Shown: one piece after another, positions 1-64,000 of the stretch
Layout: the number at the start of each line of letters is the position of its first letter
Position numbering within the stretch: the first letter of the stretch is position 1
Source of the DNA: a virus
Direction: 5' to 3' (one strand)
Length of the DNA: 64,000 nucleotides
Virus record (IMG/VR): IMGVR_UViG_3300042453_002354
Span: 64,001 to 128,000 of that record
Position numbers and translations under genes: made by a program
The notes under the pieces: generated by a model
Databases searched by the model: none
What the model saw: only the letters and a program-made list of their open reading frames with translations
What the model was told of the DNA's origin: nothing

Positions 1-165
1 TTTCCTTCGATCAAATACATCACCCAAATGAAATACGTGTTGAATGTCGTTCTGCTTCATTCTTGGTATGAAGTCATCACGAAGATATTCAATACAAAAC
101 TGTGAGAAAAATTGAGAATCATTTCTCACACCAATATGCTGATCTGCTATAATTCCTACTTTCAT
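1..165 (-). CDS. gp47: Recombination endonuclease subunit (gp47/SbcD-like), 5' part only, runs off the window
   Basis: Manual translation from ATG at 165 gives MKVGIIADQHIGVRNDS...HVFHLGDVFDRRK, with metallophosphoesterase DxH and GD motifs. It abuts the gp55 stop, matching T4-like gene order. Confidence 0.9.
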   Translation of the reverse strand, partial: MKVGIIADQHIGVRNDSQFFSQFCIEYLRDDFIPRMKQNDIQHVFHLGDVFDRRK

Positions 166-765
166 CTATTCTATCAACTTATTGATCTTTTCTTTACTCT
201 TTGCTTTTTTGGCAAAGTTGTTAGTTTCAAATTGTTCGATATATTTTCTCATATTAATATCTGCATACTCACTGCCATATCTCAAATTGCCGTCAATACC
301 TTCACTGCCCTCAGCATCTCTCAATCCATTTTCAATACTTTTATATTTGATGTATAAATGCTGCTTCTCTTTTTTTATTCTTCTAACAAATGCCCAAGTA
401 ATGATTTGGGTAAAATAAGCAAATGGATTATTACTTTTTTCTGGATCAAAATTATCAATATACAATAAACAGTTCTCTATACCATCTGCTATCATATCAT
501 CTTTAAATGGATAATTAGCGAATCCTGGAGAATTACTAAGTTTATGTGCAATTTGGGTTATCATTAAACCTATTTCATCAGGAACAGGTGGTAAATCTGG
601 TATAGTTGCACGACGATTAGACTTTAATTGTTCTACATAAGGCTTCCGCAATTCGGCAAATTCTTTCATTGCCTCGAAAAATCTTTTATTGTCCACATAA
701 TGAACAACTTCTTTTTTCTTTGTCTTTGGTTTTACAACCCTTTTAATTCTTCTTATTGTCTTCAC
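166..765 (-). CDS. gp55: Late-transcription sigma factor
   Basis: HYVDNK, FANYPFKDDMIADGIENCL and NFDPEKSNNPFAYFTQI..AF.RRIKKEK are gp55 hallmarks. GTG start. Confidence 0.95.
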   Translation of the reverse strand: MKTIRRIKRVVKPKTKKKEVVHYVDNKRFFEAMKEFAELRKPYVEQLKSNRRATIPDLPPVPDEIGLMITQIAHKLSNSPGFANYPFKDDMIADGIENCLLYIDNFDPEKSNNPFAYFTQIITWAFVRRIKKEKQHLYIKYKSIENGLRDAEGSEGIDGNLRYGSEYADINMRKYIEQFETNNFAKKAKSKEKINKLIE

Positions 766-802
766 AAAGATGCCTTAAAAATAGATTAAACTCTATATTG
801 AA

Positions 803-831
803 AGATTACTAAAAATAATCAACAATGTCAA
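803..831 (-). promoter_or_regulatory. Putative sigma70-type promoter upstream of gp55
   Basis: Minus strand reads TTGACA, 17 nt, TAATCT. Confidence 0.45.
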
Positions 832-871
832 CAAAATAAATAAAAGCCAATTGACAGATTTTGAACGTTAT

Positions 872-1034
872 TCTCCTTACCGCTAAAAGGAGATTTTGAA
901 TCATTATGAATACAATAAAATACAGAAAGTATTAGATGATTTGCGACGAAGGAGCAAATCATGTGCGAAGCACACTATAATTAAATACAATAAAATACAA
1001 AACGAAATGACGAACGAAGTGAGGAATGTAGTTT
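872..1034 (+). other. Intergenic cluster of hairpins and direct repeats (candidate origin or ssDNA signal)
   Basis: Hairpin at 872-893; 16-bp direct repeat AATACAATAAAATACA at 909-924 and 984-999; three cGAAg-loop hairpins at 936-962, 962-974 and 1000-1034. Confidence 0.6.
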
Positions 1035-1113
1035 AGAAAGATTGTATATAATTAACACACAAAAAATGCTGTTGTCAAATTTATTTTTCAACAAAATGTC
1101 TAATACCAGACAA

Positions 1114-1524
1114 TTATTGAAAAGTGTCTTCATCATCAAATTTATAGGTATCGAAAAACATCTTTTTGTGGAAATAGTCACTAATATAATATTCAGCATC
1201 ATTATAACTATTAATGTAGAGATCTATATACTCTTTTTTTGGTTTAAAGAATGCCAATACTTTATCTCTAGGTATTAAAGCTACGGTAGAATCTGAAAAA
1301 GGAATCCAGTCCAAAAGCTGTATGTTATAGTGTCCTTCAATTTCGTCGTATTCAGAAGTTAGTAGTTTTGGCGCTCCTACTAAAACAACACTATCTATAT
1401 TTCCCACAACTGCAAATTTTTTCTCTTCTTCGGGAAATACATAGCAAATTAAATCTTCTCTAGTCATCAATTTAATGACTTTAATATTTTCTATTTTGTT
1501 ATTTACTGGTAAATGTTTAGGCAT
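1114..1524 (-). CDS. Conserved T4-like protein downstream of uvsW (Sm/SH3-like fold)
   Basis: IKVIKLMTREDLIC...WIPFSD motif and position typical of environmental T4-like phages. Its start overlaps the uvsW stop. Confidence 0.65.
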   Translation of the reverse strand: MPKHLPVNNKIENIKVIKLMTREDLICYVFPEEEKKFAVVGNIDSVVLVGAPKLLTSEYDEIEGHYNIQLLDWIPFSDSTVALIPRDKVLAFFKPKKEYIDLYINSYNDAEYYISDYFHKKMFFDTYKFDDEDTFQ

Positions 1525-2978
1525 TAGAAAACCACTTTATGTATTTTGTAATCAAATTTTTCACTATCGTAAACTTTAGCTCTTTCCAAGAAATGCTTCA
1601 ATGCATAATTTTTTCTATTTTTATAAGAAAAATCATCTACTATGTCATATAAGTTGGCTTTATTTGAGTAATCGCCTATTCTTAAAACTCTTCCAATAGA
1701 TTGCAAAGATCTAATTCTCGATTTTGTAGGCGAAACAAAAATAATATTATCTAAGTTTTTAATATTAACACCAGTAGAAAAAACTTTTACAGAAGCCACA
1801 ATAATTGAACCTCTTTCATTTTCAACTTTTTTTCTAATCTCTTCTCTTTCTTCTGAAGGTGTTCCACCATATACAAAATATACATTTCTGTTTTTAATTG
1901 ACTTTTCAATCATAGAATGTAAAATCTTGCCGTGGTCATCAACAAATTCAAAAAGAATCAAAGTAGTGTCATTTAATGTTTTTGTTAAGTTTGTTATAAA
2001 TCTATTTCTTCTTTCGTGTTTAATTATGTATTTAACCTCCTCATCATATGTAGTTTCTTTCATTAACTTGCATTCATATTCAGGGTATTTTAAGCATATA
2101 CAGTGTATGCTTAGTTTTGCCAAAAAATTATTATCAATTAACTCTTTTGTGGAAATAACAGAAAATACCGGACCAAGGTATCCTTCTAGTATCAATTGAT
2201 TAACTTTTGTTCCATCTAAAGTTCCTGTCGTTCCTATTTTAATTTTAGTGTTTGAAGTTTTTTTCAATATTGAAGTTATAGAAGCACTTTTTCCTAAATG
2301 TGCTTCATCACAAATGATAACGTCAAATTGTTCAAACCAAACTTTTGGTAATTTATAGAGAGATTGCCAAGTACCTACTATTATATTTTTATTTGTATTT
2401 TTATCTTGTCCGCCATAAACTAAATGTATCTCACGATCAGTATTAAAGGTTTTATCGTTCACTGCATAGTCCGAAAAATCACTTTTCATTTGGTGTATGA
2501 GTGAAAGAGTAGGAACGATTATTAAAGTTTTGGTATTGAACCATCGGGTCAAAGTGTATATGGTAGCTGATTTACCTGAACCTGTTGGTGATAGTAATAA
2601 AGTTCTATTATTTTCGATTACGTGCTTAATACCTTTTATTTGGTAATCTCTTAGTTCAAATGGCAGCTTCAAATTATCAATAAATTCATTGAACTTGTCC
2701 AGATTGACTTCAATGCTTGAATCCGATTCATAGTCGAGAGTATAATCACGTTCCTTACAAAACTGTTTAAGGTAGTTCAAAAGGCCTATCGGCAAGGTGC
2801 AGTCCATCATATTGTAGAGACGAACATAACCATCCCACAATCTATTTTTGTAAGATGGTGTGAATTGAAATCCTTCTTGTCGGAATTTAAAATAGTCGGA
2901 TAGCTCTTGGTGTATGTACCCTTCAGTACGTAACCTAAAAAATACTTCATCAATTTTTTCGAGTTGTATTTTAGCCAT
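1524..2978 (-). CDS. uvsW: UvsW SF2 DNA helicase
   Basis: LRDYQ, SPTGSGKS, DEAH, GTTGT and QSIGRVLR motifs. Confidence 0.96.
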   Translation of the reverse strand: MAKIQLEKIDEVFFRLRTEGYIHQELSDYFKFRQEGFQFTPSYKNRLWDGYVRLYNMMDCTLPIGLLNYLKQFCKERDYTLDYESDSSIEVNLDKFNEFIDNLKLPFELRDYQIKGIKHVIENNRTLLLSPTGSGKSATIYTLTRWFNTKTLIIVPTLSLIHQMKSDFSDYAVNDKTFNTDREIHLVYGGQDKNTNKNIIVGTWQSLYKLPKVWFEQFDVIICDEAHLGKSASITSILKKTSNTKIKIGTTGTLDGTKVNQLILEGYLGPVFSVISTKELIDNNFLAKLSIHCICLKYPEYECKLMKETTYDEEVKYIIKHERRNRFITNLTKTLNDTTLILFEFVDDHGKILHSMIEKSIKNRNVYFVYGGTPSEEREEIRKKVENERGSIIVASVKVFSTGVNIKNLDNIIFVSPTKSRIRSLQSIGRVLRIGDYSNKANLYDIVDDFSYKNRKNYALKHFLERAKVYDSEKFDYKIHKVVF

Positions 2979-2984
2979 ATGCTA

Positions 2985-2992
2985 TATTTATA
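2985..2992 (-). promoter_or_regulatory. T4-type late promoter TATAAATA (uvsW)
   Basis: Exact gp55 consensus 6 nt upstream of the uvsW ATG. Confidence 0.7.
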
Positions 2993-3006
2993 GCACATAT
3001 TAGAAG

Positions 3007-3456
3007 CTAACTTCCTTGGCTAAACTTGATGAATTCTATGGCGTTTCTTATATTCCAGGTTCTTTGTTTTAAGTTGTCGAGAATTGAATGTAAGAAATCG
3101 ATTTTTTCTTTTTGATAGGCAATCTTCTGATTGGATTCTATAATTTTTTTGTCTGACTGTAAATACACGTCAATGTCAGATTTTAATACTCTTTTATCAA
3201 AACTATCTAGTCCCAGTTCTCTTAATTCTTCAGGAGAAATTTTTCCATTGTAGTATTCCCATCGAACTTTATAAAGAAGTGAATGATCACTTTCCATCTT
3301 CTTTAGTAGAAGTTTTTCTCTAGTGTATATTTTATAATATTTGTTGTGTAATTCTGGAATCTTTAGACTTTCTGTGGCTAGATCGGAACGATCAACCTTA
3401 CAATCATTACTCCATAATTCTTCAATTTTGTCTATTTCCATATTTTTATAGATCAT
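3007..3456 (-). CDS. uvsY: UvsY recombination mediator
   Basis: W..D.K.D...L..ESLKIP.LH.KY and R.WNI.NAIEF.KF motifs; lies between gp3 and uvsW. Confidence 0.92.
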   Translation of the reverse strand: MIYKNMEIDKIEELWSNDCKVDRSDLATESLKIPELHNKYYKIYTREKLLLKKMESDHSLLYKVRWEYYNGKISPEELRELGLDSFDKRVLKSDIDVYLQSDKKIIESNQKIAYQKEKIDFLHSILDNLKQRTWNIRNAIEFIKFSQGS

Positions 3457-4000
3457 CAGATATTGTATAATAACTATATCTGAAAGATACTACGGATGTC
3501 AAGAGAATAGTTTCGGAATTTGAAGCATCAATGTCAATACCTGATAAGCTAATAGGAAATGCGTCCACAAAAGTGTATCGTAAAAGTGGATTACCCTGAC
3601 TACTGGAAATTATTAAATCTATATTTGAGTAAATATTTCCTTGTCCAAATGGCCTTTGTAATGGATATGTTTTTCCTGTAATATCTTTGTCTAATCCTGA
3701 TTTAAGTTTTACATACTGTTCAAAGTTTTGAGGAAAATTTAATCCGTGTATCCACATGTAAAAGTCGTACCAGTTTTTTAAACCCTCTTGTACTAAAAAG
3801 GTCATTTCTAGATTTGAATATTCTAAACTAGTGCCTGGCAATTGTATGGCATTGAATAAGTTTTCTTGTGTTACTACGCCAGAAACTATTTCTGGGATAT
3901 TTACTTTTTGAATGAAGAATGAGCTTTCTTGCAATCTTGGAATGACAACAGCAAATGTCAATCCGTTTTGGAAGTTTTTAGTTGTTAGACTGCCTCTCAT
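3446..4000 (-). CDS. gp3: Tail completion / tube terminator protein
   Basis: FFIQKVNIP, LEY..L..TFLV.E.L.NW and F.DAFPISLS motifs; synteny after gp23. Confidence 0.85.
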   Translation of the reverse strand: MRGSLTTKNFQNGLTFAVVIPRLQESSFFIQKVNIPEIVSGVVTQENLFNAIQLPGTSLEYSNLEMTFLVQEGLKNWYDFYMWIHGLNFPQNFEQYVKLKSGLDKDITGKTYPLQRPFGQGNIYSNIDLIISSSQGNPLLRYTFVDAFPISLSGIDIDASNSETILLTSVVSFRYSYYTISDDL

Positions 4001-4046
4001 ATATTTTTTTATTTTATAATATTATCTGTGTCAATTATTTATGCAC

Positions 4047-4083
4047 AAAAAAAATGAGAGCGATATTTCTACCGCTCTCATTT
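4047..4083 (-). terminator. Rho-independent terminator after gp23
   Basis: Stem AAATGAGAGCG/CGCTCTCATTT followed by a U-run on the minus strand. Confidence 0.8.
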
Positions 4084-4107
4084 ACTAATCACTCGATAAT
4101 CAGGATA

Positions 4108-5424
4108 TTACAGAGAAGTAATAGCCATCTTACGGAAGAACTCGTTAGAGTTAGCAACGATACTACCGTTACTATTACCAGCAAAGTTGCTAAATGGATG
4201 AGCAACGATACCATAACGAGTCTTGAACGCAATCTTTGGTTGGAATTGGTTCTGATCCACAGCCCTCATCATTTGGAGAGGAACATAAGGACAGTAGAAC
4301 AATCCAGCATCATAAGGATTTGCACCCTTATAACCAACAACCAAGAAGTTTGAACCTACAACATAAGGATCAATATAAACCTTGAAACGTCCATTGAGAA
4401 CACCAACAAAAGTATCACCAGTGTCATCAACGTTCAGGTTATCTTTGAGGTTTGTACCATAGTCAAGAAGTCCAGCGGACGAAAGGGCCGAAGCAACGTC
4501 CGAAGTACAAACGATCCAGTTACCACGACCACGACGAGTTCTCTTGGCAATTGTGTTTGCTTCTTTTTCAAGATGGAACATCAAACCTTTGAACTTTTCA
4601 ACTAACCAACGACCATCGGTGTCATTGTCAAGATCAATAGTTCCAGGAACTGAAGTATAAGTAGCACCAGGAACAGCCGATACGTAAATGGTACGGATGA
4701 ATTCACGGTTGATTTCAGCAAGAATTTCACCAGAAAGAATGTTTGCCAATTCGCTCTCGGCATCCAATCCATGAACCGCACGAAGATCATCCGCAAGTTC
4801 TGTGGTGTATTCAGCTTTAAGAGCACGAGTCTTAGCTTCCACTGTGAGCTTATCAATGCTGAAAGCCATTTGTGGAATTATGTTATCTTCACCCTGTGCT
4901 GTTGGCATCGCAGTACCAACATCTGCCATTGTGATGGCCAGAGGATCAAGAGTTGCATTATGTGTTCCAGTACCCGAGAAATCTGTGTCTGCTTCAAAGT
5001 GAAGTGCTTCGGAACCCCCTTGTGTACTATACTTGCTTTTAAGCGCAAATATCAGTCCTGTAGGTGCGTTCATTGGCTGAACACCAGCAACATCGAATGC
5101 CATAAGACGTGGAAGAACACGACGAACGAGAGAAATAAGAACAGGATCATAACCCTTCAAGTTAGGGTTAGCGTTTGGAAATCCACCAGTTGAGTTCACT
5201 GCTGGAGCCTCATTCAACATTCTGGCTTCATTCAATGCACCCTCGGAGGAATAACCACCGTTGACCAATTTCTTGTTTTCAATCGCTTGGTTTTCAAGAA
5301 CAACCGACATGGCCATTCTCTTGTAACGATCTTTGACAGGAATCACTCCCGATTCGTTGAGGTCGAGAACCCTCTCCCACTTTTTCATCAGCTTGGGAAT
5401 GCTGACTTGTGTACTCAAAATCAT
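4108..5424 (-). CDS. gp23: Major capsid protein
   Basis: DPVLISLVRR, GVQPM..PTGLIFA, EAKTRALKAEYT.ELA.DL.AVHGLDAE.EL, YCPYVPLQM and FQPKIAFKTRYG; AGGAG RBS. Confidence 0.98.
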   Translation of the reverse strand: MILSTQVSIPKLMKKWERVLDLNESGVIPVKDRYKRMAMSVVLENQAIENKKLVNGGYSSEGALNEARMLNEAPAVNSTGGFPNANPNLKGYDPVLISLVRRVLPRLMAFDVAGVQPMNAPTGLIFALKSKYSTQGGSEALHFEADTDFSGTGTHNATLDPLAITMADVGTAMPTAQGEDNIIPQMAFSIDKLTVEAKTRALKAEYTTELADDLRAVHGLDAESELANILSGEILAEINREFIRTIYVSAVPGATYTSVPGTIDLDNDTDGRWLVEKFKGLMFHLEKEANTIAKRTRRGRGNWIVCTSDVASALSSAGLLDYGTNLKDNLNVDDTGDTFVGVLNGRFKVYIDPYVVGSNFLVVGYKGANPYDAGLFYCPYVPLQMMRAVDQNQFQPKIAFKTRYGIVAHPFSNFAGNSNGSIVANSNEFFRKMAITSL

Positions 5425-5468
5425 TTTTTCTTAACTCCTAAGTTATTTTTAAGTTAATTCATACAAAT

Positions 5469-5476
5469 TATTTATA
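5469..5476 (-). promoter_or_regulatory. Late promoter TATAAATA (gp23)
   Basis: Exact consensus overlapping the gp22 stop. Confidence 0.8.
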
Positions 5477-6884
5477 AATTTCTTTTTTTGAAAGCATCAA
5501 TATATTGTTCGACCTCATAATTTGACTCGCCAGTTTGTTCTGTCAAGTTCATGCCACTGGTTATCATTCTTTTATTTGCAGTTTTGTTTCCACCCTTTGC
5601 AAAAAACGACTTTTTAATTGTTAGAACTTTTTCTGCAAAATCCTTTTTATTTGTAAAGGCCAAATTTTCCGTTAAGGACACTAATCTTTCGCTATCGGAA
5701 GATGTCAAACCTTCACAAGCCCTTTTGACGATTAAACTCTTTGAAGTTTCCTTTAGAGTCTTTGTCAAATGAATATTCTTTTTGGTTTGTTCATTCAGTC
5801 TATTTTCCAATTCTTTGGTTCTCTTAGTGAGACCTTTTACAAGATCTTTCTTGTTCTTTGGAACTTCAACATAATGCTTTTCAAAGAGATCTTTCATTCC
5901 GGACATAAAGTTTTCTGCTATTCTCGATTCAATTGAACGATCAACAGCTACTTTATTTTCTTTGAGCCATTCCGAAACTGCATAATCCAGATATGAAGAA
6001 AGTTTATTAACAATCCTATCTTCTTTCAACTTGCTCTGCTTTTTGTATGCAATTTTATACGCTTCTCTGATCTTTTCTCTTTCCGATGCAATTTTTTCTC
6101 TGACAACAGCTTCAAAAATTGTGGCGGTTTTTCTCTTGAATCCTTCGGAAAGTTTTTGACCCTTGAATAGAGTGTTTAGACTTTCATGCATTTCTTTCTT
6201 CTCATCTTCTTCGGAGCCATATGCTTCCTTCATTTCTTCTTCGTCTTCGTGACTAGATTCATGCATTTCTTTCTTTTCATCTTCTTCGGAGCCATATGCT
6301 TCCTTCATTTCTTCTTCGTGATCTTCTTCCTCTTCTTCTTCTTTCATTTCCTCTTCGGATTCTTCTTTTAAGGATTTGAATTTCTTATTACGCTTCTTGA
6401 TCGAGGTAAGAGCTTCGTTGACGAATTTTTCCATATCTTCTTCGTCTTCTTCCTCTTCTTCTTCTTCTTTTTCTTCTTCTTCTTTTAGTCCTGGAACTTC
6501 TGGATCGGGTAATATTTGATCACTTCCAAGATCTAAATCGGCTTCATCTCTTTCCTCTTCGCCACCAATAAGTTTTAGAAGTTCTTCATCCGGAACCTCG
6601 TCCATAAAACCCAAATCGTGTACAGGAAGTTTTTCGTTATAATCAGAATCGGAAAACTCTTCTTCTAAATCTTCTTCCTCTTCTTCGTCTTCTTCCTCTT
6701 CGGAGAGCTTATGCATCTCTTCTTCTTCATCTTCTTCTTCGGAAAGTTCATCCTTTTCCATATCTTCTTCCTCTTCCTCCATAAAAGAAGATAGTTCACC
6801 TTCAGGCACTTGTTTCTTATGGCCCAAATCATGAACTGGTAAAGAAATTGCTTCTTGTATCAGTTTGTTCAATTTGCTAGACAT
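5472..6884 (-). CDS. gp22: Prohead core scaffold protein with long acidic N-terminal extension
   Basis: C-terminal half has LSEGFK.K.ATIFEA.V, YLDY...EW..EN..A and F..G.K.LF..HY; directly upstream of gp23. Confidence 0.92.
   Translation of the reverse strand: MSSKLNKLIQEAISLPVHDLGHKKQVPEGELSSFMEEEEEDMEKDELSEEEDEEEEMHKLSEEEEDEEEEEDLEEEFSDSDYNEKLPVHDLGFMDEVPDEELLKLIGGEEERDEADLDLGSDQILPDPEVPGLKEEEEKEEEEEEEDEEDMEKFVNEALTSIKKRNKKFKSLKEESEEEMKEEEEEEDHEEEMKEAYGSEEDEKKEMHESSHEDEEEMKEAYGSEEDEKKEMHESLNTLFKGQKLSEGFKRKTATIFEAVVREKIASEREKIREAYKIAYKKQSKLKEDRIVNKLSSYLDYAVSEWLKENKVAVDRSIESRIAENFMSGMKDLFEKHYVEVPKNKKDLVKGLTKRTKELENRLNEQTKKNIHLTKTLKETSKSLIVKRACEGLTSSDSERLVSLTENLAFTNKKDFAEKVLTIKKSFFAKGGNKTANKRMITSGMNLTEQTGESNYEVEQYIDAFKKRNL
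6184..6319. repeat. Direct repeat of about 61 bp (75-nt period) in gp22
   Basis: 6184-6244 vs 6259-6319, one mismatch; each copy encodes EEEMKEAYGSEEDEKKEMHE. Confidence 0.9.
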
Positions 6885-6936
6885 ATTCTAATCTCCTAAA
6901 CTTGGAAAATATATTCTTCATATATTTAGTAAAAAA

Positions 6937-7293
6937 TTATTCTTCACGAACTCTTAAAAATAAATCTTCTTCTAATCTAGATCCATCATCAAAATTCGCT
7001 AAGATTGTTATCTTATATTCATAATCAGATATACCACCATACAAACGAAATCTAACGATTTGGCCACAACTACAATTATCAGGATCGGTCAAAACGACAC
7101 CTGTACTAGATCTAAGAATTTGCGTTGTTGCAGCACTTTGATCATTAGGTATCTTTCTAGGCCATTTAATCGCACTAGCCGTAGCAGAAACCAAACTCAT
7201 CGAGGCAAGTGGTGTGGCATTACTAAAGTCCACATCAATGTCAAACTCTTCTGAAGGTTGTTTTTGTAAATTTAATCTTCTGTCTACTGCCAT
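6937..7293 (-). CDS. Putative fibre-tail adaptor-like virion protein
   Basis: N-terminal KQPSE..D.D.DF and C-terminal vrfrLyGG....YKIT.......G..LE....l.V.E resemble phage fibre-adaptor proteins (recognition from memory). Confidence 0.55.
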   Translation of the reverse strand: MAVDRRLNLQKQPSEEFDIDVDFSNATPLASMSLVSATASAIKWPRKIPNDQSAATTQILRSSTGVVLTDPDNCSCGQIVRFRLYGGISDYEYKITILANFDDGSRLEEDLFLRVREE

Positions 7294-7373
7294 ATTAGAC
7301 TCTATATTGTTTTGTTCAATTTATTATGTTAATATAAAAGAAAGTCTAGTATATTTATCACTATGGATTTTTT

Positions 7374-8363
7374 ATGAAAAAAATACTAATAATTGCTATG
7401 TTATTAATGTGCAATCTGGCATATGCAAAACCTCAGTATAGAGGATTTATGCTAGGGGATACGAGTTTACAAAGTTTATCCGATGCTAAAGCATTGGGCG
7501 TTAATATATTCAGACATCAGATTTTCGTTTCTCATATGAATGAACAAAACAAAGAATCTGTAATGAATGATGTATTCACGGTTTTAGATCCGATAGTAAA
7601 TTTTTGTTTGACTAATAATGTTAAATTGGTAATTGATCTACATCAACCGCCTGGAGGTATGAAACAAATCTCTCACAACAGATCCGATTCGGCGCATTTT
7701 TGGGACAGGAAACTTCAAAATTTAGTTATTTTCTTTTGGAAAAGAATATCAGAAAGATATAGTAATAATTCCGTATTATATGGATATGATTTATTAAATG
7801 AACCGGCATACCGATTACAACAGTGTAAACATTGCTATACGCTGAACGGATTATATCTAAAACTAAAAAAGGAAATTCGTAAATTTGACACACAAACTGA
7901 TATAATTTTAGAACCATCATTTGGCAAAAGTTCTACTTTGAAGTTTTTAAAACCATTAAAGGATGATAGAGTAATCTATAGTATACATTGGTACTCGCCA
8001 ATGAAAATAACACATCAAACACTTTTTAATTTTTCAGAACTGATTGAATATCCAAATAAAGAATACAATAAAAATGTATTAAAATCTGAAATGAGAACGG
8101 CAATAAATTTTCAGAAAAGATATAACGCCAGAATGTATATCGGCGAGTTTAGTTGTATTAGATGGGCAAAGAATTCCTCCGCAAAATTTTATATTAGGGA
8201 TGTAATATCAATCTTTGAAAAATTAGGATGGGATTGGTCTTATCACGCTTGGCGTGAATATGATGGATGGTCGCCGGAACACAATTCTGATATGAATGAT
8301 AAAAGTTGGAAATCAACAACGCCAGTATTGGAAATACTAAAAAAGCATTTTTCGCTGAACTAA
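7374..8363 (+). CDS. Secreted glycoside hydrolase family 5 (cellulase-like)
   Basis: Signal peptide MKKILIIAMLLMCNLAYA; LVIDLHQ, GYDLLNEP (acid/base), YSIHWY, MYIGEF (nucleophile) and W.YHAW. Confidence 0.9.
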   Translation: MKKILIIAMLLMCNLAYAKPQYRGFMLGDTSLQSLSDAKALGVNIFRHQIFVSHMNEQNKESVMNDVFTVLDPIVNFCLTNNVKLVIDLHQPPGGMKQISHNRSDSAHFWDRKLQNLVIFFWKRISERYSNNSVLYGYDLLNEPAYRLQQCKHCYTLNGLYLKLKKEIRKFDTQTDIILEPSFGKSSTLKFLKPLKDDRVIYSIHWYSPMKITHQTLFNFSELIEYPNKEYNKNVLKSEMRTAINFQKRYNARMYIGEFSCIRWAKNSSAKFYIRDVISIFEKLGWDWSYHAWREYDGWSPEHNSDMNDKSWKSTTPVLEILKKHFSLN

Positions 8364-8367
8364 TAAA

Positions 8368-8393
8368 TCGTCCACAGAATATACTGTGGACGA
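8368..8393. terminator. Bidirectional terminator-like hairpin between convergent genes
   Basis: TCGTCCACAG-aatata-CTGTGGACGA, perfect 10-bp stem. Confidence 0.7.
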
Positions 8394-8397
8394 AGTA

Positions 8398-8805
8398 TTA
8401 CAACTTAAATATCTTATTGCTTCCGTTGTCCCATTGTACTGTAATATCACCACCATTTGGCGTAACTGGAAGTCCTGAAGCTATGTCAATATATGCTATC
8501 AGTCTCGATGAAGCCTCTACACCAGTATCCTGCCATATTACCAAGGCCTCGGAAACATCTCCCGTAACTGAAGTGAATAGAACATCAGCAGCATCAGCAA
8601 CACCAGAAGCGGCCGTCTTCGATGATAAATTACCAGAAGATGCGATTCTAGCCGCTAAAGGAACTGAACTGTAGAATTGATCAGTGCTTAGGTTTGCGGT
8701 ATAATCATTGGTATCGACGAGAGTGACTTTTATATTATCATTCAGCCAATCTATATCACCAGTTAAAAAGGCTTCTCTACCTTTGTCGTAAAGTGCATTT
8801 GCCAT
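8398..8805 (-). CDS. Small virion fibre subunit-like protein
   Basis: MANALYDKGREAFL.G.IDW..D.IKV.LVD...ADAADV.F...LIAYID...LPVTPNGGDITVQW...IFKL is a widespread phage structural family; preceded by a late promoter. Confidence 0.7.
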   Translation of the reverse strand: MANALYDKGREAFLTGDIDWLNDNIKVTLVDTNDYTANLSTDQFYSSVPLAARIASSGNLSSKTAASGVADAADVLFTSVTGDVSEALVIWQDTGVEASSRLIAYIDIASGLPVTPNGGDITVQWDNGSNKIFKL

Positions 8806-8864
8806 ATTATTTAATCCTTATAGAAAATTTAATAAAAAAATTGCTCAGAGAATTTCATTCTCTA

Positions 8865-8872
8865 TATTTATA
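8865..8872 (-). promoter_or_regulatory. Late promoter TATAAATA
   Basis: Exact consensus upstream of 8398..8805. Confidence 0.7.
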
Positions 8873-8886
8873 CTCAATAAAATTGA

Positions 8887-9102
8887 CTATTCCGATACCA
8901 ATTCGGCATCAACTAGAGTTTTGAATTGTTGAATGTTTACAAAAATTTTTTCTGACACTTCATTCTTAAAGTAACCTTCATTACATTCAGAACAAAAATC
9001 ACCTTCTACATTCTTAATTGTGGCAGTTTCATTTTTGTATGTATAATACAAATCTCGACAGTCACGAATTAATTCACCATTTGAACACGCAAAACATTTC
9101 AT
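8887..9102 (-). CDS. YgiT/MqsA-type zinc-finger domain protein without HTH
   Basis: MKCxxC..GEL.RD.RDL.YTYK.E...I..V.GDFCxxC.E matches the MqsA N-terminal domain; 4-nt overlap with the upstream gene. Confidence 0.85.
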   Translation of the reverse strand: MKCFACSNGELIRDCRDLYYTYKNETATIKNVEGDFCSECNEGYFKNEVSEKIFVNIQQFKTLVDAELVSE

Positions 9103-9551
9103 CTTCTGTACCTATAAACAATAAATTTGTAATTTCTCTTTTGTATTCTGACAATTTCTCTTGGTTTCACGCCATGATTTACTATCATGTGCTGACCTAT
9201 TGCTTCCTGACTCAGTATTGATGTGCCAGGTTCAATTTCCATTTGAACGGATGGAACACCAAAGAACTCCTGAGAATATATCAAATCTTTTTTACAGTCA
9301 AATAAATCATTATCGCCAAAAAAAGATTCTTCGGTTGGAATGCCAAATGCGGATATTAATTTTGGTTGTGGTATTATATCTGGGTCGCCTAGACTTTCTT
9401 CTGATTCTATTTCTAGAATTATTAGATAGGTCTCGCCACTTAAATCTAAATGTGGAAATATTGTACTATTATTAATTTCTGGAAAGACTTCAGAAACAAA
9501 CAATAGTTTAAATGAAGGTACTTGAGTTGTAGATAATATTTGTTCACTCAT
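9099..9551 (-). CDS. Hypothetical virion protein with four I-x-[ST]-x-E-x-[FLI]-G repeats
   Basis: IESEESLGDP, GIPTEESFFG, IYSQEFFGVP and SILSQEAIGQ. Confidence 0.6.
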   Translation of the reverse strand: MSEQILSTTQVPSFKLLFVSEVFPEINNSTIFPHLDLSGETYLIILEIESEESLGDPDIIPQPKLISAFGIPTEESFFGDNDLFDCKKDLIYSQEFFGVPSVQMEIEPGTSILSQEAIGQHMIVNHGVKPREIVRIQKRNYKFIVYRYRR

Positions 9552-9611
9552 CCTTCGTAATCCTCACTCAAATGCGACTTAATGATATTTATCGCATAAT
9601 ATTACATTAAA

Positions 9612-10271
9612 TTATTTTAAAGATTTTAGGAATTTTTCAAAAGCCTTTATCGCCAAATCTTCTCTAATTGATTTTTTCACTATTGGTTTTGTTATTTGTT
9701 GTTTAATTTTTTGCAATTCTCTTTCTACGATTTTGCCATTATTCCAAACCCATTCTTTTCCTTCTAGTATTCCTTCAACAAACGCATCAGGAGCACTAGG
9801 ATCTGCAACGACATCAACTGTGGCCAAATAATAATCGTCTTGAACTTCTTGTAAATTATTATCTATTTCTTTTAAACTACCCATACCACGAGAAGAGACA
9901 CCCAACTGAACTCCTTCATCAATGAAGGCTTTAACTATTTTTCCAGTTGGTGTGTCTAAAATTTTAGCTCTGCCAATAAAATTGCTACCATCTTCTCGTA
10001 TGGATGTAATCATATGAGAAACACGATCAAGATTAATCGTAGGTGTTTCAGGATGATTCAATTCGCCAAGTGCTCTGTTTTTGGATACTGCTTCTTGAAT
10101 ATATCTATTAACTTCTTTTTGAAGAACAGGATGTGGATATATCCTTCCATTCCTGTTTTCTAAATCTGCTTGGAGAAAAATACCTTCTATGAAGTAGTTT
10201 TTTCCAGGTTTATTTTCTTCCTGTAAAATTTCAACTTTTACATTTTCGTAGATTTCTCTTATGAGTTTCAT
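9612..10271 (-). CDS. gp21: Prohead core protease
   Basis: IEGIFLQA...NRNGRIYP, ALGELNHP, GVSSRGMGSL and DVVADPSAPDA. Confidence 0.97.
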   Translation of the reverse strand: MKLIREIYENVKVEILQEENKPGKNYFIEGIFLQADLENRNGRIYPHPVLQKEVNRYIQEAVSKNRALGELNHPETPTINLDRVSHMITSIREDGSNFIGRAKILDTPTGKIVKAFIDEGVQLGVSSRGMGSLKEIDNNLQEVQDDYYLATVDVVADPSAPDAFVEGILEGKEWVWNNGKIVERELQKIKQQITKPIVKKSIREDLAIKAFEKFLKSLK

Positions 10272-10277
10272 TTTTCG

Positions 10278-10523
10278 TTATCCTTTGTTCACAGAAAAAT
10301 CTAAAACTTTTAGAAAATTCTGAGGGCCTCTATTTAACATTCTTTCAAATTTTTCTTTATTTGTACCAACCATATACTGATGTGCGCCTAGTATGGCACT
10401 TGCACTGAAGATATCTACTAGCATAGTAGAGCCATTTTGAAACTTAATTTTTGCTCGTTGCTTAGTACGTACAACTTCCCTGAGTTGTTCTATGACATCT
10501 AAGTTTTCATTTATTACTTTCAT
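10278..10523 (-). CDS. Small conserved prohead-core region protein (gp67/68 position)
   Basis: Lies between gp20 and gp21; KIKF.NG....VD..SA.A.......N..KF..ML motif seen in T4-like phages. Confidence 0.55.
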   Translation of the reverse strand: MKVINENLDVIEQLREVVRTKQRAKIKFQNGSTMLVDIFSASAILGAHQYMVGTNKEKFERMLNRGPQNFLKVLDFSVNKG

Positions 10524-10559
10524 TTTGGTACCAAATAAAAATATTCTACAAATTATTTA

Positions 10560-12320
10560 TCAATTCAAATCTTCTTCTAATAGTATATTTAAATCAAAAA
10601 ATTCTTTGTCTTCTTTTGGCTCACCTTTGTTGATTCTTTTGTCTCGCTTAACTTCTGCCTTTTCTTCTTTGTTTTTTAAATTTTTAGTCTTTACTTCCGT
10701 TGCGCCAGTTTCTGGTGCATCAAAATTGACAGGATCTTTTTGCTTATCCAATTCCAATTCAAATTCTGCACTAGCCATATCAATGTCAGCTCTGTCTTCC
10801 GTCTTCTCAAGATATTCATCCTTTTCGGATTTAATCTGCTTATCAATATTTTTCTGCAATTCTTCCGATTGATTCAGTATCACATCTCTTACGTATTGAT
10901 GTGAAAAATATTTACCAACGTAAGGTTCTATGGATTGCAAAACATTTAATCTGGTTAAAGTTAATTCTTGATCTTTCAGTTCGCCAAAATAATTGTCCTT
11001 TGAGTAAATAAAATAAATGTAATTTTTAATTTGCTCCCATTCTTCTGGTGATATGATATTTTTTAATATTAATTGTCTTTGTAATAATTCCATAAAAAGC
11101 TGAGAGAATTGTTGTCTCAGTCTTACTATAAATTTATAAAACTTAACCTCATCTCTGGTTATTTCTGTCACTCTGCCAACATTAAAATTATTTTGGCTAT
11201 CGAGTCTTCCTATAGGAACATTTAGAGACTGATAGAATTTTCTCTGGAAATATTCAATATCTGATATTTCTCCGAGGTTTTGACCTCCAGGCAAAGTGTC
11301 AATAGAAGATCCGGTTGAACCATCTTTGACAGCTAACCAAAAATCTTCTTGCATAGAATAGAATTGTCTATCGCTTTGAACTTCACCAGTTTCGTGATTG
11401 TATATCATATTATTTCGATATGTGTTCATCATTTGCTGAACGAACTGTACCGCTTTATTATGTGGCATACCAGCGACATCTACCTTAAAAACTCTTCTTT
11501 CTGGTGCTCTAGTTATGCGATATATGACCGATGCATCTTCCATCATTTTTAATTGGTTCAAAGGTCTCATGGCTTTGTGTAAATGTGAATACACTATATT
11601 AGCATACTTGTCGACTATTCCAGAGTGACAATAGACAACCGAATCTGGTGTGATTCTATAAGTGGCATATAAATCTGGCATATTGAAGTTAAAGAATGGT
11701 ATGGTGCTAAATTGCATACCACCTCTTAATCCCATTTGATTGAATACAAAAAATTCTTCAACGTTTTTTACTAATTCAACGCCAGTTTCCGAATCCGTTT
11801 CTCTCTCTACTTGAGTTATTTTCTTCATTTGTCTAGGATCAACGTATCTCAATTCTTTGATCCCTTCTTTTTCTTTTCCTGGTATCACGAGAGCGTGATA
11901 ATATAATCTACCATCGACATACCAAGACCTAAAGATTTTATACGCATCTTCTCTGTAATTTAATAGAGATAAACATTCTTGGAATTCGGCTGAGATTTTT
12001 TTCTTGATTGATGATGGTATATCAGATTTAAGATTGAAATCTAATTCAACGCCTGGTTCTTTACCTTCTACTGAAATGGCCTCATTTACGATATCGTCTA
12101 TCGCCGCATCACATTGTGGATGTAAAGACATTTCTCTATATCTTGTGATAAGCTCAGTCTCACTTATGGCAGCATATTGTAGACTGTCTGCCGCTTGTCG
12201 CATAAATTGATCGACGACTAAAGAACCGTCTTGTAAGTTTGGATTTACAGGACTTTTCTGTAGCTTTTTCAATTCATCTTCAGTTTTACTTTTCTTTAGT
12301 TCAAATCCAAATAGTTTCAT
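10560..12320 (-). CDS. gp20: Portal vertex protein
   Basis: LFGF, YREM..HP..D.AIDDIVNEA, WYVDGR, NQLKMMEDA.VIYRITRAPERR and TLPGGQNLGE. Confidence 0.98.
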   Translation of the reverse strand: MKLFGFELKKSKTEDELKKLQKSPVNPNLQDGSLVVDQFMRQAADSLQYAAISETELITRYREMSLHPQCDAAIDDIVNEAISVEGKEPGVELDFNLKSDIPSSIKKKISAEFQECLSLLNYREDAYKIFRSWYVDGRLYYHALVIPGKEKEGIKELRYVDPRQMKKITQVERETDSETGVELVKNVEEFFVFNQMGLRGGMQFSTIPFFNFNMPDLYATYRITPDSVVYCHSGIVDKYANIVYSHLHKAMRPLNQLKMMEDASVIYRITRAPERRVFKVDVAGMPHNKAVQFVQQMMNTYRNNMIYNHETGEVQSDRQFYSMQEDFWLAVKDGSTGSSIDTLPGGQNLGEISDIEYFQRKFYQSLNVPIGRLDSQNNFNVGRVTEITRDEVKFYKFIVRLRQQFSQLFMELLQRQLILKNIISPEEWEQIKNYIYFIYSKDNYFGELKDQELTLTRLNVLQSIEPYVGKYFSHQYVRDVILNQSEELQKNIDKQIKSEKDEYLEKTEDRADIDMASAEFELELDKQKDPVNFDAPETGATEVKTKNLKNKEEKAEVKRDKRINKGEPKEDKEFFDLNILLEEDLN

Positions 12321-12408
12321 TTTAAGTCTCTGATAAATGTAATGTATTGAAGAAAATACTATTGTATTTTATATATCTTTATCTATTTATTGTCTGTTTA
12401 AATTGAAC

Positions 12409-12431
12409 AAAAAAAGGGGCCGATGGGCCCC
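12409..12431 (-). terminator. Rho-independent terminator after gp19
   Basis: GGGGCC-catc-GGCCCC followed by U7 on the minus strand. Confidence 0.85.
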
Positions 12432-12460
12432 TTTCAATATTTGTTTTAATAATAATTTTA

Positions 12461-13060
12461 TTACCTTACTATAGGTAAAGAAAATGCAGAGTCTGGAATA
12501 TTTACACCAAGTCCTGGCGAAGCAGACTGAGTAGGTACCCAATAATCGTAAGCAAGAGTTACTGTAAATTCTTGAATTGCTGTTGTGGAATCCCAGTTGA
12601 CATCAATTGGCGCAACCACTGTAGGAAAACATCCAACCAGTCTATATGCTCTGAGTGCAGAACCATCTTTACCCAATTGAGTAATAATAGCACTAGCCTT
12701 ATAGTTGTTCAGTACGCCCGCATCCTGAACCTGCGAAAGATTTGATTCGAGTCCGTTGATTCTATTGGACCACTGGAAGAACAAATCTCTGTATTTGTGG
12801 TTTTCGTCATTATATACAGTCATTGTGTAGTCTTCAAATGTTCTGTTTCCATAAACCTTAACGACTCTTCCTTGGTGTGAAACGTTTACAGTTTCTACAG
12901 TAACGCCAGGCATTTGTGCCGCTCTACAGAAATATTCAAAATCGTTACCGCCGGCGGCAGCAATTAAAAATGAAGGTACTGTCAACTGTACCTTGAAAAG
13001 ATTAGATCTGGCTCCTCCGCCTATCAATCTATTCTTAAACGCTTCTACGCTAATGGACAT
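12461..13060 (-). CDS. gp19: Tail tube protein
   Basis: GGARSNLF.V, CRAA.MPG, GR.VK..G.RTF..YT.TV.ND and I.EFTVT..YDYW. Confidence 0.96.
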   Translation of the reverse strand: MSISVEAFKNRLIGGGARSNLFKVQLTVPSFLIAAAGGNDFEYFCRAAQMPGVTVETVNVSHQGRVVKVYGNRTFEDYTMTVYNDENHKYRDLFFQWSNRINGLESNLSQVQDAGVLNNYKASAIITQLGKDGSALRAYRLVGCFPTVVAPIDVNWDSTTAIQEFTVTLAYDYWVPTQSASPGLGVNIPDSAFSLPIVR

Positions 13061-13103
13061 TTTTTATCTCCTTTAAAAAGTCAATTTGACTTATTTATAA
13101 CCA

Positions 13104-13111
13104 TATTTATA
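13104..13111 (-). promoter_or_regulatory. Late promoter TATAAATA (gp19)
   Basis: Exact consensus. Confidence 0.75.
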
Positions 13112-13148
13112 TGAGTGTGTTCTAAATTGTACCGTTAATATGGCTATA

Positions 13149-13172
13149 TGAGAGGGTTCCAAAACCCTCTCA
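13149..13172. terminator. Stem-loop between gp18 and gp19
   Basis: TGAGAGGGTT-ccaa-AACCCTCTCA, 10-bp stem. There is no clear U-tract on the minus strand, so it may be a stabiliser or processing hairpin. Confidence 0.55.
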
Positions 13173-13183
13173 AGTTTTTATTG

Positions 13184-15109
13184 TTAGAATTTACCTACAA
13201 TCTCGTTGAACTCAACTCCTGTTCTTACCGCCACAAAATTCAATTGAATGAAATTGATCGATCTGGCAGGTTTAATATAAATGTCACCAACAAATTCATT
13301 ACGATCAATTACTTCAGGAGTATTATTTCTGGAGTCAGCAACGACATAGAAATCGAAGATACCCCTTCTGCTCTTAACCAACTGAAGATATGGTTCAATC
13401 AAAGACTTGAATTGGCTTCTTGTAAATTCATCGTTAAACTCAAACAGTGAGAATCTAGCAGCACGAGCAATACTCTTTTCCAGTACAATGAACAATCTTC
13501 TGACATTAATTCTGTCAAATGCACTTGGTTTAGACAACAAAGTTTTATCGCCGAACAGAACAGTACCTTGACCAGGGAAAGACACGACAGGATTCACACC
13601 AGCTTGATACAAATCATCTCTATCTGCTTGGTTAGGGTTGTATGCCAATTTGACTACATTCTTTATATTGCCTCTGTTGAATCCAGCAGGAGAATACCAA
13701 GGATCTCTTTCGGTATCAGTTCTTACCATTAATCCTGCTATATCACCGTTTAGTGGCAACCATCTATATGCATCATTGTATTTGTCATATTGATATTTCC
13801 AACCAGAATCTAATACTGCATATGAACTAGAAGGTAAATTGTTTCTAAATGTCACAATATCTTCTGCTTCTTGCTTTGAGTTTGCAACAACATCATCTCT
13901 TTCTGGTGAAAGAACAACTAGACAATCTTTTCTAAACTCTGCTATATTATTAATCAAATATGTTGCAAGTGTTGCATCTGCATCACCGCCGAGTACAAAT
14001 GAAATGTCAATTCTTTCTGGATCTTTAAACAGATCAAATCCTGAAATTTTATCAGAATTATTAGCACTAGAACCATCAGAACCGCCAGATAAACTAAATG
14101 TGCTAGGTTTGTCTATGCTATCAAAGACTGTACCCGAAGCAGTCGAACCCCAGTTTATTCCAGCAGGAAGATGATCTGTCCACCAAACATATCTGGAAGA
14201 ACGATTCAACACATCCACATAATAATTACTGGAACCATCTTCCGATTTCGCATCCGATGCAAGTGAAAGTAATGCAAATCTTTCCAAAACTGAACCGGCT
14301 TGTCCACTGAAGAGCCCGTCTTCGTCAATAACCACTATATTAACCTGATCTCCTTCACCACCTCTTCCAGCAACAAAATCCGATGTTCCTGGTACAAACC
14401 TAACAACATCCGCAAATTCCCAAGAAAATTGTAGTTGAGAACCAGAGACTGGTGTATACTGTAAGCCAACTGCAAATGACGAATTGATTTCAAATGAAGA
14501 TGCAGACACGGAAACTACAACTCTTTCTTGACCAACATTAGCAGCAGTATCGTCTAATAGTATTTTAATCTTACTGCCAACTTCTAGATGATCTGTTAAA
14601 TCAACCGAACCAACTACAGAAACCAAAACCCCACCACCTGCGGACGAGAATCGTAAAGCGGCAGGTGTCTGAAACTTATATGCATTTGCTGAAGGACATA
14701 TGGAAACTTTAAGACTATTTCCTTTTTCGCCTGCATACTTAGCGGCAAAAGGTCCAACAGTCGCCGAACCATCCGCAAAATCTACTAGATATGAATCTTC
14801 ATTTTTTATTAGAGCACCAGAACCATCTGCGGTTGCATTAGCCGCACCGGAACCAACAACTCTAACTAATCTTAGCTTATTTCCATAAGCTAGAAAGTTT
14901 GCACAAGTAAAAAAACTAACAAAATTGTCATTCGTTGGTTTGCCAAATTGTTCGACTAGACCGAGTTCATCCTCTACTAACTGAATATCCTCTACTGGTC
15001 CCCAAGAAAAAGAACCAGCAAAAGCACCCTCTGTTGTAGATGCAGATGGCACTACTGTCGTTAAATCTATTTCACTGACATTTACGCCAGGGCTGACTTG
15101 AAATCCCAT
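13184..15109 (-). CDS. gp18: Tail sheath protein
   Basis: FQVSPGV.V.EIDLT, W.SPAG.NRG and GDKT.....SAFDRINVRRLF. Confidence 0.98.
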   Translation of the reverse strand: MGFQVSPGVNVSEIDLTTVVPSASTTEGAFAGSFSWGPVEDIQLVEDELGLVEQFGKPTNDNFVSFFTCANFLAYGNKLRLVRVVGSGAANATADGSGALIKNEDSYLVDFADGSATVGPFAAKYAGEKGNSLKVSICPSANAYKFQTPAALRFSSAGGGVLVSVVGSVDLTDHLEVGSKIKILLDDTAANVGQERVVVSVSASSFEINSSFAVGLQYTPVSGSQLQFSWEFADVVRFVPGTSDFVAGRGGEGDQVNIVVIDEDGLFSGQAGSVLERFALLSLASDAKSEDGSSNYYVDVLNRSSRYVWWTDHLPAGINWGSTASGTVFDSIDKPSTFSLSGGSDGSSANNSDKISGFDLFKDPERIDISFVLGGDADATLATYLINNIAEFRKDCLVVLSPERDDVVANSKQEAEDIVTFRNNLPSSSYAVLDSGWKYQYDKYNDAYRWLPLNGDIAGLMVRTDTERDPWYSPAGFNRGNIKNVVKLAYNPNQADRDDLYQAGVNPVVSFPGQGTVLFGDKTLLSKPSAFDRINVRRLFIVLEKSIARAARFSLFEFNDEFTRSQFKSLIEPYLQLVKSRRGIFDFYVVADSRNNTPEVIDRNEFVGDIYIKPARSINFIQLNFVAVRTGVEFNEIVGKF

Positions 15110-15160
15110 TTGTATCTCCTGTATTCAAAAAAGATAATTGAAAAATAATTTCTATAGAGA

Positions 15161-15168
15161 TATTTATA
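15161..15168 (-). promoter_or_regulatory. Late promoter TATAAATA (gp18)
   Basis: Exact consensus. Confidence 0.75.
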
Positions 15169-15192
15169 TTTTTGTCTCTTTACAGGAGTGTT

Positions 15193-16878
15193 CTAAAATT
15201 TCCACTTTTTGTTATTGAAATTGTTTTGCCAATTATTTAAATCTCTAGAAGCATCGTTATGTCCTACAATTTGCCATCTTGTTCCTATGTCATCGACATA
15301 AAAATTATCATCTTCTGGTCTATAAAGTATAGGAAATGGAATCAATTCATCTTCATTTTCTTTTATTGCTTGTTGTCTTGCATTACTTTTAGTTAGTTGC
15401 ATAAACAAGGTATCCGATGTCATCCAAGCAAACATAACAAGACACATTACCAAATCATCAAATCTTCCTGGTTCTGCCGCATATCCATTTTTTGCATTAC
15501 CACTGGCGACAAATGTTGTAAACTCACTTAGAGTTTCAAAATCGTGTATTTTTAATTTATCTTGTTCTATAAGTAGTTTTAGGTTTGAGCATCCTAATTT
15601 TTTGGTGTGTGGTGTGCTCTTTAATCCCAATCTTGGTCTATTTTTGCCTGGACCTAATGTTAAATTTTGTCCACCTCTTCCTTTATCGCAAGTGCAAAGA
15701 AGATTTTCATATTCCAAATCATTCCATATAATATGAGGTATTTTATCTCCTGTATTTACTTCAACTAGAATGTAAGCATCATTATAATACTTTGCTATAT
15801 TGACCACAGAAGTTGGTACCATTATATCTGCTATTTTATTTGAACGATATCTCGCCACTTGCTCATAATTTCCATCGGTACCATCTATAACTTGATATGC
15901 TGTGTAGTTTTGTCCCACACCCTCAGATACGTCAACAATTATAAAATAAACGTGATCCTTTTCTGGTGTCTTGAAAATGTTTACACCATTCTGTACTACT
16001 TTTGGTTCTTGCCATTTTATGGTTTTGATTTTTGCTGGCGATATCAAAGTGTTTGAAGAACCTAAAAAGTCTCCACCAAATTCTTGGATGAATTTTTCTT
16101 CACCCATATTTGCAATTTGACTTTCATACCAATCTTGATCTCTGCCAGGAACTTGAGACCAATGCGCTTCTACGGGTATGAATTGATTATTTCCCGAAAC
16201 TGCATCGGTCCAATATCTATAAAAATGATTCATACCGTTTGGTGTAGAAATCATAAACAACTTTGTTGTTTTACCGGAAGATATTACAGGAAATACGGAA
16301 GCAAAAAAGTCTTCTGCAATACTTTCATCTACGAATGCAAACTCTTCTAGTAGAACCATATTGTACGTTCCACCTCGACCAGAAGAACTTGAAGTTGGTA
16401 CTGCTTTTACCAAAGAATTATTTTCTAGAAGAATTGAATGTTTATTCCATTCACCAACACCTTGTTGCATCCATCTAGGTAATTGTTCGTATGCAAATCT
16501 AACTTTGCCAAGAATTTCTATAGCGGTGTCACTTTTGTTTGCCAGAATCAAAACTTTGTAGTTTTCTTTGAAGAGAATCGACCACAAAACATATGCACAA
16601 GTGATGGTACTCTTACCGATCTGACGGCTGCACTTCACTATAGCAAATCGGTTTTCATTGTATACTTTTATGATATCCTTTTGGAAATCATAAAGTTTCA
16701 TATATTTTTCTGGCTCATCTTCGTCCAGAGTTACTATTTTAATATAATTTTCAATAAAATATAAAGGGTCTTGAGAACACTTTACGTATTCTTCCACCTG
16801 TTCTGTCGTGAACTCGATTGAAATATTGGTCGCTTTAAGGTTTGGATTACCTTTGTATACTGTTTTTCTTTGTGACAT
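15193..16878 (-). CDS. gp17: Terminase large subunit
   Basis: Y.GNPNLK, SRQIGKS (Walker A), LLEEFAF (Walker B variant), STPNG.NHF, DVSEG and DDLVM. Confidence 0.97.
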   Translation of the reverse strand: MSQRKTVYKGNPNLKATNISIEFTTEQVEEYVKCSQDPLYFIENYIKIVTLDEDEPEKYMKLYDFQKDIIKVYNENRFAIVKCSRQIGKSTITCAYVLWSILFKENYKVLILANKSDTAIEILGKVRFAYEQLPRWMQQGVGEWNKHSILLENNSLVKAVPTSSSSGRGGTYNMVLLEEFAFVDESIAEDFFASVFPVISSGKTTKLFMISTPNGMNHFYRYWTDAVSGNNQFIPVEAHWSQVPGRDQDWYESQIANMGEEKFIQEFGGDFLGSSNTLISPAKIKTIKWQEPKVVQNGVNIFKTPEKDHVYFIIVDVSEGVGQNYTAYQVIDGTDGNYEQVARYRSNKIADIMVPTSVVNIAKYYNDAYILVEVNTGDKIPHIIWNDLEYENLLCTCDKGRGGQNLTLGPGKNRPRLGLKSTPHTKKLGCSNLKLLIEQDKLKIHDFETLSEFTTFVASGNAKNGYAAEPGRFDDLVMCLVMFAWMTSDTLFMQLTKSNARQQAIKENEDELIPFPILYRPEDDNFYVDDIGTRWQIVGHNDASRDLNNWQNNFNNKKWKF

Positions 16879-16882
16879 AATA

Positions 16883-17377
16883 TTATTGTGATTTTAATTG
16901 TTTCAGTAATTTATGTAGCTCCGTTGTGCTTCCTACAAAGACATTATTATTTACCGTTTGTGCCTTCGCCTCTTCCGGTTCCTTCATCGTTTCTATCTCT
17001 CTCTTATCTTTATGTGCCTCTATTAGTTGTTTATTTCCTTCTAATATGGTCTTTATCATCAAAGACAAAACTTCGTATGCTCTTGGATGTTGAGAACTTC
17101 TAGCCAATTCCAAAAGATCCGTAATAGCTTCTTGACCCGCTTCTATAGCAGTCATCATATGACCACGAAGATATTCAAAATCATTTAACATTAAATTTTT
17201 TGAGTCATCACTGTTTGTATTTACTGCCTTTGCTATATCTTTTCTGACAGAATCATATTCAACAATTTGCTCCTTTTCCGTGAGGCTTTTTATTTCTTCC
17301 GTTTTTTCTTTTGACATAAAAAAGTTTTTATCCTTCGGTGATATGCCTGCTTTATAATTCATATTTAACTCCTTCAA
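16883..17377 (-). CDS. gp16: Terminase small subunit
   Basis: DFEY.R, A..SQHPRAYEV and NNNVFVGSTTEL.KLL. Confidence 0.93.
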   Translation of the reverse strand: MKELNMNYKAGISPKDKNFFMSKEKTEEIKSLTEKEQIVEYDSVRKDIAKAVNTNSDDSKNLMLNDFEYLRGHMMTAIEAGQEAITDLLELARSSQHPRAYEVLSLMIKTILEGNKQLIEAHKDKREIETMKEPEEAKAQTVNNNVFVGSTTELHKLLKQLKSQ

Positions 17378-18225
17378 TCATCTACATCAACGTCCGTTCC
17401 TGTCACTGGGTCGTATCTTTTACCATCATTAAACTCGAAACTCGATTCAGTATAACCATAATCATCATTTGGTCCGGCAGAGTTTGGATCTGGCGTGAGT
17501 ATGTGTCTCTGTATTCTAGGAATCTTTTTCAAATTTTCACTAGAAGGATCTATTTCTCCGAAATTATTTTCAGGCAATTTTGTATGAGTATTGACAATAA
17601 CTTCTCGTATAATTCCTTGTTGTGATATAGGTCCATAAAAATTCATTTTCACATTGAAAGATAAGGTCCAGGTTATATCTCTTTTTGCATCTAAATCTTC
17701 CGTCCACTGATCTTCAAAGGAAACGTCAGACAAATCTATATGCATATCATCTCTGAAATTCATTTCAGGAATTGGCAAATATTGTACAGTTAAACCTGGA
17801 GTAAAATAAGGTAAGATTTGTTCTACAATTTGATTGCATTCATCCGCAAACTTTGACAGTATGTATAGATCGATTTTAATATTATATGGAACTGTGGTAA
17901 ATTGTTTTAATAGAGTTTGATTGTCTTTTACCTTTGTGTATTTTTCTATCTTAGAAAGTTTTCTTGTAGTGTCATAAACCATTGAAGTCATTTGAAACGA
18001 CATTCTAGGTTGAATTGAATCTACAGTGTTTGGTTCAACCATATTGTTTTGTTCTTGTCTATAAACCCAACTTTCTTTTGGTCCATAAACTATAGGAACT
18101 TTAAATCTCTCAACTTCATTTCCAGAAGTATCAATTTTTTTTACAGTTATATTACTGAATAATGTACCAAAAACGGTAACAGCTTTTCTAAAAGATTTGT
18201 GATAGAACCATTCATTATTAAACAT
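17374..18225 (-). CDS. gp15: Tail sheath stabilisation / completion protein
   Basis: FYH...RK.V..FGTLF, VP..YGPK, PRMSF and QIVEQILPYF.P. Confidence 0.95.
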   Translation of the reverse strand: MFNNEWFYHKSFRKAVTVFGTLFSNITVKKIDTSGNEVERFKVPIVYGPKESWVYRQEQNNMVEPNTVDSIQPRMSFQMTSMVYDTTRKLSKIEKYTKVKDNQTLLKQFTTVPYNIKIDLYILSKFADECNQIVEQILPYFTPGLTVQYLPIPEMNFRDDMHIDLSDVSFEDQWTEDLDAKRDITWTLSFNVKMNFYGPISQQGIIREVIVNTHTKLPENNFGEIDPSSENLKKIPRIQRHILTPDPNSAGPNDDYGYTESSFEFNDGKRYDPVTGTDVDVDD

Positions 18226-18240
18226 TTTTTTGTTCCTTTA

Positions 18241-19101
18241 TTAGCTCTTCAAAAACCCAAAAATATCCGATTCGGAAAAGTCCAAATATCCTTGAGATTC
18301 ATCAACAAATCCTCTATTATTTGAGAGATCAAAATCATTATCTGCCAATTGATCGGGAGTACCATCCAATGTTTTCGTAGTTCCGCTAGTTGCGCCAGTG
18401 ATAATACCATTAGCGGTATAAAATACTCCTTTTATATTAATCAATTTTAATTCGTTTTTAGTATAATCCCAGAGTGCGACTTCACCACTGGCGGTTGAAT
18501 TTGCTAAACTAGTTCCTTGAAAAACGATTTCATTATCTAAAAAATTGCCAACACTGTTAGTAACTTTTAATAATAAAGTTCTAGAATAATCAGTTTCAAT
18601 CTGATCAATTTCAGCAATTCCAGTATCGAATTGTTCTTGTCCAAATTCAAATTTAGTAACTTCTAGTTCATAAATTGGCAAATCACCTAATTGAAACCAT
18701 CTTTCAAATTTGTTTACAAATTTTATTTCCCATAATGAATTTGTAGGAGGATCGAAAATTAAATCTCCTTCTCTAGGATTATCTAATTCATAATTAGTTG
18801 CTTGATCGAATCTAGTTTTTGAAACTACTAAAGTTATTCTATGTTCTAATTGTAAACCAAACTTTGATATGTGCTCCTGTGCACCTTCAAATGCTTGACT
18901 CTTATAATACATTTCCAAATCATAGTAGTCATCAAATTTAGATAAGATGTCTTCACCGTATATTAAATCTAATTTTTGTGTAGTTCTTGGCAGATAAAGC
19001 AAATCTACGCCATGTATCTGTATGACCTCTTTAATAAGATCGTCTACTAAATTTTGTTCTGAACGAACTCTAAATTGTCTGAAATATGGATTACTTGGCA
19101 C
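18241..19101 (-). CDS. gp14: Neck protein
   Basis: NPYF, EQNL..DL..E.IQI.G.D..YLPR, SKFGLQ, PREGDLI and DFSE...FG. Confidence 0.94.
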   Translation of the reverse strand: MPSNPYFRQFRVRSEQNLVDDLIKEVIQIHGVDLLYLPRTTQKLDLIYGEDILSKFDDYYDLEMYYKSQAFEGAQEHISKFGLQLEHRITLVVSKTRFDQATNYELDNPREGDLIFDPPTNSLWEIKFVNKFERWFQLGDLPIYELEVTKFEFGQEQFDTGIAEIDQIETDYSRTLLLKVTNSVGNFLDNEIVFQGTSLANSTASGEVALWDYTKNELKLINIKGVFYTANGIITGATSGTTKTLDGTPDQLADNDFDLSNNRGFVDESQGYLDFSESDIFGFLKS

Positions 19102-19124
19102 AATATTCTCCTTACGTACCTAGT

Positions 19125-19132
19125 TATTTATA
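19125..19132 (-). promoter_or_regulatory. Late promoter TATAAATA (gp14)
   Basis: Exact consensus. Confidence 0.75.
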
Positions 19133-19141
19133 GATTAGATT

Positions 19142-19801
19142 TTAACTGACCGATACGTTTCTATAATTTTTCATTATGCCGTGATCTACCATCACCGCAT
19201 GAAGTGTGATTGAACCGCCAGATCTGATTATCGTGTCTTTATCTATTTCATCTGATATGGATAAAAATGCATTTAAGTTACTAACATCATCATCAACCAA
19301 AACGACATAATTGTAATTTGATTGTTCAATAATTTTTTTGATCACAATTTTTTTGTTTATCGCAGATCCTTTGCCAGAACTTATGTTTCCTGCTCTGATT
19401 ACATGAATTTTACTATCTCTATTGTGTCCAACATCTATTTTGTATTTTCTAAGTGTGTTTAGAAATCCTTCTTTATTGTCAAAATCTGATCTTGCTGTCA
19501 ATAAATAAATTGAAGAATTTCTAGATTTGGCGGTCTTTTGTATTCTATTTAATAATTCTATAGTAACGGAAATTGGTACTGAAGTTTTTTGAAATAACTC
19601 AGCACTTCTAAATTCACCGAAGTCGAAAGACTCGCCATCTTGCAATTCGTAGGTATTAAATTCTGTATTTGTTAGGCTTTTTATTGTTTTGTTATTTTTG
19701 ACAACTTTGATTTTTGCAAAAGTATTGAATAAAGTTTCATCTATGTCAACAAAAGTAACAGATCTAGATTTTAGATAATCTTTGAAACTTTTTATAGGCA
19801 T
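19142..19801 (-). CDS. HAD-superfamily hydrolase-like protein
   Basis: FVDIDETLF (motif I), LLTARS (II), K (III) and LVDDD..NL (IV). Confidence 0.8.
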   Translation of the reverse strand: MPIKSFKDYLKSRSVTFVDIDETLFNTFAKIKVVKNNKTIKSLTNTEFNTYELQDGESFDFGEFRSAELFQKTSVPISVTIELLNRIQKTAKSRNSSIYLLTARSDFDNKEGFLNTLRKYKIDVGHNRDSKIHVIRAGNISSGKGSAINKKIVIKKIIEQSNYNYVVLVDDDVSNLNAFLSISDEIDKDTIIRSGGSITLHAVMVDHGIMKNYRNVSVS

Positions 19802-19804
19802 ATA

Positions 19805-20797
19805 TTATCCCATCCAAATATAACCCATAGACGTTTGAAATTCTTTTTGAAGTCTAACTTCTAACTTCTCCATTTCAGTAACTGCTTCGTCGTATATTTT
19901 TTGACCATTGAGTGTTACACCTCCCATTAAAGCAACACCATCATACTTCTTCAGATTATTGCCCCATTGCATCTTGAACAATAGATAAGCATATTCTCTA
20001 ACAAAATAATTGGAGTATACTTTAGGATAGTCAGAAGGATTTAATGCTTTCCACGCTTTAACCACAACGGTATCATCTATTTTAATTTGATTACCCCAAT
20101 CCGTGTTGATATTTAATCTGCCTGTGATTTGATTGAAATCGAATCTTGGTTGTGCGTTTAATTCAAAATCCAATAACGATAGATGTCTACGAAACATATC
20201 ATATGATATAATGTCTGTGCTGATAAGATGTGGTAAATTATTCAAATAGAATTGATATTTTACGTTCCACATTCCGGCGCCAGGATATCCCGTGTCCAGT
20301 TTTAATAAATGTGAAATTGCTATAATATCATCACCTAATGGCAAATAATGTCTATCGATATCACCCGCTACAAAAGGATTAGTTGCTGCCAATACTGCAA
20401 CAGTATTAGTGGATTCTCCTTTTATTGTTTCTCCTGGCAAGAATTGTATAAAATTGGCATATTGATTATCTTTCTTGGTATCATAAACTCTTATTGAAAG
20501 ATTATCACCAGCTTTATCGAAAAATTTAGTTTCTGCACCGCTGGTTAGTCCTATAATCTTTTCGTTTGTTTGAAATTCTGCTGTTACTGCCGATGCAAAA
20601 TTTATTTTACTGCCACTTATTTTATGTTGTAGATAGATGTCTTGTACGCCATCAAAGTGGTATTGCTTGAAATAATCCAATGCTTCTGATAATCTATCTT
20701 CACATTGCTCTGGTGATATGTTAATATCTATGACAGGTGCACCAAGTTTGGTCAAAACCCAATCTTTTAATTGTCTTCTTGTAGTAGGTAAAGCCAT
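19805..20797 (-). CDS. gp13: Neck protein
   Basis: PTTR..L....L..LGAPVIDIN, YHFDG and QWG.NL.KY.GV...GGVTLNG. The start is probably MALPTT at 20797 rather than 20839. Confidence 0.94.
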   Translation of the reverse strand: MALPTTRRQLKDWVLTKLGAPVIDINISPEQCEDRLSEALDYFKQYHFDGVQDIYLQHKISGSKINFASAVTAEFQTNEKIIGLTSGAETKFFDKAGDNLSIRVYDTKKDNQYANFIQFLPGETIKGESTNTVAVLAATNPFVAGDIDRHYLPLGDDIIAISHLLKLDTGYPGAGMWNVKYQFYLNNLPHLISTDIISYDMFRRHLSLLDFELNAQPRFDFNQITGRLNINTDWGNQIKIDDTVVVKAWKALNPSDYPKVYSNYFVREYAYLLFKMQWGNNLKKYDGVALMGGVTLNGQKIYDEAVTEMEKLEVRLQKEFQTSMGYIWMG

Positions 20798-20872
20798 TTT
20801 AGATTTGCCTTTTTGATTTATTATCAGTGAGTTTGACAATACTAGTTATTATTTATTCACATTTAAATTGTC

Positions 20873-20880
20873 TATAAATA
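20873..20880 (+). promoter_or_regulatory. Late promoter TATAAATA for the plus-strand ORF at 20914
   Basis: Exact consensus, followed by a GGAG RBS. Confidence 0.75.
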
Positions 20881-20913
20881 ATTAAACAGAATTGAATATT
20901 TCGGAGAACTAAT

Positions 20914-21483
20914 ATGAGACTTCTTTTTTTAAAATTTTTAAATTTGGTTGAACGTCTTCTTAGAAAATATGTAGGCGAAGAAGAGGTAAAAAGTGACAAA
21001 GTATCGAACGATGTCAAACCAGTAGTTGAACCGGAACCCGTCAAAGTGGAAGAAAGTTTAGACGATCCTGAAACGACCGATCTCAACGGACCAGGAGTAA
21101 CACATTGTCTTTGGAAACCAGTATCGGATACTTCACCAGAATTAGTTATTGTAGTTGCTGCCGATACCATTAGAAGAGAACATCTAGTATTAGAATTGCG
21201 TGATAGTAGTGATAAAATAATAAAACTAAAAACTAATAGAAGCTACAGTGATCATAGAGGAAATCAATTACCGGATCACAAATTGGGTAGATTTAATTTT
21301 AAGCCTGGATTTAAAATAGAAAATTTAAAAAGTAGAGAACCAATAACTGTTAAATTTTTCATTCAAATAGGAAAAAAGAAACACGAATGTAAAGTTGGCG
21401 GTAAAGATTCGTTTGTCATCAAAGATGTGGCAAAACGTTGGGTCTGTACCGCCGGTCGTGTTAGATTAGATCCTAAGAAATGA
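20914..21483 (+). CDS. Hypothetical late protein with LWKPxSD domain
   Basis: Own late promoter and RBS; amphipathic N-terminus, acidic/Pro linker, then the domain shared with the gp5 C-terminus and 58394..59518. Confidence 0.75.
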   Translation: MRLLFLKFLNLVERLLRKYVGEEEVKSDKVSNDVKPVVEPEPVKVEESLDDPETTDLNGPGVTHCLWKPVSDTSPELVIVVAADTIRREHLVLELRDSSDKIIKLKTNRSYSDHRGNQLPDHKLGRFNFKPGFKIENLKSREPITVKFFIQIGKKKHECKVGGKDSFVIKDVAKRWVCTAGRVRLDPKK

Positions 21484-21506
21484 TTTAATTTTAATCACCA
21501 AGAAAA

Positions 21507-24065
21507 TTAAGATTTCAATAACTCAATTTCTTTTTTTAAAGATTCAACTTCTTTTATCAATTTTTGAATAAGTGACAAATTTAAAACTGATAAAGTTCCG
21601 TAGTTTACGCCGCCTGGTATTCTTTCCGCACCTTCTAATGTTGTAATACTACCATCTTCGTTTTGTATTAAATCCTCTTGTTTATATTCCCAATTCACTA
21701 GACGAGGTTCAATCTCTGCAACTTCTTCTGCTATTAATCCATAGTACGACCATTCGGCAGGATTTTCTAAAGGATCAGATTTTTTCGACCGAAACCAAAC
21801 AGGACGTAAACCTAAAATTGCATCACGATGTAAATCGTCTATATCTTCAACGTCTTTTTTATATCGAATAGAAGATGATGATCTAAATAATCTACCAGTA
21901 GATCCGGAAATGAATACGTTGGCCGCTCCCGCATTCGTATTATCACGAATGGAATTGGAAAGGAATTGTAAATCTGCTCCCGAGACTTGTGTTCTAAATA
22001 TTTCACTTCCACCTACAGAGAATACTGTTGCGGTACTAGTGGAGTTCACGGAACTAGTTGTTACATTTCCTGTTATATTTCCTGAAAAGGTTGCGGTTAT
22101 AGTTCCTGCACTAAAACTACCACCAGAATCTCTTGATACAATAGTGCTTCCTATATTTGAGGGACTTTGGTCTAACCCATCCAATAAATCCGCATTCAGT
22201 CCGCTACCAGATCCATCATTTCCTGCGTGCCATACCTTATTCCAAGCCGTAGAACCGCTTCCGGCGGTCGCTCTATAATATAATGCATTGCTATCATTAA
22301 AATTACAAGCAAATTGCATTGAGTAGTAATTTCCGGCATTACTGTGTGTACTAGCAAGTAAATGATACCAACCATTTGTCGTTTCTGGCCATCCCTCAGC
22401 AGTTGTTGCGGTACTAGTTTCCCAAAATCCAGAATTGACTCTGGTCGTTATGTTATCTGCCGTGCTGGATGAAGCGGCAGTATTCAAATACGTAGCAGTG
22501 GTTGCACCGCTTGCAGTTCCTGTTAAATTTGCCGTTATAGTTCCAGCACTAAAATTACCAGAAGAGTCTCTTGAGACAACAGTACTTCCGGTGTTTGCAG
22601 AAGTTGCGCTTAATCCGTCCAATAAATCAGCATTCAAATTTGTTACTAAGGTCGTGGAAGAAACCGATAGTGGCGCTGTGCCGGTTGCTACGGTTGAAAT
22701 TAATTGACTTGACGATCTTATAGATCCAGATACATCTAATTTTGTACCTGGACTTGCAGTTCCTATTCCGACATCACCACTTGATGTAATTCTCATGCGC
22801 TCGACATTATTGTTTCCAATGATAAAATCGGAATTTTCGTGATTCCAGAGATAAGCAACTGCACTAGCATTAATTCCAATAACCAAACCATCGCCGGTGG
22901 TCGTTCCAGTATTTGTATTTTGGAATGACGCAAACGCTTCATTTGCGGTCGTATTACGAAATCTCGCTCTAAACGTTGTTGAACCCGAGGTTACATCGAG
23001 CACATCTAGCGGTGAGGCTGTTCCTATACCAACATTACCGCTTGAGTTTATTCTGAATCTTTCTACACGAGTTGTAGAAGCACTAGGTGTGGTCGAAATT
23101 GCAAAAAATGTAGGATGACTAGTGGCGGTCGGCGTCGATTCTACGCCAATACTAATAGAAGCAGTATTTATAAATGTCGTTCCATTGCTAGTTGTGCCTG
23201 CCACTATGTTTAGAGGATTTGTTGAAGTTGTCGTTGCAGATGGACTTGCTTCAGTGCCGCCGGCCGCTTGCAGACCAACGCTACAAGATCCTCCGTAACT
23301 TCTTCCGAGTAGAGCAGTATTGATCGTTTCGCCTGATCGTATTACTATGGTTTGTGCAGCATTCGATACAGTATTTGAAGTATTTAAACAAGCGGTACCA
23401 TCAGAATTTATGCGGAATCTTTCAGTATTATTAGTTCTTAAACTAATTGCAGACGCATCTTGTCCAAGTAATGTTAAATCTCCTGTACCTCGGTGTTGTA
23501 TATAACTGCTACCGTTTGCTCCTCCATCTCTTGATAATCTCATTCCAAAATCGGTGTAAGTGGTATCACCTACGAAATCAATATAACTCTGTCCACTTCC
23601 CGTTCTACCATTTCCGATTTGTATTAAACAAGACTGTGTACTTGTGTTCGTATTTCCAACGTATAATTGTGCTCCTGCACCAGTCAGGTTAAGGGTTCCT
23701 GCAAATGTTGCCGCACCTGCATTGCTAATATTCCAATTGTTTGAGTTGGTCTGTGAAATGGAATATACATTAGTTATTGATTGATCGCCAAGACTTAATC
23801 CGGTTCCAAAAACGACTTGATCGCTTGAGTTCAGTCCTATCAAATTTACATTACCTGTATTTGCCGCATTTCTTGCCGTGATCGATTGATTATTCGGTAT
23901 TCTTAAATAACCAGACGATGCCGGACTTGGACCTAATGCAAGTCCACCGCCAATAGTTACTGAACCATCTGAAGATGATATTGTTAATCTATCCGTGCCT
24001 CCGGTCCTCAATGCTAAATCTTGTCCAGATGCGGTTGTTAAATTTTTAACTGTTAATGTAGCCAT
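21507..24065 (-). CDS. Tail fibre with C-terminal intramolecular chaperone (peptidase S74-like)
   Basis: ERMRITSSG.VGIGT repeats, LNADLLDG and C-terminal SSIRYKKDV...LRPV.F...YGLIAEEV plus a coiled coil. Confidence 0.88.
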   Translation of the reverse strand: MATLTVKNLTTASGQDLALRTGGTDRLTISSSDGSVTIGGGLALGPSPASSGYLRIPNNQSITARNAANTGNVNLIGLNSSDQVVFGTGLSLGDQSITNVYSISQTNSNNWNISNAGAATFAGTLNLTGAGAQLYVGNTNTSTQSCLIQIGNGRTGSGQSYIDFVGDTTYTDFGMRLSRDGGANGSSYIQHRGTGDLTLLGQDASAISLRTNNTERFRINSDGTACLNTSNTVSNAAQTIVIRSGETINTALLGRSYGGSCSVGLQAAGGTEASPSATTTSTNPLNIVAGTTSNGTTFINTASISIGVESTPTATSHPTFFAISTTPSASTTRVERFRINSSGNVGIGTASPLDVLDVTSGSTTFRARFRNTTANEAFASFQNTNTGTTTGDGLVIGINASAVAYLWNHENSDFIIGNNNVERMRITSSGDVGIGTASPGTKLDVSGSIRSSSQLISTVATGTAPLSVSSTTLVTNLNADLLDGLSATSANTGSTVVSRDSSGNFSAGTITANLTGTASGATTATYLNTAASSSTADNITTRVNSGFWETSTATTAEGWPETTNGWYHLLASTHSNAGNYYSMQFACNFNDSNALYYRATAGSGSTAWNKVWHAGNDGSGSGLNADLLDGLDQSPSNIGSTIVSRDSGGSFSAGTITATFSGNITGNVTTSSVNSTSTATVFSVGGSEIFRTQVSGADLQFLSNSIRDNTNAGAANVFISGSTGRLFRSSSSIRYKKDVEDIDDLHRDAILGLRPVWFRSKKSDPLENPAEWSYYGLIAEEVAEIEPRLVNWEYKQEDLIQNEDGSITTLEGAERIPGGVNYGTLSVLNLSLIQKLIKEVESLKKEIELLKS

Positions 24066-24099
24066 TTTTATTTTTACCTATTTAAAATTTAATTTCCTA

Positions 24100-26565
24100 T
24101 TAACTTATAAGAGCATAATTTACAAAGGCTCTCCAATTCACAGTCTGTGAGGCCGCACCAGTCACTCGGATTCTAACATCATTTGTGGAAACATCTACGG
24201 TAAAATCATATCCAGAACTTCCATAAGATTCAATCTCCTTGATTGTTCCTCCAAAATCTGCTGCTAACGTTGCTGCACCGGCATTATTTCTATAAACCAA
24301 AAATCTTAATTTTCCACCTACGCCCATAGCAGTTGTACTACTTCTCCTACCAACAACGTCAACATCAAATGAATATGTCGTATTATCTGCAAGAGTGAGT
24401 GTATACAAATTAGTTTGTGTTGCATCGGTAGTTGTGACGTTTGCAGATGTTCGTACAGTACCAGTAGGATCGCTAGAACCACCAGAAGCCGCTTTCCATA
24501 CTGCATTTCCGGTCGAAGTATCTTTTGTCAATACGTGTTCATTAGTAGCAGAAGATACGGCAGTCAGTGCATTAATGGCAGCTTGTGCAGTTGTTTGTCC
24601 TGTACCGCCGTTTGCTACCGGTAGAGTTCCCGTGACACCGCTTGATAATGGTAGACCTGTACAGTTTGTTAATGTACCGGAAGTTGGCGTACCAAGTAAT
24701 GGCGTTACTAGAGTTGGTGAAGTTGCAAATACCAAAGAGCCAGATCCGGTTTCGTCAGAAATGACACCAGCTAGTTCTGCTGAAGTTGTTGCTGCAAATG
24801 CATTTAGTTTATTGGATGTTGTAGTTAATGTACCGGATGTGGGTAATGTTACATTTGTCGCTGCGGTGGTAGTTAAAGTCAACGCAAAGTTGCCTGAGGT
24901 TGTTAAATTGTTAGCCAGAGTTAAATCGCCGGATAAACTTAATGTTCTATTTGCATCGTTGACGTTCAGACTGAGTGTTCTTGCTGCCGTTAGGTTTGCG
25001 CTATTTGTAATTCCCAAGTAATGAGAAGGCGTTGAATCGTCATACAAAAAGATATCACCAAAATATCCACTTTGTGTCGATGTGTTACTATTTGATAGTG
25101 CATCTGTAATGCCATAACCACTTATTGTAGTAGGTTTGGAAGCTATATTCGCAAAGGTGTATCCTGTACAGTTTGTTAATGTACCGGAAGTTGGCGTACC
25201 AAGTAATGGAGTCACTAAAGTAGGAGAAGTTGCAAATACTAAAGATCCAGATCCAGTTTCATCAGTGATTGCCGATCTTAGATTAGCACTTGTATCACTA
25301 ATTCCGTAACCGCTAAATGTTGTAGGATTTGTTCCTGATGTGACCCTTCCTTTAACATCTACGGTCACAGATCTATATGTTCCAGCAGTTGCGCCAGAAT
25401 TTGCTAAAGTCAATGAGGAAGATACATCAGCAGAACCATCAAAAGAAACTGACCAAGTTGCATCACCAGTTGCAGAAATACTTCTTGCAGTGGCAAGTTT
25501 TGTAGCAGTGTCGGAATTACCAGCAACAGGACTAATTTCTATATAAGCCGAACCTGACCATCTATAAATTTTATTTGTATCTAAAGCAACATAAATTTTT
25601 GCAGTTTCTCCGCTAACTGGAAATCCAGCAAGATTTGCATATTCGAGAACATCATCCACAAAACTAGGAAGCTGTGATGAAGGAACCAATCCCGAAGCAT
25701 TTAGTGTAGCAACGCCATTTACTGCACCCTTTTCGGATGATGCTACAGCATCGGTAATTCCGTAACCACTTAACGTTGTGGGTTTTGAAGATATGTTTGC
25801 AAAAGTATAACCAGTACAATTTGTTAATGTACCAGAAGTTGGAGTTCCTAAAATTGGCGTTACTAAGGTTGGTGAAGTTGCAAATACCAAAGAGCCAGAT
25901 CCCGTCTCATCAGTGATTGCTGATGCAAGGTTTGCGCTTGTATCACTAATTCCGTAACCGCTGAATGTAGTGGGATTAGTACCGCTGGTTACACGACCCT
26001 TAGCGTCTACAGTCACAGATCTATATGTTCCAGCAGTTGCGCCAGAATTTGCAAGCGTTAGTGAGCTTGATGCATTTGCCGAACCATCAAAAGAAACTGA
26101 CCACGTGGCATCGCCAGTTACAGAAATATCTCTTGCTGTTGCCAATTTGGTAGAAGTTGCTGAGTTTCCGTCTATACTACCTGAAATTGTGCTTGAAAAT
26201 GTTTTTGTTCCTGCTATTGTTTGCGTGCCAGTAGTTATTAATCCTCTATTGCTGGATGATGCATCTGGTATGTTAAATGTATGTGTGCTTGTCGAGGATG
26301 AAATATTAAAATCTGTTCCAGATGTTCCTGTCGCAAATGTTTGTGTCGATGCGGTTAAACTATTGAGTGATGTTATACCACCCTCAACTGAGGATGAAAT
26401 GGTAACATCACCAGTTCCCGTATCGATACCAGTTGATGACAGTGTTATGCCAGTACCAGCAATCAATCGCTTAACTACAGCTTGGCCAGAAACAGTATCG
26501 TTTAGATCACTTCTTTTTACTTCTTGATCTTTAATTTGTATAGATTTAATTTCTGTTCTGGACAT
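24100..26565 (-). CDS. Tail fibre protein with internal repeats
   Basis: AGTYRSVTVD.KGRVT.G.NPTT..GYGI.D and DETGSGSLVFATSPTLVTP repeats; LPSFVDDVLEY module. Confidence 0.85.
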   Translation of the reverse strand: MSRTEIKSIQIKDQEVKRSDLNDTVSGQAVVKRLIAGTGITLSSTGIDTGTGDVTISSSVEGGITSLNSLTASTQTFATGTSGTDFNISSSTSTHTFNIPDASSSNRGLITTGTQTIAGTKTFSSTISGSIDGNSATSTKLATARDISVTGDATWSVSFDGSANASSSLTLANSGATAGTYRSVTVDAKGRVTSGTNPTTFSGYGISDTSANLASAITDETGSGSLVFATSPTLVTPILGTPTSGTLTNCTGYTFANISSKPTTLSGYGITDAVASSEKGAVNGVATLNASGLVPSSQLPSFVDDVLEYANLAGFPVSGETAKIYVALDTNKIYRWSGSAYIEISPVAGNSDTATKLATARSISATGDATWSVSFDGSADVSSSLTLANSGATAGTYRSVTVDVKGRVTSGTNPTTFSGYGISDTSANLRSAITDETGSGSLVFATSPTLVTPLLGTPTSGTLTNCTGYTFANIASKPTTISGYGITDALSNSNTSTQSGYFGDIFLYDDSTPSHYLGITNSANLTAARTLSLNVNDANRTLSLSGDLTLANNLTTSGNFALTLTTTAATNVTLPTSGTLTTTSNKLNAFAATTSAELAGVISDETGSGSLVFATSPTLVTPLLGTPTSGTLTNCTGLPLSSGVTGTLPVANGGTGQTTAQAAINALTAVSSATNEHVLTKDTSTGNAVWKAASGGSSDPTGTVRTSANVTTTDATQTNLYTLTLADNTTYSFDVDVVGRRSSTTAMGVGGKLRFLVYRNNAGAATLAADFGGTIKEIESYGSSGYDFTVDVSTNDVRIRVTGAASQTVNWRAFVNYALIS
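24660..26165. repeat. Internal duplication in the fibre gene: two units of about 420 bp plus a partial third
   Basis: About 25750-26165 vs 25100-25515, near-identical in protein; partial copy at about 24660-24770. Confidence 0.85.
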
Positions 26566-26599
26566 ATTAAAATCCTTTGATAAGATTTGTTTTTATTAT

Positions 26600-29500
26600 T
26601 TATGATTCTAGAATCTCGATTCTTTCTTTCAATTTTTGTATTTCTTCTAATGCACTTTGTAGTGCTTTTGTTGAATTGCTGGCAATTTCCGACAACTCTT
26701 GTATGGATTTAATTATAGGCGATATGAATTCGTGATACCTCAACGATTGCTGTGAGTTAGGATCATCTTTATCGGATAATATCCAACCGGCAAAATCCTC
26801 ACCATTTTTACCAATCTGTTCTAATACTTCTTTTACTTCTTGTGCTATTAGTCCATAGTGTGTTCTTGTACCACTTTTTGGTGTTATCGTTTTGATTATT
26901 TTTCTATTTTCATCTAACAAAGGTTCACCGTTCTCATCTTTTTGTACATTAACTTCATTATAACCTACTTTCCATTTATAACTAACTGGTCTTAGTGCAT
27001 TTATAAAATTTAAACCAAGAGGGGAGTTTTCTATAGTATGCTTCGTTCTCACATCAGAAGTGTTAATTGTACCATCAACAGACCAGACCTCCTGCCAGCG
27101 ATAGTCATCATTACCTAATAAATGTGAATTATCCAGTTGTGGGAGTACGTTACCAGCAGGTGAAATCCAAAGTCCTTTGACTTGACTTGTATTTGTAATA
27201 TAAATTTCACCGTTTCGTGCATATTCATACACACCTCTTATCGTTGGTGTGATTCCGAAACTGTCCGTGGGTATTACCAATTCATTAGCCCAAAGATCAA
27301 AGGACCATGTAACACCGGCATCTGGACCTACAAATCTTATAGGGCCTTCTCCATTCTGGAAAATTTTTAAATTGCCGTTTATACCAGGTTCTCTTATTAT
27401 TCTTGCATCAAAATCGGTGCTGTCTTGCGAATGAAAATCTATATAACTATTTCTATCACCAGTTCCTATTGAATTTATTTCAATTCCGCCGGCGCCAGTT
27501 AGTATTGTACCTGCGGTTATAGTTCCAGCACTAAAATTACCAGAAGCATCTCTTCTGACTATAGTATTTCCAACATTACTCGCTGTTCCTAATAAGGAAT
27601 CATTTCCTGAATGCCATATTCTATTCCAAGACTTATTTCCATCATCAGTCGTCGCTCTATAAAACAATGAATTGCTATCATAAAAACTACCAGCAAATTG
27701 CATTGAGTAATAATTTGAGGTAGTACTATGCGTACTGCACAATAGATGATACCAAGCATTTGTCGTTTCTGGCCATCCTTCGGCGATTGTTGCGGTACTA
27801 GTTTCCCAAAATCCGGAATTGACTCTATTGGTTATATTATCTGCCGTGCTTGATGAAAAGGCAGTATTTAAATATGTAGCAGTGGTTGCACTGGTGGCAT
27901 TTCCAAAAAATTGGTTTGCTGTAACATCTCCCGCAACGTGTAACGAGGTACTTGGAGTATTCGTGCCAATTCCAATATTACCGCCTGATGTAATTCTCAT
28001 TCTTTCGGTGGCATTTGTGCTAAAGGTTAAATTTGCCGCCGCCGATGTCCGAATGTCTAATGTTCCCGTTCCCGAGTGTGATATTTCGCCAGTACCATTT
28101 AATCCTCCGTTGCGAGTCATTCGCAAAGTGCCGCCGCCGGAGGATGCACCAACAAGTGAAATTTGTGAAATACCGCTTCCGCTGCGACCATTTCCGACTT
28201 GAATGGAACACGTTTCAGTGCTAGTTGCGAAATCGCCAACCTTTAAAGTTGCGGCTGCGGGACGGATCATAACCACACCGTCGGCATCTATTCGCATTCT
28301 CTCTGTATTGTTTGTATGGAGTGCAAAATATCCGTTTTGTTGGTTTGAAAAGATGACGTTACTTCCATCTGCATTAGAGATATAAGCAGATCGAAATCCA
28401 CCACCTCCACTAGTTCCAAGATCTACACTAAATTCCGGTCTAGCCGCAAGATCGCCAATTCGCACAGATCCTATAACGTCCAGTGGATAGAGAGGATTAT
28501 TTGTTCCAATGCCGATCAACCCCATAGATGTAATTCTCATTCTTTCGGTACCGGCTCCGTAGTTTCCGCTCCAAAACTGTAACGCTCCGGTAGACTCGGC
28601 AGTTATATGAAAGTTATTTGAAGAAGTCGAACTACTTCCGATCTGAAGACTACTAGCAACATCAAGATTAGCATACGGAGATGTTGTGCCTATACCCACT
28701 TTACCAGTAGACGTAATTCTCATTCTCTCAGACAATCCAGTTACTATAACAATAGGAGCTGCATCTTGCGTTTGCAATAATAAAGATCCAGTGCCTCTAT
28801 GTGAAAGAACGGAATCGGCATTAGCACCACTAGCTTCTCTAGAAATTCTTAAACCAAAATCGGAATAGGTAGTATCACCTATGAAATCAATATAACTTTG
28901 TCCACTCCCTGTTCTACCATTTCCGATTTGTATTAAACAAGACTGTGTACTTGTATTTGAGTTTCCGACATAAAATTCGGCGCCTTGTTTACTTACTGTA
29001 ACGTTACCATCTGAACCTATTCTAAATCTTTCAGTAAATCCTGTACCAGTTTTAATTACGAGATTATCCGATGTTCCTATTGTTCTAATGGAATTTGTGA
29101 TGACATCGCCAGAAGATGAAAATCCGCCTGAGTTTATAATTCCAGTGACATCAATATCAGTTCCCCAGAGTTTTCCTACTCTACTTCCCGATGCACCAAT
29201 GTCATAAGTTGAATTTGGTATAAATGCCGCATTTGTTCCATTTGCTATGCGCCATTGATAAGCACCGCCATTTGAACCAAGATATAATGATTGCCCAGTT
29301 CCAGAATTTAATTGATTTCCAAAAATTTGAGATAATGCATTAGTAGTAGCTCCGAAATTTTGACTATTGGCGGTAGAGGGTATTAAGTTTCCTCCGCTAT
29401 CTAGATTCCATTTTGTTGCGCCACCGGCTGCTAGAGCTAGTGTGGTATCTGAGGTAATCTTTCTAGAAAATGTTTCAGCTAGATTGAAACCAGAGCGTCC

Positions 29501-29851
29501 TATCTTTAATTGATTGTTGATCAGAGGTAATAAATCGCCAGATGAACCATTGACTCCTTCTATTTTCCAATAGTCAGTTCCTCGTGCTTTAAACTTTATA
29601 CTGGCATCGTGAGAAGAAACAAACGGTACATCGGTAAAAATTCCTAATCCAGAATCTGTATCAAATTCAATTCTGGAAAAACTAGCTTGGGTTGACGTAC
29701 CTTGTGATAGAAATAATTTTGAAGGTACTGTGGAATTTGTGCTATGTACGAAAACGCCTAGCGTTTCACTAGCAAGAACTGGCAATTCTTGTAATGATGG
29801 TGTCGTATCATCACTAACTACAAGTTTATTAATCCCTTTATTTCTGGACAT
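26600..29851 (-). CDS. Long tail fibre with C-terminal intramolecular chaperone (S74-like)
   Basis: ERMRIT..G.VGIGT repeats and TSD.R.K..I....LGL.FIN.LRPVSY.W...HYGLIAQEV...LRY.EFI.P. Confidence 0.9.
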   Translation of the reverse strand: MSRNKGINKLVVSDDTTPSLQELPVLASETLGVFVHSTNSTVPSKLFLSQGTSTQASFSRIEFDTDSGLGIFTDVPFVSSHDASIKFKARGTDYWKIEGVNGSSGDLLPLINNQLKIGRSGFNLAETFSRKITSDTTLALAAGGATKWNLDSGGNLIPSTANSQNFGATTNALSQIFGNQLNSGTGQSLYLGSNGGAYQWRIANGTNAAFIPNSTYDIGASGSRVGKLWGTDIDVTGIINSGGFSSSGDVITNSIRTIGTSDNLVIKTGTGFTERFRIGSDGNVTVSKQGAEFYVGNSNTSTQSCLIQIGNGRTGSGQSYIDFIGDTTYSDFGLRISREASGANADSVLSHRGTGSLLLQTQDAAPIVIVTGLSERMRITSTGKVGIGTTSPYANLDVASSLQIGSSSTSSNNFHITAESTGALQFWSGNYGAGTERMRITSMGLIGIGTNNPLYPLDVIGSVRIGDLAARPEFSVDLGTSGGGGFRSAYISNADGSNVIFSNQQNGYFALHTNNTERMRIDADGVVMIRPAAATLKVGDFATSTETCSIQVGNGRSGSGISQISLVGASSGGGTLRMTRNGGLNGTGEISHSGTGTLDIRTSAAANLTFSTNATERMRITSGGNIGIGTNTPSTSLHVAGDVTANQFFGNATSATTATYLNTAFSSSTADNITNRVNSGFWETSTATIAEGWPETTNAWYHLLCSTHSTTSNYYSMQFAGSFYDSNSLFYRATTDDGNKSWNRIWHSGNDSLLGTASNVGNTIVRRDASGNFSAGTITAGTILTGAGGIEINSIGTGDRNSYIDFHSQDSTDFDARIIREPGINGNLKIFQNGEGPIRFVGPDAGVTWSFDLWANELVIPTDSFGITPTIRGVYEYARNGEIYITNTSQVKGLWISPAGNVLPQLDNSHLLGNDDYRWQEVWSVDGTINTSDVRTKHTIENSPLGLNFINALRPVSYKWKVGYNEVNVQKDENGEPLLDENRKIIKTITPKSGTRTHYGLIAQEVKEVLEQIGKNGEDFAGWILSDKDDPNSQQSLRYHEFISPIIKSIQELSEIASNSTKALQSALEEIQKLKERIEILES

Positions 29852-29885
29852 AGTAATCCCTCTGCTACAATGTTATTTGCACTTC

Positions 29886-29893
29886 TATTTATA
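29886..29893 (-). promoter_or_regulatory. Late promoter TATAAATA
   Basis: Exact consensus upstream of the 26600..29851 fibre gene. Confidence 0.7.
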
Positions 29894-30995
29894 GTGCGAC
29901 AGAAGTGATTGCCTGATATCTAATTGTAGCTGCCCAATGTACTGTGTTGGTTGGATGTCCAACTACCATTACTTGTACATTAGTTCCCGATACTTGTACG
30001 AATGCATTATAATCAGAACTGTCTGTGCCAGATATGTTTTGTTGTATACCAACTAAAGAGGTCGCAATTACATTCCTTTTGGCACCGCCTTTTATGTTTA
30101 TCCAACAATTTTCATCAGCACTTACATTCAATCCTACCATATCAACTTCAAACCAAATTGCTGAATTTGCAACACCAGATGGAACATTCGGTAATTCAAA
30201 GTTCCAAAGTATTGTTGGTGATGAATCGGTAGTCATTACCGCATTAGTTAAAATGTGATGACCAGATTGTGCAAATCCTGAATGTGTTTTTAATTCTATT
30301 TCGGAAGAATTGATATAAGTTATAGGATTATCCGCAACTAAATTTTTTACATATATTGCTTCGCATTTATTTGAAGGACTGCCTATGGTTATATTATTTG
30401 CTAGTTTATCTCCTGTTATACTAGCTGCATCCACTGTTTTGATATCAGATCTTTCTACTGCGTGTACATAAATGTCAACTATAGAAAGTCCACTTGGTGC
30501 TGAATTGAATATGATTGTATTCCCTACTTTAAGATCTGGCGAAACATTCAAAGTCCAATCATTTCCAAACTGTAAAGGTACTTTATTTAAAAATACCGTC
30601 ATACCTTCTTCTCTTAATAGTCCAAGATCAGGAGGTAAGAATCCTAAACTAGAAAGATCGAATGTTGTTGTACTTCCATTCAAAGTTGGTGCTTCTAATC
30701 GTATTCGTAAACAATAATTTCCCGAAACAGCAGGAACAGAAATTTCTCTACCCAAATAAACAATATAAATTCTTTCGCCGAGTAGTGGAGGATATGAAAA
30801 TGCAATTTTTCTTCCGCCTTCAATTAAACCATATGAAAAGTTTGGTTCTTGTACGACACCATCACTAATAACTAAAATGGAAGATGAATGTCCAACTTGA
30901 TATGTTAGTGTAAATTCAGTCGTAAGACCGTCTGGAGAAATAACTTGTTTCTCAAAAACTCCGTATGCTGCTCCCGAACCTAGATACTTTGCCAT
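29889..30995 (-). CDS. Virion structural / fibre-associated protein
   Basis: YLG start, DG.TT.FTL...V..DGVVQEP repeats typical of T4-like baseplate and fibre proteins, SIT..KLA. Confidence 0.7.
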   Translation of the reverse strand: MAKYLGSGAAYGVFEKQVISPDGLTTEFTLTYQVGHSSSILVISDGVVQEPNFSYGLIEGGRKIAFSYPPLLGERIYIVYLGREISVPAVSGNYCLRIRLEAPTLNGSTTTFDLSSLGFLPPDLGLLREEGMTVFLNKVPLQFGNDWTLNVSPDLKVGNTIIFNSAPSGLSIVDIYVHAVERSDIKTVDAASITGDKLANNITIGSPSNKCEAIYVKNLVADNPITYINSSEIELKTHSGFAQSGHHILTNAVMTTDSSPTILWNFELPNVPSGVANSAIWFEVDMVGLNVSADENCWINIKGGAKRNVIATSLVGIQQNISGTDSSDYNAFVQVSGTNVQVMVVGHPTNTVHWAATIRYQAITSVAL

Positions 30996-30998
30996 ATT

Positions 30999-33575
30999 TT
31001 AAATCTTTATAATATAATTTAATACTATGTATGGTGGGTTTGCGGAGAAACTTGTTCCGGGCCCTGGCGCAGAAATCTGTCCTGTGGTATTTGTAGATCT
31101 ACCTAAAGATGTGATATTACTATCACCAGAAACGCCTCCTGTAACCTTTCCTATCTTACCAGTGAAAGATCCGGTTGGATGAGTATGCTCTCCGTTACTT
31201 GAGCTATTACCAGTAAATGCAGGAATATTTATTGTATGCTGGTGAGAGGAATTAGTTCCTGGTACAGTACCTCTTACAACGTGGTCGTGTGTAGAACCTG
31301 TTGTGCTTATTGACACAGAAGACAAATTGTGTGTATGTGTAGCACTTTCTGTTGTAGTTGTTACGGTTAAATCGTGATCGTGATCTCCATCATAATTGGC
31401 CGAATTCGCTCTTAAATTTTTATCCGAAGACAATCCACTGCTTACAGTTCCAATCACAAAGTGATAATTAGTCGATGACCCAATATTTCCAGCACGTTCA
31501 ATATCAATCGTTGAAACTGAGTGAGTATGATTTGCAAGTCCAGTACCAGTTTCTGTAATTGCATCGGCGGCGTGTGTGTGATTAACTGAGTTTGCGCTAG
31601 TGGTTCCTGATAATTCGTGAGTATGTGCAGGATTTCTAGCTGATAAAACCCCAGAGATTGCCAATTGTTCAGATGATGCAAAAACTTGTCTACTCACTGA
31701 AGATGTGTCACCTACGCTACCCAGAACGTGTTCGTGTGATCCTTCTGTTAAAGATGTTGAAAATGTGGTATGAGTGTGTGACGTTGAAGTACTATGAGTA
31801 CCAGAATTTACAGTAATCGCTAAATTTGATCCATTTGATATGTTATGTTCGTGATGATGAGCAGGGACTAAATGAGTGTGTGAGTCATCGTGTGTATGAT
31901 CGGGTAATTCGTGAAAATGATCGAACTGGCCTCCTGTGGCACCCAGAATGTTTGTAGGTGCCGATGCAGATTTACCGATAGGAATTCTTTGTCTTAAATC
32001 TGGAACATTAAAACTTGTTCCGGCAACGCCTCCATATTTTACTCCTATAACGCTATATAGCGAAGGATACAAGCTAGAAGAATAACTCGATCCATCACAT
32101 AATAACCATCCTGGTGGTGCAGTTTCGCCGCCAAATTGTATTATACCACCTATAGGAAACCCAAACTCAAGTAATTGTACTCTATCTTCTAAATCTGATA
32201 TGTCAACACCATCTACAACTCCACCAACTGTTATATCGCCAGTAACGTTTAATGTAGGTGTTGATATATTTCCTGAATCGATGGTGATCGATTGACCAAC
32301 AACGGATTCATCAACTTTAATTGGGCCATTTAAATGTAATTCTTTAAATGGGTTTGCAGTAGTACCCAAATCTTTTGGTGATGCTGGAATGATATCACCA
32401 TTAATACTAAAGTTTGTTGGTGATGTTAAGACCACAGAATTTGACGTATTCAATTTTACCAAATCAACGGCAGTTCCAGTGGAATTTTTTGATCTTAATG
32501 CTTGATTGTTATTCAGTAAAATTTTACTACCATTTACCGCATCGTCGGCAATTTTAGTTGAAATGACTGCACCATCTACTAATTTTGCAGTGCTTACTGA
32601 ATCATTTTGTAGTTCATAAGAACCTACCGAACTAGGAGGAACTACCAGTGCACTTTGATTTGGCGAGTATAGTGCTCTTCTGGAAACTGTAGAGAATCCT
32701 AAGTGTAAAATTCTTATTATTTTACCAACAGCGGGAGCAACATCAAATGTTATTCTGTCGAAAACTCCAGAACCCGATGAAGTTTCTGTCAAAGACCAAG
32801 TTCCTGAAGAAAATCCTAAACTATCACCATCTACTATCACACCATCAACGGTAACTAATAATGACTTAGAATCTATTGCAGGTTGTGAAAGTGAAAAATT
32901 AACTTGTGAACCTGTTCCGGTATGTCTATCAACTACAAAATTTCTAAGATTTTGTTGTAATTGATCTGGACCCACAGAACCGGCAGTAGGAACAAAATTA
33001 TATGTCGCTTCTCCTCTGTGAAGAACATAAATTTTTTCTTCTTCTTTTGGTGCTGAACTAAATCCAATTTGTTTATTATATAAAGATCCTATACCAGAAA
33101 TTGTGTAATCTGTTCCTGGTTGTAGAACTTCCCAATTGTCATAATATCCGTGAATTATTTCTACGTTTACATCACCGCTATCTGCTGGTAATATATTTCC
33201 ATCGACTGTTATAGAAATATCAGTTCCATTATAATCTACCGCTGTGACGGCATAAGTTCCTAAGCTATCAACGGATGATGGACCAGCAACTATTAAAAAA
33301 TCGCCAGGAGCAAATCTTGATAATGCTGCCGCTAAATCTTGATCTGTTGTTGAAATTTGGTCGCCTAAAACAGTATTTTCAAAAACTAAATTTGTTGTAT
33401 TTTTTACTACCGATCTGGTAATGTATTTCTGTCTAATTACGGTTATGTTCTCTTCATAACCGCCTGGCACTTCTTGTGATAAATCAAAAATTGTTTTTGT
33501 GCCATCGGGCACAATATCATCTCTGGTATTTGGACCAAAAATTAGAGGCGATTTTGCATTTCCTATGTAACTCAT
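30999..33575 (-). CDS. Tail fibre with tail-collar domain and His-rich tip (gp12/gp37-like)
   Basis: MSYIGN start; P.GGII.F.G..AP.GWLLCDG...FNVPDLR collar domain; about 15 HxH motifs; ends NPPYIVLNYIIK. Confidence 0.85.
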   Translation of the reverse strand: MSYIGNAKSPLIFGPNTRDDIVPDGTKTIFDLSQEVPGGYEENITVIRQKYITRSVVKNTTNLVFENTVLGDQISTTDQDLAAALSRFAPGDFLIVAGPSSVDSLGTYAVTAVDYNGTDISITVDGNILPADSGDVNVEIIHGYYDNWEVLQPGTDYTISGIGSLYNKQIGFSSAPKEEEKIYVLHRGEATYNFVPTAGSVGPDQLQQNLRNFVVDRHTGTGSQVNFSLSQPAIDSKSLLVTVDGVIVDGDSLGFSSGTWSLTETSSGSGVFDRITFDVAPAVGKIIRILHLGFSTVSRRALYSPNQSALVVPPSSVGSYELQNDSVSTAKLVDGAVISTKIADDAVNGSKILLNNNQALRSKNSTGTAVDLVKLNTSNSVVLTSPTNFSINGDIIPASPKDLGTTANPFKELHLNGPIKVDESVVGQSITIDSGNISTPTLNVTGDITVGGVVDGVDISDLEDRVQLLEFGFPIGGIIQFGGETAPPGWLLCDGSSYSSSLYPSLYSVIGVKYGGVAGTSFNVPDLRQRIPIGKSASAPTNILGATGGQFDHFHELPDHTHDDSHTHLVPAHHHEHNISNGSNLAITVNSGTHSTSTSHTHTTFSTSLTEGSHEHVLGSVGDTSSVSRQVFASSEQLAISGVLSARNPAHTHELSGTTSANSVNHTHAADAITETGTGLANHTHSVSTIDIERAGNIGSSTNYHFVIGTVSSGLSSDKNLRANSANYDGDHDHDLTVTTTTESATHTHNLSSVSISTTGSTHDHVVRGTVPGTNSSHQHTINIPAFTGNSSSNGEHTHPTGSFTGKIGKVTGGVSGDSNITSLGRSTNTTGQISAPGPGTSFSANPPYIVLNYIIKI

Positions 33576-33585
33576 TATTTCATCC

Positions 33586-33930
33586 TTATGTGTTTACGTC
33601 TTCTATTAAAGAACTTTGCACATCAAATAAAATACCAGCGGATTCGGATTTAACTTCAACATAATCTCCAGGTTCTAAAACTAATTTATTACCTTCGATC
33701 AAACAAGGCAAAGCACTTCCTTCTGGAACTGGTGCGCCCTTTACGGTGTATGTTGACACACTAGCGGAACTATCATAAACTCTAACAGAAACCTGACCAC
33801 CACCATTTATGGATGCGACACTAATATGGATAAAATAACTAGTCTTACCACTAGGCGCCGTGTATAACGTTTGCCAAGAAGCACCAACATCTTTCAAATT
33901 TGCATTTTTAAAATTGCTGTTTATTGCCAT
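33586..33930 (-). CDS. Small virion structural protein
   Basis: N.FKN, LYTAP and KLVLE.GD motif family common in T4-like fibre clusters. Confidence 0.7.
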   Translation of the reverse strand: MAINSNFKNANLKDVGASWQTLYTAPSGKTSYFIHISVASINGGGQVSVRVYDSSASVSTYTVKGAPVPEGSALPCLIEGNKLVLEPGDYVEVKSESAGILFDVQSSLIEDVNT

Positions 33931-33942
33931 ATATTTTTCCTA

Positions 33943-34170
33943 TTAGCTCATCGCTATTGCTCTAGCAAGTAATAATCTATCGTTCTCTAGTGAGGAGAAA
34001 ATTGAATTGATTGCAGAAACTAAGTTTGGTTCCGCTGCTGCAATAAAATTAGGATCAGTTTTAATCCTAATGTCCAAAAGATCAAGATCGCCTATCGCAA
34101 CTCCCAATTCATTTGTTTTTTCCCACCATAATTTTACGGTGGCGTAATCGGGAACTTTAATTTCTGCCAT
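33943..34170 (-). CDS. Hypothetical virion protein
   Basis: W..KTNEL...IGDL..L...NLV.AIN motif typical of fibre N-termini. Confidence 0.6.
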   Translation of the reverse strand: MAEIKVPDYATVKLWWEKTNELGVAIGDLDLLDIRIKTDPNFIAAAEPNLVSAINSIFSSLENDRLLLARAIAMS

Positions 34171-34417
34171 TTAGTTTCTCCAAAACTTGTAATAAAAGAT
34201 CCTTCATACCAAATAATTCTGATTTTATATTTTCAACATCTTGCTGTAGATTATTTATCTTGTCTTTTTGTATTTGTTTTTCTAAATTTTGTTTATCTCT
34301 AATCTTCTTGGCATTTTGATGTGCTTGCCAAGAAGATTCATCCACATTTACAATAGCACCACTTTGCATATCTCTGACGAGACCTTCTCTATCTTTAACC
34401 TTATAGTATCTAGTCAT
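34157..34417 (-). CDS. Conserved small T4-like protein downstream of the VrlC-like gene
   Basis: KV......LVRD..SGAIVN.D plus a C-terminal coiled coil. Confidence 0.7.
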   Translation of the reverse strand: MTRYYKVKDREGLVRDMQSGAIVNVDESSWQAHQNAKKIRDKQNLEKQIQKDKINNLQQDVENIKSELFGMKDLLLQVLEKLNGRN

Positions 34418-37400
34418 TATGAATCCAGTGCGATAACTTGAAGATCTTTGACTCTTATTGGTTTAGTAGAATCATTACCAGTTAATACTAGTTTAACTGC
34501 AACTTCACTAAATGGTGCCAATAGAGTTTCTTCATATTCAAAATCATTAAATGTATTACTATCTATCGAATTGCCTGGAAGTTTGTTTCCTACAGGAGTC
34601 AATTTGATGTAACGTACATTATCGAATTTTTCATTTTCATCCGAACCTGACATTTTTGCAAATGCTTCTACAGATTGACCTTCTTGAACATTTGCCAAGA
34701 ATCTAACTTTAAGAGCCGTGGCAGGATGTCTTAGGATCATTCTTTTTGTTACATACTTACAAGGTGCGGTGTGTCCAGTCGGTGATTCTGAACTATAGAA
34801 ATCTTCTATACCCAAAACCGTCACATTAGATGATGTGGATGCCGGATCGTAATCTGAATCATATTTTACTTCAATTCTCAATTTGTAATCTGGTGAAGAA
34901 TCTATAATTTCACTTATTTTTGTAATTTCATAAGTCGCATCATTTTTATTATCGGTAGAATTCATAACTTTAACATATTGTCCAGATCTCATAGAAGAGA
35001 GAACAGATTTACCAATTTCTCTTGCTTGTGCATATGTTGCCAATCCATCACTCGAACAGGTTATTACATCTCTATAGTAAGAAATATCTACGGAAGTACC
35101 TATTCCTGTAAGATCTGCATCAACCCTGACGGTCATACTAGTTGAATCCGGTCTAGTAACACTGATTAATCTTACCGTCTTCTTTGACGTTCCGTTAATT
35201 CCTAACAACATACCAGGAAACAATTCACTCAAGGTCGATATTACTGCATAATTGCTTGTCGAGAACGAGTCGCCAGAAATTGAAACGGTTGCATTTTCTG
35301 CTACCATAACTTCTTCATCACCAAAAGACCAAACATCCAATCCCGAACTTGAACAAGTTGCAGTCGATGATGTGATTGTGAATTTTTTATCCACAGTCAA
35401 CTGACTAGAAACAATGCTTGTAATTTTCCTTAAATTCTTACTGGTTCCACTCTGTACTAATACATAACCACCAACGTGATAGATTGAGGGTGTTGGTACG
35501 GATATTGTATTTGTATTTGCGGTCACACTACAAGTCGCCGAATCTTGTTTCCATCCAAAGAATACATAATCTGTTGGATCGGCAATGGTTCTATACTCAT
35601 CTATTAGTCCTGGATCAGAAACTTTATTTCCGATAATACCAAAATTCGATCTAGAAATGTCCAGAATAGGTGTAATGTTTGGATTATCACTAGACAACGT
35701 TGCTTGTACAAATAAACTCTTTGATGAACCTTCTATATTTCCTGGCGTTGTGATTATTCCAGCTATCGTAGGTTCATCTAGAGTCCATTCTCCTTCGTTT
35801 GCAACACTTGCAATCAATTTAGGTTCCTCGAATATTACATTTTCGCCTGGTTGCACATCTTCAAAATCTGCAACGTCTGGCAAAACATAAGGATTTACAT
35901 CACTGCCGTGCACACCCGAACCAGAAGTAATTCTATAATTATAATTAATTTCAGTTCCTTCTAGCTTCATATCAACTAAATTTGCGGTTATCTCATCAGC
36001 TTGAATGTCTGCTGTTGCGAATATCGTAGAACCACCTGCCGAATAATTAGTTTCTGATGCATCTTTTGGATTTCCATTTTCATCAAAAATTTCTATTGAA
36101 TACGAATCATAGTCCAAAACTGTTACATCGTGATACAATCTAACGGAATCTGAAGACTCGGTATTAATGTATTTTGTATCTATACCGCCGACAGATTCGA
36201 CCAAACCACTAATTTTTACTCTAGGTTTTCTATTGTCTTCCACTCGGTTTCTCATTCCGTGATTTTTGTGGAAAACTTTCAGTACATTACATCCTGCTTC
36301 AACCTTGAATGGATTATTTTTTAATTTGTCGAACGACAAGTTCTCGTTCACCAAAGTTACAATAGGATTTTTACTTATATCAAATTCTGCTTTATGTAAT
36401 TTGAACATTAAATCTGCTTGTTGATCTGGTGTCCAAGTAGAAGAGTTGGCGGACTTCAAAAACACACCATTGTATGATGCGGTATTTTGTATAATGTCGG
36501 CCTTTCCTACAATCGACTGTCCGATTCTGGCATACCAAACTTCATAGTCTTGAGTATTTGCCATAACTACTATAGCATATTCAGATTTTTCTTGTAGATA
36601 TACGGGATAATCAAATTCAAAATAAGTTCCTACAAAACCGGCTTCAAAGTTTGAACTTTGTGGACCATATCCATTCACAAATGATCTAGTTTTAGTATTC
36701 CATTTTGCTTCTGTATCAGGATCTGAAGAGAATGTTTCAAATGGTCCATAGTGATAATGATCTGTTGTTGTCCAAAATGATGGATCACTTTCACTAACCG
36801 TAGGATGTACAGGTACACTAATATACAATCTTCCTACATTTCTACCACTCGGATCGTCTATCGGAGTATCACCATCTATATCGTTTATAACTATTTGGTT
36901 TGGATACAAGTAAGTTTTCGATCCAGGAACTAATTTTGGTCCAGGAACGCCTGCAACGGTTTCTCTAATCTCAACACTAACGGGAATGACAGGATTCGCA
37001 GAGCCTGATCTATCTTTAAATTGAATCGATCTACTTCCAGAACCAACGTGCGGTTTATTTCTAAAATATAAAGTTACACCAGTTATGAATGCACCACCTT
37101 CATCAGTTATGTTTATTGTTTCTGCTATCGGATCGACCCAACAGACTTTGTTCAACTTATAACTATTTTCTGTGCTAGTGCTTATGGTTTTCTCAAAATT
37201 GTCATATTCTGTCGACAATTTGGCACCACGTGTTGAGAGTATAGTTTCTTGTCTCTTTTCTATTAATCCTTTACATTCAAATCTGGCAGAACCTGAGGAC
37301 TCTGAATCAGCTTGAATGTTTTGTGCGCTGTCTATAAATTTTATTACTTTAGTTCCTGTCTTAAAGCTAGGATTATCGGAAGAATCCTCCAAAACTTTAC

Positions 37401-40400
37401 CCGTAGATGTGTAGATTGGTTTACCATCAGGAATGTGCAGATAACCCGTTATTGCACCTGTGCTATCGGCAATTAATGGAAAATCGCCTGATGCATTTTT
37501 ACTTCCAATCACTGGGTTAAAATAAACAACATTAGTCGAAGAGCTTGCACTTCCGGAAACCACCGGAAAACTATTCTTCACACTTTCAATTAATTCATCT
37601 CTAACTTTAAATGAAACAGGTCTTTCGACCTTAGACATTACAATTTCTTTACCGGCAGATGAAGGTATACAGAAATGTGTTACTGGAATGTTATCAATAA
37701 AAGCATATACTCTGACATTTGGCTTAAATCCATTTAATGTAAATTTAACAATTTGACTTCTACAAAATTCTGCAAAATTAATTTCTTTAACAGATTCGCC
37801 AATTGACTGATTAATCACGCTAGGTGTGACCTTTAGTTTAACGCCACCTCTTGCTGTCGTTTCTTTACTAGTAATAGTTCTTTCGCCCTGAACTTGTAAT
37901 CTTGGATACTTGTTCTGTGGCGGTGTAGTTCTACCATTAATATATTTTTTTAATTTTTTAATCTCAGTTTCAATTCCCTTTATCTTATTTGATAATCCTT
38001 TCTTTTCTTTCTGATCTTTAGAACTTGCGAGTTTACCTCTAAGCTGTTCTAGATCTCTTTCTCTTCTTTGTAGATCCGACTGCTTCTTCATTCTATTATT
38101 CAGCCATTGCATCTGCTGATTTGGTCTCATTCCATTACCAAATGCAGGTCCAGGAAGAGGTGGTGAAGTTATGGAGTCTATTTCGGTTTTTGTTCCAACT
38201 ACATTAGTACTGAATTGCGTAGCATCTTTAGTGTATACAGTTCCCAATCCTTCGGAGAGATTAGTCAATGCATCGGCCAATCCATTATCAAAGTTTACGG
38301 ATAAAGGTTCTGACTTTTCTGTATTTTTAAATTCATCCGATTCTGGTTCTAATTTTACCTGTCCAACAAATGTAACTACATCGAATGGATTAATATTAAT
38401 AAAATCGGAAGCAATTCTTTGTGATACGGACTCGACACTTTCATATGGTAACATAATCAAATCGTTTTTCATCGTGTATCCGATTTGATTTCTTTCCACA
38501 TTTCCTGCATTTCCGCTAGAAATTTCAGTAAATCCTAGAGGATTGGTTTCATATGACTGAACTTCTTTCAATTCAATCATTCTTTCTACAAATGCAGGTC
38601 TCAACTCACCTTCTTTAGGATCTACTGCACAACTATAATCTTCATTCTGTACATCGCCTACGGCATGTCCTCTGAAGTTATCTACTAAAAATCCATTTTT
38701 AAATCTATCGTTGCCGTCTGCATCTTTTATTACTAGAGTTTCTGTATTTTTCTCTAAAAGCGAAAGTGAAGTGTAGTATTCAATTTGTGTTATTCTATCT
38801 TCAATTTTGCCAATATCTCGCATTGTATATCTGCGATTATTTCTGTGTGTTAGAACAACTTTCTTTAGATCTGAGGTCAAGGCAGGCAATTCTACCTCGG
38901 CTACAACCATACCATCAAGAGGATCGTCGGGCATAACAGGTTTCAAAGATGAAACACCTTCGACAATGCCAAATGAACCGTCAGTTCTTATATAAATTTT
39001 ATCATTTCTATGTAAAAAGTGTTCAAACTGTATGAATATATCACTTTCTGGTACATAGCAAATTTTGCTATTAAAGGTTCCGGTATTTGATTTCGTGGAT
39101 CTAAAATCCAAAACATCTGCTAATGGATATGAAGTTCCCGAATCGGTTGATGTATATTTTGGTATATCCGATATTGAAAACCCTGCACCCACTGGATAAG
39201 ATTCGATTGAAAAGTAGTTACCATCGACCGAGTGTTCAAAATAATCAAAAACAATAGCAAGTCTTCCGGTAGGAGGTTGTGCACCTCTTTTCAATTTGAT
39301 CGATGCGATATCATAAAAGGAGTCTCTTTGTCCATCATCCAATTCATATCTATCAACAATGTCTATATTGGATGCCGATGGTGCTGTCGTAAAATCAGAG
39401 GACATGTAAATATGTTTTACTCTAATTACATCCTCAACACCTAATGATATACTTTGTAGATCGGTTTTTAATGCATCAGTTAAGACATAGTATTGACCAC
39501 TAGGAGTACCAGTATTCTGATACGTACCCGTTCTTAGTGTTTTTTGCTTAGGTGAAGCATTGTTCTCGCCTGATATTCTACAAGGTACAATAGCTGTTAT
39601 GTTTCCAGCAGTAACCAAAGAGCTAAATGTTACTACAACTTCAGTTGAACTATTAAAAGTCACATTTTCTGCCTTTAGCGTATTGCCTGCGCTATCGGAA
39701 AAGAACCATTCAGTTGGCGAATAGGAAGGAAATGCACCCTGATCTGCACTTAAAATGATTGTTATTGTGTTAGATGATAACGTTCTAACAAAAAGTTTTT
39801 GTGCAGTATAATCAAACTTATCTTCGTCTATAGATCTAATGAATCCTTTAGGAATCACATATAATAGAACACTAGCATCTTGATCTTCCAGATCGGTATA
39901 GACTCTACTTATTGTTATATTTGTCTTTGCGTCCGATTTGGCCGCATCTAATTGAACCTTTTGATTGTCCAATGGTGCATTTACCACATAATAATGATAT
40001 TTAACTTGATTAGAATCTTCGTGTATGATGCAATCATTTTTGGATAGCTGTTGATACTCCGTAGTTCTCCAATATGTCCCATTACCAGTCGCTACGCCTC
40101 TAAAATTTGAAGCAGGTGTTATAGTTATATCGGCACCCTCAAATGGTTCTGAAAATTGAATTACATCACAAGAAAATCCAGCAGTACCATCTGCGCCGCC
40201 CTGAAAAATAGATTGAACGTGTTCAAATGAATGATCATCTTTTGTTATTTGTATATCTGTTAGATGCAATCTGTATGCGGCTGCGGAAGTACCAGGAGTT
40301 CCATCATCGAAATCGAAATACAAAACTCTAGCGGTTCCTATACAATATGCAGAGTCTATAGTTTTTGTCGGTCCAGTTAGAAATGAACCGTCTGCCGCTG

Positions 40401-41847
40401 GTGGTGCTTTTGGCGAACTTGTATTTTCCATAAATTCTCTTGTTCTACTAAAAAGTAGAACTTGTCTCATGGATTGCTTCGTTGTTGTAGATTCACCCCA
40501 TAATGTGATCGGTAGACCTTTAATGTTTGTTACTCTAATGAATGGACCCTTCATTGTTCTAACAATTTCTGGTTTTGATGTAACAAAATCCAAAGCCTTT
40601 TTACCTACAAGTCTGGATCTGTCAAGTTTTTCCAATTCATAACCCTTAACATATGCCTTGCCAGGATCTATTTGATACACCATTCTGGTGTCGGCGGCCG
40701 CAAGAAATGCTTCTTCATTGACTCCAGGTAAATATCCATCATTATATACGTGATAACCTGATATTCCCAAAAATTGCTGTCCTATTAATTCAGCCGCATT
40801 TGGTGTGCTTCTCTTGAGCATATCCTTGGTATAATGACCACTATTAGTTCCATCATTGAAAAATTCACTAGGAACTACAACGAAAGGTTTTATAGTGTAA
40901 TTGCCAGATTCATCAAACGTTCTTCTGGCCAATTCGTCTTGAATTAAATTATAATTTGTTTTGTTAGGAGGCGTTGCGGGAATACCATCAATCAGTCTAA
41001 TCAATTCTATGAAATTTTTATCAGTTACGGACGTAGTTGTTAATTTATCAATCGCCCTTGTCGATAATACTAGATCTATTTTTAATCTATGTGCTCCTGG
41101 CGCCGCATAGTTTGGAGAACCTTGAGCATTATCCAATAAACTCTCATCTTCTTCTGGTGTAACTATAGATTGAACTATTGACAATCCTATGCTTCCAGTA
41201 TGTCTATCATTTTCAGGATCGACAACAATCGATTGTTGTTTTACTACTGCAAAAAATCCATTAGTAAAATAAACACCTTCTTTAATGTTGGCACCTGTTC
41301 CTGTACCAATTACCGAATTTGAATTGTTTAAGGTTTCTAATTGTATTCCAGAATCTTCTACACTTAATATTTCATTTGCAAGAAATGTTTTTAATGCACC
41401 TTGCAATCCACCACTAGACTCTGTTCCGGCAGTTAAATATTTGACATATAATCTTATTACACCAGCTCCATCAATTGGTGTATAATTAACGATTCTTGCT
41501 TTTACGCCGGTCGTACTTGATATAACTTTATTTAAAAAATTAGTTTGAATTGCAACATCATCTACAAAATAAATCGAATTGTCAATTCCGCCTGTCTTGT
41601 TTACATATATTTTAACGTAGGTGTAATTTGAATCAAAAGTTGTGATGCCAGGAATGACCATAGCACCTTCTTTGAAGAAGTGTTGTCCCATTCTATCGAT
41701 TTGGGACTGGAACATAGTTTGTAATTGCGTCAGCTCTCTGGCCTGTACCGCAAACCTTGGTCTGAAAAGCATCCTATAGAATTGCTTATCCGAATCATAA
41801 TCATCAAAGTAAGGAGCACTTTTTAATTGATCTTTTATATCGGTCAT
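34417..41847 (-). CDS. Large VrlC-like (DUF4815-type) baseplate/virion protein
   Basis: PYFDDY...K.FY..LFRP...VQARELTQLQ, N..APGAHR.KI, LARRT.DESG.Y, RYTMRDIG..E.RI...EYY..LSLLE and RFKNGF.VD.F. Confidence 0.92.
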   Translation of the reverse strand: MTDIKDQLKSAPYFDDYDSDKQFYRMLFRPRFAVQARELTQLQTMFQSQIDRMGQHFFKEGAMVIPGITTFDSNYTYVKIYVNKTGGIDNSIYFVDDVAIQTNFLNKVISSTTGVKARIVNYTPIDGAGVIRLYVKYLTAGTESSGGLQGALKTFLANEILSVEDSGIQLETLNNSNSVIGTGTGANIKEGVYFTNGFFAVVKQQSIVVDPENDRHTGSIGLSIVQSIVTPEEDESLLDNAQGSPNYAAPGAHRLKIDLVLSTRAIDKLTTTSVTDKNFIELIRLIDGIPATPPNKTNYNLIQDELARRTFDESGNYTIKPFVVVPSEFFNDGTNSGHYTKDMLKRSTPNAAELIGQQFLGISGYHVYNDGYLPGVNEEAFLAAADTRMVYQIDPGKAYVKGYELEKLDRSRLVGKKALDFVTSKPEIVRTMKGPFIRVTNIKGLPITLWGESTTTKQSMRQVLLFSRTREFMENTSSPKAPPAADGSFLTGPTKTIDSAYCIGTARVLYFDFDDGTPGTSAAAYRLHLTDIQITKDDHSFEHVQSIFQGGADGTAGFSCDVIQFSEPFEGADITITPASNFRGVATGNGTYWRTTEYQQLSKNDCIIHEDSNQVKYHYYVVNAPLDNQKVQLDAAKSDAKTNITISRVYTDLEDQDASVLLYVIPKGFIRSIDEDKFDYTAQKLFVRTLSSNTITIILSADQGAFPSYSPTEWFFSDSAGNTLKAENVTFNSSTEVVVTFSSLVTAGNITAIVPCRISGENNASPKQKTLRTGTYQNTGTPSGQYYVLTDALKTDLQSISLGVEDVIRVKHIYMSSDFTTAPSASNIDIVDRYELDDGQRDSFYDIASIKLKRGAQPPTGRLAIVFDYFEHSVDGNYFSIESYPVGAGFSISDIPKYTSTDSGTSYPLADVLDFRSTKSNTGTFNSKICYVPESDIFIQFEHFLHRNDKIYIRTDGSFGIVEGVSSLKPVMPDDPLDGMVVAEVELPALTSDLKKVVLTHRNNRRYTMRDIGKIEDRITQIEYYTSLSLLEKNTETLVIKDADGNDRFKNGFLVDNFRGHAVGDVQNEDYSCAVDPKEGELRPAFVERMIELKEVQSYETNPLGFTEISSGNAGNVERNQIGYTMKNDLIMLPYESVESVSQRIASDFININPFDVVTFVGQVKLEPESDEFKNTEKSEPLSVNFDNGLADALTNLSEGLGTVYTKDATQFSTNVVGTKTEIDSITSPPLPGPAFGNGMRPNQQMQWLNNRMKKQSDLQRRERDLEQLRGKLASSKDQKEKKGLSNKIKGIETEIKKLKKYINGRTTPPQNKYPRLQVQGERTITSKETTARGGVKLKVTPSVINQSIGESVKEINFAEFCRSQIVKFTLNGFKPNVRVYAFIDNIPVTHFCIPSSAGKEIVMSKVERPVSFKVRDELIESVKNSFPVVSGSASSSTNVVYFNPVIGSKNASGDFPLIADSTGAITGYLHIPDGKPIYTSTGKVLEDSSDNPSFKTGTKVIKFIDSAQNIQADSESSGSARFECKGLIEKRQETILSTRGAKLSTEYDNFEKTISTSTENSYKLNKVCWVDPIAETINITDEGGAFITGVTLYFRNKPHVGSGSRSIQFKDRSGSANPVIPVSVEIRETVAGVPGPKLVPGSKTYLYPNQIVINDIDGDTPIDDPSGRNVGRLYISVPVHPTVSESDPSFWTTTDHYHYGPFETFSSDPDTEAKWNTKTRSFVNGYGPQSSNFEAGFVGTYFEFDYPVYLQEKSEYAIVVMANTQDYEVWYARIGQSIVGKADIIQNTASYNGVFLKSANSSTWTPDQQADLMFKLHKAEFDISKNPIVTLVNENLSFDKLKNNPFKVEAGCNVLKVFHKNHGMRNRVEDNRKPRVKISGLVESVGGIDTKYINTESSDSVRLYHDVTVLDYDSYSIEIFDENGNPKDASETNYSAGGSTIFATADIQADEITANLVDMKLEGTEINYNYRITSGSGVHGSDVNPYVLPDVADFEDVQPGENVIFEEPKLIASVANEGEWTLDEPTIAGIITTPGNIEGSSKSLFVQATLSSDNPNITPILDISRSNFGIIGNKVSDPGLIDEYRTIADPTDYVFFGWKQDSATCSVTANTNTISVPTPSIYHVGGYVLVQSGTSKNLRKITSIVSSQLTVDKKFTITSSTATCSSSGLDVWSFGDEEVMVAENATVSISGDSFSTSNYAVISTLSELFPGMLLGINGTSKKTVRLISVTRPDSTSMTVRVDADLTGIGTSVDISYYRDVITCSSDGLATYAQAREIGKSVLSSMRSGQYVKVMNSTDNKNDATYEITKISEIIDSSPDYKLRIEVKYDSDYDPASTSSNVTVLGIEDFYSSESPTGHTAPCKYVTKRMILRHPATALKVRFLANVQEGQSVEAFAKMSGSDENEKFDNVRYIKLTPVGNKLPGNSIDSNTFNDFEYEETLLAPFSEVAVKLVLTGNDSTKPIRVKDLQVIALDS

Positions 41848-41960
41848 AATGAAATTCCGCTAAAGTGTGATTTTGTTATATTTAGTCGATAATAACCGAG
41901 ATTATTTTTAGTAGATTTTTATGTTCTAGAATATTATTTGTATAGTGTATCATATACAAA

Positions 41961-43613
41961 TTAAAATTCTATGATAACTTTTATGGTTTCAGTTTGATCT
42001 GGCGATCTTAAAATAGGTCTACGATTTTCAAAATAAATTATGTCGCCACTATATTTTTGGACTTCTGGATTCACTATTGCGCTAATTGTGGCAGAAGCAC
42101 TTCCAGAAATTACCGAGTTTCCTACATTAAAGGTTTCGTAACCAGTTTCTGGTATTTGCACAAATACTAAATCTTTATTAGTACCGTTATCTAATACCTC
42201 TATCAAGAACCCCTGTGCGACTCCAGGCGTTTGTTCTACCAATGTACTATCAAGAGCAAAGGTACCTACTATCGAGCTAACAGTGAGTCTCGAACTGGCA
42301 CTTGCTGTCAATCCTGAAAAAATTGTTCCAGAAGATCCGAATGTTTCTGGATTTCTAATAATGCCAATTTGTCTATAATCATTTGATATTGGAAAATCGC
42401 CAGAACCTTCTGAGTAAGTTAAATCGACATTGAGCATAACATAGTGTCCGCCCAATTCTTCGACGGGATCTGCGCCGTGACCTTGACTTGGTGGTAAAAC
42501 AACAACGACCTGTGCCAAATTACTTCCGCTATTTGCTCCGGTAACAGTTGCGGTTGCGTAAGAATAACCAGTTCCTGCATTAATTAATGATACAGACGTT
42601 ATTCCATTTGGTGATGAAAAATTTATATTTGCCTTTGCTCTAGCACCCGTACCATCGCCGGTGATATTTACTGTAGGCAAAACTTGAAATTGAGAAGTTA
42701 AATCTATAGATAATGTAGATTCTAGAACGAATTCTTTAGTAGATCCTAGATAACTTATAACCTTGGAAGAACTTCCTGCTCCGGTCCCCGATACTATCCA
42801 CACAGTAGCTCCTGCATACCATCCATTGTTGGTAACGGCAGAAGAGCTAGGTGCTGAAATGGATTGATTTGGTCCTACTAATCCTATACTCTCCACAGGA
42901 GTTGTATTTAAAACTCTATCATATAGAGTTCCAGCATTAATCACTTGAATGGAATCTATTACTCCAGTATTTTCTGCACCTTGTTGTACATCCCATTGTG
43001 TCGAACCATCATCAGACTCTAGAGTTTTGACTGGCATCCAATGATCGGTTAAATATTTTAATGCATCGCCGGTTTGTACGGTGTACATATATTTCCACCT
43101 ATAACCATCAGCTAAACTTATAACCAGCAAAGGATTACTTTCATCCGCTACGGGTTCTATTGTAGATTTAACGCCGCCATTGTTGGACAAACATTTAAAA
43201 ACTTGAAAATATTGATTCATTGCATAAATGTTTCCTGGTGTGTAACCATTGGCATTTCCGCTCGTAACTTCACTGGAAGTCGGATGCTCGAATATGTGCG
43301 GATCTTGGTCAGAATATGCAACATAAACTGTATTTCCTGTTGCGTCCCAATTCCATCTAGGAATAACAAAAGAAGAATTATTAGGTGTAATTTTTTTGAG
43401 ACCCATCATTCCGTCCCAAATTCTTCTTTCACTGTATAGTGTATCTTTCGGAACATCGGGTATTAAATCGGCGTTGGTGGTTGCTGTGTTCCACGCCTGT
43501 GGTCTGCTTACAAACAAATAATGCGTATCTGCACCCACGGAAGAGTCTTCTATCGCATCTTTAAATATGCGAGCCTGCATGAATCGAAATTTATTAGTTA
43601 TTATTGCAACCAT
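41961..43613 (-). CDS. gp8: Baseplate wedge subunit
   Basis: AIIT..FR, VIPR.NW, VFKCL.N, DGY.WKYMYT, GHG..PV.ELG, NDYRQIGI and ENR.PI.R...Q.E.IK.IIEF. Confidence 0.92.
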   Translation of the reverse strand: MVAIITNKFRFMQARIFKDAIEDSSVGADTHYLFVSRPQAWNTATTNADLIPDVPKDTLYSERRIWDGMMGLKKITPNNSSFVIPRWNWDATGNTVYVAYSDQDPHIFEHPTSSEVTSGNANGYTPGNIYAMNQYFQVFKCLSNNGGVKSTIEPVADESNPLLVISLADGYRWKYMYTVQTGDALKYLTDHWMPVKTLESDDGSTQWDVQQGAENTGVIDSIQVINAGTLYDRVLNTTPVESIGLVGPNQSISAPSSSAVTNNGWYAGATVWIVSGTGAGSSSKVISYLGSTKEFVLESTLSIDLTSQFQVLPTVNITGDGTGARAKANINFSSPNGITSVSLINAGTGYSYATATVTGANSGSNLAQVVVVLPPSQGHGADPVEELGGHYVMLNVDLTYSEGSGDFPISNDYRQIGIIRNPETFGSSGTIFSGLTASASSRLTVSSIVGTFALDSTLVEQTPGVAQGFLIEVLDNGTNKDLVFVQIPETGYETFNVGNSVISGSASATISAIVNPEVQKYSGDIIYFENRRPILRSPDQTETIKVIIEF

Positions 43614-43657
43614 CGAACATTTCCTTAAAATGTTATTATGTCATTATTTAGTATTGT

Positions 43658-46600
43658 TTAATTACGTTTAATTGCGGCCGCTTGTCCTTGTCCACCGCCT
43701 GATATTAATAACCAATCGGTATCGGTTCCTATTTGAGTAAATGTTAATACGCTAGTATTTTGAAGTACACCAAGTCCTAGAGGAGCCTCCATATTGTCGG
43801 TTCCGGCTGCCCATAGCGTGCCGTCCGTTTTAATGGCAAATGTAGATAAATCCCTACCTTCAATTAATCTCCAGTTAGTATCAGAACCTATTTGTATAGG
43901 AACGAGTGAATCGGTAGTTGTTCCGTTTCCAAACACTCTGTAGTTATTCCATCCCCAAGCCCATAATGTTCCATTATTTTTAATCGCAAATGTATATTGA
44001 TATCCTGCATATATTTCTTTCCAATCCGTATCGGTTCCTATTTGTATTGGAGATGTTTTTTGTATTGTTGTACCATCACCAAGTTGGCCGTAAGCGTTAT
44101 ATCCCCAAGCCCAAAGAGTTCCATTATTTTTTAGTGCTATAGTGTGTGAATTTCCTGCGGAAACTTTCATCCAATTCGTATCACTTCCTATTTGAACTGG
44201 CGAATTTCTTTGAGTGGTAGTACCGTCTCCAAGACGACCATTTACGTTATATCCCCAAGCCCAGAGGGTACCATTGCTCTTGATTGCAACTGTGTGGAAT
44301 TGTCCTCCCGACACACTACTCCAATTCGTATCACTTCCTATTTGAGTAGGTGAAGTTCTTCCGGTTGTATCTCCCACTCCCAATCGACCATATAAACCAG
44401 CACCCCAAGTCCAGAGGGTACCATTGCTTTTAATTGCAAGACTATGATAGTTGCCCGCCGAGATGTAAGTCCAGTCACTATCACTTCCTATTTGTGCAGG
44501 AGTTCCATTTGCATTATTGTTTGTGGTTGTGCCTTTTCCTAACTGTCCGTTGGTGTTTAATCCCCAAGACCATATTGTTCCGTCCAATTTTAGTGCAATC
44601 ATATGCTGATAGCCTACGGAAATATCTTTCCATTTTACTCCACTACTAATCAAAGTGGGACTTGATTTGTCAGAATCTAACGCATCAGTTTGATATGAAC
44701 CATTTCCAAGCACACCATAAAGTGCATCGCCCCAAGTGTATAATAAACCATTAGAACCTAATAATTCAGTTTGTCCAAAAGATTCTCCTGTACTTATACC
44801 ACCACAGAAAATCGGTTCAGGAGAACTTGCGTCAAGTAATGCACCAACATGCCATCCATTTGCTTCAATTTTGTTCCATGTTAAATATGTTGTAATTTTT
44901 TCTGGTGTTGTAACAAATTCAGTAAAACTTGATGTGATTGGTAGTCGGTAGTTACTACCCCAAGCCCATAAAGAGCCATCAACTTTTAATGCAAATGAAT
45001 ATGCTGCATTATTAAATATAACGTAAGCACCTGCAACATCATCCCAGTCTGTTTCTGTGCCCACCTGAATTGGTTCAAGAACTGTGCTAGTAATACTACC
45101 TATTCCTAATTCGCCAGTATATTGAGTACCCCAAGACCAAAGTGTTCCGTTAGTTTTAACTCCTAATGTATGCCAACCACCCGATGCGACAGTTTTCCAA
45201 TCCGTATCAGTGCCCACTTGAGTTGGTGTTGTTCTATCTACGGTCGTTCCATCACCAAGCTGACCGGAGGCATTGTGACCCCAAGCCCACAGCGTTCCGT
45301 CTACTTTTATTGCAAACGATCTGAGGTGGATTGCGAATATAGATGACCAATTCGAGTCTGTTCCGATTTGTACAGGAGTTAATCTATCTACATTTGTACC
45401 ATCGCCTAATTGACCTTCGGCATTTCTACCCCAAGCCCATAAAGTTCCATCAGATTTCAATCCAAGGAAATGATTAACGCCCGCATCTATATCAGTCCAG
45501 ATATTTGAATCAAATAACGTAGGATTTGGCGATGGGTTAAGTGCGCCGTTGTAAAATTGTCCGTTATACGTATTTGACCATAGGGTTCCATCATTTCTAA
45601 TTGATATTATAGTTGCACCATCGTTCCACGGTGCGCCACTATTCGTTATTGATGTTTTTATCCAAGCCGATCCTAAGACATCCATTGAGCCGTCAAATCT
45701 TCCAGCCCAATTTGTCTGATCTGATTTAATGGCGGAAAACATTCTACCAAAAAGATTAAAATCGGACCAAGTGTTGTCACGTTGCTCTACCGGAACTCCA
45801 TACGACACATCACTTCTTCCTGTTACTTTTTTTATAAAATTATCCCTATGCCATCCCCATAACGTATTTGTCGGAGTTAAATTTGTCTCTTCGGGTGTTG
45901 CAATAGTATTACCAAATGCTTCTCCTGTACTTATACCATTACAAAAAATAGGTTTAGGTGATGTTACATCTAAAATTCCACCACTTTGAAATGCGTGTGT
46001 TTGTATTCTATTCCATTTTAAATACGTTGTCAGTTTTTGTGGTGTCGTGCTAATATCTGTACCAGAAGAATCGCTCAATAGTCTAGATCCCCATCCCCAA
46101 CTCCACAATGACTTGTCTGATTTTATTGCATATGAATATCCACCACCGTAAATAAATCCTGTAGCAATTTCCGTCCAATCATCATCGGTGTCAATTTGAA
46201 TTGGTTGAGCCTTTGAAATTGTAGTACCATCACCTAATTGACCTGTGGTGTTATCTCCCCATGCCCACAGAGTTCCGTTCGATTTTATAGCTAAATGGTG
46301 TCCACCTGAAGTTGAGACATTAATGCAATTAAAACCTTGTTGTTCGTTTAGATAGTCAAGAGTTGTCCAAATTACATTATTAGATTCGTCTGTTATTTTT
46401 ATTGCTATTCCACTCGGATTGTCGGGATTCGGGTGTGGTTCATTGATATAAGAAGCTACAAGTACATGTGTTCCGGCGGTTAAAGTGATAGATATGTTTG
46501 AACTTGAACCGAAATTATTTGAAGAAGTCCAAGTCTGTCCTGCTATGCTATAAGATCCGAGATTATCGGCAGCATATTGAAAGTTATATGTTCCACTGAT

Positions 46601-49276
46601 CGGTATATGTATGGAAGTTGTAAATTCAAATGTTCCTACAGTATTAATATTTCCATAATTAATGGACCAATCATTCATGAATTGACCCCACGCATAGTGA
46701 GATGACTTAAACCAAGTAGGATCGATTAAAACCTTTGTTATGGTCGTTCCGATTTTCCAAAGTGTTCCATCATTTTTAATTGCAAATGACGCATATCCAC
46801 CTGCCGCTATAAAAGACCAATCTGTATCAGTGCCCACTTGAATCGGGGTTATTGAATCTACAGTTGTTCCATCGCCAAGCTGACCTTCAACGTTTCGTCC
46901 CCACGACCACAAGGTTCCATCAGACTTTAGTGCTAAAAAGTGGTTAATTCCGCTGTCAAGACTTACCCAATCAGTATCGGCGTTCAATAAGGTTGGTGCT
47001 GTGTGTGTAGAAGATTCGTACCAAAGATAGTGTGGCCAAGTCCAGAGCGTACCGTCATCTTTAATTCCGGCATTTCCGTAATTTCCTCCCCCAACGTACT
47101 GAACGCCTGTAATTTTGACAAAATTTGAATCTCTATTAAATGTTAAACCGGCAAATATATTATCTTCCCATAGTTGTCCATCTTGCTTGAGTGCCATCAA
47201 CAATTCGCCACTACCAAATCCTCCTTTTAGTATAACATCTGAGTATGGTATTAAATTGTCTTCATTTATTGGAGTCGATTGTAATTTTGGTAAAGTTCCA
47301 TTTCCAACGTATCCCCAAGTGTACAAAGTTTCTTCGGGAGGCAAAACTATCGGAGATAGACCAAGATCTATATTGACACTACCAAACTGTTCATTAGAAT
47401 TTATAGATGAAGTTAAGATCGATGTCGCACCACTCAATATTGAAGGAGTTCCAAATATTTCTTGTGTGTGAATGTTGATAGTAAATAACTGTTTTGATCC
47501 GCTAGGAAAGGGTGATGCAGTATCGCATAAAGGATCTTTTAAAATTGGTTCTGGTTGTATCTTGGTTCTTAACCAAGGTTTCATCCAAAAATCACCAACA
47601 ATGATATCAAAGAAATCTTTTATTTGATAATTTGCAAAATCGGTTTTCCAATAATTTGAATTACCCGAATATAACAATCTATCTTCATCATTTCCACCAT
47701 TTGGTTTATATGTAAATTTAAATCTATCGATGCTGTTTAATGATGCACCATTTCTGTATCTGACTAGACTTTCTAGTTGATATTCATCGAGTTCAGGTTG
47801 TATGTTAGGATCGACTTCTAATTTTAATTCTACATCTAACGGCTTAAATGAAATATCATTATACTCAACTTCGTTGTGCCAAGTAATCTGTAAATTATTT
47901 TGTACTTTCGTCTCACTTGAAATAAAGTTTTCACTTAAAAAGTTTCCAAATAATTTTAAACCCGATGGATGAATTAAATCTTTAACAAAAGATTCATAAA
48001 AGTCAAAAGATTCACTAACCTTGATTACATAAGAAAATTGTTGATAGTAAAAACTATCTTGTATAAATTTTGCATCACTTAATTTTCCATCATCATTTAA
48101 GAAATATCCTTTATATTTTATTATTGTACCAACTTGAGGAATTATGTGTAATTGATTATCACCATCCGGTTCGTAAACTAATATATTGTTGTAAGTTCTT
48201 TCACCAATTTTTACTTCACTAAATGCTGTTGGTGGTATTTTAAATCCTGGAGAAACAATATCAACTTTTGTTACATTGCCTAAAGTATTTACGGTAGATA
48301 CAGTGGCCTTAAAATCTTGAATATTAAAGTTTTGAAAATTACTGACTATCTCAGTTCCTATGGAATAGTTTGAACCTTTGTCGAATAATTTAAAACCAGT
48401 TACGCAAGTTACAGGATTTGCGAAAACGTTTGGAGCCTCATCGGAGTATAGAGTCTCGCCAGGATAGAATTCTCCTGTTATTGAACTTCTATTTAAAAAT
48501 AACTCGTATACTACATTTAAACCTATCTCAAGTTTTATGGCATATTCAACAAATGCGGAACTTTGACTATTTTGCCCAATTATTTTTTTATTGATGAATG
48601 CAAATGGAGTATCTGCCGAATTGGTTGGCATCTCAACTCTAACAGAATAGTTTTGAATCCATTTTCCATCAGATGGTCGGAGCATATCCACACGAGGATA
48701 ATAGAAATCAATTTCAGCACCTAATATTAATCTAAACAAATATTTGTATGCTCTTTCTGTTCCTTTTGCACCATAAAATTGCACAATGTTTTTTATGGCA
48801 TTTTGTATCTTAACTCTATTGTTTGGATTTGCAGGATCTACGTATAATTCTTTAGGAAATCTAGACATCACTTCTTTTTGAAGTGAATGTAAAAATGGGT
48901 CTTCAGTTGTGTCAAGATCTTGCAATCTAGGTAGATCTTTACTTAATCCTAAAGCATTGCCTCTGATTTCCATCCATTCGTAATATTTTTCTAGAAAATC
49001 TATAAATCTAGGAAAATCAGATTGAACATATTGTGGCAATCTATGCTTAACTATTTTTGCTATGCTTTGAATTTGTCTCGGTTGTTTTATGACGGTAGGA
49101 GATCCGTGAACTTCTCCGGAAGCAATTGAAGAAGGAACTAAATTTTGTAAATTAACCTTTGGTGAGCTAACGATAGAAGCTGTCGAAATTGAGGATGGTT
49201 TAACGACACCAACCATCACATGGTTTGATGATGAAAATCCAGAACTTATGCCAGTACATGTTATAGATTGTGACAT
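43658..49276 (-). CDS. Baseplate wedge initiator (gp7-like) fused to three RCC1/BLIP-II repeat blocks
   Basis: N-terminal part: LP.YV...FP.F..FL..YYEW, FY..KGT...Y..LFR, PSDGKW and IQDS.YYQ.FSYVIK...HP.G...FG. C-terminal part: repeated DGTLWAWG.N..GQLGDGTT.....P.QIG.DT.W..V..G..H. Confidence 0.88.
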   Translation of the reverse strand: MSQSITCTGISSGFSSSNHVMVGVVKPSSISTASIVSSPKVNLQNLVPSSIASGEVHGSPTVIKQPRQIQSIAKIVKHRLPQYVQSDFPRFIDFLEKYYEWMEIRGNALGLSKDLPRLQDLDTTEDPFLHSLQKEVMSRFPKELYVDPANPNNRVKIQNAIKNIVQFYGAKGTERAYKYLFRLILGAEIDFYYPRVDMLRPSDGKWIQNYSVRVEMPTNSADTPFAFINKKIIGQNSQSSAFVEYAIKLEIGLNVVYELFLNRSSITGEFYPGETLYSDEAPNVFANPVTCVTGFKLFDKGSNYSIGTEIVSNFQNFNIQDFKATVSTVNTLGNVTKVDIVSPGFKIPPTAFSEVKIGERTYNNILVYEPDGDNQLHIIPQVGTIIKYKGYFLNDDGKLSDAKFIQDSFYYQQFSYVIKVSESFDFYESFVKDLIHPSGLKLFGNFLSENFISSETKVQNNLQITWHNEVEYNDISFKPLDVELKLEVDPNIQPELDEYQLESLVRYRNGASLNSIDRFKFTYKPNGGNDEDRLLYSGNSNYWKTDFANYQIKDFFDIIVGDFWMKPWLRTKIQPEPILKDPLCDTASPFPSGSKQLFTINIHTQEIFGTPSILSGATSILTSSINSNEQFGSVNIDLGLSPIVLPPEETLYTWGYVGNGTLPKLQSTPINEDNLIPYSDVILKGGFGSGELLMALKQDGQLWEDNIFAGLTFNRDSNFVKITGVQYVGGGNYGNAGIKDDGTLWTWPHYLWYESSTHTAPTLLNADTDWVSLDSGINHFLALKSDGTLWSWGRNVEGQLGDGTTVDSITPIQVGTDTDWSFIAAGGYASFAIKNDGTLWKIGTTITKVLIDPTWFKSSHYAWGQFMNDWSINYGNINTVGTFEFTTSIHIPISGTYNFQYAADNLGSYSIAGQTWTSSNNFGSSSNISITLTAGTHVLVASYINEPHPNPDNPSGIAIKITDESNNVIWTTLDYLNEQQGFNCINVSTSGGHHLAIKSNGTLWAWGDNTTGQLGDGTTISKAQPIQIDTDDDWTEIATGFIYGGGYSYAIKSDKSLWSWGWGSRLLSDSSGTDISTTPQKLTTYLKWNRIQTHAFQSGGILDVTSPKPIFCNGISTGEAFGNTIATPEETNLTPTNTLWGWHRDNFIKKVTGRSDVSYGVPVEQRDNTWSDFNLFGRMFSAIKSDQTNWAGRFDGSMDVLGSAWIKTSITNSGAPWNDGATIISIRNDGTLWSNTYNGQFYNGALNPSPNPTLFDSNIWTDIDAGVNHFLGLKSDGTLWAWGRNAEGQLGDGTNVDRLTPVQIGTDSNWSSIFAIHLRSFAIKVDGTLWAWGHNASGQLGDGTTVDRTTPTQVGTDTDWKTVASGGWHTLGVKTNGTLWSWGTQYTGELGIGSITSTVLEPIQVGTETDWDDVAGAYVIFNNAAYSFALKVDGSLWAWGSNYRLPITSSFTEFVTTPEKITTYLTWNKIEANGWHVGALLDASSPEPIFCGGISTGESFGQTELLGSNGLLYTWGDALYGVLGNGSYQTDALDSDKSSPTLISSGVKWKDISVGYQHMIALKLDGTIWSWGLNTNGQLGKGTTTNNNANGTPAQIGSDSDWTYISAGNYHSLAIKSNGTLWTWGAGLYGRLGVGDTTGRTSPTQIGSDTNWSSVSGGQFHTVAIKSNGTLWAWGYNVNGRLGDGTTTQRNSPVQIGSDTNWMKVSAGNSHTIALKNNGTLWAWGYNAYGQLGDGTTIQKTSPIQIGTDTDWKEIYAGYQYTFAIKNNGTLWAWGWNNYRVFGNGTTTDSLVPIQIGSDTNWRLIEGRDLSTFAIKTDGTLWAAGTDNMEAPLGLGVLQNTSVLTFTQIGTDTDWLLISGGGQGQAAAIKRN

Positions 49277-51099
49277 TATCTATTCTCATTAATAACTGTA
49301 ACTTTTACATCCGTCTGTTGAATTAATAACATTCTATTTCTACTTGCGAAAAAATCACCATTCGATGGCGTAGCATAGAAATATAGTTTATTACCGCCAT
49401 CACTTAATCCTTGTATACTTAGGCTAGATATTTGAATCGCACCAGTTTCATAATTTACAGAACCTATATTGTCATTTACTATAATTTTATTTGAGCCGAA
49501 TGGTCTGTATGCAAATAGTTTTCCATTACCATCATCAGTTATAAATGTTTCAAAACCGTTGAATATAAATCCAGAACTTTTTATTGTTCTTATATCATGT
49601 AGTACATCGCCCAAATCAAGAGAAGATTGAAACGAAAAATTATATTGAACTGGTACATTAAACGGTGGCGTTACGGCATATTTCAAGTAGACTGAAGTGA
49701 TATTACCAGTTATTGAATCATCAGCTTGATCGATATATCTCAAAAGCGTACTGTATCTAAAGGTAGTATCAAATCCACTCAACTTCTCTGCCGCAAATTT
49801 ATTTATCGACTCTCTAACAGAGTTTTCTATCTGACCTGAAGATTTGCTATTTTTCCTGCCTTCAAATCTAACCGTAGTTTCTATGCCAATATTCATATAC
49901 TCTGGATCTACCATTTCAACTTCAATGGCGACCATATTTCTAGGTCTAATAATTGTATTAATAATAGATTCTTTTTCTATTGTATTAAAGGTCAATCCAT
50001 TCTTTGGTTTGGCAGAAACGAAAACAACACCATACTTTGGTGGTGAATTGTCTTCACCTCCCCAGACTCTAACGTGTTCTATTTGTGGATAGTCTTTAAT
50101 CAATAAAGTTTCGTAATCCGATTTTGTCACCGCTCTAGCTTGTGTGTCATAATATAATGGTGCTTTAAATTTTACACTCTCTATAGTTTCTTTATCTGAA
50201 CCATTTCTCAAAGATTCTAGTGTGGTTATCGATATGTATTGTGGTGGAATCGTAACGCTATTTGGTGCAGTCAAGCTGGTAGTAGTAAACTTACTCAATC
50301 CGTGATATAATGGACCGTCAGTTACAAAATATGTTGCAGAGATTTGATTGCCATCTACTAATTTTTTTCCTATAAACCCATCACCAAAGTAGAGTTCCAA
50401 AAATTCATTATCTGCTTCTTGTAGAAAGTAAACATTGTCATTAGGACCAACTTCAGTTACATCCTTTGCTAAAGTCCAAGTGTCTCCTTGTGCAACACCT
50501 GAGTTTTGTAATATAGTAACAAAAAGTTTTGTACTGTCTATATTAGCATTTGGCAAAATGAATCTTTGGGTTGAATTTAATTCATTGTCTACAGTAAATT
50601 TGTGAGTTATTTTTTTGCCTTGATAGATGTCTATATCAGCGGAATATTGCTGTACACCCCCAACTAGGGTTGTTTTTGGAAGAACAACCCTATCCATCGT
50701 ATAAAGTTGTATTGGCTGATTAGAAGATCTAGAGGTAAATTCGTGGTGTAATGGAACTATTATGTACTCAGGAAATTCGGGAAAGGCTGAACTAGGCAAT
50801 TTAACTGTTAAGTTAAGTTTTGCATAAGGTGCCCTAATACTAGTAGGAACATAACCCAAAGATTTAGCTCTTGAGATTACATTATTTCTCAATATGGCAC
50901 TATCCAGAAATGATTCGTTCGCAATCATATTTGAATAAAATGCATTGTAACCTGTATTATATGCAAGAACATCTAATAGCAAGTTTATTCCAGAACCTTC
51001 AAAATTGTAATCCTGAAACTCTGGTTGATTTCTTAAAAAATCTTTGAGATTTTGTTTAATCTGCTGAAAATCCAATTCAGTGAACTTTTTGATTGTCAT
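49276..51099 (-). CDS. gp6: Baseplate wedge subunit
   Basis: LDF..IK..LK.FL..Q.EF.DYNFEGS....LLDVLAYNT, Q.RAVT..DY and VWGGEDN.PP.YG.V. Confidence 0.96.
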   Translation of the reverse strand: MTIKKFTELDFQQIKQNLKDFLRNQPEFQDYNFEGSGINLLLDVLAYNTGYNAFYSNMIANESFLDSAILRNNVISRAKSLGYVPTSIRAPYAKLNLTVKLPSSAFPEFPEYIIVPLHHEFTSRSSNQPIQLYTMDRVVLPKTTLVGGVQQYSADIDIYQGKKITHKFTVDNELNSTQRFILPNANIDSTKLFVTILQNSGVAQGDTWTLAKDVTEVGPNDNVYFLQEADNEFLELYFGDGFIGKKLVDGNQISATYFVTDGPLYHGLSKFTTTSLTAPNSVTIPPQYISITTLESLRNGSDKETIESVKFKAPLYYDTQARAVTKSDYETLLIKDYPQIEHVRVWGGEDNSPPKYGVVFVSAKPKNGLTFNTIEKESIINTIIRPRNMVAIEVEMVDPEYMNIGIETTVRFEGRKNSKSSGQIENSVRESINKFAAEKLSGFDTTFRYSTLLRYIDQADDSITGNITSVYLKYAVTPPFNVPVQYNFSFQSSLDLGDVLHDIRTIKSSGFIFNGFETFITDDGNGKLFAYRPFGSNKIIVNDNIGSVNYETGAIQISSLSIQGLSDGGNKLYFYATPSNGDFFASRNRMLLIQQTDVKVTVINENR

Positions 51100-51507
51100 T
51101 TATCGGACCCTTTTTAGTGAAAATGTAATCTGCTTCGATTCGGTTTCTCCAACTATGTAGAACTGAATTTGTAACACCAAAGTATTTTGATTTAGTAGAT
51201 TTTTTGATGGTGGAGACATAACCTGTATTGATTGTATTCTAACTCTAGGCTCATAATCACGAATGGCCTCTTGAATCTTAGTTTTTATGATGTGTTCTGT
51301 CTGTGAATCGTACTGTTCAAACAATTGAGAAATTACATTTCCACCGAAAGATGGATTATAAAACTTTTCATAAAAATTAGTCGATACAATTTGTCGAACG
51401 GCTCTTGCGATGGCCCTATCACCTCTAAGTGGTATCAAATCGCCTGTGTCTGGATGTGGAGTGAAAGATAGATCTAAATCGCTATATCTTCTTTTTTCTA
51501 GAGCCAT
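51100..51507 (-). CDS. gp25: Baseplate wedge subunit
   Basis: YSDLDLSF..HP.T.D, AI...V...V.T...E..F.P.FG and YEPRV. Confidence 0.93.
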   Translation of the reverse strand: MALEKRRYSDLDLSFTPHPDTGDLIPLRGDRAIARAVRQIVSTNFYEKFYNPSFGGNVISQLFEQYDSQTEHIIKTKIQEAIRDYEPRVRIQSIQVMSPPSKNLLNQNTLVLQIQFYIVGETESKQITFSLKRVR

Positions 51508-51544
51508 AAACTATTGATGCCTAAACTAAAAGTCTTACGACTTT

Positions 51545-51552
51545 TATTTATA
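51545..51552 (-). promoter_or_regulatory. Late promoter TATAAATA (gp25-gp6-gp7)
   Basis: Exact consensus. Confidence 0.75.
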
Positions 51553-51871
51553 CTAGGATCAAAAAATAGTATGACCAACAGAACATTACATAAACATAGA
51601 AAGAATTCACTGTAAAAAGTGATGTAAGTAAAAATTTACTGTTCAATATCGATTCTGTATGATATGCATAAGACAATACGAATAGTGCTAATGACTTTAC
51701 CAAAGATAATCCAAACATTGCGCCAAGGTGATAACAAAGCCATTTCACCAATGGATTACCTTCAATTTCCACAGAACCGTGATTTAATATACCAAAATAT
51801 GTAAAATTCATGTCCAAAAATTGAACAATTAGTAGCGATACGATAAGTACTTTGTTTAATTTTTTAATCAT
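51548..51871 (-). CDS. Small multi-pass membrane protein (DUF5658-like)
   Basis: LD...TY.G......E.NPL motif and three hydrophobic segments; likely start MIKKL. Confidence 0.7.
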   Translation of the reverse strand: MIKKLNKVLIVSLLIVQFLDMNFTYFGILNHGSVEIEGNPLVKWLCYHLGAMFGLSLVKSLALFVLSYAYHTESILNSKFLLTSLFTVNSFYVYVMFCWSYYFLILV

Positions 51872-54497
51872 GTCTAAATTTACCATCATATACTAAGAAT
51901 TCACGAGTGTTGTCGGATATAATAAATTGTTTTGGATAATCTTTGGCATATTTTGAAAATCTATAGTGATCTCTACCACCATTTGCATTACCAGCAAATC
52001 TAGGCCTTTCAATCACATTACCTTTTCTGTGTTTCGGTGCGGTGACTTGCCATTTAGAAAAATCTCCTGGTCCGTGATCGTAATAGATGAAAAACGTTTC
52101 CAATTCACCTGTCGGCAATGCTTCATACATCACTATTGGTCCACTGCCCGGCGGAACTAGAACGACTGGTTTACCATCACTATCTGCTTTTGGTTTGTAG
52201 AGATAGTTGCTTTGACTCGGATCGTATGAACCATTAGAAAATCTAATTCTAAATCCAGGCTTGAAGTTGGAAGAGGTTTGTTCGGTAGTACTTTCAGCTT
52301 CTGGTATGAATGGAGGTTCTAAGTTTGGTGTATAAATGGGCGAGAATGTCGGAAACAAATTAGCAACACCTGCCACATTAAATGAGGCGGTATTGTTTCC
52401 GATAGTAGGAGATTCAAATATGATAGATGAAGCAGCTCTCATTGAAATATAACTCAAAGATTCAAATGCTATCGTATCTGCGATTATTTTAACTTTACCG
52501 TCAACCTTTAATACGTAATCGCCACCTACTTCTACTTCTTTATTATCTGCGATCTTTTGTGCGTGACCACCTTCCATTTCTTGAAAGGTTGTGCCAGATT
52601 TAATAGATAAACCACCTGTACTTATTGTAGTTGAACCAGATTCGATTGTCAATTCGGTTTCTGATTTTATTTTTGTGGATTCATCGGAAGTTAAGTTTAT
52701 ATTTTTATTGCTTGCTATGTACATATCGGCCACCGATATTGTGTACAGTTTATTCAAGCACTTATCGACCAGTGTACCATCAGGATGAATTTCTCTAAAT
52801 GTGCCAGAACGATGATACCAATGCAATCTTTCTGCCTTTGGTGTATCATCTATTTCTATGTAATGTCCAGATTCGGATTGATATACGTGATTGTATGGCC
52901 ATTTTGCAGCATAAGGCGTTGCAGGTTCTTCAAAGGGTTCGCCTTCGACTGGTAGTTGATCTTTTGTTTCGCCCTTTGTCTCTGTTTTTTGTGGATTAAC
53001 AATCCTCGGTAAAGATGGACTTAATTTCATTCCTTTTACTGGTTCATATGCGGCCGCCGAAAAGGAGGAAACATTTGAATTCTTTTTACCTACGATGGTA
53101 TCTTCTATTTTTTGATTTCTGGCAAGTCTTGGTGTTACTGGTTCATTTAAGTATGGTTCAAGTGGATATCTACTAGCAGAATAAACTGGCGTGTTGTATG
53201 TCGCTGAAGACTGTTCTTCGGCGGTGCTTGTTGCCGATGGTCTTAGTAACTCCGCATCTGCTTCATCGTAAACACCATCATTGTTTACGTCATACGGAAA
53301 GTTTTGTATATCAAAATCTTTTTGTAAAACACCAACTGCGGTTCCTTGTGTGAATAGTTTATTTTCATTCCTAAGAGGATCATTACTTTCTCTTTCATTT
53401 TCAAATTCTATCGGAACCAATTCTTCATCATTTGCACCAAAATCTAGTCCCAAAAATTCTGAGATTTTTTGTGCTGTACTTCTTCCAAACCTTGATATCA
53501 TCTCAAGTGGATTGTTAATTGGAATCAAGGCAGTTATGACGGAAGAAACATTACTTACAACATCGCCATTAAACAATTGAGTAACTTCAAATGTTCCACC
53601 ATTTTGTATGTTCGATAAAATCAAATTAATAGGACTAGAAGGACCAAGAGTGGAAAGAGATTGTGATACTTCTGGTGGTATTATATTATTGACATATGAT
53701 GTTATTCTATTAGTCACCTCAGATTGTAAGACATCTTTAAAATTCAGCAACAAATCTGGATTAGCTGACATTTGATTCAATATGACATTTAATCCGTCCG
53801 TTACATTTCTTCTGTTTGTGTCTGACAGATTTTTAGCGGAAGAAATTCCCATTCCATTGATCAAGTTATCAAAACTATTTGCACTCAAATCTTCAGATAA
53901 TAGCGATAGACCATTTGAAGGATTTAAAAATGTTTGAGCCAAATTTAATGTCGATTGTGAATTAAACTTTGGCAATTGCTGTACTAGATTGTCTATTTTC
54001 GTTCTATCATTTACTGGTACTTGATAACGCACATCAGTTAAAAACTTATTGACTGAAGTTTTGGATGCATCTTGCATTCCAGTTACAAAATTGGAGCCAA
54101 AATCATACGAACCACCGAACTCTGGAGGTCTAGGTACTTCACCATTGCTTAATTGTTCGGGTGTGGTAGGATCGTTAAATCCTACGTCAGGTACAGAGGT
54201 TTGTGTCGGTATGCCTGGTATCATACCTATCACACAAGGCATTTGGCATATGGTAGAATCCATAAAAAAGCCAAAAACCCAGTCACCTTCCCTGAGTCCT
54301 ACGACATTGTTTCCGTGATCGATTGGTAAACAAACCTGAGCCCAAGGTAGAGTATCAGTCGGTATTTGACTCTTATCTTCGGTGTGTAGTCCAAAAATGC
54401 GTACACGAACACGACCTAGCATTAGAGGGTCCATTCGATCCTCTACTACGCCTTTCCACCACACGAAACCGTCTAAGCCTTCAAAGTTTTTTAACAT
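51864..54497 (-). CDS. gp5: Baseplate hub / needle protein gp5, with no recognisable lysozyme domain
   Basis: F.WW.GVVEDR.DP..LGRVRVRI.G.H...IPT..LPWA (OB fold) and YP.NHV..SESGH..E.DDTP..ER...HRSGTF.EI..DG, followed by a beta-helix. Confidence 0.92.
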   Translation of the reverse strand: MLKNFEGLDGFVWWKGVVEDRMDPLMLGRVRVRIFGLHTEDKSQIPTDTLPWAQVCLPIDHGNNVVGLREGDWVFGFFMDSTICQMPCVIGMIPGIPTQTSVPDVGFNDPTTPEQLSNGEVPRPPEFGGSYDFGSNFVTGMQDASKTSVNKFLTDVRYQVPVNDRTKIDNLVQQLPKFNSQSTLNLAQTFLNPSNGLSLLSEDLSANSFDNLINGMGISSAKNLSDTNRRNVTDGLNVILNQMSANPDLLLNFKDVLQSEVTNRITSYVNNIIPPEVSQSLSTLGPSSPINLILSNIQNGGTFEVTQLFNGDVVSNVSSVITALIPINNPLEMISRFGRSTAQKISEFLGLDFGANDEELVPIEFENERESNDPLRNENKLFTQGTAVGVLQKDFDIQNFPYDVNNDGVYDEADAELLRPSATSTAEEQSSATYNTPVYSASRYPLEPYLNEPVTPRLARNQKIEDTIVGKKNSNVSSFSAAAYEPVKGMKLSPSLPRIVNPQKTETKGETKDQLPVEGEPFEEPATPYAAKWPYNHVYQSESGHYIEIDDTPKAERLHWYHRSGTFREIHPDGTLVDKCLNKLYTISVADMYIASNKNINLTSDESTKIKSETELTIESGSTTISTGGLSIKSGTTFQEMEGGHAQKIADNKEVEVGGDYVLKVDGKVKIIADTIAFESLSYISMRAASSIIFESPTIGNNTASFNVAGVANLFPTFSPIYTPNLEPPFIPEAESTTEQTSSNFKPGFRIRFSNGSYDPSQSNYLYKPKADSDGKPVVLVPPGSGPIVMYEALPTGELETFFIYYDHGPGDFSKWQVTAPKHRKGNVIERPRFAGNANGGRDHYRFSKYAKDYPKQFIISDNTREFLVYDGKFRHD

Positions 54498-54524
54498 AGT
54501 GCGTTTATGAAAAATGATCTCTAG

Positions 54525-54782
54525 TTATGTATCTTTCAAACATTTATCATCTAGCGTCTTTTTCGCTAAAGAGACCATTTTTATGTAATCCATCACTATT
54601 AAAAAGTCTTCTACGATTTCATCTTCTATTCTGTACATCTCCTCAATACTTAGATCACTGTGCATATTAAAATCGATAGAATCTCTGAATAATCTAATCA
54701 GAGATTTTCTTGCAGTATTATAGAGATATCGATCATTTACTGGTCTAGTCATTTTAAGTCCAAAGAAAAAATCTGATATCAA
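54525..54782 (-). CDS. Hypothetical protein
   Basis: ORF in a co-directional cluster; likely start MTRPV. Confidence 0.5.
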   Translation of the reverse strand: MISDFFFGLKMTRPVNDRYLYNTARKSLIRLFRDSIDFNMHSDLSIEEMYRIEDEIVEDFLIVMDYIKMVSLAKKTLDDKCLKDT

Positions 54783-55407
54783 TCAGACGATGTAACATTT
54801 CTTGATCTTCTTTATCCCAATATTGTTCTAGTTCAAATGAGTTCTGCCGAAGTTCCTTTCTCAACTCTCTCTCACTTTCAGTAAGTTCATCTTCCATCGT
54901 AAGAAATTTAGAACCTTCGATTTCTACAAACTTGTACCATTTTCTACCATCATTGTTTACCTGCTTTATTAATTCTTCAATCTGAATTAGATTTATATCT
55001 ACTCTGCCAGGTCTAGCATCTTTCCACCAAAGATAAAGCTCCCTAACTTCTTTAGCGAAATTTCTGTGACCTTCATTTAAATCTTCACCATCCCTCGATA
55101 GTTCTGGACTCATATTTAACCAAAGTTCTAGATATGATAATCCAAGTTCTCGATTAGATAATCCCTTGTAACTAATCTTTTTAAATCTTCGATGACCTAT
55201 TTCCATTTTAGCCAATTCGTTCTCGACAAAGTGTGTCAATACTGCAAAATTGGCATATAATAACATCTCACGAGAATCTGAAAAGCCAGGTTTAGTTCCT
55301 AAGTGTACTACGTGATACTTGTCGTATGTTCTGTGTGCAATCCACGATTTTATTCGGTAAAACTTATGGACAATATCATTCAGTATAAGTTTTTGCATCG
55401 TCTTCAT
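54754..55407 (-). CDS. Hypothetical protein
   Basis: Well-formed ORF (D.RE.ML.ANF..L..FVE.E...E...LY.WWK..RP.R...D..ML.RLI.IR..LWT, a recurring phage family); start likely MKTMQ. Confidence 0.65.
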   Translation of the reverse strand: MKTMQKLILNDIVHKFYRIKSWIAHRTYDKYHVVHLGTKPGFSDSREMLLYANFAVLTHFVENELAKMEIGHRRFKKISYKGLSNRELGLSYLELWLNMSPELSRDGEDLNEGHRNFAKEVRELYLWWKDARPGRVDINLIQIEELIKQVNNDGRKWYKFVEIEGSKFLTMEDELTESERELRKELRQNSFELEQYWDKEDQEMLHRLIDIRFFLWT

Positions 55408-55432
55408 AATATTATACCAAAAAAATACACAC

Positions 55433-55744
55433 TTATTCTTTGTTGTTTTGTTCGTGTAATTGTTTAAGTGTCTCGCCGAGAAATACACACTCCATATAAG
55501 ATTCTGAACAAGGTCTCCATTTTTGCACTTTCTTATACTCTATTCTATTTTGTTTTGCATCTACCCAAAACGGTTCATCTTCATCTATGTCCAGATATGC
55601 AAGCACATTATCATTTTCTTGTTCAACCCATACCAACATATTCAAACAAGGTCTAACCTTGTGCATAAAATTCCAATCATTAAAATTTATGTAGGCAAGT
55701 TCAAACTCAAAATCAAAGTCAACCACATCATCAAAGTATATCAT
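55433..55744 (-). CDS. Hypothetical protein
   Basis: ORF with an ATGA overlap to the upstream gene. Confidence 0.55.
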   Translation of the reverse strand: MIYFDDVVDFDFEFELAYINFNDWNFMHKVRPCLNMLVWVEQENDNVLAYLDIDEDEPFWVDAKQNRIEYKKVQKWRPCSESYMECVFLGETLKQLHEQNNKE

Positions 55745-55920
55745 TGTAATAATTCCTCTACAAGTTTTTTATAAACGTCATATGCCTCTAGCAATTCTGA
55801 GAGCATCGGTGTTATCTCTTCTTCTTTTAATTCATAAAAGCCGCCTAATAAGATGTCTTCAACATCCTTTATAAGTTCTTTAAGAATTTCTAACTTTTCT
55901 ATGGCGATGTCAATTTCCAT
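55741..55920 (-). CDS. Hypothetical acidic 59-aa helical protein (not in ORF track)
   Basis: Manual translation MEIDIAIEKLEILKELIKDVEDILLGGFYELKEEEITPMLSELLEAYDVYKKLVEELLQ; fills the gap exactly. Confidence 0.6.
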   Translation of the reverse strand: MEIDIAIEKLEILKELIKDVEDILLGGFYELKEEEITPMLSELLEAYDVYKKLVEELLQ

Positions 55921-55923
55921 TTT

Positions 55924-56181
55924 TTAGTCTTCATATAAAAATGCTTCGATTCTTTTTAGTTTTTCTTGTAGCGTTTTCAATCTTGCTTGCAGCTTCCATC
56001 TTTTTGTTGGATTTTTTCTTACCTGAAGTCTACCAAAAACATCCATATATTTTTGTTGATATTTCTGATATGATTTAAGTGCTTCGGCATTTAACTTTCT
56101 AGTAACCGAAGTCTGGTTCGGTTCCGCTGTGCTCAATTCTTGATTGCTCTCCTCTTCCTTTGGTGATAATGTTTCTGTCAT
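55924..56181 (-). CDS. Hypothetical protein
   Basis: GAAGGAG RBS before MTETLS; basic coiled-coil C-terminus. Confidence 0.6.
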   Translation of the reverse strand: MTETLSPKEEESNQELSTAEPNQTSVTRKLNAEALKSYQKYQQKYMDVFGRLQVRKNPTKRWKLQARLKTLQEKLKRIEAFLYED

Positions 56182-56845
56182 TTTTTTCTCCTTCAACTTT
56201 AATCGGATTCCAATCTATAATATCTATTTTATGCTTTTTTAGAAACTCATTGCAAGCAGAAAAATGCTTACAATTAAAAAAACCTCTGTGTGCTGAAAGT
56301 GGCGATGGATGTGCAGCTTTCAGTATCAGGTGCTTTTTCTTGTCTATGAATGCAGAACATTTGGCAGATTTCTGACCCCACAACATAAAAACCACATTTG
56401 GCAAAGAATCCGAAATGTGCTTTATAACTCTTTCGGTAAAAATCTCCCACCCCAATCCATAATGAGAACCTGGTCTTCCGTTCTCTACTGTTAAAACTCT
56501 ATTCAGTAAAAATACACCCTGATCAATCCAATTTGACAGTCTACCTTGAATTTGGATATCTCCGATGTCTGACTGTATTTCCTTAAATATATTGTTCAGA
56601 GAAGCGGGTACAGTCTCTTCCGTAGACTCGAATGCAACACCAGTAGCAGCACCATTGTGATAAGGATCTTGTCCTATTATAACCACTTTGATTTTGGCTA
56701 GTGGCACACTCGCAAAAATTTTAAACGTATTTTCTGGATCTGGATATACTAGCGTCCGTTTTCTCTCATTGGTCACACGTAATGCCAAATCCTGAAAATA
56801 TTGTTCGTGCGATTGTAATGTTAAAAATTCTCTCCACTCTTGCAT
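56099..56845 (-). CDS. ung: Uracil-DNA glycosylase, family 1
   Basis: KVVIIGQDPYH, A.G.AF, P.SL.NIFKE, QGVFLLN..LTV, VFMLWG and HPSPLSA.RGFF. Confidence 0.96.
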   Translation of the reverse strand: MQEWREFLTLQSHEQYFQDLALRVTNERKRTLVYPDPENTFKIFASVPLAKIKVVIIGQDPYHNGAATGVAFESTEETVPASLNNIFKEIQSDIGDIQIQGRLSNWIDQGVFLLNRVLTVENGRPGSHYGLGWEIFTERVIKHISDSLPNVVFMLWGQKSAKCSAFIDKKKHLILKAAHPSPLSAHRGFFNCKHFSACNEFLKKHKIDIIDWNPIKVEGEKNDRNIITKGRGEQSRIEHSGTEPDFGY

Positions 56846-57060
56846 AAATTATTCAATTGCTCCTGTAAAAGTTTCTTCTTGAGATACAGCTCTTCAAGTT
56901 CTCTGAAAAGATTTATGCAACCTATACCAACGCACGAATGTATTGTTCTGTATACATACTGAATTTGGCATTCGGTCTTTTCAATTTCTTCTCTAATTTC
57001 TTTAATCAAGGTCGTCATTTTCTGTATTCCCATTTTGTAAATTTTCGCAACGCAAAACAT
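56821..57060 (-). CDS. Hypothetical protein
   Basis: ORF in cluster; start uncertain (probably MTTLI). Confidence 0.45.
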   Translation of the reverse strand: MFCVAKIYKMGIQKMTTLIKEIREEIEKTECQIQYVYRTIHSCVGIGCINLFRELEELYLKKKLLQEQLNNLCKSGENF

Positions 57061-57310
57061 AGTCTTCTGTAACTAATTCACAAAATTGCTTTTCGCTAAT
57101 GTTATTTAAGTCTGATCCTTTTAACTTTAAAATTTTCAACGTCTTTGTAATTGATAATATCATAGTTGAATAGACAGTGCAATTACTTGCAAAAATTTTA
57201 TTTGCCACTTCCAAATCAGATAAGGTTGATGATTTTACACTTCTTGCGGTGCCAAATCCTATAACCCAAAATATCAAAGCAAATACAATATCCACAAAAG
57301 TCAAATTCAT
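57002..57310 (-). CDS. Hypothetical membrane-anchored protein
   Basis: N-terminal hydrophobic segment; AGGA RBS. Confidence 0.55.
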   Translation of the reverse strand: MNLTFVDIVFALIFWVIGFGTARSVKSSTLSDLEVANKIFASNCTVYSTMILSITKTLKILKLKGSDLNNISEKQFCELVTEDYVLRCENLQNGNTENDDLD

Positions 57311-57324
57311 TATTTTTCCTATGT

Positions 57325-57615
57325 TTAACGTTTTTGATTATAACCGGATGAAAAACTACTTGATGCGTATGCTTCTTTTCTTGCATATTGAATTAATTCA
57401 TTAACTCTAATTTCCAAATTTGTATATCTTTCTCGTCTATACTTTCGACTCTCTTCTTCAATCTTCTGTCTCGAAATGCAAGTATACTTTTGGTGCAAAA
57501 TTACAGATACTTCATAACTAGTGTATACAGAATGTCTTGCCAGATCATAAAACTCGTGGATTAATTCTTCTTGTTTTATTAGAAGGTGACTTGTAATTTG
57601 AGTCATATTATCCAC
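57325..57615 (-). CDS. Hypothetical protein
   Basis: ORF in a co-directional cluster. Confidence 0.5.
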   Translation of the reverse strand: MDNMTQITSHLLIKQEELIHEFYDLARHSVYTSYEVSVILHQKYTCISRQKIEEESRKYRRERYTNLEIRVNELIQYARKEAYASSSFSSGYNQKR

Positions 57616-58202
57616 CTTAAAAATAATTTTTTAGAATCTGGTCTGTTCATTATATAATCGCAAGTTTCGGCTATAATGTCAAGACCGTTTGTTATGAAGT
57701 CGGCCTCAGCTTCAGAATATTTTTTAATGTGCTGTAAATACAATTCTTTATAGTGCATTGCATTGTAATAAGATAACAACCAATCGTGTTGTTGATATCT
57801 ATCGATCTTTAATGAATTGATTTTAAGGTTGAAAATATTAAATAGATTTTTCCCTATTGATTTTGTCAATCTAGTATCAAATGAATTTTGATTATATTCT
57901 GATATGAAATGCCCTATTTTAAATTTGTGATTCTTGTGTATAGAAGATGTAAACTTATATGTTATGGGTGCATACAAATTACCGCCCAATGAAGATACCA
58001 AACCCTTTTCTGATAAGAACTTCCACTTCTTATAAGAATATTCATTTATACCTTTTTTATTTTCATCTCTCCAAAAATCAACTTCTTCACTCTGCGGACA
58101 AATTTCTTTGTTGAACATATCGGTAAACTTTTCGATATGCTCTTCGTATTCAAGAAATTTGGCATAGTCCTCAAAGCGAACTAAAGTGACTTCAGTTGTC
58201 AT
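57603..58202 (-). CDS. Hypothetical protein
   Basis: 199-aa ORF with a GAGGG RBS. Confidence 0.6.
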   Translation of the reverse strand: MTTEVTLVRFEDYAKFLEYEEHIEKFTDMFNKEICPQSEEVDFWRDENKKGINEYSYKKWKFLSEKGLVSSLGGNLYAPITYKFTSSIHKNHKFKIGHFISEYNQNSFDTRLTKSIGKNLFNIFNLKINSLKIDRYQQHDWLLSYYNAMHYKELYLQHIKKYSEAEADFITNGLDIIAETCDYIMNRPDSKKLFLRWII

Positions 58203-58335
58203 TTATTTCCCTCTGAGATATTTGTGTTCTATTTCCTTTTTTCTTTTTCTTTTTGTTTGCGTGTACAAACACAGAAAGAAATTTGAAATCAATAAAATGT
58301 CTAGTCTTTGTTCTTTTTTTCTTTTTGTTTGCCAT
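58192..58335 (-). CDS. Very basic 47-aa peptide
   Basis: GGGAG RBS then MANKKKKRTK...HANKKKKKKG; first ORF after a sigma70 promoter. Confidence 0.5.
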   Translation of the reverse strand: MANKKKKRTKTRHFIDFKFLSVFVHANKKKKKKGNRTQISQREINDN

Positions 58336-58356
58336 ATTGCTTCTCCCTATTTTTAT

Positions 58357-58386
58357 ATTATAACAAAAAGGATCATAACATAGCAA
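58357..58386 (-). promoter_or_regulatory. Sigma70-type (early) promoter with extended -10
   Basis: TTGCTA, 18 nt, TATAAT, with TG at the extended -10 position. Confidence 0.65.
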
Positions 58387-58393
58387 ATGTTTA

Positions 58394-59518
58394 CTATCTA
58401 AAAGTTCCGTGTCGAAATGCTGGATTTACTTTGCCATAAATTTTACCATCAGAACCTCTTAATTTACAAACTCCCGTATTTTGGTCTTTTATTGCTTCTT
58501 GAGATAATTTATATCCAAATTGATTAAAATAATATCTCCATCTTCCGTCAACGAATGCCAAAGGTGAACTAGATCTGGCAATAACCTTTCCGCTTTTTGT
58601 TACTAACTCAAAATACTTTAATCTGACTGGTGCAATTAGAACCGGCTTATATGCTCTTGGTTCTGGTGGTGTATAGTGTCTGTCTGAATGTGATTTCCAC
58701 AACCAATTTGTAGGTAACGATATTCCTTTGCCAGAATCGTTGCGTAAATATTTAATAGATTCTATCAAACTTTTCGTCGGCCACGATCTTCTTTGTGGTC
58801 TCGGCGTTTCATCTGTGACCTTCAATCTGCCATTCATTGCTGGATGCCAAAGAAAAAAGATCTCAGCACCTTTTAATGACTCCTTTCTAGTTTGTACATC
58901 ATCATCAACGGAACTACTACCATCGTGCGAAAAAAGATATGCACCTCTTCTTGGACTTGCTTTTGATCCGTGTACTTCATTGACTATTCTATCGCCCGTT
59001 ATGAACGAACCAAAAGGAACCCAAGGATTGTTTACATAGAAACAATTATCACGTTTTGGCAAAACTTTTAAAACTTCATCCGCCAGTTCTTTTGCAAGTT
59101 CTTTATTGAGAACGTGTTCAGTGGCGCCAGAAAAATACCATATGACATTTTTATATCTTTTAGGAAATTCAGCAAATCTTTTTGCTTCTGCTATAATTTT
59201 AGGAAAATCATTTCTAGTAAAATTGTGATCGTCTCTCCAAGCCAAGTTCAGTCTTATAGCCGGAGTTCTTCCTCTTCTAGCAAGGTGTTTTATGACATTT
59301 GTTGGATCATCAAATAAATCCTTTTGTGTAAAAAAACCGGCGGCCCAACCACGAGGATGTGAATCTATTATAACTTGTGGATACTTACCGCCACCAAGAT
59401 AATCCATACCGAATAGTCTTGGTCTTTTGACTTCTGGTGTTAGCGCAACAGATTGAAATTGGAATGGTAGGCATAATAAAAGCAATACGACTAATACCTT
59501 GATTCTATGAAAATTCAT
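58394..59518 (-). CDS. Secreted hypothetical protein: possible TIM-barrel domain plus C-terminal LWKxxSD domain
   Basis: Signal peptide MNFHRIKVLVVLLLLCLPFQFQSVA; alternating beta/alpha pattern; C-terminal WLWKSHSD...DGRWRYYF. Confidence 0.65.
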   Translation of the reverse strand: MNFHRIKVLVVLLLLCLPFQFQSVALTPEVKRPRLFGMDYLGGGKYPQVIIDSHPRGWAAGFFTQKDLFDDPTNVIKHLARRGRTPAIRLNLAWRDDHNFTRNDFPKIIAEAKRFAEFPKRYKNVIWYFSGATEHVLNKELAKELADEVLKVLPKRDNCFYVNNPWVPFGSFITGDRIVNEVHGSKASPRRGAYLFSHDGSSSVDDDVQTRKESLKGAEIFFLWHPAMNGRLKVTDETPRPQRRSWPTKSLIESIKYLRNDSGKGISLPTNWLWKSHSDRHYTPPEPRAYKPVLIAPVRLKYFELVTKSGKVIARSSSPLAFVDGRWRYYFNQFGYKLSQEAIKDQNTGVCKLRGSDGKIYGKVNPAFRHGTFR

Positions 59519-59644
59519 TTTGAGTATGAACACCTCTCGATTTAGTATACTCGGTGTATTTTTATTTATGTCGATTCGCAAAATCCAAAATAATAAATAG
59601 TATGTAATTAAAAATGAATATTGTGATCATTCCAAGAATAGAAA

Positions 59645-60937
59645 ATGGCACAATACAGCAAGAGAACAAATAATTACCTAACACACGCAAAAACATTGTT
59701 TGAAGTTGTGATGATTGCCGACCAAAATGGCAATCCAACTTCCGTCAATAACCCTACGGGCACTGCCGTAGATGCATTTGGCAGAATGCGTGTATCAAAT
59801 CCTGTCACACTATTCGATAGTTTTAACAGATATCAAATCAATTCTCATTTCTCCACTTTAACGTCAGTTTCTGGTGGTTCAATTTCTTATAATGAATTTG
59901 ATAGCTCAATTTTATTAAATGTAGACACATCTTCAGGTTCTTTTGTAAAAAGAGAGACGACAAGAGTATTTGCATATCAACCAGGTAAGTCATTACAAAT
60001 TTTAGCAACATTTTGTTTTGATGTGGCACAAAGTGGACTCAGACAAAGAGTTGGATACTTTAATGATAATAACGGAGTTTTCTTAGAGCAAGATAATAGC
60101 GTAATTAGTTTTGTGATAAGATCTAGCGTATCCGGTTCTGTGAGCGATCTGAATCGTGTTGCTAAAACCGATTGGAATATAGACAAATTAGACGGTACTG
60201 GACCATCCGGAAAAACTTTAGATTTAACCACAGCACAAATATTTTGGACAGATATTGAATGGTTGGGTGTCGGATCTGTTCGTTGTGGTTTTGTAATAGA
60301 TGGGCAATTCGTACACTGTCATACATTTCATCACGCAAATCATATAGAAAGCACCTATATGACAACAGCTTGCTTGCCAATAAGATATGAAATACAAAAC
60401 ACGGCAAACACTTCGGTATCAAGCTCGTTAAGACAAATTTGCTGTAGTGTGATATCTGAAGGTGGTTATGAACTGAGAGGAAGAAATAAAAGCGCAGGAA
60501 GTTCCTCTTTAATAAATTTACCAACAGCAGGAACGTTTTACAATTTAATGTCAATAAGATTGAAAGTAGATAGATTGGATGCTATCGTAGTGCCAAAAAA
60601 CATAAGCGTTTTTGGCAAAGGTAATAATACCAGAATACATTGGAAAATATTATCAGGTGGTACGATTACTGGTGGATCTTGGAATTCTGCTGGTAGCGAT
60701 TCTGCCGTTGAGTATAACAACACGGGTACTCTAACTGGTGGTTCGTCTTTAGTCGAAGGTTATATTGGCATAGATGCACAAAGCTCACAAACCGCCAGTT
60801 TAGATTCAGGAATGTTCAAATTTCAATTAGAAAGAAATGGATTAACAGGCCAGTCTGTAATTTTTACTCTAGCCGCAACGGGTGGAGTGGATGACGACAA
60901 AGCACTGGGTGCAATGGTTTGGGAAGAAATAACATAA
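59645..60937 (+). CDS. Putative virion structural protein (beta-rich)
   Basis: DAFGR.RVS.P.TLFDS, YQPGKS, RVGYF, WN.DKLDG.G.SG..LD and EWLGVG.VR.GF, a family common in aquatic T4-like phages; AATAAATA late-like box at 59592-59599. Confidence 0.75.
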   Translation: MAQYSKRTNNYLTHAKTLFEVVMIADQNGNPTSVNNPTGTAVDAFGRMRVSNPVTLFDSFNRYQINSHFSTLTSVSGGSISYNEFDSSILLNVDTSSGSFVKRETTRVFAYQPGKSLQILATFCFDVAQSGLRQRVGYFNDNNGVFLEQDNSVISFVIRSSVSGSVSDLNRVAKTDWNIDKLDGTGPSGKTLDLTTAQIFWTDIEWLGVGSVRCGFVIDGQFVHCHTFHHANHIESTYMTTACLPIRYEIQNTANTSVSSSLRQICCSVISEGGYELRGRNKSAGSSSLINLPTAGTFYNLMSIRLKVDRLDAIVVPKNISVFGKGNNTRIHWKILSGGTITGGSWNSAGSDSAVEYNNTGTLTGGSSLVEGYIGIDAQSSQTASLDSGMFKFQLERNGLTGQSVIFTLAATGGVDDDKALGAMVWEEIT

Positions 60938-60974
60938 GTTTAAAACACACACATACAAAAAAAAAGGAAGAAAA

Positions 60975-62036
60975 ATGACAGACTTTTTACCCCCAATTGA
61001 AATATTCGAGGATGTTGCCGCAGTTTATTCCAATGGACGACCTGGCAGTATCGATCCATCAGTTCCAACGAGAAATGGTTGGTATTTTAGAAATGCATTA
61101 GCAGGACAAAAAATAAATTGGTATTTCTTTGATGGATATGTTAATAACATTACTGTGCAAAATTTCTCTGCATACGCCGTAGTTACTCTAGATTCTACTG
61201 TATCTAAACCGTATCTAGCCGTTTATACCAAACCAACAGGATCTGGGGATTTTGCGCCTTGGTATAAATCTAGCAAAGTGTTTTTGATGTCTTCTGGTGT
61301 TGTTGGTACAAAATATTTGGTATATTTTGGACAAGATCCACAAGTTCATCTAGATTTACCTAGAATTCAACTAACACCTGGATTGACAAATGGTTCGTTT
61401 GGCAATAGTGAAGAAATATTAACCATTGCATTCAGCACCGACTCGGGTGCGGCTGTAAATTCAGTTAAATTGTTGACAGAAAGTTTAGGAATTAATGCCA
61501 CAACATTCAAGCAAGAATACGAACTTGAAATAAGAAATCCAGCAGGACTTTGGAGTTTGAATAATCCTCCTTTATGGCCAAAGAAGTGTAAAGAATATAA
61601 AAACGATTCTATAGTACTGACTCAATCCGGATGGACCGTTTTGAGAACAGGCGAAGTTCTAGTCGCAATGGGCGGAAGACTGATCGATGCAGGAGTGTCG
61701 GATGTTGTTGATATTAAATTTACAGAAGAATCATATGAAAGGGGCGATCCTTTAACCGTTAAAGTTGTATTCAACGAAAAGGTTGATGTCACGGCCGGTG
61801 CTACGGTATCAGTTTCTTGGACTGGTGGTAATTTTAACTGCTCAGTTCCTTCAAACTTGACCGGAGTATATGAAGTTTTATTTCAGGGTGTAGTTCCTTC
61901 TGCCGCTGGTACGTTGAGTTTGTCACCTGAAACAAAAATTACGGGAACTATTAGAGATACTGGTACAGTAAATGCATCGAACTTGAACGTTCCTGTATTC
62001 TTGAATCCGTTCTTTAAATCTGCAACGGTTGCATAA
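60975..62036 (+). CDS. Putative virion protein, two-domain fusion
   Basis: C-terminal half LW...P.....T.SGW....EVLVA.GG...LTV.V.FNEKVDV resembles stand-alone T4-like structural proteins with an Ig-like domain. Confidence 0.6.
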   Translation: MTDFLPPIEIFEDVAAVYSNGRPGSIDPSVPTRNGWYFRNALAGQKINWYFFDGYVNNITVQNFSAYAVVTLDSTVSKPYLAVYTKPTGSGDFAPWYKSSKVFLMSSGVVGTKYLVYFGQDPQVHLDLPRIQLTPGLTNGSFGNSEEILTIAFSTDSGAAVNSVKLLTESLGINATTFKQEYELEIRNPAGLWSLNNPPLWPKKCKEYKNDSIVLTQSGWTVLRTGEVLVAMGGRLIDAGVSDVVDIKFTEESYERGDPLTVKVVFNEKVDVTAGATVSVSWTGGNFNCSVPSNLTGVYEVLFQGVVPSAAGTLSLSPETKITGTIRDTGTVNASNLNVPVFLNPFFKSATVA

Positions 62037-62052
62037 TTACTGCAATGAATTG

Positions 62053-62126
62053 TGGAGCCCTCACCTAGAATCGAACTAGGAATTGATGATTACAAATCAA
62101 CTGTTATACCTTTTAACTATAAGGGC
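62053..62126 (-). tRNA. tRNA-Thr(UGU), CCA encoded
   Basis: Cloverleaf GCCCTTA-TA-GTTA-AAAGGTA-TAAC-A-GTTGA-TTTGTAA-TCATC-AATT-CCTAG-TTCGATT-CTAGG-TGAGGGC-T-CCA, 74 nt, one mismatch in the anticodon stem. Confidence 0.93.
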
Positions 62127-62127
62127 G

Positions 62128-62158
62128 AAGGTGCTAGATTGAATAAATCTAGCACCTT
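62128..62158. terminator. Perfect 13-bp hairpin, probably the terminator for plus-strand transcription
   Basis: AAGGTGCTAGATT-gaata-AATCTAGCACCTT; a T-rich tail follows only on the plus strand. Confidence 0.65.
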
Positions 62159-62170
62159 TATTAATTTATA

Positions 62171-62941
62171 TCAAGAATTATTTTTAATAGTTTCAAGAAT
62201 CCAATTTCTACCGGCGGGTACACTAGCATAAACGCCAGGATAAACACTACTTGCACACTCAAATCCCCACGATGTAATACCGTAGAGAACCCTTCGGTTC
62301 AATGAGGTAATTGGTCCACCACTGTCACCATTACAAGTATCACCACCATCCAGCACTTCATTAGACGAAGACAATTTGGCCCCACAAATCATTGTTTTGT
62401 CGTCAAATTGATCACCCAAAACAGTACTGCATTGACTCTGTTGCCAAATTGGAAACTTTAACTCTTTCAATTGAGATGATATTGCACCCGATTCGGTAAT
62501 ACCCCAACCAAAAGCTCTATGACTTCCCACGACATTCTTTGTTGCCAGTTTTGGATACAATCTTGATTTTAATTTTCTCTTTAATTTAAAGAGTGCCCAG
62601 TCCCGTTTATATGTAAAACCACTCCAATTATCAAAAAATACAGATTCTACTCCGGATCTTGCCTTTGGATGAGAAAGACTCTTACCACCAACACCTACCT
62701 TGAAGAAAGATAGGTCATAATTCCTTGTCAATTCAGCACAGTGTGCCGCCGTCAGCACCCAACCAGGTCTGATGAGCGTTCCACCACAAAAGAATTCACC
62801 ATCGAGGTATAGTGCAGTCATATATGGTACAGCACGATTGACCGTTATACCATTAATAATTCTTTCAGTAGTTTGTGCGTGTGACTTTACACACACAAAC
62901 AAAGATAATGCCAATAGTCCAATTTTTGTTTTAATTTTCAT
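62171..62941 (-). CDS. Secreted trypsin-like serine protease (S1A)
   Basis: Signal peptide, R|IING activation site, CGGTLI...WVLTAAHC, DWAL, DTCNGDSGGP, GITSWG..C and PGVY. Confidence 0.95.
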   Translation of the reverse strand: MKIKTKIGLLALSLFVCVKSHAQTTERIINGITVNRAVPYMTALYLDGEFFCGGTLIRPGWVLTAAHCAELTRNYDLSFFKVGVGGKSLSHPKARSGVESVFFDNWSGFTYKRDWALFKLKRKLKSRLYPKLATKNVVGSHRAFGWGITESGAISSQLKELKFPIWQQSQCSTVLGDQFDDKTMICGAKLSSSNEVLDGGDTCNGDSGGPITSLNRRVLYGITSWGFECASSVYPGVYASVPAGRNWILETIKNNS

Positions 62942-62955
62942 ATATTCTCACAGTT

Positions 62956-63051
62956 TTATTTCATTTCATCAAATTCATCCAAGATCATTTGCACTAGAAT
63001 GACCACGAAAATGATAATCGCAAATACAAGTATAAAGTAAAGTTCCATCAT
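62956..63051 (-). CDS. 31-aa single-TM peptide (not in ORF track)
   Basis: MMELYFILVFAIIIFVVILVQMILDEFDEMK fills the gap between the ATPase and trypsin genes. Confidence 0.45.
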   Translation of the reverse strand: MMELYFILVFAIIIFVVILVQMILDEFDEMK

Positions 63052-63053
63052 AG

Positions 63054-63941
63054 TTAAAACAGTTCAATTTCAGTGTCTTCTTTTTTCAATTCTTCTATAT
63101 CGGTTTGTCCATCTAAGATTTTTATCTCCTCTAGATTATACATTTTATCCCACAGTGTGTAAAAGGTTTCTTGGGTAGACTTATCGAATCGACTTAAACA
63201 TAGTTTTACTGAATCATTAATATTTCCTATAATGTTATTGGTTTGTAATATATGAACCAAACGACGAGTGGTTACTACTTCATTCGATCCACCATCATCA
63301 AATGTATCACGAATTGATTCCGACCACGAGAGTAGAGTATTGACAATTTTTTCATCGCCTCTAGTCATTATCTTGGTAAGAATCTTTTTCTCATTCGCTT
63401 TACTTGGATATTTTTGTTCCAGTGTGATTGCAAACCTTTCCAGAAATGCTTCATTCAAAAAGTTAGTACCGATAAACTTACCAGTTTCATCACCTTGACC
63501 TTTCGTATTGGCGGTAGCGATTATGGTAAAGCCAGGTGCTGGCGTTACGACCTCATTTATTTTCTTTATGTACAACGAATTACCTTCAAGTACAGGTTGT
63601 AGACACATAATTCTGTTAGATGCCAAATCAACCTCGTCTAGCAAAAGAACAGCACCTTCCCGCATTGCTTCAACGACCGGACCATAATGCCATACGGTGT
63701 CGCCATCCTTTAATCTAAAACCACCGATCAAATCATCTTCATCCGTTTCAATGGTTACGTTTATTCTGATCAATTTTCTTTTCAGATCGGCGCATACTTG
63801 TTCTACCATCATAGTTTTACCGTTACCGGACAAACCAGTAATAAAGACAGGAAAGAAATTTTGACTACCAACAATCTGTGAAAGTAGATTATGATGACCC
63901 CATTTTACATAGTTGTTATTTTTGGCCGGTACAATTGACAT
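63054..63941 (-). CDS. MoxR/CobS-like AAA+ ATPase
   Basis: FITGLSGNGKT, RINVTIETDEDDLIGGFRL, LLLDE.DL, ATANTKG.G and LNEAFLERF; likely start MSIVP. Confidence 0.92.
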   Translation of the reverse strand: MSIVPAKNNNYVKWGHHNLLSQIVGSQNFFPVFITGLSGNGKTMMVEQVCADLKRKLIRINVTIETDEDDLIGGFRLKDGDTVWHYGPVVEAMREGAVLLLDEVDLASNRIMCLQPVLEGNSLYIKKINEVVTPAPGFTIIATANTKGQGDETGKFIGTNFLNEAFLERFAITLEQKYPSKANEKKILTKIMTRGDEKIVNTLLSWSESIRDTFDDGGSNEVVTTRRLVHILQTNNIIGNINDSVKLCLSRFDKSTQETFYTLWDKMYNLEEIKILDGQTDIEELKKEDTEIELF

Positions 63942-64000
63942 AACAATGATCTCCAAGATAAACAATTTTTCTATAATTAAATTATCACACAATCAAACTA

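Follow-up and report, generated by a model that had tools for sequence, protein, structure and literature searches.

In integrons, it is the bottom strand of the attC site that folds, and this folded strand is recombined by IntI. The R-loop origins of phage T4, oriF (in uvsY) and oriG (in gene 34), combine a MotA-dependent middle promoter with a downstream unwinding element; we know of no requirement of the T4-type primase or helicase loader for hairpin signals. Mini-hairpins of the form d(GCGNAGC)/d(GCGNNAGC), studied by Hirao and co-workers, are found at the phage G4 origin, at RSF1010 ssiA and in N4 promoters, and d(GCGAAGC) has a Tm of 76.5 °C (PMC13037366). In T4-like phages, the PeSL terminator-promoter cassettes are junctions where modules come and go (PMC2839356; PMC4122927). 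The locus described here, in an uncultured T4-like phage, can be compared with each of these systems. It is an insert with inverted ends and a flanking direct repeat, and its modules match a wider hairpin family. We tentatively read it as a tiny non-coding element made of hairpin modules, either mobile or acquired by recombination, that was imported and is a passenger in the phage.

The window that we analysed is a stretch of 64,000 nucleotides, bases 64001–128000 of a 156,877-bp IMG/VR virus record that is 92% complete; coordinates are those of the window unless genome positions are stated. The phage genome has 35% G+C, and 182 of its 205 crude ORFs lie on the minus strand. The hairpin site falls within a 348-nt gap (766–1113) between two minus-strand genes, the second longest intergenic region of the genome. 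A UvsW-type helicase and UvsY are encoded upstream of these two genes, with uvsY and uvsW 0.5–2.5 kb from the site. The gap and its insert are delimited by the following features.

166–765, minus strand: gp55, late sigma factor (PHROG 234, E 1.6e-50)
803–831, minus strand: candidate early promoter of gp55 (TTGACA, 17 nt, TAATCT)
828–837, no strand assigned: left copy of a 10-nt direct repeat, TCAACAAAAT (family D3), of which TCAAC (828–832) adjoins the insert
833–1087, no strand assigned: lineage-specific insert of 255 nt that holds all hairpins
833–856, no strand assigned: left inverted end, AAAATAAAT (833–841) and TTGACA (851–856) (inverted repeats I8, I5)
1071–1087, no strand assigned: right inverted end, TGTCAA and ATTTATTTT (1079–1087) (inverted repeats I8, I5)
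1088–1097, no strand assigned: right copy of the 10-nt direct repeat TCAACAAAAT (family D3), of which TCAAC (1088–1092) adjoins the insert
1097–1112, minus strand: weak terminator-like hairpin after the 136-aa gene, a 5-bp stem then TTTTG
1114–1524, minus strand: 136-aa gene, function not assigned, the other border of the gap

Searches of IMG/VR and metagenomes gave 103 distinct distant gp55 relatives with the same gene order as the phage, and 102 of the 103 ORFs directly upstream of gp55 are homologues of the 136-aa gene (jackhmmer). The distance between the two genes is 36–85 nt in these relatives (median 69) versus 348 nt here, so the extra ~260 nt is a recent insert of this lineage and not a conserved T4-like replication signal. 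The ends of the insert form a perfect 9-bp inverted repeat that is extended by TTGACA/TGTCAA, and TCAAC flanks it on both sides (10 nt counting the overlap). Inverted ends of at least 9 bp combined with a flanking direct repeat of at least 5 bp occurred in none of 1500 shuffles, in a test that was framed after the ends had been seen. Removing the insert and one TCAAC leaves 88 nt in the gap, and the hairpin at 1097–1112 is then directly followed by TTGACA-N17-TAATCT ahead of gp55. Both of these signals were read from the sequence: the hairpin is unflagged by the terminator scan, and the candidate promoter is only loosely like the early cassette of the phage (TTGACA-N17-GATACT) and was not picked up by the cassette profile. 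The whole insert is predicted to form a closed multi-branch fold on either strand (z = –3.1 and –2.5) in which the ends pair. Its plus strand is 65% purine versus 46% for the genome, which places it in the top 0.4% of 140-nt windows and is a foreign-looking composition.

Other observations on the insert temper a mobile-element reading. Its inverted ends consist of A/T-only sequence plus TTGACA and could, instead of transposon ends, be promoter upstream regions that have degenerated. We found no second copy of the insert in the phage genome, which counts against mobility. Beyond the H1 module described below, the insert matches nothing in five H1-bearing genomes, in phage records or in IMG/VR, and Rfam, ARAGORN and BLAST against phage records returned nothing for it. 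The predicted empty-site junction is absent from IMG/VR, and no relative with an empty site was found. The known promoter classes of this phage, 11–16 early cassettes (TTGACA-N17-GATACT) at 137–152 kb and late promoters present as 17 minus-strand copies of TATAAATA, have no member within the insert on either strand. Neither a tyrosine recombinase (search control positive in 14/14 genomes) nor a Y1 transposase was found in the phage record, so any mobility would depend on host functions. We also considered an origin of the insert as an inverted, decayed early cassette, given that 17/18 nt at 898–915 match the beginning of a cassette gene and that 835–850 shows A-rich matches. That reading was rejected, the best local alignment scoring 34 versus a shuffle maximum of 30 and the nhmmer cassette profile finding nothing at E up to 10.

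Within the insert, the following hairpins and repeats are found.

872–893, plus strand: hairpin, terminator-like on the plus strand, 7 bp then TTTTG; the sole terminator-like site in 600–1300
909–927, plus strand: direct repeat, copy 1 (family D1), two AATACA hexamers 10 nt apart
936–962, plus strand: H1, 9 perfect pairs and the 9-nt loop GACGAAGGA (inverted repeat I9)
962–974, plus strand: H2, a 5-bp stem with a GAA loop, GCGAAGC at 965–971
984–1002, plus strand: direct repeat, copy 2 (family D1)
1000–1034, plus strand: H3, a purine-symmetric pseudo-hairpin of 10 Watson-Crick and 6 G.A pairs with a GAA loop

A preliminary description of this DNA had reported three hairpins, one of them G.A-symmetric, with a direct repeat ahead of two of them, and all of these are present. 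It was also right that standard inverted-repeat finders miss H3, which our repeat finder does not list, and that the plus strand is the template strand of the surrounding genes, since these lie on the minus strand. The two repeat copies, one preceding H1 and the other H3, are 19 nt long with 1 mismatch, and the 16-mer of the repeat has no further occurrence in the phage genome. The AATACA hexamers total four, in phased pairs, and in relatives the changes fall in the spacer between hexamers, the hexamers themselves being unchanged. The H1 loop, GACGAAGGA, can be drawn as tandem G.A pairs (G.A, A.G) followed by a C-G pair around GAA. H1 thus has the make-up by which we define the module: outer Watson-Crick pairs, GA facing GA, 1–2 inner pairs and a GNA/GNNA loop.

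The hairpin cluster is not chance. Hairpins of the H1 type (at least 3 outer pairs, tandem GA, 1–2 inner pairs, GNA/GNNA loop) occur once in 157 kb, as H1, and GCGNAGC with a stem of at least 4 bp also occurs once in the 157-kb genome, as H2, which touches H1. The bare 7-mer GCGAAGC is present twice per strand, which is the chance frequency. A run of 16 Watson-Crick-or-G.A pairs, as in H3, arose in 0/2000 local dinucleotide shuffles; genome-wide it is unique on the plus strand, with one equal on the minus strand. The claim that the structures fold fully only on the plus strand was not confirmed: for H1 and H2 together, predicted folding on the two strands gives –9.9 vs –9.4 kcal/mol as DNA (z ~ –4.5) and –14.8 vs –13.4 kcal/mol as RNA. 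Nearest-neighbour parameters contain no term for mini-hairpin or sheared G.A stability; the two strands being equal by these standard parameters, any strand asymmetry depends entirely on the extra stability that GNA loops and sheared G.A pairs confer. By standard folding, H3 scores 0 kcal/mol on either strand as DNA; as RNA it scores –2.6 kcal/mol (z = –0.3). Two further candidates were set aside. The density of CGAA (5 in 100 nt) is the genome maximum, but the runner-up has 4, and as a signal it is marginal. A hairpin with a similar loop at the start of the window (genome 63994–64022) is a chance look-alike because it lies inside the CDS of the gene downstream of gp55.

Close relatives that carry the insert sequence are limited, in IMG/VR and metagenome searches, to two near-identical contigs, L002/L182 (92% identity over 10 kb) and L214 (95.6% identity over 7.3 kb). 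Their 16–19 differences in the gap all fall outside 929–1040, so that a 112-nt block is identical in the three sequences. This block hints at constraint, which counts against the passenger reading; as proof of constraint it was rejected, since identical runs of at least 112 nt occur six times in the 10-kb comparison and the block is only marginal within the intergenic region. The hairpins being invariant among the three available sequences, nothing there can covary. In the hairpin at 872–893, relatives carry A888G and A891G; the plus strand then has U.G/T.G pairs where the minus strand has C.A, and this pair of changes may hint that the plus strand is the one favoured.

H1 ties the insert to other DNA. 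Its core, the 19-mer TTTGCGACGAAGGAGCAAA, was scanned in one genome per prokaryote species and was found at 72 loci in ~55 bacterial and archaeal species, with ~4 expected for a random 19-mer in a comparison that had no scrambled-loop control. In IMG/VR, matches to the H1 loop with three closing pairs were mostly chance; stems of at least 6 bp were commoner than with the reversed loop as a control, though the difference was weak (6/41 vs 3/82 in the control, p ~0.04), and one match is a giant-virus contig with a 14-bp stem. The 19-mer tips attC-like imperfect palindromes in marine gammaproteobacteria (Shewanella sp. OPT22, Pseudoalteromonas, Colwellia) and in DPANN/CPR genomes. Shewanella sp. 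OPT22 encodes four integron integrases above the curated cut-off, and in two of its arrays, oriented by means of the integrase and the cassette ORFs, the H1 purine loop lies on the bottom strand, as it also does in one Pacearchaeota contig. In 11 alphaproteobacterial contexts, the H1 hairpin stands 5–9 nt before the starts of rpsB, infB, rpmA, rpoB, rpoC, rplF and fusA, a position that makes the GGAG of the loop a ribosome-binding site there. A Flavobacteriaceae genome has tandem repeats that match H1 over 24/24 nt; a 20-nt AT-rich match in the Flavobacteriaceae genome was discarded, as it had no extension.

All three phage hairpins have counterparts in gut Clostridia, which carry ordered arrays of short hairpins alternating with a 7-nt spacer (ACTTCAC or ACATCAC). 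The hairpins of these arrays are of several types: H1 itself, H2-like GC-GNA-GC hairpins, and H3-like units of 17–18 nt with tandem GA in both arms. The core of H3 (1010–1023) is identical over 14 nt to one such unit. We aligned 11 clostridial H3-like units with the H3 core; in the resulting 12 units, 95% of cells are paired, 3/5 pairs show compensatory changes, 0/500 shuffles reach the score, and four G.A columns are invariant or nearly so. The array units are interrelated, so these covariation counts are not independent events. None of the H1-bearing contexts (attC tips, alphaproteobacterial sites, clostridial arrays, Flavobacteriaceae repeats) belongs to an Rfam family. G.A-zipped hairpins with a cGAAg loop are a real and widespread type of module, and a site that functions as folded single-stranded DNA is among the settings in which they naturally occur.

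A model that brings these data together is that, in this lineage alone, the insert entered the narrow interval that separates the terminator of the 136-aa gene from the gene 55 early promoter. It is built from G.A-zipped, GNA-looped mini-hairpin modules of a family present in bacteria, archaea and large viruses. It may have come in as a mobile element of miniature size, or through recombination with foreign DNA, perhaps that of a host. The hairpins would work for the element and have no part in phage replication; they would fold on the purine-rich plus strand, where a host enzyme would act on them. For the phage, the insert would be a passenger that at most makes the untranslated stretch before gene 55 longer and more structured. 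A bolder version, which we regard as rather improbable, is that the insert belongs, as a live member, to an undescribed class of miniature mobile DNA whose mobile form is a folded single strand. Its plus-strand G.A-zipped hairpins would then be recognition structures for a host or phage enzyme, of the same family as the attC tips, and it would spread by way of the abundant single-stranded DNA of phage recombination and replication. The 24-nt identity to the Flavobacteriaceae repeat gives a faint indication of which host this uncultured phage infects.

For the phage itself, the outcome is deflationary: there is no evidence of an origin next to uvsW and gene 55, and what is found instead is a recent insert that relatives lack. 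The wider interest lies in the occurrence of one 19-nt purine-looped hairpin with tandem G.A pairs in very different settings: attC tips, alphaproteobacterial ribosome-binding sites, clostridial arrays, Flavobacteriaceae repeats, a giant-virus contig and a T4-like phage. If these belong to one family, a shared single-strand fold would link integron sites to phage intergenic DNA, and which enzyme reads the fold would become a testable question.

Two plus-strand reading frames overlap the hairpins.

896–1036, plus strand: 46-aa ORF with a TTG start, open in relatives, doubtful as a gene
961–984, plus strand: 7-codon mini-ORF, read from the letters alone, that starts 6 nt after the GGAG of the H1 loop

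They bear on an unlikely alternative, that the insert is a transcription unit on the plus strand, antisense to the adjacent genes, for a small RNA or for one of these ORFs with its ribosome-binding site displayed in the H1 loop. The loop does contain GGAG, with an ATG 6 nt after it, and the identical hairpin stands before start codons in alphaproteobacteria; here, the frame that follows has only 7 codons. The longer ORF is kept open in relatives, where 3/4 substitutions are at third codon positions. However, it has no homologue among 5.8 billion proteins, its codon score of 0.036 per codon is within the null range (between null ORFs and real small genes), and all four of its Arg codons are rare (CGA or AGG). 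The 3' arm of the hairpin at 872–893 is the AAGGAG ahead of its TTG start, which leaves the Shine-Dalgarno sequence buried in a 7-bp stem, 3 nt from that start. When 2300 six-frame ORFs were searched with a gp55 profile, its product was the top non-self match, but without significance (E = 0.33), and we dropped the idea of a gp55 fragment or mimic. The purine richness of the plus strand resembles that of sense-strand leaders of the phage, the terminator-like site at 872–893 is on this strand, and the two A-to-G changes in it keep pairing on this strand only. Against a transcription unit stands the lack of a conserved promoter: the TTGACA at 851 lacks a –10 element and reads TTAACA in relatives, and the late promoter TATAAATA is not found.

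The opposite strand offers a somewhat less probable alternative, in which a minus-strand RNA element in a long gene 55 leader, made up of the hairpins and a C-rich, G-poor stretch, would stabilise, process or terminate read-through from the uvsY-uvsW operon, leaving gene 55 on its own promoter in a PeSL-like manner. The neighbouring genes are all on the minus strand, so transcription of the minus strand is certain within the insert, provided that the weak terminator at 1097–1112 is not efficient. H1 and H2 fold as well on this strand, the insert is bordered exactly by a terminator-like hairpin on one side and a TTGACA-N17 promoter on the other, and PeSL modules mark indel sites in T4-like phages (PMC4122927). 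The real intergenic terminators of this phage are GC-rich stems flanked by A/T runs, and on the minus strand neither H1 nor H2 is followed by a T-run. On this strand, moreover, the G.A symmetry of H1 and H3 turns into C.T, the two substitutions break the hairpin at 872–893, and the early-cassette profile has no match here; the 103 relatives that lack the element regulate gene 55 without it. The preliminary description had preferred a strand-specific plus-strand signal of the phage itself, for an origin, for primase or helicase loading or for packaging, and this we now consider very improbable. In favour of such a signal are the similar mini-hairpins at the complementary-strand origin of phage G4, at RSF1010 ssiA and in N4 early promoters (PMC13037366). 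The N4 promoter geometry of H2 (5-bp stem, GAA loop), the H1 purine loop on the strand that folds in attC sites, the phased AATACA pairs and the location of T4 oriF in uvsY speak for it as well. However, cumulative GC skew falls monotonically from end to end of the genome, with no turn near 64.9 kb where a skew switch had been looked for, and the element is single-copy, of recent origin and absent at the locus in the 103 relatives. Neither a MotA activation domain nor a T7/N4-type RNA polymerase was found in the record, in searches that had no positive control, and a T4-type primase or helicase loader would, as far as we know, have no need of hairpins. The proposal had itself named a lack of conservation or covariation in relatives and equal folding of both strands as grounds against it; only the two near-identical contigs share the hairpins, without variation, H1 and H2 fold equally on both strands, and on those grounds the origin reading fails. 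Part of its claim of selected, strand-asymmetric single-stranded mini-hairpins survives outside the phage, in that the H1 19-mer tips attC sites on the folding bottom strand (two Shewanella arrays, one Pacearchaeota contig) and bacterial array units of the H3 type keep their G.A columns while the flanking pairs covary. Ordinary AT-rich intergenic sequence into which patterns have been read would account for the chance frequency of GCGAAGC, the lack of predicted stability of H3 and the equally long G.A-tolerant palindrome elsewhere on the minus strand. This reading is already disfavoured, and hardly credible, given two hairpin types that are each unique in the genome and adjacent, the 16-pair run absent from 2000 shuffles, the folding z of H1 and H2, and exact identity over 19–24 nt to structured repeats in many genomes.

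The reading of the insert as an imported passenger can finally be set against the known systems. Among the T4-type origins, the likeness to oriF and oriG is one of neighbourhood only; a middle promoter and an unwinding element were not found at the site, which is unconserved in relatives. The geometry of H2 fits the N4 hairpin promoter (a 5–7-bp stem and a 3-nt purine loop, used by the virion RNA polymerase), but no T7/N4-type RNA polymerase was found in a search lacking a positive control. A PeSL cassette is a stem-loop with an early promoter directly behind it, repeated along the genome. The insert resembles one in lying precisely between a terminator-like stem-loop and a TTGACA-N17 promoter. 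It differs in that it has no credible same-strand ORF, its hairpins are unlike phage cassette stem-loops, and the cassette profile finds 16 copies at 137–152 kb and nothing at 64.8–65.1 kb. The mini-hairpins d(GCGNAGC) have two G-C pairs around a GNA or GNNA loop, and their single strand is exceptionally stable to heat and nucleases. H2 has the exact GCGAAGC within a 5-bp stem and so conforms to them in sequence, and H1 and H3 share a C-GAA-G or AC-GAA-GT core in which a sheared-type G.A pair is possible in the loop. H1 and H3 add tandem G.A pairs outside this core, however, and we found nothing in this phage that connects such hairpins with priming or transcription.

As a mobile element, the insert is single-copy with no dispersed copies, has A/T-only ends and has no known transposase partner. 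In other respects it is like MITEs, REP/BIME elements and the end hairpins of IS200/IS605: it is small, codes for little, has inverted ends, a flanking short direct repeat and internal hairpins, and is intergenic. It has the terminal inverted repeats (833–841 and 1079–1087) and target-site duplication (TCAAC) of a MITE, as judged in a test framed after these had been seen. An attC site is an imperfect palindrome of ~55–140 nt with the core sites R'' (RYYYAAC) and R' (GTTRRRY) at its borders, and the phage insert was rejected as such a site, as core sites and long palindrome are both lacking. The H1 palindrome of the phage ends at 9 bp and has no R''/R' core sites, cassette array or tyrosine recombinase. 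The likeness to attC is that in Shewanella sp. OPT22 and in the Pacearchaeota contig the same H1 19-mer makes up the apex of attC-like palindromes.

The 19-nt core of H1, the plus-strand hairpin at window positions 936-962 with tandem G.A pairs and a GAA loop, recurs in prokaryote loci, and sequences resembling H1 were found in the following places, including one in the phage itself.

L354:1870-2430 and L357:5243-5512, 39-nt and 107-nt tandem repeats with the H1 hairpin, Flavobacteriaceae bacterium SJ88.
L423 (Shewanella sp. OPT22 C35:89000-101000) and L424 (C37:1-5000), chromosomal integron arrays.
L333:3072-3102, L334:11163-11193 and L335:150-180, a separate repeated element in IMG/VR contigs of 39% G+C.
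nusA-infB, S8-L6, rpoB-rpoC, S7-EF-G and L21-L27, spacers with a tandem-repeat hairpin.
Phage genome 63994-64022, final 22 nt at window 1-22, a 10-bp perfect hairpin in the protein-coding part of the gene that lies downstream of gp55 (late sigma factor).

The H1 of the SJ88 repeats shares its 7-bp stem with the phage H1, with 24/24 nt identical. This identity and the matching low G+C content give a weak hint that the phage host may be a flavobacterium. In Shewanella sp. OPT22, four integron-integrase genes score above the curated cut-off, of which one contains an internal stop, and the H1 tip is present in only some attC sites of the arrays. The element common to contigs L333, L334 and L335 holds the H1 loop sequence and GCGAAGC within a single GC-rich stretch, beside a GTCGAC-rich palindrome. 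The minus-strand loop of the phage hairpin at 63994-64022, GATCGAAGG, is similar to that of H1; this hairpin codes for the Asp-Arg-Arg-Lys of an HLGD motif region, so its likeness to H1 seems to be a coincidence arising from Arg codons.

Core operons of several alphaproteobacterial and Rickettsiales-like genomes have intercistronic spacers that each carry a long hairpin built of short tandem repeats, the repeat unit differing from spacer to spacer (L344, L346, L348, L356, L359, L363, L367, L368, L387, L388 and L394). After the long hairpin comes the 19-nt hairpin identical to the H1 core, which acts as ribosome-binding site for the gene that follows. Clostridia/Eubacteriales loci (L341:4900-5400, minus strand; L400:1-400, minus strand; L374:3000-3400, plus strand; and about 20 more) contain arrays downstream of a rumA-type 3' end or fragment and upstream of a four-helix-bundle protein gene. 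Plain hairpins lie between the GTGAAGT heptamers of a left series, and G.A-zipped hairpins with GNA loops lie between the ACTTCAC heptamers of the right series opposite it, so that pairing of the heptamers could form a ladder of four-way junctions. No Rfam family matched these arrays.

Residues 18-40 of the plus-strand 46-aa ORF (window 896-1036) resemble a conserved gp55 segment (residues about 121-146), with 11/23 residues identical to distant gp55 proteins; in a gp55 profile search the ORF was the best non-self match, yet not significant (E = 0.33).

Most of the distant relatives L003-L161, among them L016:2940-3000, L063 and L069, share a TTGTCAA motif, conserved and in tandem, that lies just upstream of gp55, 20-45 nt ahead of its start. 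On the opposite strand it has the form of a TTGACA-N17-TATAAT promoter close to consensus, with an exact match in L016; this promoter would point away from gp55, in antisense orientation to the upstream gene.

Outside the window, the minus strand of the full phage genome record (G000:C1:137736-151862) carries an early cassette of ~95 nt in 11 exact copies, up to 16 by profile. In each copy an A-rich upstream region precedes TTGACA, which a conserved 17-nt spacer separates from GATACT; a purine-rich leader, likewise conserved, and a Shine-Dalgarno sequence follow. Every copy heads a different small ORFan (57-199 aa). These cassettes are a PeSL-like mobile regulatory cassette family.

Follow-up and report, generated by a model that had tools for sequence, protein, structure and literature searches.

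The 71-aa protein that we describe here, encoded by a virus of the T4-like type, is, by its sequence and its predicted structure, the N-terminal zinc domain of the antitoxin MqsA (YgiT) and nothing more. The best reading of this protein, which we hold tentatively and somewhat short of an even chance, is that of an antitoxin mimic that would disarm a host RNase of the MqsR type. Its gene was found in a window of 64,000 nucleotides (the whole stretch of DNA analyzed here), which is part of an IMG/VR virus record of 156,877 bp, ~92% complete and with a G+C content of 35%. The virus is an uncultured, freshwater and distant T4-like myovirus, lytic to judge by its T4-like gene set, and its portal shares no more than 43-45% identity with the portals of T4-like cyanophages. 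The late head operon contains the zinc-domain gene, which is placed between two late genes, 21 and 22 (Table 1), and terminase, sheath, tube and gp23 genes flank gp20, gp21 and gp22 in sister contigs.

Toxin-antitoxin systems are among the commonest defences against phages, and we know of few phage counter-measures to those of type II, whose antitoxins are usually deemed too specific and too tied to their operons to be borrowed. A phage gene with only the binding half of MqsA would represent a simple and directly testable case of such borrowing, and it suggests a rule for searching further cases, namely antitoxin domains of virulent phages that come without the DNA-binding half and without a toxin. 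Orphan antitoxins are already known from phages; a virulent phage with a type II antitoxin reduced to the binding domain would, judging by the sequence, be new, and we found no description in the literature of a phage-borne MqsA devoid of its helix-turn-helix (HTH) domain.

Table 1. Features of the window in and around the gp21-gp22 interval, in positions of the window.
Feature	Position	Strand	Remarks
Scaffold gp22	5472-6884	-	
Gp77-like fibre-tail adaptor, 118 aa	6937-7293	-	Below the Pfam cut-off; between gp21 and gp22
GH5 cellulase-family gene	7374-8363	+	Sec-type signal peptide; between the phrog_644 gene and the Gp77-like gene
phrog_644 gene, 135 aa	8398-8805	-	Between gp21 and gp22
Consensus late-promoter box TATAAATA	8865..8872	-	Just past the stop codon of the zinc-domain gene
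Stand-alone MqsA N-terminal (YgiT-type) zinc domain, 71 aa	8887..9102	-	ATG start, TAG stop
ATGA stop/start overlap of the zinc-domain gene with the 150-aa ORF	9099..9102	-	Read from the sequence
150-aa ORFan	9099..9551	-	Directly upstream of the zinc-domain gene
GATAAATA, differing at one position from the T4 late-promoter box TATAAATA	9586..9593	-	Within the 60 nt that separate gp21 from the 150-aa ORF
S77 prohead protease gp21	9612-10271	-	
Portal gp20	10560-12320	-	

The identity of the domain, proposed by a first-pass annotation from the letters of the DNA, is borne out by profiles, alignment and fold. The protein matches PF15731 (MqsA_antitoxin) with 67.9 bits (cut-off 30) and an E-value of 1.2e-18, over positions 1-69 only of the 131 of the profile, and passes TIGR03831 (YgiT_finger) with 44.6 bits against a cut-off of 20.2. 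Residues 1-70 of the Escherichia coli MqsA align with it without gaps (E 2e-10, ~30% identity), and its CxxC...CxxC cysteines are C3, C6, C37 and C40, which coincide in position with the E. coli zinc ligands (PMC2791442). In the alignment, the phage protein ends at the linker preceding the HTH of the canonical MqsA, and a purpose-built HMM finds no match in it to the C-terminal HTH of the XRE type; the model of the full-length MqsA, TIGR03830 (CxxCG_CxxCG_HTH), yields 44.1 bits, under its cut-off of 61.8. Only 81 nt separate the stop codon from the next gene, which leaves no room for a decayed HTH downstream, so that the clean loss of this domain, as first proposed, holds. Unlike the full-length MqsA, the phage protein would thus be devoid of dimerization, DNA binding and autoregulation.

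The AF2 model of the protein, based on an alignment of 143 relatives, reaches a pLDDT of 95.3. In it, two long beta strands span residues 10-22 and 25-37 and are followed by a short edge strand at ~43-45 and by a helix (47-70). Its best matches in the PDB are 3GN5, 3GA8 and 3HI2, all of them containing MqsA's N-terminal domain (TM 0.85-0.89, rmsd 1.0-1.2 Å), and a weak fold match is given by ZifS (8YOZ), a related small zinc-finger protein. The likeness to the MqsA domain of 3GA8 and 3HI2 extends from the predicted fold to the positions of the zinc ligands and to the edge strand and helix, which are the predicted toxin contact.

In agreement with the claim of the first-pass annotation that this domain binds and neutralizes MqsR, MqsA's N-terminal domain has been shown to rescue cells from the toxin by itself and to form a 1:1 complex with it (PMC2791442). 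The primary contact is the pairing of the strand S43-M45 of MqsA with the strand V22-T25 of MqsR, together with the residues P4, S50, F53, M54, K47 and R61 of the antitoxin (PMC2791442). The phage protein has G43-Y44-F45, S50, I53, F54 and K61 at contact positions, all within the range of the HTH-bearing MqsAs, where the motif EG[YIVM]F is present too; the buried ones (Y44, F45, I53 and F54) stay hydrophobic. The contact residues as a set (F4, S7, G43, Y44, F45 and N47) have diverged from MqsA and differ from those of every canonical MqsA examined. F4 is unusual, the position being occupied by a proline in 124 of the 143 relatives, and so is S7; by these two changes, P4F and H7S, the secondary contact site for MqsR is altered.

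When modeled together with the canonical MqsR of one mqsRA locus (L013), the phage protein gives a complex score of 0.68, with 0.02 for the best control, a pass that, since a like complex has been solved (3HI2), may be model memory and shows likeness only, rather than binding by the phage copy. The mark used for this score is reached by 58 of 80 solved complexes and by 2 of 110 mismatched pairs. Between runs, no fewer than 91% of the contacts are common, the partner reaches a pLDDT of at least 82, and the predicted interface is that of 3HI2: residues 42-48, 50-58 and 61 of the phage protein would face residues 20-33 of MqsR, and residues 2 and 4-7 would face residues 60-68.

Unlike the MqsR/MqsA module, the gene belongs to a lytic T4-like phage and has no mqsR upstream. 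From eight MqsR toxins we made an HMM, whose best E-value, at full sensitivity and among all the 810 ORFs of at least 40 aa in the whole ~92%-complete genome, was 0.89, and a Pfam search of the same genome for MqsR (PF15723), DUF4258, ParE/RelE and HigB was empty. In the latter search, PF15723 and PF15731 stayed below the cut-off in the E. coli control, for which reason we relied on our own HMM instead. The phage has no detectable cognate toxin, with ~8% of its genome possibly missing. The first-pass annotation had noticed no mqsR-like toxin nearby and had pointed to a toxin elsewhere in the genome as evidence against its reading; both searches leave the neighborhood and the 810 ORFs free of such a gene, and the 150-aa ORF upstream bears no likeness to MqsR when compared by hhalign (probability 0.2%).

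An exhaustive HMMER search of 1.84 billion representatives yielded 210 matches at E <= 0.001, none of them above 48% identity, comprising canonical HTH-bearing MqsAs (133-140 aa), many gene-call fragments, stand-alone forms of 62-80 aa, and two tandem forms. The 60 representatives classed as 'stand-alone' are not to be taken as a frequency, and many of the matches of 85-130 aa are fragments or frameshifted canonical MqsAs. Two 'multi-repeat' matches (P0006 and P0015) were discarded as false positives: a protein with Ig repeats in one case, a multihaem cytochrome in the other. The closest relative of all, P0007, is an HTH-less protein of 68 aa with 47% identity. RNase H and endonuclease V genes of the T4 type are present in its contig, which seems to be another T4-like phage. 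The neighborhood of P0007 is a different one, between a 572-aa ORF and a DUF1289 gene, with no toxin.

A pattern scan of IMG/VR, for which a first broad alignment was set aside as too diverse, found only the near-identical copies of the phage's own gene and 13 further loci. All 13 encode a full-length HTH-bearing MqsA of 133-140 aa and, in every IMG/VR locus among the matches listed, an mqsR of 98-100 aa lies directly upstream of mqsA. The same scan with P0007 as query found nothing. Word-indexed protein searches with the 71-aa and the 150-aa proteins returned the phage's own cluster only in each case; tblastn of the 71-aa protein and P0007 against 50,697 GenBank phage records gave nothing meaningful even at E <= 10, and the Foldseek search of the phage protein against BFVD had no match at E <= 0.001.

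Among bacteria, an HTH-less orphan of 68-71 aa occupies one chromosomal site across Massilia and Pseudoduganella (L026/L027:2501-2707), flanked by icd (isocitrate dehydrogenase) and a gene for a PEP-CTERM protein, with cspA and clpS-clpA in the vicinity. No toxin was found beside it and no MqsR is adjacent, and NCBI names it 'MqsA family antitoxin' (e.g., WP_161074881.1). It has the length and the architecture of the phage protein, likewise without HTH or adjacent toxin; what distinguishes the two is that the phage gene is viral, whereas these proteins are encoded at a conserved, housekeeping-like site of the chromosome, and that the identity between them is ~37%. In a FastTree tree of the N-terminal domain (68 columns), the phage protein and P0007 are sisters (support 0.81) and nest (0.85) with HTH-bearing MqsAs, including P0034, whose upstream gene encodes a PF15723 MqsR. 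Given this modest support over 68 columns, the tree is suggestive of a placement of both phage copies among the MqsR-paired MqsAs, not with the Massilia/Pseudoduganella orphans. The objection foreseen at first, namely that the closest homologues could be naturally HTH-less proteins with no link to MqsR, is sustained in part: P0007 is an HTH-less phage protein, and the Massilia/Pseudoduganella orphans are HTH-less and have no MqsR next to them.

Further bacterial stand-alone copies are found in mobile or defence islands, and the MqsA of Wielerella is a split pseudogene of 74 + 96 aa. The tandem proteins, P0004 and P0005, have two MqsA N-terminal domains and no HTH (147 and 149 aa, L008:222-665 and L034:4001-4450); one of the two is encoded in an island together with DndB, a type I restriction methylase and a DUF927 primase, and has no adjacent MqsR.

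Regarding the history of the phage gene, both the zinc-domain gene and the 150-aa ORF are absent from all 72 related phage loci spanning gp21-gp22, in 69 of which gp21 adjoins gp22. Judged by gp21 (61-63% identity), L037 and L039 are among the nearest relatives, and there the order is gp21, phrog_644 gene, Gp77-like gene and gp22; compared with these, the window phage adds the 150-aa ORF and the zinc-domain gene as one block after gp21, plus the GH5 gene. From this comparison, the zinc-domain gene is a recent, lineage-specific accessory gene that entered with an ORFan, and not one appended to a conserved late gene. Intact copies occur in 10 further metagenome contigs, which come from different samples (JGI, ENA and Logan); nine of these 10 span both genes, and in all nine the 150-aa ORF accompanies the zinc-domain gene. 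The 11 contigs contain three alleles, with 3-4 nucleotide differences, too close to measure selection, and the proteins differ at residues 48-49 only (E48/D48 and V49/I49). Residue 48 belongs to the segment predicted to contact the toxin (42-48 and 50-51) and residue 49 adjoins it, the changes being too few to test.

The 150-aa ORF has an acidic N-terminal part and a basic C-terminus, whose last 30 residues are invariant among variants. Its only match is a PHROG minor tail protein, a weak one (E 3e-5) that runs over the stretch of a repeated motif, I-x-[ST]-x-E-x-[FLI]-G; Pfam, NCBIfam and PADLOC yielded no family, the atlas gave no lead, and the AF2 model is uninformative (pLDDT 38.8). The motif is present in three strict copies and one near copy: IESEESLG, IPTEESFFG, IYSQEFFG and ILSQEAIG.

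The ATGA overlap suggests the translational coupling of the two genes. The first-pass annotation had described a coupling to a late gene, of which the overlap itself stands; the upstream gene, in contrast, is a co-inserted, lineage-specific ORFan. The box GATAAATA upstream of the ORFan is a possible promoter for the two-gene pair. Sigma-70-like matches upstream of the pair are at chance level, this one-mismatch late box being the sole other candidate, and no terminator-like site was found on the minus strand between gp21 and the pair. The consensus box TATAAATA serves the phrog_644 gene and indicates where, downstream, the two-gene insertion has its edge. Between this box and the phrog_644 gene there is a 7-bp hairpin, AGAGAAT-GAA-ATTCTCT (8840-8856, minus strand), with a run of T a few bases further on, which would stand at the 5' end of the late transcript of phrog_644.

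As an antitoxin mimic, the phage protein would be a zinc-bound monomer, made of the toxin-binding domain of MqsA without a DNA-binding or dimerization domain. During infection, it would bind a host RNase of the MqsR family, with the edge strand 43-45 and the helix face 50-61 extending the beta sheet of the toxin, as MqsA's N-terminal domain does in 3HI2, and the toxin would be held inactive after the loss of the host's own labile antitoxin; the gene would thereby act in counter-defence as a phage-borne orphan antitoxin. The binding of a host MqsR, the identity of the toxin, the timing of expression and the benefit to the phage are all points that we infer, and the protection of late mRNAs, which the first-pass annotation had added, is speculation.

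The MqsR/MqsA/MqsC system inhibits phage T2 (PMC10783111), in keeping with the earlier statement that systems of the MqsRA type are linked to phage defence, and orphan antitoxins are proven counter-defences in T4-like phages, as in the case of Dmd from T4 against RnlA/LsoA and of AdfN (NADAR) against DarTG1 (PMC11825919). As with Dmd and AdfN, the antitoxin half is here encoded by a virulent T4-like phage with the toxin undetected in a ~92%-complete genome, the activity being, in our case, predicted. Contrary to AdfN, which is an enzyme reversing the modification made by the toxin, the phage protein would be the binding domain of a type II antitoxin. Dmd is not known to be homologous to the host antitoxin. 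A further difference from both is that the genomic position of the zinc-domain gene suggests late, not early, expression.

Precisely this position weakens the mimic reading. Dmd, the anti-toxin-antitoxin factor of T4, is made early, whereas the zinc-domain gene sits in the late head operon and has no recognizable promoter of its own, from which its timing is deduced; such a location would be unusual for a counter-defence gene that needs to act early. The reading is also weakened by the usual specificity of type II antitoxins for their cognate toxin, taken together with the diverged contact residues, by the toxin-less and HTH-less orphans of Massilia/Pseudoduganella, which indicate that the domain can have another role, and by the coupling and co-insertion with the 150-aa ORF, perhaps the real partner.

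Alternatively, the zinc ribbon plus helix could have been reused as a fold that binds another host or phage protein, or a nucleic acid, with no link to a toxin of the MqsR type, which we consider rather unlikely. The conserved chromosomal site of the Massilia/Pseudoduganella orphans without a toxin and the tandem two-domain forms P0004 and P0005 speak for such a reuse, as do the altered secondary contact site (P4F and H7S) and the location of the gene among structural genes, whereas the primary contact surface retains the character of the family, the nearest HTH-bearing relative (P0034) is paired with MqsR, and the complex with MqsR passes its controls in prediction, with the caveat of model memory. 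Less likely still, the domain could partner the co-inserted 150-aa ORF, whose product it would bind, neutralize or chaperone, in which case a phage would have put the MqsA fold to a new use. The ATGA overlap fits such a pairing, and the gene order, with the large gene first, the zinc-domain gene second and 4 nt of overlap between them, mimics mqsR-mqsA, where the toxin gene also comes first (PMC6918082). The two genes are, besides, always together (in nine of the 10 other contigs, those spanning both) and constitute a single insertion after gp21 and before the phrog_644 gene, neither of them being present in L037 and L039. Against these signs, the ORF has no similarity to MqsR or to any Pfam or PADLOC family, its only match is the weak one to a tail protein, its model is uninformative, and P0007 is flanked by other genes, which indicates that the domain does not need this neighbor.

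Finally, the gene could be a functionless leftover, that is, a fragment of an mqsRA module that the phage acquired and has yet to lose. Bacteria are known to have split or truncated MqsA genes, such as that of Wielerella, and the sequenced relatives of the phage gene are too close for selection to be measured in them; even so, this explanation is very improbable. The ORF is intact and keeps the four zinc ligands and a confident fold, its end coincides exactly with a domain boundary, and 10 contigs, sampled independently, retain it. Moreover, the HTH-less P0007 is kept in a different phage, and its divergence to 47% identity with the fold preserved argues for selection.

The mimic reading could be taken further. 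T4-like lytic phages may, on repeated occasions, have retained only the toxin-binding domain of a type II antitoxin which, freed from operator binding and dimerization, would work as a general sponge for RNases of the MqsR family, with the variable residues 48-49, at the edge of the contact, tracking the toxin variants of the hosts; this would be the first phage-borne counter-defence by a protein antitoxin derived from a type II system. We regard this extension as possible, if doubtful.

The interval that received the two genes has other particularities. The phrog_644 gene and the Gp77-like gene between gp21 and gp22 are common only to the closest relatives, L037 and L039. The GH5 gene, on the opposite strand within the head-gene cluster, is without a match in all 72 related gp21-gp22 loci, among them L037 and L039. 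At the end of the interval, the N-terminal half of gp22 (~230 aa) is very long, extremely rich in Glu and internally repeated, and precedes the conserved T4_CASP domain.

Follow-up and report, generated by a model that had tools for sequence, protein, structure and literature searches.

The 64,000-nt window analysed here, which is the whole stretch of DNA under study, comes from an uncultured T4-like phage in which one small beta-sandwich domain is used three times: at the tip of the gp5 spike, in a predicted exported glycosidase-like enzyme, and in a small late protein. We refer to it as the LWKP domain, a name taken from its first strand. The gp5 gene (51864 to 54497, minus strand) encodes an 877-aa baseplate hub and central spike protein (PF06714 Gp5_OB, 3.8e-10; phrog_430, 3e-78) and, as in T4, lies beside homologues of gp25, gp6, gp7, and gp8. 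As in T4 gp5 (hub plus tail lysozyme), the protein has an N-terminal OB domain (residues 40 to 112; 54162 to 54380; Pfam PF06714) and a C-terminal triple-stranded beta-helix (residues about 525 to 700; 52398 to 52925; limits approximate), the latter matched by PHROG 27932 and 24638 at residues 525 to 674 and weakly by DUF2345 at residues 591 to 636. Unlike in T4, however, the place of the lysozyme is taken by a middle region of 408 aa that matches no family, and a C-terminal domain has been added. Gp5_OB is the sole Pfam family found on gp5, and the only PF00959 match in the genome lies in a separate 164-aa ORF, which agrees with the initial annotation of a gp5 lacking lysozyme. A Ser/Pro/Thr/Asn-rich linker of about 60 aa (residues about 701 to 762; 52212 to 52397), recognised by its composition, carrying an 'FKPGF' strand and conserved in gp5 relatives, tethers the LWKP domain to the end of the beta-helix. 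This copy (residues 763 to 877; 51867 to 52211) is the long form of the domain, found through its phmmer relatives and an HMM match of 7e-45 and modelled by AF2 (pLDDT 92.2, pTM 0.80) as a beta-sandwich into which a long hairpin of about 30 aa is inserted. When gp5 was compared with KVP40-like gp5 proteins by tblastn, coverage was limited to the N terminus and the beta-helix.

The second carrier, ORF 20914 (20914 to 21483, plus strand; 189 aa), is a conserved phage gene with nine homologues at 39-94% identity. It is flanked by a gp14-like neck gene and a tail-fibre gene (PHROGs), both on the opposite strand, and its synteny is retained in L015. A T4-type late promoter box, TATAAATA, lies 34 nt upstream of the start (20873 to 20880, plus strand) and is the sole plus-strand copy in the window; a GGAG ribosome-binding site follows between the box and the start codon. 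Residues 1 to 21 (20914 to 20976) form an amphipathic helix conserved in alignment A1, with a hydrophobic moment of 0.35-0.74 that exceeds shuffles in four of five homologues, and the earlier description of a late protein with an amphipathic N terminus is therefore upheld on both counts. An acidic, Pro-rich linker (residues 22 to 60; 21% E, 13% D, 13% P) leads into an LWKP-type domain (residues about 60 to 189; 21091 to 21480; motif start at 21109), which was detected by hhalign (96.2%) and by HMM matches of 6e-4, 4.6e-5, and 9e-6. It represents a divergent sub-family whose C-terminal part is extended.

The third carrier, ORF 58394 (58394 to 59518, minus strand), has 169 homologues and 44 viral-contig loci. 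Translation likely begins with the ATG at 59518, giving 374 aa; the listed start is a TTG at 59581, and the resulting extension falls outside homologue coverage, which begins after the signal peptide. That Sec-type signal peptide of about 25 residues (59444 to 59518) is predicted by eye from the translation (basic N terminus, Leu-rich core, 'SVA'), and roughly half of the family carries such an N terminus while the other half does not. The AF2 model (pLDDT 94.2, pTM 0.88) shows a compact (beta/alpha)8 barrel (residues 29 to 262 of the 374-aa form; 58733 to 59434) followed by an LWKP-like beta-sandwich (residues 267 to 374; 58397 to 58720), in which a conserved 'TPPEPRA' insert follows strand 1 and one helix is present. 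As modelled, the barrel most resembles clan GH-A/GH5 glycosidases, with VIA Z values of 13-14.6 over about 210 residues against GH5 enzymes, Foldseek E values of about 1e-4 to GH29/GH140/GH26/GH5/GH30, and invariant acidic residues after barrel strands 4, 6, and 7. Clan GH-A enzymes with a C-terminal beta-sandwich (GH5 with a CBM, GH30, GH29) likewise have a (beta/alpha)8 barrel and then a tightly packed sandwich, but ORF 58394 belongs to no Pfam, NCBIfam, or PDB sequence family, it shares 8-12% identity with its structural neighbours, and TIM barrels that are not glycosidases reach almost the same scores (Z 12-13). As modelled with high inter-domain confidence (pTM 0.88), the LWKP copy is one of two integrated domains of an enzyme-like fold rather than a loosely attached module.

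The LWKP domain is a 90-115-aa Ig-like beta-sandwich. With the gp5 C terminus as query, phmmer returned 119 relatives (25 at E<=1e-10), from which the family was defined, and two versions were distinguished, the long form on gp5 spikes and a short form of ~90 aa. The order of motifs is fixed: [LF][WY]K[PS]x[SA]D; a hydrophobic strand, K/E-x-V-[VL]-[LIV]; G-x-[VI]-[IV]; GRxx[FY]x[FY]; G; and a terminal R. Seven strands of the gp5 and ORF 58394 models correspond in order, with the motifs on equivalent strands. The initial annotation had recognised no named family, and we likewise found none in Pfam, NCBIfam, PDB sequences, Foldseek, or the literature; the best BFVD matches to the gp5 domain model were the Gp5 of another phage plus two uncharacterised phage proteins (probability 0.99-1.0). 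Comparison with CBM, Ig, and FN3 structures gave Z <= 6.3, which is background level, the weak neighbours being GH9 Ig domains, expansin D2, and several CBMs. Ig-like/FN3-like modules (GH9 N-terminal Ig, expansin D2/CBM63, CBM56, CBM4) share a seven- to eight-stranded sandwich of similar size, but at Z 5-6.3 and an rmsd of 3-4 A, background by the tool's own rating, and the LWKP domain lacks their sequence signatures.

All the motif strings on which a shared C-terminal domain had been proposed are present, in ORF 20914 on the plus strand and in gp5 and ORF 58394 on the minus strand, the latter two segments being full of stops when translated on the plus strand; the initial annotation had named no strands. 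Pairwise BLASTP among the three domains gave no significant match (best domain-level E values 0.85-1.9); a lone lower value (0.04) came from an out-of-register NFKPGF match of 8 residues. Profile-profile comparison (hhalign) linked the gp5 and ORF 58394 C-terminal families at 92.6% (E 4.4e-7), and the short-form profile was significantly matched by both the ORF 20914 family (96.2%, E 2.6e-9, 92 columns) and the ORF 58394 family (96.0%, E 4.5e-9, 60 columns; 96.0-96.2% against the domain profiles overall). Real scores were 51-53, whereas 40 column shuffles per query reached at most 20 (~6%), with ceilings of 3.8% for the ORF 20914 family and 6.4% for the ORF 58394 family. Among all 520 ORFs of the window, the domain HMM ranked exactly these three proteins first to third (7e-45, 6e-4, 0.97). 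Direct comparisons of the family profiles were weak (ORF 20914 versus gp5, 15%; versus ORF 58394, 39-41%), and in the merged alignment the motif order is identical across four groups. The proposal of one domain in three otherwise unrelated proteins is thus confirmed at profile level: gp5, ORF 20914, and ORF 58394 have in common an ancient, so far unnamed domain. Each copy falls in a different old sub-family and therefore does not stem from a recent duplication or triplication; the three copies diverged anciently.

Outside phages, the LWKP domain is almost universal in Bdellovibrionota bacteria, being found in 111 of 121 sampled genomes of the phylum. LWKPxS[DE] proteins occur in Bdellovibrionota, Planctomycetota, Dadabacteria, and Deltaproteobacteria, in agreement with the initial annotation, which placed similar proteins in poorly studied Gram-negative lineages. 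In 5 of 20 sampled Bdellovibrionota loci, and in two further loci outside that sample, the LWKP gene directly adjoins the flagellar stator genes in the order LWKP-motA-motB, all on one strand, and the neighbouring MotB has an OmpA-type domain. No N-terminal export signal is recognisable in 107 of the 117 carriers of the domain, among them the motAB-linked form of about 320 aa; the exported types comprise four lipoprotein-type and about six signal-peptide-type proteins, FG-GAP fusions among them.

Our preferred reading, in which we place about even confidence, is that the shared ancient domain is a non-catalytic ligand-binding module that acts in the periplasm or envelope in three architectures, with the conserved basic and aromatic residues (K of LWKP, R of the GR motif, the terminal R, and W/Y/F) as putative ligand contacts. 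Evolved VgrG proteins of type VI secretion and fused tips such as P2 gpV also combine an OB domain and a triple beta-helix spike with an extra C-terminal module, which contraction delivers to the target periplasm (PMC12407873). In contrast to these, the LWKP module sits on a long flexible tether and is shared with two further proteins of this phage; known VgrG extensions, transthyretin-like adaptors, and the gpV apex match it neither in sequence nor clearly in fold. The T4 and P2 spikes provide an established basis for spike delivery on contraction, the P2 spike reaching the periplasm (PMC12407873); tail contraction would carry three gp5 copies of the domain into the host periplasm, where they may bind to a component of the envelope, with peptidoglycan or another anionic glycan as the likeliest candidate, so that the spike tip is held or oriented. 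On the exported barrel of ORF 58394, the domain would be a substrate-targeting or stabilising beta-domain, and the product of ORF 20914 would display the same binding module as a late protein, possibly one attached to the virion or to a membrane. We counted in favour of the envelope or periplasm (i) the position on the gp5 spike, the ORF 58394 signal peptide, and the lipoprotein and signal-peptide carriers, and (ii) a related gp5 that combines the domain with peptidase M23, a cell-wall hydrolase family, and the cellular genes beside motA-motB. Accessory beta-sandwiches usually sit after GH-like barrels, and this arrangement, like the weak resemblance to GH9 Ig domains, expansin D2, and CBMs, was counted for a binding module. 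An envelope-binding function is plausible; the modifying activity and the reuse for exit or receptor masking put forward in the initial annotation are conjectural, and so is an envelope-facing site for ORF 20914. The simple view that the domain always faces the envelope is disfavoured: since most carriers and about half of the ORF 58394 family have no recognisable export signal, periplasmic action would not be general unless another export route exists. The domain has many invariant polar residues (K, S/D, N, G, R, H, R), with which a small site for catalysis or metal binding would be compatible as well.

A possible, though minority, explanation is that the domain is a protein-protein adaptor rather than an envelope binder, akin to the C-terminal adaptors of evolved VgrG spikes. 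In that case the spike would use its copy to dock a partner, for instance the ORF 20914 protein or a different protein of the virion or the host, and in bacteria the domain would dock onto the stator (MotA/MotB) or belong to substrates of flagellar export. The scarcity of export signals is consistent with this, the same-strand order with motA-motB suggests a protein partner, the Ig-like/FN3-like neighbours include protein binders (cytokine receptors), and ORF 20914 is a late gene amid structural genes. However, the tight fusion to a GH-like barrel resembles an enzyme accessory domain, lipoprotein and signal-peptide forms do occur, and the structural neighbours include no transthyretin-like fold.

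We consider it unlikely that the domain is truly common to gp5 and ORF 20914 only, the C terminus of ORF 58394 being an unrelated or analogous glycosidase accessory beta-sandwich with similar short motifs. The link to ORF 58394 is the weakest of the three because it is seen by profile-profile comparison only: HMM-versus-sequence searches were not significant (E 0.97 forward, 3.3 reciprocal, best 0.0015 against 127 domains), profile A3 misses ORF 58394 in the genome at E<=10, and its insert and helix are family-specific and absent from the other groups. Against this stand three profile-profile comparisons at 92.6-96.2% with shuffles at <=6.4%, its third rank among the ORFs of the window, and the agreement of strand order and motif placement between two confident models (pLDDT 92 and 94). 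One of the BFVD matches to the gp5 domain model (probability 0.99) is, moreover, a 375-aa uncharacterised phage protein, a candidate ORF 58394-like protein.

It is very unlikely that the gp5 domain is an assembly device, aiding beta-helix trimerisation and then removed, or a cap that replaces the PAAR/gp5.4 tip, with the other two copies unrelated to entry. In contrast to T4 with its gp5.4 PAAR tip, the 92%-complete genome gave no match to the PAAR motif (PF05488), although PF05488 may overlook divergent tip proteins; the ORF between gp5 and gp25 encodes a membrane protein, not a tip protein; and in gp5 relatives the domain is always C-terminal to the helix, with two tandem copies in some, all of which was counted for this reading. 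Yet the flexible linker is ill-suited to a rigid sharpened tip, the known intramolecular chaperones (Peptidase_S74) have no match in gp5, the monomer model of the domain folds confidently alone, and the same domain occurs in non-trimeric contexts. That no domain is shared and short motifs merely recur by chance in beta-rich sequences, as the insignificant pairwise BLASTP might suggest, is hardly credible given the separation from shuffles, the first three ranks, and the family-wide conservation of the motifs, and it is contradicted by a profile built without any ORF 20914-family member, which recovers ORF 20914 from the whole phage genome (9e-6) and, in other phages, homologues that are 50% and 36% identical to it (2e-7 and 3e-6).

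A single unnamed beta-sandwich domain family, the LWKP domain, occurs in three architectures in one phage and is broadly distributed in phages and bacteria. The phage is an uncultured T4-like myovirus with a 156.9 kb, 92%-complete genome, and the three carriers are ORF 20914 (20914-21483, plus strand, 189 aa), the cell-puncturing spike protein gp5 (51864-54497, minus strand, 877 aa), and, less securely as a carrier, ORF 58394 (minus strand, 374 aa), which ends at 58394 and most likely starts at the ATG at 59518, since an upstream TTG extension is not covered by homologues. Every motif quoted in the initial annotation, which had proposed one shared C-terminal domain from the sequence alone, was found in these proteins; the quoted segments of gp5 and ORF 58394 are encoded on the minus strand only, and the plus-strand reading makes no sense. 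Pairwise BLASTP among the three proteins gave no significant match. Using the last 134 residues of gp5 as the query, a phmmer search of the full library returned 119 cluster representatives, 25 of them with E<=1e-10, and two forms of the domain could be distinguished: (i) a long form of ~115 aa, with a hairpin insert of ~30 aa, located at the C-terminus of gp5 proteins (Gp5_OB was present in 21 of the 74 scanned relatives), and (ii) a short form of ~90 aa, which either ends proteins of ~300 aa or makes up small stand-alone proteins. One protein with nine matching stretches (P0169) was left out, as they coincide with CarboxypepD_reg repeats and are probably due to a general resemblance between strands.

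Comparison of family profiles supported the shared domain. With hhalign, the ORF 20914 family aligned with the short-form profile at 96.2% probability (E 2.6e-9, 92 columns) and the ORF 58394 family at 96.0% (E 4.5e-9), the latter over 60 columns only, while the gp5 family matched the ORF 58394 C-terminal family at 92.6% (E 4.4e-7); the overall range for the ORF 58394 C-terminal family against LWKP profiles was 92.6-96.2%. Column-shuffled alignments (40 per query) scored at most 20, with probabilities of no more than 6.4% (3.8% at most for the ORF 20914 family), compared with real scores of 51-53. When the domain HMM was run across 520 stop-to-stop ORFs of the window, exactly these three proteins ranked highest (gp5 at 7e-45, followed by 6e-4 and 0.97). 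A profile built without any ORF 20914 relative still recovered ORF 20914 from the whole genome at 9e-6 (its HMM-versus-sequence E-values lay between 4.6e-5 and 9e-6) and matched homologues of 50% and 36% identity on other phage contigs at 2e-7 and 3e-6, respectively. The order of motifs is identical across all four groups of the merged alignment. Direct comparisons between the families are weak (15% for ORF 20914 with gp5 and ~40% for ORF 20914 with ORF 58394), and the copies are therefore best viewed as three old, separately evolving sub-families and not as recent duplicates. That a single phage encodes three such divergent copies suggests that it targets one and the same host component at several points of the infection cycle.

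The predicted structure of the gp5 domain (pLDDT 92.2, pTM 0.80) is an all-beta sandwich with a long two-stranded hairpin. Foldseek found no significant neighbor for it in the PDB (best E 0.5), and an independent VIA wide search returned only generic Ig/FN3/CBM-like sandwiches at background level (Z<=6.3). In BFVD, the three best matches, all from uncultured tailed phages, were a Gp5-OB protein and two uncharacterized proteins of 451 and 375 aa (probability 0.99-1.0). Neither the domain nor ORF 20914 or ORF 58394 has a match in Pfam, PHROGs, or NCBIfam; PDB sequence profiles gave no useful match for the domain or ORF 58394, tblastn of ORF 20914 and ORF 58394 against GenBank phages gave none, and the ESM Atlas yielded only noise-level scores for ORF 20914 and one cellular carrier. 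Curated CBM and VgrG transthyretin-like adaptor modules likewise showed no sequence match to the domain. A Peptidase_S74 intramolecular chaperone was considered for the gp5 C-terminus and rejected, as Pfam gave no match and the model is all-beta rather than largely helical. The earlier impression that no named family is involved was thus borne out across Pfam, NCBIfam, PDB, Foldseek, and the literature searched on the motif, and the LWKP domain represents a widespread family, comprising 119 or more clusters at 50% identity, that is named in no database.

In gp5, the domain is fused to the spike of a clade of lysozyme-less T4-like phages. The identity of the protein is established by its match to PHROG 430 (3e-78), an N-terminal OB domain (PF06714, 3.8e-10), and a C-terminal triple beta-helix region (PHROG 27932 match at residues 525-674, 3.8e-11), and the LWKP domain is preceded by a ~60-aa linker in which Ser, Pro, Thr, and Asn are abundant. 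KVP40-like gp5 proteins match the window gp5 only at the N-terminus and the beta-helix, with tblastn pieces extending to residues 605-714. No lysozyme family match was found in gp5, in agreement with the initial annotation, and the sole PF00959 match of the genome (3e-46) is a separate 164-aa ORF at G000:C1:55337-55720, in whole-genome coordinates and outside the window, which probably serves as the phage endolysin. The position held by lysozyme in T4 is occupied by 408 aa (residues 113-520; window 52926-54161, minus strand), a region rich in Ser, Asn, and Leu with no family match. While "evolved" spikes are a known kind of machine, the domain family carried by this one is new. Among the metagenomic gp5 relatives examined (P0152, P0153, P0163, and P0143), some have the LWKP domain twice in tandem; in P0143, a peptidase M23 domain lies after the OB domain and before the helix, at the T4 lysozyme position, and the sequence continues past the LWKP domain. 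PF05488, the PAAR-motif model, had no match (E<=10) anywhere in the genome, which is 92% complete, although it may fail to detect tip proteins that have diverged. The 113-aa ORF that lies between gp5 and gp25 (window 51548-51889, minus strand) and occupies the place of T4's small spike-associated genes was ruled out as a PAAR tip because it encodes a multi-pass membrane protein (DUF5658, E 1.8e-6). It overlaps the gp5 stop by 26 nt and is odd company for baseplate genes.

Beyond phages, the initial annotation had pointed to similar proteins from poorly studied Gram-negative lineages, and these are real: short-form carriers occur in MAGs labeled Dadabacteria, Deltaproteobacteria, Bdellovibrionales/Bdellovibrionota, and Planctomycetota. 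In the phylum of the Bdellovibrionales match, 111 of 121 sampled genomes (92%) encode the domain (E<=1e-8), with 1-7 copies in most cases. The LWKP gene is directly followed on the same strand by motA and then motB in 5 of the 20 loci for which wider flanks were available (L057, L060, L063, L064, and L068); of two loci examined earlier, L005 has the same arrangement, and in L003 the LWKP gene adjoins motA-motB divergently. HDOD and PAS-histidine-kinase genes are frequent upstream neighbors. The motAB-linked Bdellovibrionota protein is ~320 aa long, with a helical or disordered N-terminal part, a short-form LWKP end, and no export signal, and is a candidate for an undescribed stator-associated protein; the literature on the Bdellovibrio stator does not mention this gene upstream of motAB.

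How the domain functions can be considered in light of these contexts. The initial reading of one envelope-facing module deployed three times stands insofar as a single unnamed domain is shared by three architectures, but its envelope-facing part fits poorly with the lack of an export signal in 107 of 117 carriers; the ~10 remaining carriers have lipoprotein or Sec signals and include FG-GAP and DUF5106 fusions. We consider it about an even call that the LWKP domain is a non-catalytic ligand-binding module of the envelope or periplasm, and that it acts in this way in all three phage proteins. The main alternative, that it is a protein-protein adaptor, would agree with the missing export signals of most carriers and with the motA-motB (stator) linkage of the cellular genes, yet appears unlikely overall. 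If the domain is a ligand-binding module, contraction would carry the gp5 copies into the periplasm, as the P2 spike is known to enter it (PMC12407873), and these copies would then tether the spike to a component of the wall. A still more specific proposal, and a long shot, is that the domain is a periplasmic or cell-wall docking module common to phage spike tips and the near-universal Bdellovibrionota stator-linked protein, with both anchored on the same ligand. Were this so, the ligand would be peptidoglycan or a stator-associated envelope structure on which the spike anchors during genome delivery, such anchoring would replace the lysozyme strategy of T4, and the taxonomic spread of the cellular relatives would give a clue to the host lineage. 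The linkage of the cellular form to motA-motB offers an independent handle on the ligand. Once the envelope has been punctured, what a contractile machine does with it depends on the C-terminal module of the spike, and a new module of this kind therefore offers a specific object for structural work and binding assays. Its value is that it is clearly bounded and open to testing rather than mechanistically explained.

ORF 20914 lies on the opposite strand to its flanking genes, a gp14-like neck gene and a tail-fiber gene, and this arrangement is kept in a 50%-identical relative. Its N-terminus forms a conserved helix, amphipathic as originally described, followed by an acidic, Pro-rich linker. 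A TATAAATA box, the only plus-strand copy in the window, is found 34 nt upstream of its ATG. Under the ligand-binding reading, ORF 20914 would present the same LWKP module late in infection. On the minus strand, TATAAATA boxes lie just upstream of late genes at window positions 13092, 13104, 15161, 19125, 29886, and 51545, the last of which precedes gp25 at 51507; these fit T4-type late promoters, with a total count of 11 that is not above the shuffle expectation of 8.3. In a 36%-identical relative (phage contig L016, 8379-10606), the ORF 20914 homologue is away from the neck gene and comes after a homologue of window ORF 56099-56845 (phrog_12143), whose place in the window is between gp5 and ORF 58394.

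By sequence, ORF 58394 is the weakest homology link among the three copies, with no significance for the LWKP domain in any HMM-versus-sequence test. Its model (pLDDT 94.2, pTM 0.88) places a beta-domain at residues 267-374 whose seven strands are ordered as in the gp5 model, and in these two models the shared motifs sit on equivalent strands. A merely analogous C-terminus, which would sit well with the negative HMM tests and less so with the profile scores and the common strand order, is in our view rather improbable. Residues 29-262 form a compact (beta/alpha)8 barrel, whose best structural neighbors are GH5/clan GH-A enzymes (Z 13-14.6 over ~210 residues), with Foldseek E-values of ~1e-4 to GH29/GH140/GH26/GH5/GH30. 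The family invariants are E134-H135 after strand 4, N180-E181 on strand 6, and D199/D205 after strand 7. Although the predicted fold is most like that of clan GH-A, the barrel does not belong by sequence to a curated GH family, as searches of Pfam, NCBIfam, PHROGs, and PDB sequences gave no match. Under the ligand-binding reading, the LWKP copy would serve the exported barrel enzyme. A role as the phage endolysin was rejected because a canonical T4-type lysozyme gene is present elsewhere in the genome.

The ORF 58394 family comprises 169 matches, mostly phage-borne (44 viral-contig loci); about half of its members have a signal peptide and about half begin directly at the barrel. The family was discarded as a predictor of the host, since just 2 of the 121 Bdellovibrionota-phylum genomes encode a member. 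In a 57%-identical relative, the homologue precedes the same gene block running to gp5, and in ~10 loci, it is near fiber-like structural genes. In the window, ORF 58394 lies beside a trypsin-like protease gene (62171-62941); two IMG/VR contigs of 140 and 260 kb (L081 and L082) encode 52%-identical homologues of ORF 58394 ~1 kb from a protease with 34% identity to this one, and the pairing of the barrel enzyme with an S1 protease is therefore kept in large phages that are only distantly related.
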